Part shown: positions 1 to 64,000 of the stretch, piece by piece
Position numbering within the stretch: position 1 is the stretch's first letter
How the letters are laid out: every line of letters begins with the position of its first letter
NCBI RefSeq assembly: GCF_009914755.1
Contig: NC_060929.1
Reading direction: 5' to 3' (one strand)
Length of the DNA: 64,000 nt
Source: the human T2T-CHM13v2.0 reference genome, Homo sapiens
Made by a program: the position numbers and the translations under genes
The notes under the pieces: model-generated
The model's database searches: none
What the model saw: only the letters and a program-made list of their open reading frames with translations
Told to the model about the DNA's origin: nothing

Positions 1-669
1 CAAACCCTATCAATAATTAAAAACAAAAATCACATGATCATCTCAATGAATGCAGAAAGAGCATTTGACAAAAATCCAGCATCCCTTTATGATTAAAACC
101 CTCAGCAAAATCATAGAAAGAATGTACCTTAATGTAATAAAAGCATAGAAAGGATGTACTTTACTGTAATAAAAGCCATCTATGACAAACTCACAGCCAA
201 CATAATACTGAATGGGGAAAAGTTGAAAGAAATCCCCCTGAGAACTGAACAATACAAGGCTCACCACTTCTATTCAATGTAGTACTGGAAGTCCTAGCCA
301 GAGCAATCAGAAAAGAGAATGAAATAAAGCATATCCAAATCAGTAAACGGGAAGTCAAATTGTCTCTGTTTGCTGATGATATGATCATATACCTAGAAAA
401 CCCTAAAGACTCCTCCAAAAAGCTCTTAGAACTGATAAATGATTTCAGCAGAGTTTTAGGATAAAAAACTAGTGCACACAAATCAGTAGCTCTGCTAGAC
501 ACCAACAGTGACTAAGCTGAGAATCACATCAATAACTCAACCCCTCTTATAATAGCTGCAAAAACATAAAACAAAATACTTAGGAATATACCTAACCAAG
601 GAGGTGACAGACCTCTAGAAGGAAAACTACAAAACACTGCTGAAAGAAATCACAGACAACACAAACAAT
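1..669 (+). mobile_element. LINE-1 ORF2 fragment (RT region), decayed; older primate L1 (L1PB/L1MA-like)
   Basis: Sequence such as 'tgtctctgtttgctgatgatatgatcatatacctagaaaaccctaaagac' encodes the L1 RT motif [14 protein letters not shown]. It has stops and indels, runs off the window start and ends abruptly at about 669. Confidence 0.92.
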
Positions 670-860
670 CATAAGGGTGGGTCTTTCCCATGCTATTCTT
701 GTGATAGTGAATAAGTCTCATGAGATCTGATGGTTTTTTAAAAATCAGTTTCCCTGAACAAGTTCTCATTTTCTCTCGTCTGCTACCATGTGAGATGGGC
801 CTTTCACCTTCCACCATTATTGTGAGGCCTCCCCAGCCACATGGAGCTGTGAGTCCATTA
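670..860 (+). mobile_element. THE1/MST-type MaLR LTR internal fragment
   Basis: 'cccatgctattcttgtgatagtgaataagtctcatgagatctgatggtttt' and 'tgtgaggcctccccagccacatgg..tgtgagtccatta' match the THE1 LTR consensus as I recall it. Both ends are truncated. Confidence 0.85.
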
Positions 861-1714
861 CTGTAGTTCCTTCACCAAAAAGCACTACCTTTGACACTAC
901 TGTGTCAAGAAGTCACAGACTGTATCTGTTTGCTACTGGAAAGTCAGACTATCACATGCTAATCCATTCTATTATATTCACAATTAATACCAACCACCAT
1001 GGTCAAAAATTTTATCCAGCAAATGTTTTTGCTTGTTAATACAGCTGGAAAGAAATAGTCATAACACATTTCAAAAATTGTGCATTCTTATTCATTCCAA
1101 TCCAAAGAAATTGCTATTGGAGTTTTCTCAGATGTTTGATACATCATTGAAAACTAATTATAATGTTTACAATTAAATATTGATAGAAAGTATCATTAAA
1201 ATAGTCAAACTCCATTACAAATTGAAACACTGCTCAGTTTCATGACTGATTAAAATATCTTCTCAGAAGATAGTCTCAGAAAAGTATCCAGGAACCACTT
1301 TTCTGGTAAATAATTTTGATGTTACAGTATTTCAGATGTTCTGTCCATTTAACACATTTATATTCATAATAAATAAATACAAAATAATCAAGAGATTTGC
1401 ATTTTTTGAAGTTACAAATGGTAGCTTTAAAAAATTTATTGGAATCTAATTGATTTTCTAAAATAAGTTATTCTAGTTTAGTTTACGGTAAATCATAGAC
1501 ATTTAATAAGTTATGTAAATGTAATATCTAGTGGCTTTGTAGGTATGTGTTTATACATATTTCTTTGTGAAGAACTTTTTATTTTACTTTCTAGTGTTTT
1601 GATATAATACTAAATATATCTGCGTGTCTTCTTGGTTTTATATTGAAGTTATGTTTTCTTAAAGCTCTTCCTCTTAGCTACATCTTTATTTGATTTGGCT
1701 TCATTTGATTTGAT

Positions 1715-1876
1715 TATTTATTTTTTGGAGACAGGGGCTTACTCTTGTCACAGGCTGGAGTGCAGTGGTGTGATCAGGGCTGACTGCAGCCTCAACTTCC
1801 CGGGCTCAAGCGATTGTCCCACCTCAGCCCCTCCCAAGTAACTGGGACTACAGATGTGCACCACCATGCTGGCTGA
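1715..1876 (-). mobile_element. Alu right monomer (FRAM/AluJ-like)
   Basis: T-rich tail followed by 'caggctggagtgcagtggtgtgatc...ctcaagcgattgtcccacctcagcc...gggactacag'; single monomer only. Confidence 0.85.
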
Positions 1877-2374
1877 TTAGCTGTATCTTTATATTTGACT
1901 TAATCTTCATTTAAGACATTCAGATTTTCACCATAAACCCTATAAAAAGAAGAATTTCTTCTCTATTGAGTGTCTCTTTTTCCTTAGAATCTGAGAGTTT
2001 CATATAATAAGCACTCAGTAAATATTTACTGCATTAGAGAATGAATAAAGGAATGAACAACTATTTTGGAAATTCATTCCAGTGCCCTGCATTTACAGTG
2101 AATTCTTTCTATTCAGTACATATTAAGCAAAAACTCCATAATTTTTACTCATAATTTTGTGTCTATGTACAAAATGTTGAGCACAAACTTTGGGGGAAAT
2201 TTTCCTCAACACAATTCTATTTGTTTTCTTTGGAAATACCGATTAAAATTTCATATTTCCACTCAACATCAAAATTATTTCAGAATACAAAGCAAATAAA
2301 TTTACTCATCATATACTAATTTCTATAATTTAAGGATAGAAAATGGCATTCATATAGTTACATATGCATAAATT

Positions 2375-2665
2375 TAAACAATATTATATTAAATATATTT
2401 AATATATTATATATTAAATAATATATATAATATATATGTAATTTTATATATTATATATAATATACATATTATATATTATATATAGTATACATATTATATA
2501 TAATATTATATATAATATACATATTATATATAATATTATATATAATATACATATTATATATTATATATAGTATACATATTATATATAATATTATATATAA
2601 TATACATATTATATATTATATATAATATTATATATAATATGTATATTATATATAATATATTATAA
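2375..2665. repeat. AT-only minisatellite / low-complexity (TA-rich, ~30-bp unit ATATTATATATAATATTATATATAATATAC)
   Basis: Directly visible tandem units at 2491-2580 with degenerate copies on either side. Confidence 0.9.
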
Positions 2666-2868
2666 ATGCATTTGGATAAATGCATTTGGATACTAAATTT
2701 CAAAATATTTATATGAAAACTTTTACTTTCTAATGTAAAATAAAAATTGTGAGATTTTTTATGTGGGAAATATTTATTTTCAAATTGTAATGCCAATTTT
2801 TCCAATGTTAAACAAAAGAGAGATTGCATTTATTTAAATAATTTATAAGAAAGAATTTATGTTGCCTG

Positions 2869-3115
2869 TTCCCTTTTGGTTGAAAGATGGCATTGTTAAT
2901 ACGTAGAATTGTATTCACCTGGTAAAGACATCATTCACACACTCCATAAAGTTTAATTTTAAATTAAAAGAATTTTTGCTCTGACATTAATCCTATTAAC
3001 AGAATAGAGAATTCAAAATTATGTCAAGAAGCAACACAAGCTTTTAACACTGTAATAATTGGCACTGTTCTGTAGATGATATTAAGAAGCCCAAGGTTAC
3101 AGAAGGATGGAAATA
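2869..3115 (+). repeat. Unique-sequence donor of the inverted copy at 4279-4523
   Basis: Reverse complement of 4279-4523, with about 5 substitutions and one 2-bp indel by eye. Confidence 0.95.
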
Positions 3116-4224
3116 ATAACTGAATGGTTCAAGTTTTCTCACTAATTACATTTTATTATTACACTAGGGAAAATATTCCAATAAAGCAATCAATGAGGAA
3201 GGGGCTTAAAACTATATAAGAAATATGGCTTATAATTTAGCAGTTTTTAAATGATCACACACAGTACCTTGTATGTAAGTGCTGCTCAAAAATTATTGAC
3301 TTTTAAAAAATAATAATATATTTTAATATTGTTGTTATTTCCCTAATATAAACTTGTTTTAATACAAGAAGAATGAGGGCATTTAGTCTTTCTAGTGATC
3401 TGATACCTTTGTCACCTAGTTCTCTGTTTTATTTACTCTTAGTTTTATCATCATTTTTGATAATTTTTTTATATAAAGCAATAACCTACTCAAACACCAG
3501 CCCACTATTTTACAGTTATTTTTATTTAGAAAACTCCATTAACATTTACCTCCACATTTCCATTCCAACACCTGGGACCTATATTACCCTAAAATATTTT
3601 CTCTTTGATACCATTTTGGAAGCAAGTTTTTGATCAATTATTACCCAAAATATATTGATTATCTTTTTATTTCATCAAGACCAATTTCTTAGTCATGCTA
3701 CTTACTACTAATATATAAACTCCCATCTTATTCTACTTTTTTCTTCTACCCAGCCTTTCTTCCTTTCTTCCTTCCACCTATCTTCATTCCCTCATTTATT
3801 TATTCAGAAAACACAGGTATGTGGCAATCCTCAATATGAAACTAAATATCTGGGGTTTCCTTTGTGGCTCTACTGCCTGAGTTCCTTTTCCCAAAGTTAA
3901 ACTGCACTGATGTACTCAAGAAAGCACAATATAATTTAACTTTAAAAACTTCATTTTAAAATCTGTGCTCAAATTGTCTTTATAGACAAACAAAACTGAC
4001 TTTATTGTGTTCAACATTTAACAAAATTAAAAACATTTATAAATAAAGAGTCAATGTCTGAATCGACTTTAACTTTCACATTCATCTTGCCAAATGTGGT
4101 ACTTTTAGTTAGGCCCTCTGTTATGGTTCTTCTTAGTGTGAGAAATGGAAGACTGATTCTGATCCTGCGCACAGGAATGCACTGTGTGAGGTCTTACTTG
4201 CTCCCAAGCTTATACTTGTGAGAT

Positions 4225-4545
4225 TATATATATATATATGTGTGTATATATATATATATGTATATATACACACATATATATTTCCATCCTTCTGTAACCT
4301 TAGGCTTCTTAATATCACCTACAGAACAGTGCCAATTATTAGTGTTAAAAGCTTGTGTTGCTTCTTGACATAATTTTGAATTCTCTATTCTGTTAATAGG
4401 ATTAATGTCAGAGCAAAAATTCTTTTAATTTAAAATAAAACTTTATGGAGTGTGTGAATGATGTCTTTACCAGGTGAATACAATTCTACGTATTAATAAT
4501 GCCATCTTTCAACAAAAAGGGAAAGATATATATATATATATATGT
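4225..4545 (-). repeat. (TA)n/(TG)n microsatellite interrupted by a 245-bp inverted copy (4279-4523) of 2869-3115
   Basis: TA tracts at 4225-4280 and 4526-4543 directly flank 'tttccatccttctgtaacc...catctttcaacaaaaagggaa', the reverse complement of 2869-3115. Confidence 0.95.
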
Positions 4546-5199
4546 AATCACAATGAATCACATTGAACATACATGAATATGGATGTTCCCAGTGTGAATG
4601 CTCAGTTACCTTATAAATCATGCCTACAAGGTGCTTTATGGTTTGCAGGTAATCATGACAAGCAGTAGGCACAGTTATCGCCCTACATATAGCCAGAAGT
4701 GTCCACGAAGAGAAAATAATCTTAGAAGAAAACTAAGACTACTTTCTCAGATGATCTTACAGAATTTTCACCCAAAGCAAAGGCATCTTTTGCTGCTGTG
4801 TGACCTCTGAGGAAAGTCCAGAGACCAGGAAAATCAAACTTTCAGTTGATATGATGCTGCTCTGTTCTCCGCTCTAGGTGAGATCAGACTTCCTGACGAT
4901 GCTACTTTAAAGAATCTCCTCTCCTTTGCCTGTGTGTTGATAACTTTTGTCAGTTTCTGCCACTCTGATAACAGTAATGTGTAAATAAAGTTGTTTGGAA
5001 TGTATTTGTATATTTACTAAGAAAATTAAATTTTTTTTCTAAGGGTAACTAAACACGTGTTTATTTTTTTCCATTTTCCTTCCAAATGGAAAGGGAAAAT
5101 GCTTTACTCCACCATTGAAACTTTGTGAAGCTTTCTCTTTTTGAACATTTAGAACTTACTGTAAATTTTTATTAATGTATTACTTGAATTTTCAAATTC

Positions 5200-5395
5200 A
5201 GAATCAGACACACTTGTACAAATCTGTCCTACTACTTAAAAGCTATGTACCCTGGACTCTCAATTTCTCTGAAACTCAGTTTCCTCATCTATAAATAGAA
5301 TGCTACCAGTGCCCACCTCACAAATTGTTATGTTCAATGGGACATAATGTGTTTAATCAGTGTTATCAACATTATAAACATTTTATTATTGTTGC
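5200..5395 (+). mobile_element. MIR SINE
   Basis: MIR core 'ctctgaaactcagtttcctcatctataaatagaatg...cctcacaaattgtt'. Confidence 0.75.
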
Positions 5396-6142
5396 AATCA
5401 TAATAATAAAGAGTATTCATTTCAATTGTTTAATAAACACTTTAGTTTAATTCTAATATCTTCCAGTAAGTCTGAGTATAAAGATATTGTATTTATACAG
5501 ACAGCTTTTAATAATTTCCTTTTGTATTTGGTAAACCTTTATTATTTGGAAGAATATATTTGATTAACACAAATACTCAAATTGAGACAACATGAACCAA
5601 ACACAAATCATTGAAATTAGTTTGATTGTTGGCAAATCTCTGTATCCTCAGAATAAATTATGCAAACAACTCAAAGACTGAACAAATAAAACAAACACTG
5701 GAAATATTCTTGGGGATTTTATGTTATCTATGGAAAGCATGAAAAACTAATTCTTCCATTTTCTGTTTTCATGACCATCCTTTAAGAGATGTCAGAAATG
5801 CATTTGGAAACTAAATCAAGATCACAAAATTGTACAATTCAAAATGCACAGAAACATGTATTTCCCTAGTTTATTACTTCAAAAGTCTCTATGAAACCTT
5901 AGTATTTCTTAAACTTATATATTATACTATGATAGCAGGAATTTCTTTTCTTAATGCAGCTATTCCAACTACGTCAAATAATTTGAATCCCAAATATTTT
6001 CGTTTTGGCATTAACAATATGACAAAGGAAAAACCTTTAGGAGAAAAAGAAGATATCATAGACTGAGATGTAAAATATACACAAGGAAAAAGTGGCAATT
6101 ATGTTTAACTAGCATCGTCCCTCTGAACGTGACATACACTGA

Positions 6143-6320
6143 GCAATTGTTCTCAACATGGAATCACTTACATCAGAATCACTGGAGGCATTTTTAAACA
6201 TTCATCCCCAGGACATGAGTCAGACTCCCCAAATCAAATCTCCAGAACTAAAATCTGAGAACCTGCATATTTAACAAGCTCCCAAGGTGATTTTTATACA
6301 CATGAAAATTGATAAGCTCT
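6143..6320. mobile_element. MER5A-like hAT-Charlie MITE
   Basis: 'ttctcaac...catcagaatcactggag...ctgcatatttaacaagctcccaaggtgatt' is typical of MER5A. Confidence 0.7.
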
Positions 6321-6509
6321 CACCTTAGACTGATTCACCTGATCTGTACCCAAAGGTTTCAGAAAAACGATTAGGTAAAGAGGAGCCTAAAGCAGTTGTA
6401 CAAAAATTCCAATTTTGGTGTATATAGTTAGTTCAGTGTTCGTCTTTGTGCAAAATAGCTGATCTATTATTCTATGAGCTATCATTAGTAGGGGATTTAC
6501 TAAGTCTCA

Positions 6510-6720
6510 TATACTGTGTGACAACTGCTTAGCATACTCATTTTATCTTTATCTCCTAACTCCATAAACTAAATACTACTATCCCTATTTTACAGATGAG
6601 AAGAAATGAGATCAGTAAGATTAAGTACTTGCCCGAAGTATTTTGATTAGTAAAGAACAGAAAATGAATTTTTAACTCAGGCTTGAATGATTTCAAAGCT
6701 CATATTTCTGACTATTATAT
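6510..6720 (-). mobile_element. MIR SINE
   Basis: 'tatccctattttacagatgagaagaaatgag...ttaagtacttgcccgaag' is the reverse-orientation MIR core. Confidence 0.75.
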
Positions 6721-8094
6721 AAATAACATCTAATAGGTCTCTATGGCACTTGGTATTACCATACGGACTCCCATGCAAATACTAATTAATCTTAACTTTT
6801 GAGGAAGGACTGTCTTCTGTCAACATGGTCTTGTCATAAAATATTTTATACCTGGTACTACTTATTAATGTTTATCATATGTTTACTTACACTATCTCCT
6901 TGGATCCTCAAAACAGTTCTGTGACATGAGACAAAGCAAATTATTGTCATCATCTGCAAATGGAGAGATTAGGATAATACCAAGTACCATAGGGATGTAT
7001 TAGAGGACTGGGGACAAGAATCCACATCTTTTATTGCCTGATATATTTTCTTTTGCTCCCACTATACTGACCCACTAGAAGCCAAGAATTTCCTATATAT
7101 CCACTTGAACTCAAACGTTTGTCTAGAAAAAAATATTTTAAAGACAAAATACGGTAAAAATTTGGCCGACTGATAGCAAGTGAAGAGGTGACTTGCAATA
7201 ATAATGGTGACTTTCCAGGGCTATAAAAACTATAAACATTTTTCAATGCTGTAATTACAAAGTTTTGCTCTCTTTCCCCCCACTCTCTTCATCCTGCCAG
7301 AAGAGGGTGAAAACAGCCACTATCTGACACTACTACCTATATTAAGGCTGTATTATAGAGTTACAGTGCTAATCTCTTCCTTACAGTCTTAAGTCTTTTA
7401 ATCTTGTATTTTATAAAGGGGAAGTATAATCCTAGCTACATATAGATGAATCACTTGCCTATTCAACAAACTTTTATTGAGTGCTCAAAATGCATGAGGA
7501 CCCGTGCTAGTTACCAGGAGTACAGAGCTGATGAAGTCACTCCCTTAATTAGCATTTACTTTCACCTACTCAGGATTCCATTGACTCCTAACTTAACATG
7601 CAATTTTAGAGTGGAGATATTTGAAGGGAAGTACTTTCCAAGTTGGCATATATTTTGTTTTAAACCTTTTAAGTCTACAGTAGAATCATGTATTACTTGC
7701 TTACAACAGAAATGTAAAATTGCCTGGGAATGACTACTTCTCTGGCACATTTATGCTTTACACTTATTTATTTCAATGTGAAAATAAAATTGACTTGAAA
7801 CTTACCACTTTTCTATATTCGTTGTGGTGATTTAATTTCTTTTCCTAGACAAGTTACCTCATCAAATTAAATGCTTTTCCGTGCCCAATGTTTCAATGTC
7901 ATAATAAACTAAGTTATTACATGGAAGTTACTATTACATAAATCTTGACTTGTTGGGTTCCTGGCCTACTACTCCATAGATACTTTAGGCATATTTTATG
8001 CACAGATACCTGGTAACCTTATACACTGAAGAATCTTAAATCTCACAGAGGACATATAGTAAACATAATTTTGTTTACTTTTACATTGTTCTTC

Positions 8095-8765
8095 TAACAA
8101 ACGGGGGTCTAATCAGAAGACAGAAACCACACAGTAATCTGAATGAGGAATGCTTGATGTAAAGAATTACTGACTTATAACAGGGAATTAGAAAAATAAA
8201 GGATTGGCTAGGAAGGAATACAAAGAACTCTGAAAAATATGAGTAGAAAATGTATGATATAGACACTGCCTCTAGGGTGAGATAGAGTGCCCAAGTAAAG
8301 GATTACATTTGGAAGAACTTCCTTCCCTTTTGGGTTATTTTCCTAGTACTGAAATCTAGATCTCATAGGAAAGTAAAAAGCCTTGACTCTGGACAATGGA
8401 GACATTCACTGTGGCTACAAATCTCCTTGAGTCTAGGTGCAGGGTAGGTCACTCAGAGGAAGCACCAGTCTACCTAACAGTTCAGCCAAGTGCTGCAGGA
8501 GATTCATGGTATGGCAGAAACTGGCCATGTTGTAAGAGCTGGGCACTGCAAAAACCACATGTGCTATAGGAGCCTGTCTACAGGAACTCACCTGACTCTG
8601 AAGAAAAAAAAAAAAATCCCTTCACTTTTCAGTATCTCTTCTGCACCCTCCACTGACAAAGTTTAGCCTCGGTGCGCTAGCAAAGAGAAATATTATAGGG
8701 TCCATCTCCAGGATCGCAGAGCAGGCCATTCAATGTGGATTTGGAGCTAAATATATAACTGACAC
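8095..8765. mobile_element. Ancient LTR (LTR78-like; family uncertain)
   Basis: Start 'gggtctaatcagaagacagaaaccacacagtaatctgaat...taaagaattact' resembles ancient mammalian LTR termini. The segment is more GC-rich than its flanks. Confidence 0.45.
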
Positions 8766-10229
8766 ATTGATGGTAGTATAATTTTTTATTTCTAGCTAAC
8801 CCAATTTTAAGCTATTTTGAAGATATTGAGAATCTTGGTCATTACTGTATGTAGAGGGTCACTGGCATCTTTTAATAAAACTTTGTCTAATTTAGCGTAA
8901 AATCCACAGAAAGCATTAGTGACTGCTATGAAAAGGTATAATGTAAATGTGATACCATAAATATAAAAGAAAACAATTTAGGGATTATATCGCAGTAATT
9001 TCCATAAGATAAGAATCTTAAAATTTAAAAAGGTAGATATATTTTATAAAATTTGATTAGTTGTACCAATCAAACATGTGTTAGAAGAACAATTTTTTTA
9101 AGCAATTGTAAGTTTTTCCAAATAAATGAGTCAGTTAAGCCTAAGTAACTATTCCCCAAATTAGGTAGAAATAAAAATAAAAATTTGTTTCCTTAAATTT
9201 TTATATAAATATTTAACTGAAATGTATCTCCTAAATAAGATTTTCCACACAGAGAGCATTGAATAGAGATGTACTAAAAGATATGTCTAGAGTCCTGAAA
9301 AAAAATCATAGAAAATATACCAAATCAGCCAGTAAACAAAAGCAATATATAGATATACAGAAAGCTCTGGGAAAATAACAGAAGAAAAAAAATAAGTAAT
9401 ACAAAATGGCAGAATGTCTTCATATGTGTGTATGAGAGTCTTGATTTCTCAGGACATTCACTGCAAATATGTGCATGGAAAAAGCATTTCAGAATTCATA
9501 TATTTCTGTCTTCTGGGATGGAGTGGCAGAGTCAAGGGTTTGTAAAGAGTGAAACTAGGTTTCGTCTGGAGTGTTTGGATGTGTGTTTGTATCTGTGTGT
9601 CTGTGGGTGCATGCACAGGCATACACACACCCATTCTTTGCATGGCTATTAACAGAAGAAAATCTGGGGTTCAACAACATGGCTAAAAGCAAAAGGTCAG
9701 TGTTTTGAAGTCATTTGCAAAGTAAAGTTGCGCTTCAGAGAAGCAAGGGGCCAGGGAGTTGGTCTTCAGAGATAGTTCATTAGGCAAAAGAGTTAAAACT
9801 GTAAAAGAATCCAAAAGATACAGAGCAAAAGGGGAAAACTGTGTTTTGGTAGGACTCTCCCATTTTACTCTCTGATCATGATTTATGTCCTCAGTATCTG
9901 CCTAAAAGAGATGAACTGATTCACCTTTATCATAACTAGTCATTCTTGATTTCAACTTGTGTGTATAGTGGAAGCACACTTTTATCTTACTGCAAAATCA
10001 GATTATACTAACTCATGGTGCTAGTAGCTTAACTTCCCTGAGCTTGTTGCTTCTCCATATCTTGTTTGTTGTAACCAAAGTAAGTTAGAGATACAGGATA
10101 TTGAGTTAGATATGAGTTGCAAACTCCTTTTCCCATTACCAAACCTATGTCTATGGCTATAAACGCATCCATATTCTCCTTTCCACTGATCCAAATGAAT
10201 TCCTAATAGATACAAATGCTCAACATGTA

Positions 10230-10690
10230 CTGCACCTTCCTCTTCTATCTTATCAATGAATTTGTTATCATATTACTCACACTCCCTATAGAATTATAAT
10301 TCTTTCTCTTCCTTATTCTCACAGTATAAATACATGCTCTATAATCTGCTATCTTTGAAACAATCCCCTTTTAACTCTCCAGGTTTTTCTCATTTTTCTG
10401 CTCCTTCTGACAACCAAACTTATAAAATCATTTGTCTACAGATATCTTTCTCTCCCTTCCCATTCATATTTTAACCCACAAGACTCTAATATTCATCTCT
10501 GTACTCCATAAAACCACGCTTATAAATTGCCAAATTGCCAAATTCAACATAAATATTCTTTTTTTGTCTTATTCAATATCTTGGTAGCTCAGTAGTAATG
10601 ACTACTCTCTCATTAAAACATTTTTTCTTGTCTTTTCAGATATACTGCCTTGCCTCTTCTCCTACCTTCTCTGTTTCTTTTGCTGAAGTT
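10230..10690 (+). mobile_element. L2 LINE fragment
   Basis: Pyrimidine-rich L2-like text, e.g. 'tactccataaaaccacgctt...gccaaattcaac...tgactactctctc'. Confidence 0.5.
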
Positions 10691-11381
10691 GAATGATTAT
10701 GACAATATCATCAATAAATTAGACTTAATTAGATTCACCTGTGTTTCTCTCTGGCATGCTCTCTCATCAATTGTAAATAGTTGGAGTTACTCATTATCTA
10801 AGGAGTTTGAAGAATGTTAAGGGGGATGAGAATGACAATCATAATTCTTTTTTTCTTAAGAATATGCATGTGTTTGTTTTATAAAGACAAACACATACAT
10901 CACCACTGTCACCAACCACCACAATATCTTTGGAAATATGACTAGGGAATTTTTACTTTTTAAAAATATATGTAGAAAAATTAGCCTACCTACTGATACT
11001 GGAGGCTAGTTTATTTGTCCGTTTTTTCAAACTTCCAAAAGCAACTTTTCTTTTAGAACAAAACCTCTTAAGAGATTTTTCTAATATAAATAAATGACAA
11101 CTTAAAAACACGCTTAAAACTTATAAATGCCTAATCCTTTGAAGAAACTTACATCGAATAATAGCCTGATCTACAGCACCAATTTGATGTGGCCTTCATG
11201 ATGTTTATTCCATCATGATTACCAGTATCAAGGTTTTCCTCCTCAGAATTTAGGTATCAACAAAACAAATATTTTAACAAGATAAAATAATAGACTATAA
11301 ACTTTTAACATTTAAAAGAAGCCAAGTGATCATTTCCCCTTGTCTCCAGATTTTTTAATTAGGGGATTCAAGTACAAACAT

Positions 11382-11790
11382 TGTTTTGGGTCAAGTTTCC
11401 GAGAAACAGACTCTATGCAAGTAACTTACTAAGGGTGGATTAACAGAAGAAACCCACCAAGGGAATAGCCTACAGGGCACAATAAGGAAACATGCAAGCA
11501 AGGGTGTAACTTCAGGAATAGCCTTAGCTTCAGCATGATCCTGGTGGATAATTTGGAGCGTGAGTTATGTAGCAAACGTTATCCTGCCTAGAAGCAAGAA
11601 AGCTGGGCTTTTATCCTCCTGCCACAGTGGCTCTTTGGATACTTGCGACCCAGGAGACATTAACTCCCAGGTACTTCTGGCTCTGGCTGTCCATCTGGGC
11701 AAAACATATTGCAACAATACAAGGATATTCCACTGAGGAAGACTGCAGATGTGAGCCGTTTGGAGGAAAGCACACAGAAACTGGGGGATG
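11382..11790. mobile_element. ERVL-type LTR (LTR16-like)
   Basis: Start 'tgttttgggtcaagtttccgagaaacagactct' and internal 'gcaagaaagctgggcttttat' resemble the LTR16 family. Confidence 0.5.
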
Positions 11791-12792
11791 TGTGCATCAA
11801 ACCGGTTCTTTCAGTAGCAGATTGAAACACAGATAACTATCAGTAAGATATAGAAAAATTAAACACAGTACAATAATTCACCAAATCGTCCATTTGGATG
11901 ATTATGAAGAAGAGCAATCAGCAGCTAAAGAATTCATGTTCTTTACAAGTGCATTTAGAATATTGATAGAAATTAAACCCAAAGAAAATAAAAGAAGAAA
12001 TTAATAATGTTATAAAAAGATATTCAAAAATTTGGATGAAATAGACAAATTCTTAGACAGATACAGTTTATCAAAGTGTAATAAGGGAAACAGAAAATCT
12101 TAACAGTTAAATAACAAGTTTTAAAATAGAGTTTGTAAATAATATTTTACAGGAAAAGCTTCAGGTGCAGAGAATTACAAGTGAATTATTCCAGTCACTT
12201 AAAAAATAAATATTACCAATTATATACAGACTCTTTCAGAAGACAAAGCAAACATTTGTCAAGAATTACTTTAAGAGGCCAGCTAAACCTGATGCCAAAA
12301 TTTGATGATAAATTGCAAGACAGGAAAATTACAGACCAATCTCCTTTATAAATATATATGCATATATTGCAAATAAATAACTAGCAAAATGAATCAGCAA
12401 TATTTTAAAAAATATTAGGACAAAATTGAGTTGATTCTAAGAATGCAAATTTGTTTTAGATTTAAAGTTAAAATATGATCATAATACATTAAATGTGTTT
12501 ACGTTCAATTAAATTAATATACTAAGCACAATAAAATGTTTTCAACACAACTAATGACCAAATTCATATAATCACAACTAGACGCAAAACATTATTTAGA
12601 GAAATTCAACTTTAATTATTAAAAATAGTAAGAGAGGAATAGAATTGAGCTACCTTCATCTAATATTGGCTACCTTCAAAAACCCTTCAGCAAATTTTTA
12701 ATGTAATGGTGAAACGTTGAAATTTTCCCAGTTAGATCAGTCTCAAAAGAAGGAGGTCAACTATCACAACTGCCATTCATTATTGTGCTAGA

Positions 12793-13022
12793 ATAATTTG
12801 TTACTCATGTAAAATTAAAATAGATTTTTATATATTGAGGTTGTATTCCACATTCTTCCTAAATGCACTTAACAATTCTAAAAATGTATCTGTAGATAAT
12901 AAATATTTTATTTATTTTATTTTAGATACATTTTTGGAGTTGTTATGTGCATTTAGGAAGAATGTGGAATACAAGCTCGATATATAAATTTCTGTTTTAA
13001 TTTTGTATGAGTAACAAATTAT
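12793..13022. repeat. Inverted repeat, ~99-bp arms (12793-12891 / 12924-13022), 32-bp spacer, ~90% identity
   Basis: 'ttgtattccacattcttcctaaatgcac' pairs with 'gtgcatttaggaagaatgtggaatacaa'; the arms align end to end with about 10 mismatches. Confidence 0.93.
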
Positions 13023-13305
13023 AGGACAGTTTTAAAAAATATTATTTACATTAATATAACAAAAATAAAATGTTTAGATCTAAAATACAAAATGTGTAAG
13101 ATGTTTAGAATTATATAAAAGATTAATGGAAATTAAAGAAAAGGGAAATAATTGAAGGAGTAGACCATGTTCATGTTCATGGAATTAAAGACTCAATACC
13201 ATAAAACTATCAATCTTCTCAAATTGATATAGTGTGTGTGTATGTATATACTTCTAACAAATATCCTGATTACAGTTCTTCTCTCTGTGGTTAACAAGCT
13301 CTCTG

Positions 13306-13509
13306 ATACATATATATATCAGCTATGATATATATATATGATATAAATATATCAGCTTGTGTATATATATAGTATATATAGTATATAGTATATACAGTAT
13401 ATAGTGTATATAGTATATACAGTATATATATATCACACAGGATATATATACACATATGATATATATATACACATATATATTTCTTCATATGTATACATAT
13501 GAAGAAATA
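13306..13509. repeat. Complex (TA)n tract inside L1M ending in a perfect 32-bp palindrome (13478-13509)
   Basis: TA-rich array; 'tatttcttcatatgta|tacatatgaagaaata' is self-reverse-complementary. Confidence 0.9.
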
Positions 13510-14121
13510 AAAAGCTAAGAATAGCAATGATGAATTTGGAGAAAAACACAGTAGGATGATTTGCTCTACAAGATAACAAGATTTATTTTAAAGTAATTAT
13601 CTTAAGATAATATAATATTGGAGCAATGATAAATATACACCAATGGAACAAAAAGGGAGGCAAGAAACAGACTGTTACATATAAAGATATTTCATCTGTA
13701 TAAATGGGCATTGTACTACACTGCAGAAATATGATCTTTTTATTCAGTGACACTATCTCAAATAGATTTTCCAGAAGTCAAGCTGATATTAAAAGCAAAA
13801 ATCAAGTCTGAGTGGATTGTATATCTAAATAAGGAAGGCAGTCAAATAATCTTCTAGAAGATATTACGAAAAAATGCATCTATTACCTGTGGTATGAATA
13901 TAAATATTTAACCAAACACCAAAGGCACTAACTGAAAATGAAACAACTTGTAATTTGGGGTCTATTTAAATTAAGAACTTCTTTCACGAAAAGACACAAT
14001 TATGACAGTGAAAACACAAATCATAAGGTTGCAGAAGATATTTGTAAGACATATTGAGACAAATAGATCTTGTGAAGCGCATATAAAAAGAAACTTAAAA
14101 TTAATTTTTAAAAGTCAGAAA

Positions 14122-14690
14122 ACCCTCAACCTAAGTGTCCATCAACAAATAAATGGATACGGAAATTGTCACATATGTAAATAATAAAATATTATTCAAC
14201 CATACAGAAGAATGAAATCCTGTCATTTGCAGCAACATGGATGAGACTAGAGGGCACTGTGTTAACTGAAGTAAGCCAGGCACAGAAAGATAAACATTGC
14301 ATTCTCTCACTCATGTGGGGAAGCTAAAATAGTTTATCTCATGGAGGTAGAGCATAGAATGGTGGATATCAGAGTCAGGGAAGGGTAGCAGGGAGAGAGT
14401 AAGAAAAAGAGCTTCGTTAATGGATACAAAAAATACAGTTAGACAGAAGAAGTAAGTTCTAGTGTTCTATAGCACAGTAGGGTGACAACAGTTATCAATA
14501 ACATATGTTTCAAAATAGCTAGAAAAGAAGATGTGGAATGTTTTCAACACAAAGACATGATGAATAAGGTCATGGATATCCCAATTACCCTGATTTGACC
14601 ATTACAAATTATGTGCATGTATCAAAATGTCACATGTACCCTATAAATATGTACAATTATGTATCAGTAAAACTAAAAACAATTTTAAAC
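14122..14690 (+). mobile_element. L1MA-type 3' end inserted in the older L1M
   Basis: 'caacctaagtgtccatcaac...aatgaaatcctgtcatttgcagcaacatggatg...gtcacatgtaccctataaatatgtacaattatg' is an L1MA ORF2 end plus 3'UTR. Confidence 0.85.
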
Positions 14691-15440
14691 ACTTAGAAAA
14701 TCCAATTTATAAACATATGGGCGGAGTCTTAGCTAAGTAAATTTTTTGAGTAAAAAAGAGTATATTCAAATGGCCAATGCACATATTAAAAAGTGCTCAG
14801 TCCCATTAACTATTAGGTAAATTTGTTAAGAAAAGCTGGAATAAAGTATTACTGCATACCCAACACAATGGCTACATTTCCAAGATACATTAGAAAGTCT
14901 TCAGATCTACATGAACCACTTATACTGCTAGAGGAAGTATAAACTTATCCAAGCACTTTGGAAAACAGTTTTGTATTATCTACGAAAGTTGTGTAAAAAC
15001 ACTCTGTCAATTCCACCTCTACATATATGTTCAGTAGAAATGCATGAACATGAAGTATAAATATTAAGCTGAAAAATCTAGGCACAAAATTACATATAAA
15101 ATGTGACTGTAAAAAATTCAAGATAGAAAAGCTAAAGCAAAGTGTTAGACATATAGATGGTGATGATCTTCTGGGAGTGGCAAGAAGGGAGGATTGGTCA
15201 TGCTGGTATTCTTCAACTTTTTAACCTCAGTTGTGATTACACAGATAATCATTTTATAATAACTTATTGAGCTATATATTTCTGTATGGAAGACATATAA
15301 TAAAATATAATAAAAGTTTTTATTATATAAAAACTGAATGTATAATGAAAGTTTTAAGATATGCATACACACATGAATTTATAAAATTGTTAATTTAAAA
15401 TTTAAGGTAGGAACCCACATTTAAACATGGACATGGTAGT

Positions 15441-15523
15441 TGTATCAGGGTCCTCCAGAGAAACAGAACCAATAGAATATATACAAGAGTGCATGAGTGT
15501 GTGTATGTGCACATGTGTATACA
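15441..15523. mobile_element. MLT2-type LTR terminal fragment
   Basis: 'tgtatcagggtcctccagagaaacagaaccaatag' is the same terminus as the MLT2 copies at 24398 and 61212. Confidence 0.65.
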
Positions 15524-16652
15524 TAGTTGATCCTTGAACAACCTTTGGTTAGGGGTGCTGAGCCCCTGCAAGGTCAAAAATTTGTATATAACTTTTGTCT
15601 CCCCAAAACTTAACTATGAATAGCCTATTGCTGACTGGAAGCTTTACCAATAACATAAACAGTTGATTAACATATATTTTATGTTTTATGTATTATATAC
15701 TATATTCTTACAATAAAGCAAGAAAGAGAGAAGAAAATGTTATTAAGAAAATAAAAAAAGACAGTATATTCACTATTCATTAAGTTAAAATGAGTGATTA
15801 TACAATGAGATACCATCTCACACCAGTTAGAATGGTGATCATTAAAAAGTCAGGAAACAATACTGTTGGAGAGGATGTGGAGAAATAGGATTAGTTTTAC
15901 ACTGTTGGTGGGACTGTAAACTAGTTCAACAATTGTGGAAGACAGTGTGGCAATTCCTCAAGGATCTCAAATAGAAGTACCATTTGACCCAGCCATCCCG
16001 TTACTGGGGATATACCCAAAGGATGATAAATCATGCTGCTATAAAGACATATGCACATGTATGTTTATTGCAGCACTATTCACAATAGCAAAGACTTGGA
16101 ACCAACCCAAATGTCCAACAATGATAGACTGGATTAAGAAAATGTGGCACATATACACCATGGAATACTATGCAGCCATAAAAAAGGATGAGTTCCTGTC
16201 CTTTGTAGGGACATGGATGAAGCTGGAAACCATCATTCTGACTAAACTATCACAAGGACAAAAAGCCAAACACTGTATGTTCTCACTCATAGGTAGGAAT
16301 TGAACAATGAGAACACTTGGTCGTGGGGTAGGGGAAAGGGGGAGGGATAGCATTAGGAGACACACCTAATGTAAATGACGAGTTAATAAGTGCAGCACAC
16401 CAACATGGCACATGTATACATATGTAACAAACCTGCACGTTATGCACATGTACCCTAGAACTTAAAGTATAATAAAAAAAAAAAAAAGAAAATGAGTGAT
16501 CATAAAAGTATACAACCAATTGCCTTCTTGTTGAGTAAACTGAGGAGGAAGCAGAAGAGGAAGGGTTGGCTTTGCGGTCTCAGTGGTGGGAGAGACACAG
16601 GAAAATCCATGTGTAAGTGGACCATGCAGGTAAAACTTGTGTTGTTCAAGTG
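15524..16652. mobile_element. Tigger2a (MER28) TcMar-Tigger DNA transposon, interrupted by an L1PA
   Basis: TIR-like ends 'tagttgatccttgaacaac' and 'gtgttgttcaagtg'; internal 'ccccaaaacttaact..aatagcctattgctgactggaagctttacc'; it resumes after the L1 with 'tgaggaggaagcagaagaggaagggttgg'. Confidence 0.85.
15799..16488 (+). mobile_element. 5'-truncated L1PA (about PA4-PA5) 3' end with poly(A); TSD AAAATGAGTGAT (15787-15798 / 16489-16500)
   Basis: ORF 15935-16303 is the L1 ORF2 C-terminus. It is followed by a 3'UTR 'tgtaccctagaacttaaagtataat', poly(A) and a flanking direct repeat. Confidence 0.93.
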
Positions 16653-17164
16653 ATATGAGAAGAAAATTGACATTTTGTCATGTATGATTAGACCCAAGCC
16701 CTATAAATGCATGTCTAAAACAACAAAACAATAATTTCAGGGAAAAACTATAGAAATTGATTTTATGCAGGACTCTTAGACTCTTAGTTCCATATTACTC
16801 TTGTTTGGTAGTCAGGCAATCAAGTATAACAAAAAAAAAAAAACTGAGAAAAGGATATTGTCCCCATTGTGGAAGAAACTCAGCACAACTTCTGGACTTT
16901 GTTAATCTCAGGAAATGCAGAGCATACCAGGCCAGGGGCTTGGGAAACACTAGAGATAGCATGCTCGCATAGCCATTGGGATGGTCACATTGGTCTTTGT
17001 AGCTGTAGTAATCAATGTTCAAACATCTCATACAACTTATGGGCAGCATCCATCAAGGTGAGAAACATGAAGAATGTAGTATAAAAGTAACCTGTTTATA
17101 AAGTTATGAGACACTGATGGAAAATATTGGGTGATACCTAGTAGGAATTTAAAAACTTGCATAA

Positions 17165-17458
17165 GGCTAAGTGCAGTGGGCTCATGCCTATAATCCCAAC
17201 ATTTTGGGAGGCCAAAGCAGGAGGTTTCCTTGAGCCCAATAGTTAGAAACAAGCCTGGACAACATAGGGAGACCCTGTCTTTACAAAAAAAAAAAAAAAA
17301 GCCAGGAGTGTGGTGGCATGTGCCTGTGGTCCCAGCTACTCTGGAGGCTAAGGCGGAAGGATTGCTTGGGCCTGGAAGGTTGAGGGTGTAATGACCTGTG
17401 TTCACGTCACTAAACTTCAGAATGGGTGACATAGTGAGACCCTGTTTCCAAAAAGAAA
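17165..17458 (+). mobile_element. AluJ
   Basis: Dimeric Alu with J-type features ('gtttccttgagccc', 'gagaccctgtct'), highly diverged. Confidence 0.9.
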
Positions 17459-17547
17459 TTGCATAAAAGGTAGTGATAAGTATCAATGAAATATTAACAA
17501 AAATATTTTTTAGCCAAAAGCTAGTTAGGCCAGGAAAATCATGAACT

Positions 17548-17551
<4 letters not shown>

Positions 17552-17623
<72 letters not shown>

Positions 17624-17625
17624 AT
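17552..17625. repeat. (TC)n(CA)n compound microsatellite
   Basis: Directly visible. Confidence 0.97.
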
Positions 17626-20600
17626 AAATATCTATGAATTTTAACTTTAACATTTATTAATTTTTAAAAATATGAAATTTCGTGTTCTAAATATTAACTG
17701 TAGAATTAAACTATTATACACATGGAAAGTTTGACCTCAGAGAGTCACTCTAATTTTTCATGAAATAGTAAATGTGAACAACAAATCATCCATTAACATC
17801 ATTTATGACTATTTTATATTTAAATATAGACATCATTTTCAAAATGAATTTATATCTACTCAAGTTTATGAAAGAAATACTTCCATAGTTCACTCCAATT
17901 CATTCTATTTTAATTTTGTGGCATTACAGTCCATGCTAACAAATCCTTAAAGACACGTTTCAAAGTAATTTTAAAATAAATAACATTCTCCAAAGTTGCT
18001 GATCACTTAAAAAAATTCCCAAGAAAAATCTGATACAAAAATTTCTATATAGAGCTCTGCTTTTAATCCTCATAAATAATATATTGTAAATAAGATGTTA
18101 CATTCATAATTCTATTTACATTTTAAATATTTAATTGTAACTTACAGAAGTCCTGCAGAAGATTCTATTTCCTAATATTCTTAAATCTACTCTACTATAG
18201 CTATGGCTTAGGGTAAAATAAATTTTTTTTTTATGAAAAGCACAAGGTAGCACCTTATAAGATTTCACTGTGCCCTATTACAGTTCTAAGAAATATTTTG
18301 TGATTATAAGTTGTTATTCTGAACTCTACCTCAGTGTCCACTCTAATTTTTTGTCTTTTTTTAATGTTAAAATACAACCATCTCTGAAGAATGTATTTGC
18401 TCTAATCATACTGCCTGGATTTGACTCTGGACCATACGTAACCCCTCTAAGCCCATTTCTGTGCTTACCTCCGTGATAAGGGTAATAGGGTCATTGTCTG
18501 TATTAAATGAGGTAATATACATATAGATATCTTGGTAGACTACTTCACATATATTTACTGTTTAATATATAATTACAATTATCATAATAATGATGATGAA
18601 AATATAAAGCCTGCTTGAATTGTAACTTGGAATTTACAGATTATGACATTTATTAAAAGCAAAAAATATCATATTGGCATAATCTAAGAATAATAGGATT
18701 CATGCCAATAAATATTTCTTAGTGACACTGATTATAGGAAGAAGTGATACAGTCACACTGCTGCTCATTTGATTTGTTTCACTGTTTTAAATCTAATCTA
18801 TTTGTCAGGATCTAGAAATGAGAATGTGAATACAATATACACTAATTTTCTATCCCCACATCCAGTTTTTAAGGTATTTTACATAAAATTAAAAAGATAG
18901 GACAAAGCAAATATGTTCCTAAGAAATACTAGGCCATAAGAAAACTTAAATGGTATGTTTTCTTCTAAACCAATGATCTTAAAAACCTTGAAAACTTATG
19001 TCCTAAACGTTGGATAAAATTCTCAATCTATATCTTAGGAAGAACCATACATATGAAACCTTCTATCCTTCATGTGCTTGGAATAAAAGATAATATAGTC
19101 GGAGTATAATTACTTTAAGCCAATCTGGTAACAGAAAACATATTCATTATAAGATAAATTATAAGATGATTTCCTCTATGATATTTTTCATCATAGGAAG
19201 TCATTACTATTCTTTGACACTGAAACTTCAATTGAATATTTGAAATCTATTTTTATATATGATTTTTCTAGATTCATTTATTTTAAAAGTGAAATTCCAT
19301 TTAATTTATACTCCTTCGACATTAATGATAATTGCTTTCTTATGATAATTATTCTTTATTCCATTATTTATTTTTTAAAGTTAGCAGATATCTACTTCTG
19401 ACTTCTGTAACAACACATGTTCTGTTATGACTTTTGTATTAAGCATAATGCTAAAAGGAACTGTTCCTTTTAGAACTGTTTTCTTTCTCAGAATCCCTCT
19501 CCCCCAGAATCTGAAATTAATTGTATTGTTTAAAAGCAGGAAAAAAGGACCAGGCCAGTTGTATCCATCAAGTGTACAGAACAAATATCTAGATATGAAA
19601 TTCCCTTATGTAACTGCACTTGTGAAAACAAACATTTGGCAGCCATTTCCACTCACACAATCACTGCCAAATAATATAATGATAATGGTAATAATAATAT
19701 TAATTAATAACAAAATAATAATAAAGTTGTCTTTTAGTGGTGAGGTGTTTTGTGAACAAGCTTATTAACCTCCCTATGTTTCTTCATTTACATAATGTGG
19801 GTAATAATACTTGCTACACAAAGCAACTAACATCTCACAAATATTTTCTAAATTATAAGGAAATTAAATATTGTTAATTTACAATTTATATGTTCTAAGA
19901 TGGTTTTCTGAGAAAATAGAGATATTTTTATCCCTTGTCATTTCATTGTAAGTATTTCTCTTACCCTATTGATTTCAACTTAAGTGTGTCTCTTTGTAGT
20001 TTATACAATCAACAGATATATATTGAATTTTATATGCATAAGATGCTGTGATAAGTGCTGAAAGAGAAACAAGAATTTAAACAATGTTGCCAACACATAA
20101 AAAATTTTCTTTCTGTCAAGGCTTTACATTCAAATAAAAAAATCAAAACAATGCAAATGTTTCCAGAAATGACATGAAAAAAAGTGAACTTGCAAATTAA
20201 GATTATTCAGAATTTGCTGTGGGCTTAGTTAATCATAATGTTTAATTCAATCAAGGACTCATGAAGCAGCTACTATATACAGGCACTTTGCTGCATGCTG
20301 GGATACCAAAGCAATTCACAATCTACCCAAGAAATTAATAAAAATAAAAATACTATGTGTATAGTTTATAATGTTATTTGGTCTTTAAGTCAGATTCAAC
20401 AATCGTACATAAAAAATAATTCAAGCATTTAAAATGTAGATAGTGGACCAAAGTAAACAGAAATTTGAAAAACATATTAGACAATGGCTAGACTGTTAAC
20501 AGCAAGTCATAGTATTTCTGTATTTCTCTCTCTCGTTATGCACCTCTGACTCTAGAAAGTATTAATGCTTTTTCTCTCATTGCCTTGGTTTCTTTCATGT

Positions 20601-21289
20601 TTCTGGCCTTAATTTTTCACTCACTCAGCTGTAACCTTTATATCATTGTAAAGCACAAGCAAAACATCAGGCTGTACAGTGGGAAAAGCACAGTACTGAG
20701 ATTCTTATGATCAGTGATCTTGCTCATTTAACTGCAGACATAGAGTATAAGCTTAATAAGACTACATTGAGAATTCTCCTCTCAAAATGCGTAGGTTTTG
20801 CCTGTGTGATACCTAAATTTGCCTGTACAATCTGTTTTAATTCTTAACAAGATGTTTAAGATAAATCATGTCATTAAAAAAATGTATGTTCCAATGTTAA
20901 AAGCAACTAAATTATTGTTTTACTTCCATAAACTTGGATACCTTAAATTATATACTCAAATCAGACTTGAATAGAAAACTAAATTGCACTACTTATTGAG
21001 AAATTTTGTTAGAGCACTAAATATGTCTAAAATGAAATTTCAACTTTAAGATAAATGGTTAATGCTATACTTTACTCTTAGATATTAAAAATACAAATCA
21101 AAACCAAAAACTACATTTAAAACTAAAACAGAAGCCATCAGCTTCATCCTCAAATAAATTAGTAGATACCTGTAATGTAAAACAATACATAAAGGATGAA
21201 AGATTAAAAATGAAAACCAAATGTACAGAGTAAAGGAAGATGAAGGAATAAGTCTATAAGAAGCAACTCCATTTGTTCTGGAACTCCCC

Positions 21290-23110
21290 ATAATTGGAAG
21301 TACCAGGTGCTGCAGAAGTCAGTAGTAAAACATTAGCAGTAAAGCAAAAATCTAAAGAGGGAGCAGTTAGAGCACCAGGTTCTCCCTCCTAGCTCAACCT
21401 GACAAACATCTTTTCTCTATTCTTGAAGGGGGTGGAAAACATCATTCCCTATAAAGACTGAATGAAGAAAGCTCTGGATTTGAAAACATCAGGAACACAA
21501 AAGAGAGAAAATGCTGTGATGTGCTGAAAATAGTGAATTATTTGGTTGGTGCAAAAGTAATGGTAATTTTTTGCCATTACTTTTAATGGTAAAAGCCACA
21601 ATTACTTTTGCACCAACCTAATAGTTGAAAATCCAGAGACGTATTTATAGACTCAAGGAAAGAGATTAAAAACTCTCTTCTAAAAATCCTAAACCACACT
21701 AGAGAAAAGATTTATATAAACCAACATTTAAGTGTCTTCACTGGAAAAACCACTCTATTGTAAAGGTGATCTTCAAAAAGGCTGGCCATGCACACAAAGC
21801 TCTCAAATGTTTCTGAATTGCTTATTCTCAAATATAAATGAGCTACCAAAGACTTTTGAGTAATTTCCAAAAACTTCCACCATTACAAACCACAACAAAG
21901 TATAAAGACAAAACTTAGGAAAAACAGAAACAATACAGGAGCAAGAAAGTACACACTTATCCAAATAAATTTAGAGTTAATATGTTCAGAAAGATGACAC
22001 ATGTGCCAATTCACAAGACCGGAGAAAGATGCTAGAAACATGATTAGAAACTATCAAAAACCTCAAGGAATAGAAAACGGAGAAAGAAAAAAAAAACAAG
22101 TAATAGAAGATAAAACTAAGAAAATTTCCTAGTTAGTAGTATAAAATAGCAAAGACTGAAAAGAAAAATAAGAGAGAAAGGGAAATAAAAGATTAATCCA
22201 GTAGAGCCAATATCTAACTAATAAGAATCTCAACACAAGAAAGTAAAGAACATGTTGAAGGAATATTATGAACATATTTTAACACTGAAGGAAATGAGTC
22301 TACAAATTGAAAAGATCTACTAAATGCTGAACACAATTATTTGAAAAAGACTCACGGCAAAATAAATCACTGGAAATTTTCAAACATCCTAATAGTAAGC
22401 GAATTTAAAAGCATCCAGAGGAACAGCACAAACAAGTAGCCTTGGGCTTTTCAACAGCAACATTAAAAATTATATAATCATGGAGCATAGCCTTCAAAAT
22501 TCTGAGAGAGCATAATTTAGAATCATATACCTACCCCAAATATCAGGCAAGTGTAAAGTTGGGATAAAGATGGCTTCAAACACGCAAAATCTTTTTTTTA
22601 AATTTACTTTTCATGTATCATTTCTCAGATATACTAAACTAAGTATTGCACCAAAACTAGAGAGGAAACTAAGAAAACGAAGACAGGAATCCAAGAATCA
22701 GAGGATCCAACATAGAAAAGAGGCGAAAGTAATTCTCAAAATCTTAGGTGGCCAGGAAGCCCGTACAACCAATCTGGATGGAAAAGGGGAATGGGAGTTT
22801 CCAGGAGGAGATCCCCAAGAAGAGAAAAGCAGACAATCTTACAGCTTTGATCATTTAGAAAATATTGTGTGCGTGCGTATGTGTATGTTTTCTGGAGAAT
22901 AAAATGTTCTTCAATAAAAGAAATATATAGTAGATCTCTTGGCTCAGCAATTAATTATTTGCACTGTTTAAATAATAACTCTGGATACTAATTTCAGCAA
23001 AAAGTGAAGCATTCGTTTGGAGGATGATAGAAAGGAAGAGAATGTATAAAGGAGCTCAGTCTTCATTAAATTATTGAAGAATGGGATATTGATATGAAAA
23101 ACAAAGACTA
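21290..23110 (+). mobile_element. Ancient L1M 5'/ORF1 region, very decayed
   Basis: A-rich L1 ORF1-like landmarks: 'tagaagataaaactaagaaaatttcc', 'atatctaactaataagaatctca', 'ttttcaacagcaacatta..atggagcatagccttcaaaattctgagag'. Confidence 0.65.
21541..21621. mobile_element. MADE1 (Hsmar1-derived ~80-bp MITE)
   Basis: 'ggttggtgcaaaagtaat...gccattacttttaatgg...attacttttgcaccaacctaa' forms the near-palindromic MADE1, flanked by TA. Confidence 0.93.
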
Positions 23111-23144
23111 GGCAAAAAAAAAAACACAACATAGCAGTTTCATG

Positions 23145-23147
23145 TGC

Positions 23148-23186
<39 letters not shown>

Positions 23187-23195
23187 AACACACAC
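23145..23195. repeat. (TC)n(CA)n microsatellite
   Basis: Directly visible. Confidence 0.95.
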
Positions 23196-23290
23196 CCAGT
23201 GTTCAAATGCAGTCTTCCAGGGCTTTATGAAGTCATCAGTGTTTCAAGTTCCTACCATATTTCTGTTCCCATATTCTGAAAATTGGCTTC

Positions 23291-23545
23291 TGTATTAGGT
23301 CTCTATTGCTGCTGTAACAAATTACCACAAACTAAGTAGCTTAACCAAAACAATTAGTATCTTATATTTCTGTAAGTCAGATGTTAAACAGGAGTCTTAC
23401 TGAGCTAAACTTAAGGTGTCATTGGAATTGCATTCCTTTTTGAGGTGTTAGGAGAGAATCTTTTTCCTTGCCTTTCACAGCTGTTAGGGATCGCTTGCAT
23501 TCCCTGAATCAAGGTCCTTTCCTCCATCTTCAGAGCTAGTAAAGC
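23291..23545 (-). mobile_element. MLT1 (MLT1D-like) MaLR LTR, first part
   Basis: 'tgtattaggtctctattgctgctgtaacaaattaccacaaact...aaggtgtc...ggagagaatc..ttccttgccttt' is typical MLT1. Confidence 0.8.
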
Positions 23546-24397
23546 TAATTATTGGCAGAGCAAAAAGGGAACCAAGATCTACCAGTTCATTGGTAAACAC
23601 TACTCTCTAGCTATTGACAAGAAGATGCCCTGAGATTTTACGTCAATTTCTTGAAGACAGAGACAGCCAAGTCTCTGCCTGAAATTTAAAAGCTACTTGC
23701 GTCTTAGGGAAAAAAAAAAAAAAAAAAAAAAAACCAACTTTGTAGACAAAGCAAGCAAAGAAGAGCCTAAAGCAGCCTCCTCAACATGAGATAATATTTT
23801 ATAAAAATGTTGTCAATACAGATGTGGTTTACAAATATATTTTTGAGGGGTTTACTTTCTAGCTATCTCACCATGCAAGAGCAGCATGGTTTCCTTAACT
23901 TTGGAACTTGCTTTATGTATCCACCAATAGGTATCACCTACTGGCCTATGAGTGGCATGAGCTAGGGCCTGTGGTAGAACATACTCTGGCTAATGTTTTA
24001 TATCATATGAGAACAAAAGTCAATGTGAGGTAGATTCCTCTATGGAAACCCTGACCAGGTTCCTCTTTCTTTTCAAACAGAGTCTCTCTGGGAATTAATC
24101 ATGAGTATATTTTGTTTAATTGTTTCTAATATTCTCCGTAAGATGCTGCAGAACACAGCCTTTAATTTAACTTTAGCAAGTTTAAAGGCTGGGTGGAAAC
24201 TGGAGAAAATTCCTTTTCCTCAATAGCCTTTCCCCATTTTCAGTGAATGCTCCTATTTTGCATACTATATGGTAACAACTGCTGACTTCACAATTCTGTA
24301 AGCTCCCTATGAAACTAGTGCTGGATCAGATATCCCACAACCCGGGCCTTGTTATTGAAGTGTATTTCCTAAGGAGTGAATACTCTTGACTAAGAAG

Positions 24398-24476
24398 TGC
24401 ATTAGTCGGGGTTCTTTAGAAAAACACAACTAATCAGATGGAGATGATAGATAGATGATAGATGATAGATAGATAA

Positions 24477-24518
<42 letters not shown>

Positions 24519-25035
24519 GGAGATTTATGATAAGGAATTAGCTCACACTGTTATGGAGGCTGACAAGTTCCAAGGTCTGCACTCAGCAAGCTAGAGACAC
24601 AGGAAAGCCATTGGGGTAGTTATAGTCAAGTCCAAAGGCCTGAAAACCAGGTGTGCCAATAGTTGTAGTAACAGTTTGAACACCAGCAGGCTCAAGACCC
24701 AGGAAGAGCTGGTATTTCAGTGTGAGTCAGGAGGCAGAAAGAATCTATGCCCCCCAGCTTAAAGACGGTCAGGTAAGAGGAATTCCCTCTTATTTGGTAG
24801 GGGGTGGAGGGGGTCAGCCTTTTTGTTTTATTCAGAACTTTAACTGATTGGATAAGGGCCACCTAAATTAAGAAGGGTATGCTGCTTTATTCAGTCTACC
24901 AATTTAAATGTTCAACATTAAATTCAGTCAAAATCCCTTCACAAACTCATAATAATACTTGATCAGATATTTCAAGCCATAATATCTGGGCACCCAATGG
25001 CCTTTTCAAATTAGCACCTAATATTTATCATTACA
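24398..25035 (-). mobile_element. MLT2 (ERVL) solo LTR containing a (TAGA)n tract at ~24440-24518
   Basis: TG...CA ends; 'attagtcggggttctttaga', 'ggagatttatgataaggaattagctcaca', 'aactgattggataagggccacc'; imperfect 5-bp TSD agaag/agtag. Confidence 0.88.
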
Positions 25036-25389
25036 AGTAGCTTGCTTATTAAAAGATATTTCCTTCTGTGGACAACTCTATCTCACTTATTTCAAAAAAA
25101 CTGGTGAGCCTATTTTAGAGCAGAGCTGAAACCAACAGCTATACATTCCCAGCCAAATAAAAGCTGTTTCTTTTTGGTGTGAGTTTGTCTTTGTTACTAA
25201 TTTTAAAAAATATTTTTTTGAACACTGGGATCATTAGGTCTCTAGAATTATAATTGTAAAAAAAAAACTTGCTTGCAGCTTTAACAAAGTTATTATGGAA
25301 ACTCTTCTTAAATAAAGCTTGTTTTGATTTTTTTTTTTTTAAAGAGAGTTTCTCTCTGACTTTTCCATTATTCGACCACAGTTGTGGCA

Positions 25390-25655
25390 ATCATATTATT
25401 AGTTTGAGTTAACCTGGATAACCCATTAACATTGCCACATCTCAAGGTCCATAAATTTAATCACACCTGCAAAGGTCTTTTTTTTTTTTTTGCCATATAA
25501 GGCAAAATACTCCAGTCACATTTCCTCATGTCAAGGTCCATAAATTTAATAACACCTGAAAATCCTTTTGGTCATATAAGGCAATATATTCACAGGTTCC
25601 AAGAATGAGGATGTGGACATGTGGGTTCTCTGGTGGACTATTCTGCCAAACACCT
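25390..25655 (-). mobile_element. MLT1 LTR, second part, with an internal ~85-bp tandem duplication
   Basis: 'catctcaaggtccataaatttaatcacacctgcaaag..ttgccatataaggcaa' occurs twice, followed by 'ttcacaggttccaagaatgaggatgtggacat..ctattctgcc'. Confidence 0.8.
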
Positions 25656-26338
25656 CTCCCTTCCTTGGTGTTACTTCATGGTCACAGAAGTTGCTACAAT
25701 TCCAGTCATCATGTCCTTCCCAGAAGGTAAAAAAATTTAGAAGGAAATACCTTCCAACTGATTGACCATCTTTTTAAGTAAACTTCACTAAAAACCTACC
25801 AAGCAATTTGTACTTCATGTAATTGAATGGATTAAGTGTTTAATTGGGTGTCACACGAGCACACTCATCTCTCATAGCAGAAAGTCAATAAATTATGATG
25901 AAAATCTATAAATTAAAAAATAGCAACGTTAGTATAATACATGGAAAATTTGAAAAGGAAATCACTATATGAATTGGTTTTCTCTGGAGAACGGAATATA
26001 TGGAAGGAAAGGGGAGGAGGGACTTCTTTAGTCTTCATAAATTGCATGGCACTACCTAACTCATTTAAATACGTGCATGCATGTTTTGATAAATAAAACA
26101 GAACAATAATTTGATCTACCGATTTACAGCCATTTCATCCTGGTTTTTCCTCTAGATTTTTTACAAGGATTGACCCTATGGCTAGAATGCCACTATTATG
26201 CAAGTGCAACAAGACTCTCCTGCAAATAGCTGCAGGAAAGCCTCCTTATTTAACTCTACAGTATTTATCTTATTAATTTAAATGTTGGGGTATTTTTTTA
26301 CTTATCTCTCAGTGATTCTTTTATCACTTATTTTTGAG

Positions 26339-26342
<4 letters not shown>

Positions 26343-26369
<27 letters not shown>
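26343..26369. repeat. Pure (TA)n microsatellite with no visible insertion
   Basis: Directly visible. Confidence 0.95.
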
Positions 26370-27559
26370 TTAACTTTTTAGTATCTTAAATTAGCTCTTA
26401 AAAGCAACAAAAAATAATTATTTGTGCAGCTTATTTTACCCAGAACCCCAGCAGAGCTGTGTTTAACAGATTCTGAAGAGGAGATCCTACAATGGAATTT
26501 CAAACTAGCATTCTTTGGCAATTGTAATATTGTATATTTTGATTGACTAGATTTTGCAGTTTCCAGAGGTTTCTAAGAAGATAAGTAGTTTAAAATGTTT
26601 TTTATGTGTTCCCACATACATAAAATGCTAAGAGAGAAAAATGATCCTTTCCCTATCTGAGTATCCTGCATTTTGTAATGTGACCGCTGAACTAAGTTTT
26701 CTTTAAAACACTATTGTTCATTTACCATTCATTCAACGTTCTCCCTTTTGCTCAGAAAATAGGGAACTCAATTTCTGTGATGGTCAGTGGAACTTTTGAC
26801 AATTTAATGAAGAAACCTGGAGAGTCAGAGGGTAAGCAGAGAGATGTTTTTTCCTTATATCAGGAAACAGCACTGAAGTGGTAAATATGCGGTTTTATTT
26901 CTGTTCTTAGTATCATAGCCTGGCCTGCCTGCCCCTAGTTTTAAATTGGGAAGCATCTCAGAGAATTCTCTGAACAATAACTGTTCTTTTCATTTTCTCA
27001 TGATTTGCTACCTCTATTAGATGGGAGTAGAAAACACAGCTAGTTCAGATTGAAGCAAGAATGGTGTTTCCTAACATCCATTTTCTTCCTGCTCTTCATC
27101 TCTCTCTCCCCACCTTTGGCTAACCAGGGAAATTTACTATAACTTATATACCACAAAAGAATTTCAGGCTGTATTCTACTGAATTGTGAAAACATACATG
27201 AAAGACATGACCCAGGATAGGCAAGAGTAGTAATAAACCTTGGGCTTCTGCCTCCCCTGTGATTCTATTTGAAATCACCTAATGCCTCTATTTATATGAG
27301 GAAGGAAAAATGTGATCTATATCACTAAGTGAAATATCCCAGCCAGGTTCTGTTGCCTAAGAAAATCTTAGATGAGACCAAGGAAAGCACTTATATCTGC
27401 TTAGAACAATACATTGTTAGTGAACATCCAGGCACAAAATAATGATTATAGTAATAACAATATTATAATAAATGATAAGTAAGGATGACTCTAGGACAAC
27501 ATCTGATTAAAAAATGTAAAAAATCAAGAGGACTCGAAAATATTGGAGTCAAACTAAAC

Positions 27560-27773
27560 CAATAATTCTCAATTGGGGTGATTTTGCCCCCCGGTGGGGC
27601 ACTTGGTAAGTGTTTGGAGACATTTTTGGTTGTCCTAACTAGGGTATTCTACCGGTATGTAATAGGTAAAGTTCAGAGATACTGCTAAATCATCATACAA
27701 CACAGAGGACAGCCCCCACACAACAAAGAATCCATGGTTTAAAGTTTAATAATTCTGTAGCTGAGAAATCCTG
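27560..27773. mobile_element. MER20 hAT-Charlie element
   Basis: 'ttctcaattggggtgattttgcccccc..tggagacatttttggttgtc..gatactgctaaat..aggacagcccccacacaacaaagaat..tgagaaatcctg'. Confidence 0.9.
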
Positions 27774-28374
27774 AGTTAGACATTAATTTTTAAATCTACT
27801 AATTGCATGAGACAATAATAAAACTGACAGAATAAGAATAATAGAGTGCATTATTTTGGGTAATAAAATGGGATCACTTTGATATGCTATATTATACATT
27901 TAAAGCAGACAGAAAATATATCAAATGAAATACATCTTCCAAAATCCCTGGATATTGCATTTGAAGCAAATTCTGCTCACTTCAACACTCTCAGCTTTTT
28001 CAGTAGCTAACAGTTTAGCTTCTATTGCAGTTTTAAAATGTCTAGGTTTACCTAGAAATGTTACACATAAACAGAGAGCTGGTGAGATATATTCTCCTGT
28101 ATATAACAGTAGTCTATCTTCTGCCACTAGCTGAAATGGATCTTTCCCAGCAACTGTGTTTTAAGTACCTTCACTGCTCAAAGGTCACGACCTTCCCTCT
28201 AAAGCCTTCCCAACTCCCCTAGGAAAGACATAATCATTTTTCCCCCTCTTGTTCTCCAAGAATACTTAGTGAACCTCTCAGTTATAAACTCTTTTTACAT
28301 AGTAATTATTAGCAAATTTTGCTTATCATTTAATCTCACAAAGCCCTTTGTGAGCTCATGCAGGATAGAGATCA

Positions 28375-28836
<462 letters not shown>

Positions 28837-29019
28837 TTAATGTTACTAAATATGGTTTAAAACTGTATCCATCCAGACTGCCTAAATAATCTAACACAGA
28901 TCACAGTTATATTCTCTGCAGAATTTAGTGTTAGAGACCTGCAGAGTGCACAGAGTTTGAGTGCGCAAGACATATGGCTCCAGAGAACATTAAATGTCAG
29001 TTAGTGTACATGCAGAGAC

Positions 29020-29170
29020 AGGAAGGAAGGAAGGGAGGGAGGAAGGGAGGGAGGAAGGAAGGAAGGAAGGAAGGAAAGGAGGAAGGAAGGAAGGAAGGAA
29101 GGAAGGGGTTGGGAAGAAGAAAAAGAATAAGGTGGGGGAGAAAGAAGGAGAGAACGAGAAAGGAAGGGAG
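29020..29170. repeat. (GGAA)n purine-rich tract
   Basis: Directly visible. Confidence 0.95.
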
Positions 29171-31283
29171 GAATATTCCTCCCTACATTCCCAGGTGCCA
29201 TCTTAGTAAAACAGGCTTCAGACAGCAGACAACAATAAGAGATTGAATACTCTTTGGTAATAACAAAGAAAGCTGTTGAAATCAAACAGAGGTATGTATG
29301 ACCTAAAGGTTTATGAAAAATTAACAGATCACTTTTTAAAAATCAATTTCTAAATCCTCAAAATCTATATGTCCTCTTTCTGAAAGTGAGGTCCCAGACC
29401 TTTATTCTTTCCCAAACTGATATTCCTGATAGCCCTGCTCCCACTTTATGAAAGACAGGCATATGCCTCACTCATCCAGAATCTTACCTTTGTGTAGTAA
29501 GGTGTATATACTGAGGATTGTCCAACCTAACAGGGGATAAAATCCACTAGTGGGGCCTATCAAAATGACAATTTTAAATACTAGCCTCTATACAACTTCC
29601 TTGGATTAAGGTACCGTAACCCTTTGGTGGAGTTTTGTGCCTTTTCCTGACACAAATTTTGGTTAAGAGGGGGAGTACAGCATTAGATATGAGACATTTT
29701 AGCCGTGTTTGGGATCCTATGTCATTGACTCTTCCTTCCTTTATGACTGACAAAGACTGTATTCCTCCTGAGAGTCCTGTGAGAGCAATGCAAAGAAAGA
29801 TTCTGTATGAAATATTGTAAGTGCCAGCATCTTACTTCATCTAGGCAAAAAACTCATTGCAAAAGCCCATGCCTTATTAACTATTTCTCTTAGATTCACA
29901 ATGATTAAGATATGTGCAAAGTAAACTGTGAAATGCCAATCTATTGCAAAGTATACCCTCACGGCATTTTGACAATTCTCAGTAATGAGAAAAAATTGGA
30001 TGATTACTCTCATTTGCCCTTGCCCAGATGGGTGTCTCAGTTGCATGTTTTATATGATTTTTATACGGAGCAGGAAAAATATTCTGCATTAACTTCCAAA
30101 ACATGAATGTTCATGTTCCAAAATATGAATCAATTAACATTCAGGACCTATTCAGGTGAAGAAGACAGATCTTGAATGTTGGTTGATATATTGTATGCTC
30201 TTGGTCTTTTCTTCAACCCCCACAAAGAATATTTTTTATTGACTATTGTAAATATATATATATATAAATATTATAAATCCATCTTCATCTTTTACTTAGG
30301 TTACTTTTCACATTCTTATCACATTTCAACATATCTGTATTATTTAACAGGAGTGTATTATAAATTCTGATATAAATATTTAGCAGCAGTAATTAATACA
30401 CATGTGTTTCCCTATCCTTTTAAATACCCTAATCCTAAAAGTCCCCCACTCCTGTTATAGGACAAAATGTTTCCCAAATGGATTCAAATGAAGAATGCCC
30501 TGAACATAGAACAGCAGTTCCATATAATTTAGATGAATCCTCTCAGAAAGGAGTTGAGGTCCTACTTCAAATGTTCTTTCAACTCCTATTCCTTTCTTCA
30601 CAAACCACCCCAACTCTAAAGACATATTTTCTATCCTGTTTGTCAATGAACCAAATGGCATTCTGCCTTTTCCTTACAAATAAATGGAAAAGCAAAAGTG
30701 TTGAGTCACAGTACTGTTGAAAGTACCACCTCTATAAAATATTAAATATGTTCAAGTTATTTTGCTGAATAAAAAAATTGTTAAATTTCTTTCTCCTTGA
30801 AACCCAGAAAGATAAAAAGTGTCTGCTTGTTAATGGCTTAATATAAAGCCACAAAGTATCATCCTATCTGTTTATACAGTAGCTAATTAGATTCACACTT
30901 GAACATATTACAGAAAAACTTTTTTTTAATGTAGAGAGGAGCAACCCCTTAAGAAAAAAGAGAATACTGAACTCTGTAATGAGAGAATAAAAACCTGAAT
31001 CTACTTAAAAACATAACAACAACAAGCCTCTGAAGAAGAATATGTGCATCTGAAAAGTGGCATAGTAGGAATTGCAACCATGAGTAACGTACATTGACAA
31101 AGGAAGAAGGTGAATGGAAGCAAGATATATTCCAGGTAGATATTATGGAGAAGTTTTTCTGCAGTTGACTGACTAATAGGTTTCTTCAGAGGCGATTTGA
31201 AAGTAAATCATACTCCATAAAAGATGGAAAAGCAAAACCTAAGAAAAGCGAGAAAAGGAATTTGTTGACAATTGTGCAATTGA

Positions 31284-31538
31284 CAGTCGATCCTTGGTAT
31301 CAGCAGACACCAAAATCCCCTCATAATTCCCACAGCTGGCCCTGTGGAAGCGCAGATAAGAAAAGTCAACTCTCTAAAGGCGGATTTCACATCCTGGATA
31401 CTGGATTTCGGATCCGCGTTTGCTTGCATATTCAGTACCTGCCAATATAGAAAGCACAATATATTTATTGAAATTTAAAAAATTAAGTAGAAGTAGATGA
31501 ATGCAGTTCAAATTCATGTTTTTCAAGGTTCATCTGTA
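31284..31538. mobile_element. MER8-like TcMar-Tigger MITE
   Basis: Ends 'cagtcgatccttggtatc' and 'gcagttcaaattcatgtttttcaaggttcatctg'; internal 'ggccctgtggaagcgcagataagaaaagtc..gatccgcgtttg'. Confidence 0.75.
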
Positions 31539-31758
31539 TTTTGTTTGGTGGGTAGAAATACATTTATGTAGTGTGTGAAGCATTTCTTGAGCTGAATACA
31601 GTAATTAAGAGCTCTGCTTCTAGAGTCAGAAAAACCTGAGTTCCTTACTATCATGAAGTCTTTATTTCCTATGTCTGATATGAGACTCACAGATTTATGG
31701 AAATAATATCCAGCACATTAAAAGCTTATCTCAGTGTCTAACACAGAGGAAGTCATCT

Positions 31759-32457
31759 TTTTTAAGTGTGTGTGTGTGTGTGTGTATATATGTATGTGTG
31801 TATATATATATATATGTATGTGTATATATATATGTACTTTAAGTTCTGGGATACATGTGCAGAATGTGCAGGTTTGTTACATAGGTATACACGTGCCATG
31901 GTGGTTTGCTGCACCCATCAACCCATCATCTACATTAGGTATTTCTCTTAATGCTATCCCTCCCCTAGCTCCCCCGCCCCCAACAGGCCCTGGTGTGTGA
32001 TGTTCCCCTCCCTGTGTTCTCATTGTTCAACTCCCACTTATGAGTGAGAACATGCGGTGTTTGGTTTTCTGTTCTTGTGTTAGTTTGCTGAGAATGGTGG
32101 TTTCCAGCTTCATCCATGTCCCTGCAAAGGACATGAACTCATCCTTTTTATGGCTGCATAGTATTCCATGGTATATATGTGCCACATTTTCTTTATCTAG
32201 TCTATCGTTGATGGACATTTGGGTTGGTTCCAAGTCTTTGCTATTGTGAACAGTGTTGCAATAAACATACATGTGCATATGTCTTTATAGCAGAATCATT
32301 TATAATCCTTTGGGTATACACCCAGTAATGGGATTGCTGGGTCAAATGGTATTTCTGGTTCTAGATCCTTGAGGTATCTCCACACTGTCTTCCACAATTG
32401 TTGAACTAATTTACACTCCCACCAACAGTGTAAAACCTTCCTATTTCTCCACATCAG
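31759..32457 (-). mobile_element. 5'-truncated L1PA (about PA7) 3' end; tail converted to a (TG)n(TA)n microsatellite; degenerate 14-bp TSD
   Basis: Antisense L1 3'UTR 'tactttaagttctgggatacatgtgcagaatgtgcagg' and ORF2 end; flanking agaggaagtcatct (31745) and agaggaagccttct (32458). Confidence 0.92.
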
Positions 32458-34518
32458 AGAGGAAGCCTTCTAAAGCTACATACACTGCAGATAGAAACAT
32501 ACCCCATTGGCTCTTCCTTGAAAGGTGATTTTAGTTTGGAAGATTAACATATTTTAAGTGAAAGAAATACTTAAGGTAAATCTGGGAAAGAATTTCTTCT
32601 CGCTCTACAACTGCATGGCCACACCACAAGCTCTGGATATGGAGACTATGACTAGAGTATAGATTATAAACTACTTAAAGTCAGGCATCAAGTTTTTCAT
32701 TTCCCTCATACATTCTCCACATCTTTTTATACTGATCTGTTCACAAGCAGCACATGATAAACATTGACTCAGTATATGAGTCAATGATCTCTACATATCT
32801 AAACACAGATAGTTATTTTCATTAATTCATCACTCAGTTCTTTGAAAGATTTCACCTGCCAGGACACTGACTCCTGTCATGTCAAAAGCAGCATCTCAGT
32901 ACTAAAACCAGCACAAGCACAGCAAGACATACTGTGCACAGAAATCATGCACTGCTAAGATGAAGACATTATAATGAGAGCAAGGTAACAAGCAGAATAA
33001 CAATTTGCCAACAAAAGACAAATTTTCTTCCCTTGGAAGCGATATCTACAGAGAATACCAACAAGGAAACTGCCTGTCTGGGATATATATTCTTATCAAG
33101 CAATGCATTTCTTATCATGATGAAAAGGAAAATGAATCCATGGCTAATACTGATAAGTTAACAGAGATATTGTGGTTCAGTAAACATTAATTTATCATTC
33201 CATTGCTAAGAAACAAAAGGAAATAAAATAACAAAGGAAGAAGGAAAGTGTAAAAGCAAAACTATACACCTTATGAAATACATAAAATAGGTAATTGACA
33301 ACCAGTTATGAAGTAAAATATTTAAAATCAGATTCTCTAATTCTGAAACAAAGGAGGCTAAATTAAAATTTTATTTCCTCCTTGAATTGAAGAGCCTATC
33401 ATTTAAGTAAAGCTTGGAAAAAACAACCCTCCCCCACAAAATAGAATAAATGAATGAGACAATATTATGTACAACTGAGTATCATACTGAAAATCTAAGC
33501 CATGGGTGAAAATCCTCATTATCCAAAAAGATTTTCCTAGATAAATTTATTAGCCCTCTATTAACCAATTACTACAGGTGTCTTTGCTTATCCAGTTTTT
33601 AATAGAGAAGTAATCTGCCAACCTTTTGAAGTGGAAAAATATTTTAAAGTATTATCAGTAGTGCTATAAAGTTATAGGCTACTTAGTAAATATTAAAACA
33701 ATGGGTCAAAATTAGAGTTCGGATGACTCTAAACTTGATTGCACTATTATCAAACACCATAGGAACTACAGAAATGCTTAACAGAAATGATGATAAATTA
33801 AGCAATTAGATTAACCCTTACAGCTATGCCATTATTAAAAAGAACACACCTCTAGCCACCATTTTAATAATGCTATTAATATAATAAATGTACCTAATTC
33901 CCATTAATATACTAACGTTACATTGTGTGTATTATGTAACTTGTGAGTATACACTATTAAAATCATTTATGTATTATATATACTTTCCATAATAAGTATA
34001 AATAGCTTAAATTCTTATTCCATTGTTTTCATTGAAGTGTTGGGAGTAAGACATATTAGAGTTCTTCAACAGATTTTGCTGTGTACAAAAAAATTATATC
34101 TGAATGATTGTTGTTTATGCCAAATTAGCACAGTCAGATGTTACTATAGAAAGACCACATGGCATGTGGGAATATGATATGATGTTTACCAAAGCAAGAA
34201 AGCAAGCTCTGGAGGCAGATGACCTGAGTTCATTTACATTCATCCTATCTAAAGTGTATATGTGTTGCCTTGTATCATTCTATAGGTCCTGCCATTTATC
34301 TATTTGTTGTCTGTTTGTTCTAATGTAATAGTTATTAAAATTCTCTCTAAGCCTCAGTTTCTCCACTGTAAAATAGAAATGCAAATAGAATCCATATAAT
34401 ACATTTAACACAAGTCCAGGCACATAGTAAGCACATAAATAAAATGGCTTTAGTTACTAACCAGCAAGTTAAGAAGAAATACTCTTACTACAATATTACA
34501 TGTATTCCTCATATCTGA

Positions 34519-34874
<356 letters not shown>

Positions 34875-35904
34875 AATATTTTGTTTTTTATTAGGAGTAT
34901 TAAACAATTATATTCACTTTTAATTCAATTCTTGCCTTTCTATACTGTGTGTATACTTTTTTAAAAATGAAAACATTACTAACAACAAAAACAAAATCAC
35001 CAATTAAAATTCTTCACCCCAAAATAATTCAGAAACATAAACATATTTACATGGTAGAAGGGTATGTGGCAAACCCTATAATCAGTCATTTTAAACATTC
35101 TGTTTCACATGAAGCTTCACTCTAAATTCATTTAATAAAATTCTTAAGAAAATCCTTGGATGGTTAATTACAAGATAAATGAAGATGAGCTCAGATTATT
35201 TTTGATTCCTTCTTACAGTTTTCATTGTGCTCTTCTTCTAAAATAGATATATAGGTTTAATATATATTTATTATATATATACATATCTATCTCTATCTAT
35301 CTATAGATGTAAAAGCAAGTACAAATGAGGTACAAAAAAGAAAAAAATCGTTTTTAAAAAGAGGAGAAAAAATAAAAATAAAATAAAAAGAGGAGGGTGG
35401 TTCCAAAGATGGACTATCACAGCCACCAACAAAGGGAAATTTCCATAAAGGAAATAATCTCTCCTTTTAAAATAAAAAATTAGCTTGACATGGTGTTAAA
35501 AAGATGATGGAATTAAAAACACGGGCTGATTTTCAAGCATAGTTTGCCTTATGAAACGCACAATGTTGATCACAATGTAAATGTGCTGACTTGCCGGTGC
35601 CCACTCTCTGAGTTTGGCTTGCCTGTTCTAGCATTTGTACTGTACCAATTCAATTCCCTCACCACTTTCCTCTATTTGAAAAACTGTGCAACCTATTTGA
35701 CATTTTCTTGTCCAAATATATTTTTTATATATCAAATCCTCCTCTTTTAAATTTTCCATTTACTTCTGATTATTACGTATCACAAGTTGATACCAACAAT
35801 ATCAGGCTTATTTGGCAGTAGGTTATTTGGCAGTAATCCACAAAACGCAGAACATGCTAATATCAAATTCTGTGTTATCATCAAACATTGTTTTTGCTTT
35901 ACCA

Positions 35905-36180
35905 CTTTTTAAAATTGAGATTTTTTTCGAATACCATAAAATTCACCCGTTTAAAGTAAACTACCATCTGTGGTTTTTAGCATATTAGTAAGGTTGGGCA
36001 ACCATCACCTTTGTCTATTCCAGAACATTCTCATGACCCCAAAAAGAAAGCCCCATAACCATTAGCAGTCTCTCTCATTTTCCCTCTCTCCCCACCCCAG
36101 GCAACCACTAATCTACCTTCTGTCCCTATAAATTTGCTTATTCTGGACATCTCATATAAATAGAATCAAACAATATGTTA
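35905..36180 (-). mobile_element. L1MB/ME 3'UTR fragment
   Basis: 'taccataaaattcacccgtttaaagt..caaccatcacc..ttccagaacattc..caggcaaccactaatctaccttctgtc..tattctggacat'. Confidence 0.85.
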
Positions 36181-36574
36181 TCAAATTTAATCACAACATT
36201 TAAAAACAGAAAATCTGCCAACCCTTGAGAATACGGCAGCAGAGCTCAATTAAGGAAATATTTGTATACAATAATACCAAAGCAGGCAAAGAAATATGAT
36301 GGAGGAAAATTTTTTAAAAAAAGGAAATGGAATACTTTTTAAGATCCTACTTTAAAATATTCAGTTCTTACCCCTTACGGAATAAAAATCTCCAAGGAGA
36401 AAGCCTGGGTGTTTGTATTTTAAAAAGCTTTTCTGGGGATCATGGTATTTGGCCAGGTTTGCTTTAGGCCATACTCTGACTCATTTCTAATGCATGTCAT
36501 TTCTAGAATTTGATTGATTCAATGATCCATTTGCAAGAGTCTAAGCCATTCAGTTTGATATGTTGAAGAAATAC

Positions 36575-36606
<32 letters not shown>

Positions 36607-39600
36607 CAAATAGCAATCCCACAATATGCTAATGTTTTAATAACTTCTTAGTTTGTCTATGCAATAATTAATTGCTTAATTGTGTTTCTAGACATCTACA
36701 AATGTGCATAATTTTAAATTTTACAATAAAAATTAAATGTATATTTATTTAGATTTCTTAGTTCTTGCTTTCATTTATTTTGCATAAGCAATGCTACACA
36801 CATGCAAATTGATACAAACAGAAATTAAGCTCCCACAAATTATTTCATTTATGTTTCTAAATAGACTCATAACTAACAGAAAAAATTTACCAGAAAAAAT
36901 ATAAACATTTGTATTTAAAATGGTCATGTCCAAATATCATGAAAATTTTAAATATAATTTATTACTTTATGTAAAAAGTGGTGAATACTGAAATAGCTAC
37001 AGATATGGTAAAAGATCAAAACAATTTTATTTCCATTGAATTTTAAGATATGCCAACAAATGTACTTTGTTCTACATTTCCTTCACAAATATTTTGTCAT
37101 CTCTCTCTGCCTGAAGCTTATCTCAGTAATTAAATGCTTTGAATTAAATTTTATATGTATTTTCTTTTTTAATTCATCACTTCATATCCAATATCTCTGA
37201 CAAGATATGTAGAATTGAGTCACTAGAAGGTTATATATGACCAATAGCATTTATTGTAAAGAATAGAAACACTGGTATGAAGCTACCTGAATATATGTGG
37301 TAGGCTCAGAAATGCTACTACCTTCTTTGCCCCACAAGCAAAGACAGATTAAAATATGTGCCTCACAGTGGATTTTTAAAGGGCAGGGCAAGAGAGAGAG
37401 CAAGGTAGGCCAGGGTTCTAGCTAGGCCAGGATTGAAGATGGGGAGGGAAAATCAAACTACTTTGGCATTGAGTCTTAATCAACAATATAATTTCTGATA
37501 AAGTTCTATCTCAGCAACTGGCCTTAATTGTTCAAATGTATCAAAGGACATGTAACCACCATAAGTTTTGACAACCACACCAATCCTTTGGGGGAAAAAT
37601 ATACTGCCTCAAGACAATTCTTCGTGAAATGTCTTGCTCTATCTAACATAAGATAACATAGTGTAGGTTGCTCCATTTCCAAAACATTTTAGGAGTCTTG
37701 ATTCCCCTCAATTGATTTATAGTTCCTCCTACAAAATTCTGAGTTCTTAACATACCTACCTCATGTTAATTCCTGGGCAACTTTTGCAATCAAGCTCAAC
37801 AGGCAAAGTGCTACATTACTATTGAGAACTACAAAAAGATATGGTCAAGAGTATTGCAATTCATTGAATAAATCGCTAGGTTGAATCCAAATTTAAGAAT
37901 AGAAGAATTTTTTTTCACTGATTTACATTAAATTTCAGAGTTACTTTGCTGTTTTTCTTTTTTCCCCCTGATTATCCTTATATTAGCTCTGGCATCTTCA
38001 GTTCTTCAGTTAAAAGTTTGTTTGTCCCAGGCCTCTGTTAAGTAGATAATATTTTGAAATACATGTAAGGCATTGTTAACAGGTCCTTTGGGTTAATCTC
38101 ATTAGATAAAGAATACTTTCCATTGAAATTAAACACCAGCCTTCTGGTTAATCATTTTTGTGACTTCAGGTTTTCATATGCAGAATTTATTTCATCCATT
38201 ACATTTGCTCTTAGAATTTTTTTTTTAATTCTTCTTTCCAGCTGTCTCTTGATTACTTGCTTTCAGTTGGTATTCTCTCCCAACAGTTTGTATTTTTCAA
38301 ACACTGTTAACTAGCTGATTAGCTACTTTTGTTACTTTTAATCAACTATATCAAAAATAGTATTTCTTCAACTTTTCTGAGGTTGCAATCTACACATGTA
38401 CCTGTAGAATACACCAAATAATTCTGATTTTTTATTGTCAAATACTCATGTTTTCAAACAAAATAAAATCTGCTTTGCAGAGTCAAATTGTGCCAATTTG
38501 ATATTTTTGTTAGATTAGCCACAAGGAAGTTTATAGTTTGAAGCTAGATTGCTTGAGTCTCTTAATAATCTTGTTCTTGCTCATCTAAATCCAAATGATT
38601 ATATGACTTAGATCCTATTGGAGTTTATCCTAAACTACACTAAATCAAGCATGGCAACAATAATCTTTGATTTTAAAAGGTGTGTATTCAGATGATGAGG
38701 ACTATATTTTAAACATCAGGACAAAGGCAAATTTAAAGCTCCAAAAATAAACATGGCTCTTGTACTGGATACCTTTTTTTTTTTTAATTTGCCACTTATT
38801 CTGATGCATGGAAGATTACAGTTATCTCCTTTTTTCCCTGAGGAATTCAAATGCTGGTCACATAAAGCATCTTATTCTCATTCTGACAGGGTGAAAGAAT
38901 TAGTACTCCACGTAGCAATCTTGCTCTCCCTCCCTCTGCCTGTTGCCAGCTTACTTTTTGTTCTTATACTACAAAAGCAGAAAGTGATTTAAGTTTAATT
39001 TTTCTCCTTTGAAGTCATAATGAATAATCATAAGGATAAGTCAATATGTTTTAAGAATCCAAAGGATAATAACTCTGTTGTATTCATTTTCTCAAAACAG
39101 ATGCCCCCTGGAAAGCATATTTCATTTTTGAAACTTTAAAAATATTACCCAGCAAGGGATGGGATAGATATATAAGTTATAAGTCACAGCTGTTTAAAAA
39201 TCACAATAAACCCAAATCTTAAAAATTCAGAATAAACTGTTAATATTTATAAGATGCCATATTGCCTCTTACCTAGATTAATACACACTGAAACTACATT
39301 TCTCTCTGAAACTGACACATAATTTATTTTATGAAGTAGTGAGAACAAAACTAATAATTCCACAATAACAAGGGGAACAATATGATTGTTTTGTATATGT
39401 CATAAATATATACGTATCTATCAATATTGAGCATTGCAAATATATTAACAAATTCATTTGCATAAAAACACAATAAAAATTTAAAAGAAATGAAAGTTTA
39501 GCTGTACATTTTTATAAATTGGCAACCCATCAAGAAAATACTGCTAAACATTGCTTTGATTACTATAATTATTTTTTAACTTTTGGAGAGTACAGGATGA

Positions 39601-40004
39601 GACTATTTTGATTACAATTTTGATTAAGAAACTGGAAATATGACTAATAAATTTAGTCATATTTATCAATTACTTCCTTTTTCACTTAGAGCAAAATTAC
39701 ATCAATAAAAATTTCTGTATCAATAAGTACCATTTTACTTCTCTTTCAAATATTCATTTGGATTCTCTTCCTTCTGGAAAGTCTAGTTGGAGACAAGTTA
39801 GCTGATTGAGTAAAGAAATCAAAAGTCAAAAGAACTGTAAATTAAGTCAGTCTATGTGGAACAAAGAATATGGACATTAAATAGCTCTAGATCCTCAGCT
39901 CTGTCATTCACTAACTATATCACCTCACATAAGTCTGAGTCTGAGCCTTAGACAAGTTTACTCACCTATAAAATGGAGGTTATAAAAGCTAAGGAGATTT
40001 TTTT

Positions 40005-40332
40005 CTTTCTTGTTTATTGCTTTATTTGAGACAAGGTGTCTCTCTCACCCAGGCTGGAGTGCAATGGTGCGATCACTGCTCACTGCAGCCTTGAGCCCAC
40101 AGGCTCAAGCAGTCCTCTCATCTTAGCCTTCCAAGTAGCTGGGACCACAGGCATCCACCACCATGTCCAAATATTCATTTCATTTTATCTTATTTTATTT
40201 TATTTTATTTTATGTAGATACAGGGTCTCCCTATGTTGCCCAGGTTGGCCTTGAACTCCTGGGTCTAAGTGATCCTCCTGCCTCACGTTCTTAAAGTGCT
40301 GGGATTACAGTTGTGAGCCACCATGACCAACC
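40005..40332 (-). mobile_element. AluJ
   Basis: Antisense dimer 'gagacaaggtgtctctctcacccaggctggagtgcaatgg...cagggtctccctatgttgcccagg...aaagtgctgggattacag'. Confidence 0.92.
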
Positions 40333-40375
40333 TAACATTGGTTTACTGTGAGGAATATATGGGACATTAGTTTTG

Positions 40376-40714
40376 TTAGGGTGCATGATCACTTAAGATT
40401 TTATACGTATACATATATACATCAGGTAATATACATATACATATATACATTAGATTACACATATACATATGTACATCAGGTCTATACATATACATATATA
40501 CATTAGGTTATATACATATACATATATAGATTAGGGTGTGTGATCATTTAAGATTTTATACATATACATATATACATTTCTTAAAGTGCTGGGATTACAG
40601 ATGTGAGCCACCATGCCCAGCCTAACATTAGTTTACTGTGAGGAATGAATATATATAGATATACACACACATATATATATGTATATATATGTGTGTGTAT
40701 ATATATATGTGTAC

Positions 40715-40782
<68 letters not shown>

Positions 40783-41415
40783 TTGGTTATCCAAGAAGAG
40801 GTTTGACTAAGACCATATCTATCTATATATATGTATGTGCATGTGTGTGTGTATATATATATATATTCCTCACATTATATATTTATATATATATTCCTCA
40901 CAGTATATATTTATATATATATTCCTCACAGTATATATATATATGTCACAGTATATATATATATGTCACAGTATATATATATATACCTCATAGTATATAT
41001 ATATACCTCATAGTGTATATATATATATTCCTCACAGTATATATATATAGTATATATATATTCCTCACAGTATATATATATAGTATATATATATTCCTCA
41101 CAGTATATATATATAGTATATATATATTCCTCACAGTATATATATAAATATATATATTATATATATATATATATATATTTATTAAGTGCATACTGTGCCA
41201 ACACTGTTCTAAATCCTGAGAATTCTACAGGTCTGAATAAAATCCAGCCCTGAAATAAATAGAAGAGATGGACCCTTGCCTGTAAATGTAGGAGAAGCTC
41301 CCTTAAAGGAATTCCACTTAATTGAACTGTATGACATCAACTGATGCTCTCTGTTCCTACTGTAACATGTAATTGATAGATGTCCATGGTGCACTGAGAG
41401 TTAGGTTAATTTGGA

Positions 41416-41451
<36 letters not shown>

Positions 41452-42720
41452 CTATATATATATATATATGTTCCTATATATATATATGTTCCTATATATA
41501 TATATATGTTCCTATATATATATATACCTCACAGTATATATATACAGTATATATATAGTATATACATTATTCCTCACAGTATACAGAGTATATAAATTAT
41601 ATAGTATATTTTATTCCCCACAGTGTATATATAGCATATATCTAGTATATATATTATATATAGTATATATACACACACTATATATTATATATAGTATACA
41701 TATACACTATATATATTACATATATAGTATATATATTCCTCACAGTATATATAGTATATCTATTATTCCTCACAGTATATATAGTATGTATATTATTCCT
41801 CACAGTATATATATACAGTATACATATATACTATATACAGTATATACTATATACACAGTATATACTATATAGAGTATGTATACAGTACACATACATACTG
41901 TATATATACTGTGAGGAATAATTGATATACTATATATACTATATATACTGTGAAGAATGTATATACACTATATATATACTGTGAGGAATATATATACACT
42001 ATATATATTTTATACTCTATATACTATATATACTATATACTCTCTATATAGTATATGTTGTATATATATACTATATATACAATACATACTCTATATACTA
42101 TATATACTCTATATACTCTATATACTATATATACTCTATATACTATATATATTATATATACTATATATAATATATATACACTGTATATACTGTATATACT
42201 CTATATACAGTATATATACTATATATACTGTACTATATATACTATATACTATATATACTATATACACTATATACTATATATACTATATACACTATATACT
42301 ATATATACTATGTATACTACATAGTATACTATATACACTATATATACTATATATACTATATACACTACATGTACTATATACGCTATATATACTATATATA
42401 CTATATACACTTTATATACTATATATGCTATATACTATATACACTATATATACTATATATGCTATATACTATATACACTATATACTATATATACTATATA
42501 CTATATATACTATATATACTATACATACTATATACTATATATACTATATATACTATACATACTACATGTACTGTGTATATATATACTGTGAGGAATATAT
42601 ATATACTGTGAGGAATATATGTATACTGTATATATATACTGTGAGGAATATATATATCTAAGATTTTATACATATACATATATATTTTTTTTCTGCGGAC
42701 ATATATACATATACATATAT
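40376..42720. repeat. ~2.3-kb complex TA-rich array containing templated copies of flanking and nearby unique sequence
   Basis: (TA)n/(TATAC)n background with a recurring TACTGTGAGGAATA / TATTCCTCACAGTA motif. Embedded copies lie at 40578-40646, 40785-40815 and 41180-41414. Confidence 0.95.
41180..41414 (-). repeat. 235-bp inverted copy of 44950-45198 embedded in (TA)n
   Basis: The reverse complement aligns end to end with about 10 substitutions and a 14-bp deletion. The ORF track echoes this (41209-41394 minus vs 44970-45224 plus). Confidence 0.95.
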
Positions 42721-42729
42721 TCATATTTT

Positions 42730-42990
42730 TCTGGGGACTTGGGATGAATGGTTGTGTGACTAGATGTGAAATATATAAGGAGAGGAGATGAAACTCAGTG
42801 TTGAACATACTGAGTTACAGCTGGTGTTGGACATACAGGTGGAGTTGTCCATAAGATAGCTGGATATGTGGTTCTACAGCATGGAAAAGAGATCTAAGCC
42901 AAAGGTACAGACATAAGTATCATAGGCAATGAGAAACTGACACCATGTGATATTGGATGGGGTTATCCAAGAAGTTTGACTTAAGACCAG
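42730..42990 (-). mobile_element. L2 fragment
   Basis: 'gatgaaactcagtgttgaacatactgagtt..ggacatacaggtggagttgtcc..ctggatatgtgg' resembles antisense L2. Confidence 0.65.
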
Positions 42991-44949
42991 TGGCAACTGA
43001 TGAATTTTCTAAAGCTAAATGTATCCAGTAGTTTAAATCCAACTTCATACCAAACATTTTCCCACTTATAGCCATAAACAAAGATTAAAAGAATCTAGTT
43101 TGATTTTTTTCCAAGTAAAGATGGTAATGAATAGTAAAATGATTCAGAAAAAGAAAGCCAGAATATAATTCAGAAGCCTGAATAATTTACAAATTAGAGA
43201 CACGAAACCCAAAAGATTAAATATAAACTAGTGACTGAAAAAGGCACATGACTGATTATTCAAGGCACATGACTGATTACTCCTTCTATCTAAATCAGTA
43301 AAACACCCCCTACCCTACCTTCACCAGGCAGTACTGGGTAATGTCATTAGCATTCGACTTCTTCAAAGAGGAAAAGTTAAAGGAAGTACAGCAAAGTATA
43401 CTCATATCTCCTTTTTTTTCAAGTTAAAGATAATAGAAAACCTGCCATGACATAAAATCTGCAAATATAATTTTAAAAATGCCAAAAAGATGAAAAGAAA
43501 CTCAAAAGTATGGATCTCCAATTTCTTCCACTTTACTCTGAATAACAAAGCTGTTTTTCACATATATTGTGAACCTTTCAGCAATTTGCTGGAATAAAGA
43601 TAAATCACCCTGCATTTCCATGTAATAAGAATGCTCTGCTGTCAGTCAGAAGTAGAGATTGTGGAACCTGATTAAATAATTTTTCATTCCTTTTCACTCT
43701 GTTTAAGAAAATTGTACTCCCTAAATTCATATAAAATACAGTTTGGTTTGCTATAACAACAACAACATAAAAGAAAACAGATGAATAAAATTCTAATGTT
43801 AGAGTACATTTTAAAATCACCAATTTAAAAAACCATATTAATTTTTTCAATTAATTTTCTGTATATTTCTTCATTAAAAGTGAAATATTTTAATACATCT
43901 TATTTCCAGTAGAAACATTTCAAGAAATATTTAATGCATATCCCCCAAAGCTTAAATATTTTATGGTCTCTTTTTCTTTGAATTTAAAAGTGCTTGTATT
44001 TCTAATATTAAATCAGTAAAATTGAAATATTCATATTCTATTTGTCTCTAAATTAAGAGTTCTCATTTTTCTCCATTCCTAAAATGTCTGTCTCAGCTAC
44101 CTGAGAAGTAAAACACAGGGCACAAAAATAATAACCTGAAATAATCTGAAGGGCTTTGTTTTTATCTATGTCTATCAGTTTTTGTTGACTTAGCTCATCT
44201 CGCCTACTTGTAATTCTAAGATTTAAAGAATCACTGAATAATTTTGAGAAAAAAATATTTTTCCCTTTCTGGTGTTTACTTTTTTGTCATTATTATAGAC
44301 TCACAGAAGAGATAGATTCAAGAAAAATTCAGAACATTAAATAATACAACAATCTGTGCATATTCATACTGACAATGCTAACAAAAGACAAAATGCCATA
44401 AAGAAACAGGAATTTGTTTTACCTGTCTAGGGACAACTGAACTTATTTTTTCAGTATTACTGTAAAGTAGCTCTTCAAGTGGAAAGACATATTAAAGATA
44501 AAATATTCTAAAGAAAGATACATTTAATATTTTTTGTCAGTCTTTACATGATTTTTACTCGTACCATAAATCAATAATGATTTTAGTCACTAATATTTAT
44601 CAAATATTTTCAAATCATTCTACAAAGTTCTCATTTAAATGACAATTATTTTTCTTTTATATCCATATGTTATCCATTTATATAATATTTAAATTATACA
44701 ATTATTAAGATAGAATTCACAGCACAGGGTGGTAAAGTATTAGTATTGCTCTATTTATTAAACCAGTGGGAACATATATATTTCATTTATTATTATAATT
44801 AAAGTTGTGTCTCTCTGTTGTATACACTATTTTATGTGTATTTTTTAAAAAAAATAAGTTCAATTGGTATAAACATAATTGGGAAAAAATAGTCCATTCT
44901 CCTGCTAAGTAGGTAAGACTATTTTTGGTGGTGAATGCAGAAAACATCC

Positions 44950-45198
44950 CCAAATTAACCTAACTCTCAGTGCACCATGGAAAACTATCAATTACATGTC
45001 ACAGTAGGAACAGACAGCATCAGTTGATGTCATACAGTTCAATTAAGTGGAATTCCTTTAAGGGAGCTTCTCCCACATTTACAGGCAAGGGTCTATCTCT
45101 TCTGTTTATCTGCGATCTTACATTTCGGGGCTGGATTTTATTCAGACCTGTAGAATTCTCAGGATTTAGAACAGTGTTGGCACTGCATGCACTTAATA
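44950..45198 (+). repeat. Donor segment of the inverted copy at 41180-41414
   Basis: See 41180-41414; the donor retains the 14 bp that the copy lacks. Confidence 0.93.
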
Positions 45199-46371
45199 CT
45201 TGTAAAATGAATAAAAGAATGTAGAATTACTGAAACATTTACACATTCATTTTACTTATGCTTCTATCACAAGAAATTAAGTAGTTCTCATTTCAATATT
45301 TTGTCATTTACATCTTGCTTCTGCACTTAGTAACTCAGAATTAATTGGGTGATAGTAATTTCCGTCTCCAGATTGTAGTTACATGGTGAGACATAGGAAA
45401 ATGAGTTTCAGGGATTTACGTGATACCTGATGTTTTCAGGCATGAAATGAAGTTGTATTTATTATATATCATTTTAAAAAATCACTTTGATGCTCTCTAA
45501 AACATTCTGAAATTTCTACCAGAAAAATGAAATTATTTAAAGAGTTACAAAAAGTTATAATCACAGTTTACCTAGAAACTGAAAGGGAAATATTTCAAAT
45601 CCTTGGTTTTCTGAAATTGAAATAACCCTTTAGAATCTTAAGAACAGTGATATGTTTCGACAGATATTTTATGATAAAATTAACCACCATGACTAACAGC
45701 ACTGAGTGTTTTTGACAGGATATAAGGCCAAACACTTTGTTGTATTATTATTTGCATTCAGGATTAATTCTGTCCATGCACAGACACAAATGTCGTATTT
45801 AATCCCATAGAACATAATAACCACTTTATAAACATAGAGCTATCCACAATATCAGTTTATTAGCATTAGGAATTACAGAATTCTATCTCCAGCTGTTCTT
45901 TGTGAAGTTCAGAAACCAAACAATTAAACAAGAATACATTTACATTTCTAAGTGCTCAAGATAAATGGTCTCTCTGGTCTTCCCTGTTACGGAGAACTCC
46001 ATAAATCTAATCCTTGAAGATATATCTACTGAGGCAATGTCTACATGACACCAAAGCATTCATATGAAAAAGAGAAAACTGAATGATCCAAATGTCTCCC
46101 AATATCTGGGGTTTTGGCCTCATGTAGATAAAACACTTGAGACACTGAGACCTTTCATTTAGTGTATGTGTTCTGAATCACTTATATGCAGTAGCGAAAC
46201 AGATTTGAGCAGCTCCCCACTGAGCAATGTAACATTCACATCAAAGCACAATCTTGAGTATGAACATCTGCCTAAGAACTAGGAAACACCCCTAAATAAG
46301 TGTAGAGCCTCAGTCAGCCAAGCCTAAGTTAGGTGAATTTTATAAGATCTAAAATTATACATGTGGATGTG

Positions 46372-46394
46372 GATAGATGATAGATAGATAGCTA

Positions 46395-46450
<56 letters not shown>
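46372..46450. repeat. (TAGA)n tetranucleotide repeat
   Basis: Directly visible. Confidence 0.95.
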
Positions 46451-46451
<1 letters not shown>

Positions 46452-46858
46452 TGATATACGTACCCACACACAGATGAAGAGGAGAGTCTAGAAGTGTCTA
46501 TGCCAAATTATCTTTGAAATAATCCCTTTACGTTGTCATTCCCCTGTTGAAAAATTTGTAATGCTCTATCACTTTTCAGTGGTTTCTGAAGAGTTTTTGG
46601 CTATAGAAGCTTTTGTTTGAATGAAATTTTACATAGAAATTCACTATGCAAAATATATAAGAGCAGTTCTGCACTGATAAAAGCCTAAAACCCTGTTGAA
46701 GTGGCCCCATAGATGCAACAGAACACAGGTTGACAACCACTAATCCATGCAATAAATCCACACTCTTGTCTGCCTTTCATAAATCTGTCCCAACTTACCT
46801 ATCTTTCATTTGAGCATTCATTAATTCAAAAAATATTAATTGAGCAATACTTATGTTA

Positions 46859-47200
<342 letters not shown>

Positions 47201-49363
47201 AAATAAGACTAAGACTGTGTTCTCAAGAAATTTACATTCTAAAAGAAAAGGCAAACATAAAAAAATTAATATAATGTGATTAGCATCATGTCTGTACATA
47301 TGTCACAAAGGAAAGAATAATTAATCATATAGATTAGTAAAGGAAAACTTTACCAAAACATATGTTTGAATTGGATCTTGAAAGAAGGCACAAGGAAATA
47401 AAGAATGTATAGGAGTTTGATGGGTGAATAAATGGGTAAGGGTAATTTTTAGTAGAAAAGCACAGAACAAAAGCACAGGACATGTGAGAATGTGGTGCCT
47501 TTGAATAACAGAGAACTCTAGGGTGGCTGAAATGTAGGATAGGAAGGGAACTTAACTACTCACAGAGCAAATTAAAGGGTACATTTCCCCATAATCAATG
47601 GGAAGCAATCCTTGAAATAGCCATGTAGGTCCATATTTAAAAGCAATAAAACCTATTTATTAAGCACACGTCTTCGATATCAGACAAATCTTAATTTCAT
47701 TTCTGGTACTCTTACCATGTTTTAAGGCAAGTACTAGGTTTCCATGTCCTCATGCACAAACTGGGGTAATATCTATTTGACAAGGTTACTATAGAGATTA
47801 TATAAAATCATATACGTAAAGTCAGTGCATAACAAGTTGTTATTACTATCATTGTCATCGTTATCCTTAGTGTTTGGTTTGGTCTCTCCTCATAACCATG
47901 TTTGTTCATATTGTGTTCCTAAAACACATAGAATAGATCCCTTTTTCCATCTATTTAACTAAAATGGACTTATCCTTCAGTCCCAGGCCAAATTCCTTTG
48001 ACAAGACCTTTCCTGTCTGTGAATATTAAGAACACTTAAAATCAGTACCTCCCACCTAATTTTTAAATAATCATTATCATATGTAAAATATGTAAATATG
48101 CATATATATATATACATGTTTTGCCTACCAAACTAGTTTGTAATCTCTATAAAAACTCTAACAATATTTTCTGATTTCTTTACAAACCCTTGTGCCACCA
48201 CCATCAGACTCTATTTACATACTCTCCACAAAATCACTTTCAAATCCTGTCACTTCTTTCTTTCCCACAGCCAACTTAGAGCTCATTAAGACTTTCATTA
48301 TTTGACACAGCACTATTTTCCCATTTATTATTGCCACATCATTTGGCTTTCCATCCAGTTTGGAAAGACACAGTAACTCCTTTCAACAATGCTCTATTTG
48401 CTTCCTAGAATTATCTATCTCGGTGACCACTTCCAACACATCGGACCTGCCAATTTTAACCCCATGACAAATTGCAGTATGGTTTAGCCCCTACTGCTTC
48501 TACACAGGTGTTGCTATAGAAAATCATGAAAATTTGCTAATTGTTTTCACTACATATTCATGCACCCTAAACATGGAGAAGCCTTCAGTTCTAATCAGAT
48601 ATCTTTTAATGTTTTTCTAGCTGAGTTCCAATTTTATTCCCTACACATCTCAGCACCCACTACTTGTTTTACTTTCCAGTCTGCTGTCCATTTCCCTTAT
48701 TTTGTGTAGATAATTCTACTTAAATTATTTTCAAAAATGAGTTCTTCAGGTAGTTATTCCTTCATTTTACTCACAATTTTAAAATGCCCATGATTCTTCT
48801 CCCATCCTTTTTTTGTTATTAATTTTAGAGGAAGGTACATTCAGCTCTGAACTCGGGAGGTAAACCAGGTCTCTTTACTTCCTCTAGACTTTTATTCTAT
48901 CAACTATATTCTCTTATCATTTTAATTTTCTCCACTCTATATTGAAGCATGAAAATTTAACAAGTGAATAAAGGGGGAGATTTTATTTTTGGCAGAGGAA
49001 ACTGTGCAAAAGCACAGTCTAGTACTAATAAACTGTGTACTAATAAACTCAACTTCTTGTGTTAAGACACAGTTTTATATTTCTCATAGAATTAATCTAC
49101 CAAATTATCAAGTTAAGGTTCTAACATATGAGAAAACATTATGTTTATGTTGCCTTCATTTACTCAACCTAATCAGTCCTCAAACTGTTGCCATTTGGCA
49201 TTCATCGCCACTACTGGAATAAAACTACTTTCTTGATTATCACAAATGTGTTTATAAATTCCAAAGCATGTAATCTGGTGTTGATTACTTCATTCTTCTT
49301 CCTGAAACCCGTAAACTTAACAAAAAAAGCAGGAAAAGAAATTTCATCTTCAATGAACTCACA

Positions 49364-49570
49364 GGCCAGGAGCTTTGACTCATGCCTGTAATCCCAGCAC
49401 TCTGGGAGGCCAAAGCAGGTGGATCGCTTGAGCCCAGGAGTTCAAGAACCAGCCTGGGCAATATGGCAAAACTTCATCTTTACTAAAAAATACAAAAATT
49501 AGCTGGGCACAGTGGCACAAGCCTGTAGTCCCAGCTAGTTGGCTGGGGCAAGAGGATCACCTGAGCCTAG
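49364..49570 (+). mobile_element. AluJ-like, 3'-truncated
   Basis: Left monomer, linker and the start of the right monomer; breaks off after 'gatcacctgagcc' with no poly(A). Confidence 0.85.
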
Positions 49571-49821
49571 TGAATTAGGTGAGATTCACTGCTGAAGCTG
49601 GAGCTGGAATTATCACACCCAAACATATTGCCACTATGTATTAGAACTATGTCAGAGTGAACCATAGGGAGAGAGTTAACAAATGATGACTGCATATGGA
49701 ATGCGAATATTCTTCCAAGTGCTTTCCCTAACTAACTTTTTTCTCTATTTTTCCCCATTACACTGATTTTTCTTTCTTCCAGACTTCAACTCTAACTTCT
49801 GTGTAGCTTGATACTAAACAC

Positions 49822-50361
49822 ATTGTTGGTTCTCTGGAGAGACAGAACCAATACGATGTATGAGAAGATTTCACAAGATCGCAAAGGTGGAAAAGTCCGA
49901 CAATAGGCCCTCTGCAAGCTGGGGAGCCAAAGAAGCCGGTAGAGGTAATGCGACTCACTTAGCAAGCCTGAGACCCAGGGAAGCCCACTGTGCAACCCCC
50001 AGTTCGAGGCTGAAGGCCGAAGAGCCCCCAGGAGGCTCCTGGTGCGGGTCCCAGAGTCCAAAATCCAAAGAACCTGGAATCTGATGTCCAAGATTAGGAG
50101 GAGTAAAGCATCCAGCTCCAGAAGGGAGGAAGAGACCAATGAGAAAGAAAATCTGCCTTCCCAGTTTGTCCCATTGAAGATACCAGTCACAGGATGGTGC
50201 CCACCCACACTGAGGGCAGGGCTTCCTCTCTCAGTCCACTGATTTATATGTCAATCTCCTCTGGACACCCCTTCATAGACACACCCAAACACAGTGTTTC
50301 CTCAGCCATCTAGGCATTCCTCAATCCAATCAAGTAGATACCTAAAATTAAGCATTACACA
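49822..50361 (-). mobile_element. MLT2B-type (ERVL) LTR
   Basis: 'ggttctctggagagacagaaccaata..tctgcaagctgg..aagaacctggaatctgatgtcc..gcccacccacactgagggc..caatccaatcaagtagatacctaaaattaa'. Confidence 0.88.
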
Positions 50362-50739
50362 GTCAAATCATAAGTAGAATGTTGTTGGGGAGAAGGAAGC
50401 ATATACTTCCTATCATTGGACTCGTTGTACTAGTTTTGAAGGGGTAAAATACATTCCAATGACATGGTTCCCAATATCAGAGCTGAATTCATGTTCTTTT
50501 GACAGAAACATTGGGTTACTACTAGTTTTAATGTTCCCATCACTGGAAGTTTTAGGAATGAGGACAATGCTTCAGGCACTATCTTTCTGTTTTCACATCG
50601 AAATGGCTAGACCTATCCCTGACCCCAAGTGGTAGGCTCATGACTCTTACCATCCCCAGACCACTTCTCTTACCTGTGTCCAAGCTCCCAAATCCTGATG
50701 TTTTCTTTTGATCTCCATACTTCCTTTTCCTCCATATTC

Positions 50740-51495
50740 TAACTCAGTCAAGTGTAGTTTTTTAACGTTTATACCATTTTTTAACGCCTATTTTTCCCAT
50801 TTTTACCTGAAATTCTAGTTTAGTCTGCATCATTTCTCATTTTAATTGCTCTAATAGGTGCTGAGCCAGCATCCAGGATTTAAGCCTTCCCTAACCCATT
50901 CTGATGCACAGTGATAATATTTTAAAAACTCAAATAATCACACCTCAAATTATGTTCCTTCATGTTTCAATTTCTCCTCATTGCCTATTACCTAAATAAA
51001 GCTCATCACACTTCTTAGCCTAACCTTCACATCCTTCTTTAATTTGGCTTCAATATACCCTTCTAGCCTATATTCCACTGCCTTGCTTACATAGTCCACT
51101 ATTAGCAAACAATGGCTCAGCATTGTTTCAGATACCCTGCTCTCCAGTCTATGTTTCTAACCACAGTTTTTATCCACTTAGAATGCCTTTCCATTATCAC
51201 TGCTATAAAAATTCTAACATTTCTCAAGGACCAACTTAAATGTCATTTCTAGACAATAAATTAACTAACCCTCTCATTCAAATTGAAACACTTTCTTGTT
51301 TATACTTTCATAATTGTCAGAAGTATCCTTGTTATGGCGTTTATAAGATTTTTGTTTATTCTACATTTTATTTTATAGCCTTTATATTTATTGCTATTCA
51401 TCTTATTTATGTTAATTTTATAGTTTTGTTATTTGTTATCTTTTTACTGGTCACAAGATCTAGCACAATACCTGTACACATAAGCATTTAAAAAG
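50740..51495 (+). mobile_element. L2 3' fragment
   Basis: 'gaatgcctttcc..tcaaggaccaacttaaatgtcattt..tctagcacaatacctgtacacataagcattt' resembles the L2 tail. Confidence 0.6.
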
Positions 51496-52573
51496 TAAAG
51501 TTTTATGTATTGTCTAAAAAGGAGATAGATATGTGACAATATGCAGTACTTTCTTTACACTTTTATATTTTTTAGTCTGGTAAACCTATCTACTTGGTGA
51601 ATTTCCTTTGGTCTTCTTTCTACAGTTAATAAATGAAATGATGGGCTTTTTTTTTTAATGTGGTTCAATACTTCAAGGAAAACAAAACCTCAACTTTTCC
51701 TAGACTTAAACTTTAAAAGTAACAATAGAATATTACTCTTTTAAATTTCCACCTCCAGCAAAGAAAATCAGTGTCTTCCAACTGATGGGAGAAAAAAAAA
51801 AAAAAAAAAAAAAACTAAAACTGTATTTTTTTTAATTTAAAGGTTTTTTCATATCAGATTTTAAAATAACAAAAATATCAGATTTTGAAAACTGAACTGT
51901 ATGTTTTCAAATAAATGCATATTTCATTTATTTGAGATCAAGAGTATGTCTGTTTTACAAAAACATGATTTGATTAAGAATTTGAATATGGAAATACCTG
52001 TTAAAGTAGGACATAGTGGCATTTTTTATTAATGACCATTACACTCTACTCAGGTAACAGCCTGTAAACCTTAGTTATAAGTCCAAGTCTTTCTCGTGAA
52101 TTTCTACTGTATTTTTCTCCATCTAAACTGGCAGTGATAGAATAAACATATTACATACCAAATAGTGACTTTCAATGTATAAGCAAAGCACTATCCAAAT
52201 TGTAGATGGTACAGAAGATCATGGGGAAAAAGTCAAATATTCCAGTCCTAGGTAAAAAGGTATGGTTTTGGTAGTCTTTCTTCAACACTCTTCTGCCTAC
52301 CACACATACCTCTCCAAGTTAGACACCTACTCTGGCTCCATCAGCGATCTGGCCACCATCATCTCCATTCCAAGTCAGCTGTCAGAATATTTACCAAGTT
52401 ACAAATAAACATCTTGATTTATTCTTCTCTCTAAAGTACTTACTTTAAGAGACTTTGCTTCTTAACCCAAATAAATGTCTCAAAAAAAGGAAGATATTGG
52501 GCATGTCCTAGGAAAAAGAAAATGAATTTTGGGATCAGCGTTTCCAAAGCAGCAAAATCAAAATGGTATAGAT

Positions 52574-52881
52574 GTTGAGGGCAGTGGCTCACACCTGTAA
52601 TGCCAGCACTTTGGAAGGCCAAGGAAGCAGGAGTGTTTTGAGGCCAGGAGTTCAAGACCAGCCTGGGCAACATAGCAATACTCCTATCTTTACAAAAAAA
52701 TGTTAAAAATTAGCCAGGTGTGGTGGCACATGCCTGTTGTCCTAGCTACTTGAGAGGCTGAGTTTGAATGATTGCTTGAGCCCAGGAATTTGAGGTTACA
52801 ATGAGCTATATAACCTTAAATTCATGCCACTGCACTCCAGCCTGGATGGCAAGGCAAGACCCTGTCAAAAAAAAAAAAAAA
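52574..52881 (+). mobile_element. AluJ
   Basis: Dimer with 'ttgaggccaggagttcaagaccagcctgggcaacatag' and 'gagctat', ending in poly(A). Confidence 0.9.
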
Positions 52882-53399
52882 TACCCTGTGTACTCCTGGT
52901 GTTATTGGTCATGCCTCTGAAGGAAAATACAGGCAATAGAAAATGCCAGGACTTGAGATCTCAGAATTCCATGTCTAAGTCATAGCTAGACACCCAACAC
53001 AAGGTTAATACATACTGTGTTGCTACTAGAGTATCAGCCTCCATTTTTTTGTTATTTCTTCCCTTGTCAATTTTATTATAATACAGAAATATTCAATATC
53101 TTCTTTTCTCCTCTTCTTCTTAAGCAAAGGCAGGCTTCCCTACATGGAATTTTTATTTTCAAACCCAATTTACACAACTGCCACATAGAACAGTAAAAAC
53201 AAAGAGGGAAAATTCAAAGATATTTAATTCTTTTGCAATCCTACCAAAGATTCATTCACCACAAAATCTTATGAATGAAATTTTGTTCTTGAATCCTAGC
53301 CAAGTTCTTCTATTTTGGAAACTGAATAAAGGATGAGATAATTGAGCTTTCTCTAAACATTAGAGCATGCTTTCTACATGTTTGCATTGTTAATAACAA

Positions 53400-53620
53400 G
53401 AATAATAATGTCTATTTATCTAGGGCTCAATTTCATATTAGGTACTGTTCAAAAGACTTTGCATATGTTATCTCATTTAATCACCACAAAAATCAGTGAG
53501 TTAGATACTATTATTATTCTCATTTTACAGATACTTGTCATATCTTGCTCAAGCATATATAACAGTTAGAAAGGAGTAGAGTCAAGACTCACAGTTAAGC
53601 TGTACAGTTCCAGAGTCCAT
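53400..53620 (-). mobile_element. MIR SINE
   Basis: 'tatctcatttaatcaccaca..tactattattattctcattttacagat'. Confidence 0.75.
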
Positions 53621-53789
53621 CCACGGCCCTTCCTAAATATGCTTGAACACTTTTCTCTTTTCATTTGATTTTTGAAACACTTCTGTGACAGAGTCATGGG
53701 TGAGTATTTTCATTTTGCAAATAAGAAAACTGAAGCTCAGAGGTATTTGGCAACTTATTAAGTTTTAGACTGTATTTTTCAATATGATA

Positions 53790-53950
53790 TCCACTATGTG
53801 TCTATATAATTAAGTTACTTAAAATTAAATATTTGGTCCCTCAGCCACATTGCAAATGCTCAATAACTCTATACAGCTAGTAGCTACTGTTCTGAAGAGT
53901 ACAGATATATACCATGTCCATTATTGAAGAAAATTCTACTGGACGTCACT
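53790..53950. mobile_element. MER3-like hAT-Charlie fragment
   Basis: 'gccacattgcaaatgctcaata..gctagtagctactgtt..cagatatata..ccattattgaagaaaattctactggac'. Confidence 0.65.
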
Positions 53951-54701
53951 TCTTTCTAAAGTACGTCCTTTGTTTGTATCAACAGGAGCAGGAAGATCTT
54001 ATCCTTAAGGTCCAAAGGATTTACTGAGATAAAATACTTTATGCACCTGCAGCACAGCCAAAGTATTGGTAATACAAAAGAAGAGCAATTTATAAAGTTA
54101 ATGCATTTTAATATAGTAATCACCAGTTTCATTTTTAAGCTTAGATTATACAAAAGGAACAATTGATGAAAGATCAGAATATATAAAAAAAATTACAAAA
54201 CATAAAAGAGAAAAACTGTCTAGTTCAATTTGGAATTAGCCTAGAATCATAATTTTTTTCATTAGCGTTCAATTTATTAAGCTAATCTACTCTGTACAAA
54301 AAAAAATATAAAAATTGGTAATCATATTCTGTAAGTTTTACAATGCAAAGTTTCCAAAGTTGTGAAAAAATTTAAATAATGGTTTGCGTTTTACTGGTAC
54401 ATATGCAGATCACTCAATAGGAATTCCCTAAACTGGAAATAAGGTGCCCCTTTTTATAATGAAATCTATGGATTTAAAATAGATTTCTTTACGTAGATAT
54501 TTTGTGCCCTTTGATCAGTGCTCACCACTTTCATGAACACTTGACTAAAACTAAGGTGATGTAGACAGTAATGGCCTTATAAGACCCTATTTCCTGGAAA
54601 TTTTAATTTGACACAAAATACCTTATCATTAATTTGCTGAAATTAAATTAATTTAGTAAACAAGTAAAGTAATTTAGTAAACAAGCTGGTGCTTCATTTT
54701 A

Positions 54702-57512
<2,811 letters not shown>

Positions 57513-58084
57513 ACAATGATAACACATGGAGACAGGAAGGGGAACATCACACTCTGGGGACTGTTGTGGGGTGGGGGGAAGGGGGAGGGATAGCATTGGG
57601 AGATATACCTAATGCTAGATGACGAGTTAGTGGGTGCAGCGCACCAGCATGTCACATGTATACATATGTAACTAACCTGCACATGGTGCACATGTACCCT
57701 AAAACTTAAAGTATAATAATAATAATAAAAAAAGAAAAGTATGTAAGTTTTTGTTATTTGGGGAAAAATCCACAGACATAAATGAGAATAAGAAAGAAGG
57801 ATAAGAAAACAATTTTGTGCTTGGGACAGGCAGAGCTAGAGGCTCTGAAGGCACAGAATATCAAATTTAAATTTTTATCAGTTTAAAGGGAAATGACCCA
57901 GTGTCATATGTAGAGATCTCAATTCTCTCAGGAAGAGAGAAATGAGTGGATTCCTTGGAACTGGAACAAGTTAGCACTATAGAAAAGCTTTCAACAGCAA
58001 ATTTTCCAACACCACTCCTCAACTGTAACCCCATCTAGTGAAAGTAGTTGAGTTTTGTGGCTCCTAAAAGACAGAGAAAGAATG

Positions 58085-58345
58085 AGAGATTGGAAGGTGC
58101 AGGAAATGGGGAGATGTTGTCTAAAGGGCACAAACGTTTAGTTATAAAACAAATAAGCTCTGAGGATCTAATGTAGAGCATGGTGAGCATTGTTACTAAT
58201 GGTGTATTGTGTATTTGAAATTTGCTAATAAACCTGAACTGTTCTGTTAAAAAAAGGTATCTATGAGTGCTGTTATACATATATGAAGTCACCTCGCACA
58301 CTTAAAATATATACAATTTTATTTTGAATTATATTTCAATAAATT
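58085..58345 (+). mobile_element. L1MA-type 3'UTR fragment
   Basis: 'aaatggggagatgttgtctaaagggcacaaac..ataagctctgaggatctaatgta..tgtatttgaaatttgctaa'. Confidence 0.8.
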
Positions 58346-60524
58346 CAAGTGAAAAAGAAGGAAAATAATGAGAGACATAGAGACAGAAGAGAAAAAGAAA
58401 ATGTGCAAGAGAGGAATCACTTCCTTTTGGAATAAATGGAATTACCAATCTACAGAGGCGAGGCCAGACCAGCTCTGCACATTGTGCATTAGTGAGGTGC
58501 AATGGGGACCTGAAGGAATGGCAGGAGGTGGGTGAGCATGAAGGGGAGAGCAATACCTCATGCTTCCTTCCCTTTTTCATGAATTACCTGCCCTCTATAA
58601 GCTAGAAGTAGGCTTGTACATGAGATGTATTTCTAAAAATCAGCAATAAGAATAAGCAAAATAGTTCATTTACCCCCAGGGAGCCATGGATTGTACTTCC
58701 AGGTTTGTGTTTCCTGAGGGAAATCTTTTGAGCAAAGAAATGAAAGCATACTGCATTTCTGACCTAAGATGGAAATTATTTCTTTAAATCTTATCCATGA
58801 AAGAAACCTTGAAAACCCAGGCATCTCCTTTCAAATTCTATTAAAACCATGTTGCACCCTTAAGAAGAGGAACAGTTTTCCTACTTTTAAACTACCCCAA
58901 AGAAAGATGCTTCGAGATCTACAGCAGAATAGTTCTTCTAATGTTTTAGAACTTATGCCATGTACATACAATAAAGTATAATAAAATCCTTCCTCTGTAT
59001 AAACAAGTCTCTCAAGGAGCTCACCCTCTTTGCCTTTTCTTCAGTGGAGATAAGCTTTTCATAGACAAATATCAAATCACCAGAAGCCTTCAGCACTTCA
59101 TGCTGAGACTCTTCTCCATTTTTTAACATTTCAATTAAGTACATTTTTTCCAGTCACTTCAATGATTTTTTTAAAAAAACACTCTGTGAATAAATTGCAA
59201 TCATGTAACTTTAGTTATCTATAACACATTGACTCAAATTTGATTCATTTATTTCAAATGTGACCAGGCAATTTGTTTCCGTAATTACCAGATAAAGGAA
59301 AGTAAACATTTCCTTTAGGAATCAATAAATATATTTCTCTTGATTATGCTCTAAAAATAAATGCAAAGATACAATTGCAAATAAAATGCTTAGCTACTCA
59401 TTTTATTAATTTTGCCATTTTGAATTTGGCAAGCCAGTTTTTCAAGGCACTGGTGTGTGTAAAAAAAGGGCTTATTTTTATGTTTTTTAATATAGTAAGT
59501 TTCAACTGATGATTTATTTCATGCAAATAATTAAACACCAAATTACAGTATGTGGTGAGTAGAAATTGCTAATAGAATATGCCTATCAAACCTGGGGAAT
59601 ATTACAGTGTGCATATGGGTTCAGTTCAGTTAACAGAAAAATTGGATTCCAATCATTTACTCTTGATAGCAATTTTACCCTCTGTTTTTAGGTTCACCTG
59701 ACATAACAGTACAAGACAAGCTATATTTGCAAAATAACACCTGGGAGCATGCCTTGCACAAAATTCATTATTTGCTTAACAGTTTTATGCATGTCCTGTA
59801 CATTATTTGAAAAGTCATCAGGTGCACAGTTGACATGTTACTAGGGGATTCTGCTTCTGCATTTTTTCAATGAAAAGTGACACATTTAAAGATCAGAACA
59901 TAGGAAGGTTTCTTTGCAGTAGTATATCAAAGTAGCTAGGTTAAAACTGGAATGACTTTTCCTCCTTCATAAACTCCTGTCTAATATCTGTGAAAGCTGA
60001 AATATTAATTAGCAGCATAATTGTTTGAGGATAGTTTAATTTTTTCACATTAATCCTTCCATTAAATAGATAAAAGTCTTTCCACACCCGCTCTTCAGAC
60101 TATTATGTACTTTCATTAACTTTCTTTCTGGCCAGAAAGAAAGATTGTAGCTATACTAATTACCATTAGGACCTGAAAAGATTACCAGTGCTACATAAAT
60201 AAACATAAATTAGGAAGAAAACAATTTTATGTTCTGATATTATGCATTATAATAACGCCACTTCCCATAAAATACCATTCATATTTTTTGGTAAATTCAG
60301 TCTTTGTTATATTTACTTTGCTTCTATCCTAAATTGTAGAAATAGACATCCACAGCCATCTTCTGAAAATTCACATAATTTGATCGCAAAGGGAATTGAA
60401 ACGAGAGATGTGAGAGATTACAGCAACTTGATAACATGTATCATAGAGATATACACGACTGTCCTCCTTGCAGTGAATTAATGGTGTCAGAATTGTAAAC
60501 ATACAAATCAAGTGACATAATTAT

Positions 60525-60730
60525 GCAGACTAATATTTACGTAGGCACTGTTCTAAGGGGTTTACCCATATTATCACTTTTACTATAAGAACCCCCTGAT
60601 GTAGGTATTATTAATTTCCATTTCACAGATAAAGAGACTGAAACACAGATCTAGTTAAAGGCAGAGCCTAGATTTGATCACACAGGCTGGTTCCAGAGTT
60701 TGGCTGGCTGTGCTTATTACTACCACAATG
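60525..60730 (-). mobile_element. MIR SINE
   Basis: 'taggcactgttctaag..gtaggtattattaatttccatttcacagataaagagactga'. Confidence 0.75.
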
Positions 60731-61121
60731 TTTTAGGCCACTGTGTATAAGGCTCATGCCAAACACCAAATGTGGGTATAGAATGTCAAGTCTAAATAAC
60801 ACTGTGGAAACATTTTTCTAACTAAACTCTCATTGCTGCTGCTCCCAGAATCTATAAATGCTCCAGTTTGGCTCTGAGCCACCTCCAGAAGAAATGAAAT
60901 ATCCCTGTCTTATTGAAGAATGTTCATGGAACTCAAATTCTATAGAACAGTAACATCAAGTTACAGCAACATTTGGCATTCATAAAAATCTCTCCAGCTA
61001 GAAGTCACAGTGCTATTTGGCAGGACATTATGCTTTTATAATTTTATTTGGATTAATCAATTGTTTTAACCATAGTGTTCTGAACTTGGCAAGACACTAA
61101 AACGAGCAATTGGAACGCTGT

Positions 61122-62325
61122 TGTATTAGTTTTCTATAGCTGCTAAAACAAACAAAAAATACTTTTAAAGGCTTAAAACAAAATTTATTTAATAACTTGC
61201 TATTGCTGGGGTGTATTACTCAGGGTTCTCCAGAGGGACACAACTAATAGGATATACGTGTATATATAAAAGGGAATTTATTAAGAAGAATTGGCTTACA
61301 CAGTCACAAGGTAAAGTCCCATGATAAGCCGTCTGCAAGATGAGGGAGAAAGAAGCCAGTAGTGACTCAGTCCAAGTCCAAAAGCCTTCAAAGCAGGGAA
61401 GCTGACAGTGCAGCCTTCAGTCTGTGCCTGAAGGCCTGAGAGCTCCCAGCAAACCACTGATGTAAGTCCAAGAGTCCAAAAGCCAAAGAACCTGGAGTCT
61501 GATGTCCAAGGGCAGGAGGACAGAAGGAATCATCTAGCATGGGAGAAAGATGAAAGCGAGAAGACTCAGCAAGCTGATCCCACCTTCTTTCACCTACTTT
61601 GTTCTAGCCTCGCTGGCAGCCAATTGGATGGTGCGCACCCACATTGAGGGTGAGTCGTCCTCTCCCAGTCCACTGACTCAAATGTCAATCTTCTCTGGCA
61701 ACACCCTCACACCCAGAAACAATACTTTACCAGCTATCTGGGCATCCTTCAATCCAATCAAGTTGACACCTAATATTAGCCATCACACAGGAGTCAGTTG
61801 TCCAGGCATCATCTAGCTGGGTTGTCTGTTAAAGGGTCTTGCTAGCCTAAAATCAAGGTATCAGCCAGGTCTACGTTCTCATCTAGTTTTTACTTGGAGT
61901 TCTCATCCAAATTCATGCATGCTGTTGGCAGAATTCACTACCTTGTGGTTACAGAACTGAAGTCCCTGGTTTCTTCCTGGCTGCTAGCTAGTAGTCACTC
62001 TAATCTCCAACAGTCACCCTCAGGAACTACCCACAAAGCCCTCTCAAACCATGGCAGCTACTTTTTCAAATACACCAGGAGAATTTCTCTTCAGGAGGGA
62101 CCCGGTTTCTCTTTTAAGGGCCCAACTGACTAGGTCAGGTCCATGAAGAAAAATCACCATTTTGATTAACTCAAAGGCAACTCAGTAGGAACCTTAATTA
62201 TATCTGTAAACTACTTTTAACCTGCCCTAATCTATTGGTTAGAAGTTAGTCACAGTTTTCACTTGCACTTAGTGGAAGGGGTATATACAAGGGATTTTGG
62301 CAGAATTCATATACTGTCTATTACA
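61122..62325 (-). mobile_element. MLT1 (E/F-like) LTR interrupted by an MLT2A LTR
   Basis: Starts 'tgtattagttttctatagctgct' and resumes at ~61790 with 'aaaatcaaggtatcagccagg..gttggcagaattca..tttgattaactcaaag'. Confidence 0.8.
61212..61787 (-). mobile_element. MLT2A (HERV-L) solo LTR
   Basis: 'tgtattactcagggttctccagagggaca..gtcccatgataagccgtctgcaag..caatccaatcaagttgacacctaatattagccatcaca'. Confidence 0.92.
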
Positions 62326-62574
62326 ACTAGGGAGTGATGGAAAAGAAATTATAAATTATATAAACTAGTTAATTTAATATAATAAAATAATTGTTTGACC
62401 CTTTATATGTGGGTGTTTCAATTCTCAAGAACTTTCCCTTCTCCCTTAAGACATTTCCTACAGAGAATACCAAATCTGAAGAAAGTATTAGCTCATTCAT
62501 TTTATTTTGGGTCACAAGTTTTTATTTACCCCAACACTTAACTAAAAATCACATAAGGATGCTTACAGAATGAG

Positions 62575-62576
<2 letters not shown>

Positions 62577-62624
<48 letters not shown>
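62577..62624. repeat. (TG)n(AG)n microsatellite
   Basis: Directly visible. Confidence 0.97.
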
Positions 62625-62959
62625 CTTTTTCTTTTTATCACTTTCTTTTCATACTCATGTATTTTAAAGGTGTTGAAAGTTATCACATGAACACGGACCA
62701 TTTCCTGAAGACAAATTCATAACATTTTGATGAACACTTCTTGTAAAACATAAAACTATTACAAAAATCTTTTTAGCATTTCGCTAACTGTATCTTTTGT
62801 TTCATCTTCATAATAAATAGCTCTCTTTTCACTAACCATAATCCTATTAGAAATCTCTTTCTAGCTAACACAATTAACAAAAGGAAAATATAAATTAAAC
62901 ACAAGATTATAAATAAAATATTGAAAACAAATAATTTTAATACAAAAGTTTACTCATTT

Positions 62960-63115
62960 AATTCTTGTAAAATGTTATCCTCAGTGTGAGGAATCTGAAG
63001 CATGGGAAAGCTGAGTAACTTGCCTGAGACCACATATCTAATATGGGAAAAGAACCAGAAATTGAGCCCAGGGGGTCTGGCTCTTGAGTCTATTTGTATA
63101 AACACTATGCCATGC
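62960..63115 (-). mobile_element. MIR SINE
   Basis: 'tgaggaatctgaagc..gagtaacttgcctgagaccaca..ttgagcccagggggtctggctc'. Confidence 0.7.
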
Positions 63116-63744
63116 TAATCTTCCAAGTGTAATAATCAAGAGGTTCTATAACTCTTTAAATTTCTATGAAACTTTTAAAAGGAAAAATAAAACTAGTTGT
63201 TTTGAAATTCTCACATTAATCAAGCATAGCAACACATTTTATCCTCAGTGGATACTGAATAACTAAGTAGACATTTCTATGTCTTCCCAGAATGTTCCAC
63301 AGAACATTGGCTCTGAGGAATACTAAGAAGTTTTATGTGAAAATGTTTGCAGCATCCAATATATTTGGAAATATCTAGCCAAAAATGAAATGGTTTCTTT
63401 TATGTGGAATTTCTTAGAATCCAAAGTGTACCAAAGTACTAAGAAGAGGATATGATTTGCTCCATTTTTCAAAACTATTAAATTACAAAATGTTCCTTTT
63501 TCAAACCTTCTTTCTTGGAGAAATAGCATTTGGCTAAACACATTTTCAAAATGTTCCTTTCAAATGCTGTACACTCTGAAGTCGTTATTTATAAGTGCCT
63601 TGAAAGTATTAGGCCTTGGAGAACAATATATCATTTCAATTTGCAGTTTTTATGCCTGACTCTTCGTCCTATGAAGAAAGAAGAGTTATCATAAGCCTAC
63701 ATATTTACATAATAAATGGAAAATGTTGACTGCCCATGTCTAAT

Positions 63745-64000
63745 ATTTGGTGTGCTTCAGTCAGATATTTTAGTTTCAAGCCACAGAAGCAGATCTGGGT
63801 TGATTTCAGTAGAAAAGGAATGAATGAAAATGATATCGGTAGCTCATAGAACCACAGGAGAACTGGAGATCTAGGCAGAGGCAATTTAAGAGGATGCTTA
63901 AAATGATGTCATAGGACTGCTGCCACCCAGCCACTTCCAATATGCTTGCATTGTTACAAGCAGTATTGCTGCCGCCTTGCAGCGGGTGCTACAAATGTCA
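63745..64000. mobile_element. Old MLT1 (K/L-like) LTR fragment
   Basis: 'cagtcagatattttagtttcaagccacagaagcagatctgggttgatttcagtagaaaagg' resembles an old MLT1 terminus. Confidence 0.5.

What the first reader, a model, noticed from the sequence alone, without database searches (positions are those of the whole stretch)
2869..45198. (TA)n tracts act as recurrent capture sites for ~250-bp inverted copies of nearby unique DNA
Seen: two unrelated TA tracts 37 kb apart each contain an inverted copy of local sequence (4279-4523 from 2869-3115; 41180-41414 from 44950-45198). The donor spans are 247 and 249 bp. Both copies are bounded on both sides by TA runs, start on a TA microhomology, and return to the tract through 'AG(A)ATATAT'. 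Neither has poly(A), a TSD or TIRs. Their divergences differ (~2-3% vs ~4% by eye), suggesting separate events. Established: long (TA)n form cruciforms, stall forks and are cleaved by MUS81 when WRN is lacking, and Pol theta end joining or MMBIR can leave templated insertions. Inference: this may be a germline, TA-break-driven local copy-paste process with a characteristic tract length, possibly set by Okazaki-fragment or nucleosome size. I do not know whether it has been catalogued genome-wide.
Basis: partly seen in the sequence, partly recalled or inferred. Interest (0 to 1): 0.8.

Follow-up and report, generated by a model that had tools for sequence, protein, structure and literature searches.

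The report
Inverted local DNA copies inside TA repeats
Two hairpin-forming TA-repeat tracts in a human chromosome 5 gene desert each hold an old, roughly 240-base backwards copy of unique DNA lying 1-4 kb away, which looks like scars of break or stalled-fork repair of a kind already catalogued in human populations.

Summary
4279-4523 is an inverted copy of 2869-3115 (5 mismatches in 245, one 2-nt gap). 41180-41417 is an inverted copy of 44947-45198 (11 mismatches in 238, one 14-nt gap). Each sequence occurs only twice in the whole CHM13 genome, whereas two transposon-derived control pairs from the flanks gave thousands of candidates. Both copies interrupt pre-existing TA tracts.

The second tract is a 1.8-kb palindromic AT-rich array, with the same flank-derived motif on both sides of the insert. 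The best reading is a break or fork stall at a hairpin-forming TA tract, about 250 nt of synthesis on the opposite-sense strand nearby, then rejoining.

The class is known. 277 polymorphic human "inverted duplications" have a median length of 284 bp with 1-15 bp microhomology (PMC12350158). Fold-back inverted insertions at breaks are shown in yeast (PMC11724301).

Not shown here: a genome-wide preference for TA tracts, an inverted bias, or a fixed length. A third copy beside the same tract is direct and only 69 bp. The genome-wide test could not be run with these tools.

The parts
2869..3118 (+). Donor 1: unique sequence with unbroken unique flanks
   Evidence: Only two places in the genome, this one and its copy.
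4222..4281 (.). TA tract left of copy 1. It includes a 21-bp-stem hairpin at 4232-4281 with GTGTGT/ACACAC arms that ends at the insertion junction.
   Evidence: DNA fold -15.8 kcal/mol, z -2.8.
4279..4523 (-). Inverted copy 1 of 2869-3115. 5 mismatches in 245 plus a 2-nt gap. TAT microhomology at the left junction.
4524..4547 (.). AG followed by an (AT)10 run, right of copy 1
40288..40356 (+). Alu 5' end plus flank containing ACTGTGAGGAAT. Source of the 69-nt direct copy and of the motif that fills the TA array.
40578..40646 (+). 69-nt direct copy (65 of 69 identical) of 40288-40356, sitting between a TATACA-type array and the TA tract
40647..41179 (.). Left part of the large TA array. Contains TA/TG runs, the 44-nt perfect palindrome 40659-40702, and units carrying TTCCTCACAGT (the flank motif inverted, 7 copies).
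41180..41417 (-). Inverted copy 2 of 44947-45198. 11 mismatches in 238 plus a 14-nt gap.
   Evidence: Only two places in the genome.
41418..42657 (.). Rest of the TA array. It has 7 more inverted-motif units up to 41806, a symmetry centre near 41860, then 6 direct-motif units from 41908 to 42648. Overall a palindromic AT-rich array.
   Evidence: AGTATA versus TATACT counts switch at about 41860.
44947..45198 (+). Donor 2: unique sequence 3.5 kb right of copy 2
13478..13509 (.). 32-nt perfect palindrome at the right edge of TA tract 13306-13479. An inverted copy of the flank CATATGAAGAAA abuts the tract, as a short fold-back copy would.
   Evidence: DNA fold -11.1 kcal/mol, z -6.9.

Best explanation
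Each insert is a scar of error-prone repair at a hairpin- or cruciform-forming TA tract.

Proposed sequence of events:
1. The tract broke, or a replication fork stalled in it.
2. A free 3' end, ending in TA repeats, paired through 0-3 nt with the same-sense strand 1-4 kb away on the same side. This could be a fold-back on resected single-stranded DNA, or equivalently a switch to the lagging-strand template behind the fork.
3. About 250 nt were synthesised, which necessarily produces an inverted copy.
4. The new strand was released and rejoined to the other part of the TA tract by end joining or TA microhomology.

The events are old (2-5% divergence) and lie in introns of a long non-coding RNA (lncRNA) gene in a gene desert. 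They probably have no function.

Shown: the copies, their uniqueness in the genome, their inverted orientation, insertion into pre-existing hairpin-forming tracts, and junction microhomology of at most 3 nt.

Inferred: the break or stall, the priming geometry, the enzymes involved, and what sets the length.
For: - Both sequences have only 2 genomic places. The same search returns 2857 and 1326 first-look candidates for two transposon-derived pairs from the flanks.
- The acceptor tracts pre-date the inserts. The flank-derived motif occurs 7 times on each side of insert 2 in the same orientation, and TA runs bound both inserts.
- The tracts show hairpin-templated symmetry at several scales. These are the hairpin 4232-4281 ending at junction 1, the 44-nt palindrome 40659-40702, the 32-nt perfect palindrome 13478-13509 at a third TA tract, and the motif-orientation switch at about 41860 in the 1.8-kb array.
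- The four longest distinct perfect palindromes listed (arms of 13-21 nt, at least 2 G/C per arm) all lie in or at the edge of TA tracts.
- Literature, read as passages. Fold-back inverted insertions at double-strand breaks (DSBs) use Pol delta at one end and NHEJ/alt-EJ at the other (PMC11724301). Human polymorphic inverted duplications number 277, with median 284 bp and mostly 1-15 bp microhomology, and a replicative origin is suggested (PMC12350158). Reverse-oriented short template switches in apes are enriched near AT-rich and poly(dA:dT) sequence (PMC7954356). TA repeats are break sites repaired by MMEJ with small duplications (PMC13645644).
Against: - There are only two events and no outgroup genome. 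The empty sites, the direction of copying and the ages are inferred, not seen.
- The yeast fold-back insertions are 2-150 bp with loops of tens of nt. Here the copies are about 240 nt with loops of 1.2 and 3.5 kb.
- Microhomology is at most 3 nt and, in a TA context, hardly informative.
- Under the fold-back geometry the TAT junction is the priming junction in pair 1 but the rejoining junction in pair 2, so there is no consistent junction signature.
- A direct 69-nt copy at the same tract needs a different geometry.
- Unbiased samples gave no further case: 0 of 6 and 0 of 2 tracts, and none among 77 runs.
Confidence: 0.6

Rival explanations
1. Fragment capture. A free piece of nearby DNA, such as a displaced flap, an Okazaki-sized fragment or an excised piece, was ligated by end joining into a break in the TA tract. 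No priming at the donor is involved, and orientation is random.
For: Junction microhomology is 0-3 nt. One local copy at the same tract is direct, and two of two inverted is only p = 0.25 under random orientation. The ~240-nt size is close to the fragment sizes discussed for flap- and Okazaki-derived events (PMC13334657).
Against: Both donors are intact in place, so a copy rather than a cut piece is needed. Both donors lie within 4 kb of the acceptor, which favours a tethered 3' end. Nothing in the sequence distinguishes this rival from templated synthesis.
Confidence: 0.15
2. One complex replication accident (multi-switch MMBIR or a chromoanasynthesis-like event) produced both inserts at once, rather than two independent hits on two TA tracts.
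For: The two divergences do not differ significantly (Fisher p = 0.13). Both events lie within 37 kb.
Against: Each insert copies DNA next to its own tract. The 37 kb between them is collinear, with no other two-copy segments. Point estimates differ about two-fold.
Confidence: 0.08
3. Coincidence. These are ordinary small inverted duplications that happened to land in TA tracts, and TA plays no causal role.
For: No further case was found in the small unbiased samples. The window was picked because of the pattern.
Against: TA-like DNA covers 1.3-4% of the window, so two of two has p of about 2e-4 to 2e-3. A third (direct) copy and a 32-nt fold-back-like palindrome also sit at TA tracts.
Confidence: 0.07
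4. RNA-templated or retroelement-mediated insertion from intronic transcript of the lncRNA gene, or a low-copy DNA transposon with long terminal inverted repeats, or an assembly artefact.
For: The whole region lies in introns of LOC105379064 (hub annotation). Each pair forms ~250-nt inverted arms.
Against: There is no poly(A), and each sequence has only 2 genomic copies. The arms have unrelated outer flanks (unique DNA on one side, TA on the other). The 2-5% divergence plus indels between copies is not what a chimeric read or misassembly gives.
Confidence: 0.05

Closest known systems
Small 'inverted duplications' among insertion-type structural variants in 1,019 human genomes (Schloissnig et al., Nature 2025, PMC12350158; passages and supplement search)
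   Same: The inserted sequence is a reverse-oriented copy of DNA next to the insertion point. The published median is 284 bp (n = 277), with mostly 1-15 bp microhomology and a proposed replicative origin. The present copies are 238-249 nt.
   Different: That catalogue only looked within 2 kb of the breakpoint, and donor 2 is 3.5 kb away. Those variants are polymorphic, while these are diverged by 2-5%. The main text does not mention AT-rich or TA context ('AT-rich' occurs 0 times). Coordinates were not in the 3 supplement files held.
Fold-back inverted insertions at double-strand breaks in yeast (PMC11724301; passages)
   Same: One resected end folds back on inverted microhomology and is extended. 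The new strand unwinds and is captured by the other end. The result is a local inverted duplication.
   Different: The yeast events are 2 to about 150 bp, mostly under 14 bp, with a 41-nt loop. Here the copies are about 240 nt with loops of 1.2-3.5 kb, and the break site is a TA tract rather than an endonuclease cut.
[quoted passage not shown]
   Same: Switch, reverse synthesis and return, creating inverted repeats. The reported events are enriched near AT-rich and poly(dA:dT) sequence.
   Different: Those events are short-range and appear as mutation clusters. The enrichment reported is for poly(dA:dT), not alternating (TA)n.
Palindromic AT-rich repeats (PATRRs) and expanded TA repeats as fragile, cruciform-forming sites
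   Same: The 1.8-kb array 40850-42657 is AT-rich with two arms of opposite motif orientation. Sources: the PMC1851657 abstract in listing one search gives PATRR sizes of about 190-600 bp. WRN/MUS81 at TA-dinucleotide repeats comes from the PMC13669725 abstract in listing. TA breaks and MMEJ come from PMC13645644 passages.
   Different: Arm-to-arm identity is only 70-74%, no better than the direct comparison. No translocation or fragility data exist for this locus. The array units of 20-33 nt also recall the AT-rich minisatellites of rare fragile sites FRA10B and FRA16B, but that resemblance is recalled and not checked.
Small inverted triplications (PMC13334657; passages)
   Same: The inverted fragment has a median of 160 bp. 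Breakpoints lie at Okazaki-fragment termini and nucleosome dyads. The model uses fold-back or opposite-strand priming of a 3' flap.
   Different: That structure is DUP/INV/DUP with 30-nt spacers. Here there is a single inverted copy at kb distance and no flanking direct duplications.

Membership tests
Small inverted duplication (templated inverted insertion), as defined in PMC12350158 | At least 75% of the inserted sequence aligns in reverse orientation close to the insertion breakpoint (within a 2-kb window) | tested here: met
   Both inserts align over their whole length in reverse orientation. Donor 1 is 1.16 kb away. Donor 2 is 3.53 kb away, so it meets the orientation rule but falls outside the 2-kb rule.
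Small inverted duplication (templated inverted insertion), as defined in PMC12350158 | Little or no breakpoint homology, typically 1-15 bp microhomology | tested here: met
   0-3 nt at all four junctions, read. The TA context makes the exact count ambiguous.
Small inverted duplication (templated inverted insertion), as defined in PMC12350158 | Size in the few-hundred-bp range (median 284 bp) | tested here: met
   Copies are 245-249 and 238 nt; donors are 247-250 and 252 nt.
Fold-back inverted insertion at a DSB (PMC11724301) | Priming at inverted microhomology next to the break, with length 2 to about 150 bp | tested here: not met
   The copies are about 240 nt and the priming sites lie 1.2-3.5 kb from the tract. 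It may work in a similar way, but it does not fit the described size or loop range.
Fold-back inverted insertion at a DSB (PMC11724301) | Dependence on Pol delta (Pol32) and on NHEJ/alt-EJ | not testable with these tools
   This needs genetics.
Transposable element (DNA transposon, MITE or retroposon) | Multiple dispersed copies in the genome | tested here: not met
   2 places each, 2 of 2 candidates scored. Positive controls: 40 of 40 scored matches from 2857 and 1326 candidates.
Transposable element (DNA transposon, MITE or retroposon) | Terminal inverted repeats, target-site duplication or poly(A) | tested here: not met
   No poly(A) and no terminal inverted repeats at the insert ends. A TA-type target duplication cannot be excluded because both flanks are TA.
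PATRR (palindromic AT-rich repeat), for tract 40850-42657 | AT-rich near-palindrome of several hundred bp | tested here: inconclusive
   Motif orientation is strictly mirrored. ACTGTGAGGAA is on the minus strand 14 times up to 41806 and on the plus strand 6 times from 41908. AGTATA versus TATACT switches at about 41860. However, arm identity is 70-74% in both the inverted and the direct comparison.
PATRR (palindromic AT-rich repeat), for tract 40850-42657 | Mediates recurrent translocations, or shown to extrude a cruciform | not testable with these tools
   No data.

The most novel reading that the evidence does not exclude
Hairpin-forming (TA)n and palindromic AT-rich tracts are the preferred germline acceptor sites of a quantised copy-paste process. 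A 3' end released at the tract copies one Okazaki- or nucleosome-sized stretch (~250 nt) of the opposite-sense strand within a few kb. The same process, acting on the tract's own flank, progressively builds large AT-rich palindromes such as 40850-42657. If so, a sizeable share of the catalogued ~284-bp human inverted duplications would sit in TA tracts.
Probability: 0.25. Interest if true: 0.6.

Novelty: new member of a known kind. Interest (0 to 1): 0.38.

Why it matters
If TA tracts are shown genome-wide to be preferred acceptors, two well-studied topics would be connected. One is TA-repeat fragility, studied mostly in cancers with microsatellite instability and in extrachromosomal DNA. The other is a germline class of structural variants, small inverted duplications, whose initiating lesion is unknown. 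It would also suggest how palindromic AT-rich repeats grow. As it stands, these are two clean old examples plus supporting small-scale palindromes in one gene-desert window, with no sign of function.

Tried and rejected
1. Genome-wide scan for TA-island-TA structures.

2. Small samples.
- 6 chr1 (TA)17+ tracts had no island.
- 77 chr1 (TA)12+ runs were listed in 35 Mb. Three neighbour pairs lay within 3 kb. One is a TA-run minisatellite and two are separated by Alu-family repeats.
- This screen would have missed pair 2, whose left run is only (TA)10.

3. Transposon idea: rejected by copy number (against 55, 56).

4. Flank-to-flank inverted similarity across 8 TA/AT tracts: none significant (p at least 0.1).

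5. The 45-nt non-TA island 40781-40825 has no donor within 50 kb on either side.

6. Arm-to-arm identity of the big array does not discriminate inverted from direct, because TA is self-complementary. Motif orientation was used instead.

7. The palindrome 12793-13022 is nearly unique in the genome. It does not lie in a TA tract, so it was not counted.

8. 21536-21626 looks like a MADE1-type mariner MITE. I recognised this from memory; no repeat library was available.

10. Literature searches for a stated link between small inverted duplications and TA tracts found none.
Full report
**Observation**

Reading the sequence and aligning it confirms both pairs.
- Pair 1: 2869-3118 matches the reverse complement of 4275-4523 in 243 of 251 columns.
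- Pair 2: 44947-45198 matches the reverse complement of 41180-41417 in 227 of 252 columns, including one 14-nt gap.
- Counting substitutions only, pair 1 has 5 in 245 (2.0%, 95% CI 0.7-4.7%) and pair 2 has 11 in 238 (4.6%, CI 2.3-8.1%).
- The two divergences do not differ significantly (Fisher p = 0.13).
- An independent repeat finder and a self-BLAST of the window (35 pairs) find the same two pairs.

**Are they repeats of a family?**

No.
- A search of the whole 3.1-Gb assembly finds each sequence in exactly two places, the donor and the copy. The first look gave two candidates and both were scored.
- The search does see repeat families. Two other high-identity pairs from the 100 kb of flanking DNA gave 2857 and 1326 first-look candidates, with 40 of 40 scored matches each. 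These two pairs are therefore transposon-derived.
- In the 164 kb examined (window plus 50 kb on each side), 25 pairs had at least 85% identity over at least 60 nt.
- Among these, the only two-copy non-family local duplicates longer than 100 nt are the two reported pairs and the self-palindrome 12793-13022.

**Which member is the copy?**

The donors have ordinary unique flanks. The copies are bounded by TA runs on both sides.

For pair 2 the acceptor tract clearly pre-dates the insert.
- The 11-nt motif ACTGTGAGGAA comes from the flank of the neighbouring Alu (plus strand at 40345 and 40635).
- It occurs 14 times on the minus strand between 40866 and 41806, seven times on each side of the insert.
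- It then occurs six times on the plus strand between 41908 and 42648 (24 matches against 1.35 expected).
- The hexamers AGTATA and TATACT switch strand preference at about 41860.

The tract is therefore a 1.8-kb AT-rich array with two mirror-image arms. The insert sits in the left arm and has no counterpart in the right arm.

**Hairpin potential and small-scale symmetry**

- The 60 nt left of insert 1 fold into a 21-bp-stem hairpin with GTGTGT/ACACAC arms that ends exactly at the junction (-15.8 kcal/mol, z -2.8).
- 40655-40706 folds at -17.7 kcal/mol (z -5.2).
- A third TA tract (13306-13479) ends in a 32-nt perfect palindrome, 13478-13509. In it an inverted copy of the flank abuts the tract (-11.1 kcal/mol, z -6.9).
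- Among perfect palindromes with arms of at least 11 nt and at least 2 G/C per arm, the four longest distinct ones (arms of 13-21 nt) all lie in or at the edge of TA tracts.

These features are what hairpin-templated or fold-back synthesis leaves behind.

**A third local copy**

40578-40646 is a direct copy (65 of 69 identical) of 40288-40356. It is wedged between a TATACA-type array and the TA tract. The tract has therefore also acquired a direct, much shorter copy. This weakens the claims of an inverted bias and of a fixed length.

**Junctions**

- Microhomology is at most 3 nt: TAT at 4279-4281, and 0-3 nt at 41179-41182.
- The 'AG(A)ATATAT' motif is inside the donor-derived alignment in pair 2 and outside it in pair 1, so it is not a common signature.
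- There is no poly(A).
- A target-site duplication cannot be judged in TA.

**Mechanism**

Any inverted local copy requires synthesis on the strand of the same sense as the primer. Two geometries give this.
- A resected 3' tail folds back on itself.
- A nascent leading strand switches to the lagging-strand template behind the fork.

Both place the start of synthesis at the donor end nearer the tract. The first fits the kb-scale distances better, because resection exposes kilobases of single strand. I cannot distinguish the two from the sequence.

Published support, read as passages:
- The fold-back-plus-end-joining pathway is shown in yeast, with insert lengths of 2 to about 150 bp (PMC11724301).
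- Polarity reversal of nascent strands at structure-forming microsatellites is described in human cells (PMC11161834).
- TA repeats are documented break sites repaired by microhomology-mediated joining with small duplications (PMC13645644).

**Comparison with what is known**

- The 1,019-genome long-read study reports inverted duplications as the commonest non-mobile-element inversion class. There are 277 events with median 284 bp and mostly 1-15 bp microhomology, and the authors suggest a replicative origin (PMC12350158). The present copies fit that class in size, orientation and junctions. Donor 2 lies beyond the 2-kb window used in that study.
- Short reverse-oriented template switches in apes are enriched near AT-rich and poly(dA:dT) DNA (PMC7954356).
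- An Okazaki or nucleosome link has been proposed for small inverted triplications (PMC13334657).
- I found no paper stating that small inverted duplications prefer (TA)n tracts. The three supplement files held for PMC12350158 contain no coordinates, so that call set may already hold the answer.

**How common?**

The small unbiased samples gave no further case.
- 0 of 6 chr1 (TA)17+ tracts.
- 0 of 2 (TA)n tracts in the flanks.
- Among 77 chr1 (TA)12+ runs, three neighbour pairs lay within 3 kb. All are explained by a TA minisatellite or by Alu-family repeats.

The last screen was too strict to detect pair 2 itself, so it only shows that such structures are not frequent.

**Age**

If copy divergence accrues like orthologue divergence, 2% and 4.6% would place the events roughly between the gorilla/orangutan splits and the orangutan/Old World monkey splits. 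This rests on recalled ape divergences and wide confidence intervals. Error-prone synthesis at the time of copying would make the events look older than they are.

**Verdict**

This is a real and neat pair of old templated inverted insertions at hairpin-forming TA tracts. They are new members of a known class. The generalisation to a TA-specific, length-quantised germline process is plausible but untested.

Noticed in passing
window 12793-13022: A 230-nt self-palindrome with arms of 99 nt (about 86-90% complementary) and a 32-nt A/T-only spacer. It is nearly unique in the genome, with one weak chr14 hit (77% over 76 nt). It could be an old adjacent fold-back duplication or a very rare MITE. 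It lies 280 nt from TA tract 13306-13479.
   Followed up: partly
window 40394-40419, 40549-40574, 42659-42684: The 26-nt string TAAGATTTTATACATATACATATATA occurs three times (0-1 mismatch), flanking a 28-nt minisatellite (40402-40535) and closing the large TA array. This indicates further local duplications around the same tract whose order I did not resolve.
   Followed up: partly
window 21536-21626: A 92-nt palindromic element that looks like a MADE1-type mariner MITE. Recognised from memory; no repeat library was available.
   Followed up: no
window 2368-2660: A 290-nt AT-rich array of nested inverted and tandem repeats (units of 25-85 nt), 200 nt upstream of donor 1. It carries no inserted copy.
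   Followed up: no
L026:7197-7650 and 86948306-86948765 of the same contig (window 81197-81650 and 86306-86765, outside the window): Two direct 454-460-nt repeats, 89% identical and 4.7 kb apart, belonging to a family with over 1300 genomic candidates. They look like the two LTRs of one endogenous retroviral element. Observed only.
   Followed up: partly
window 60120-60143: A 24-nt perfect palindrome, CTTTCTTTCTGGCCAGAAAGAAAG, not in a TA tract.
   Followed up: no
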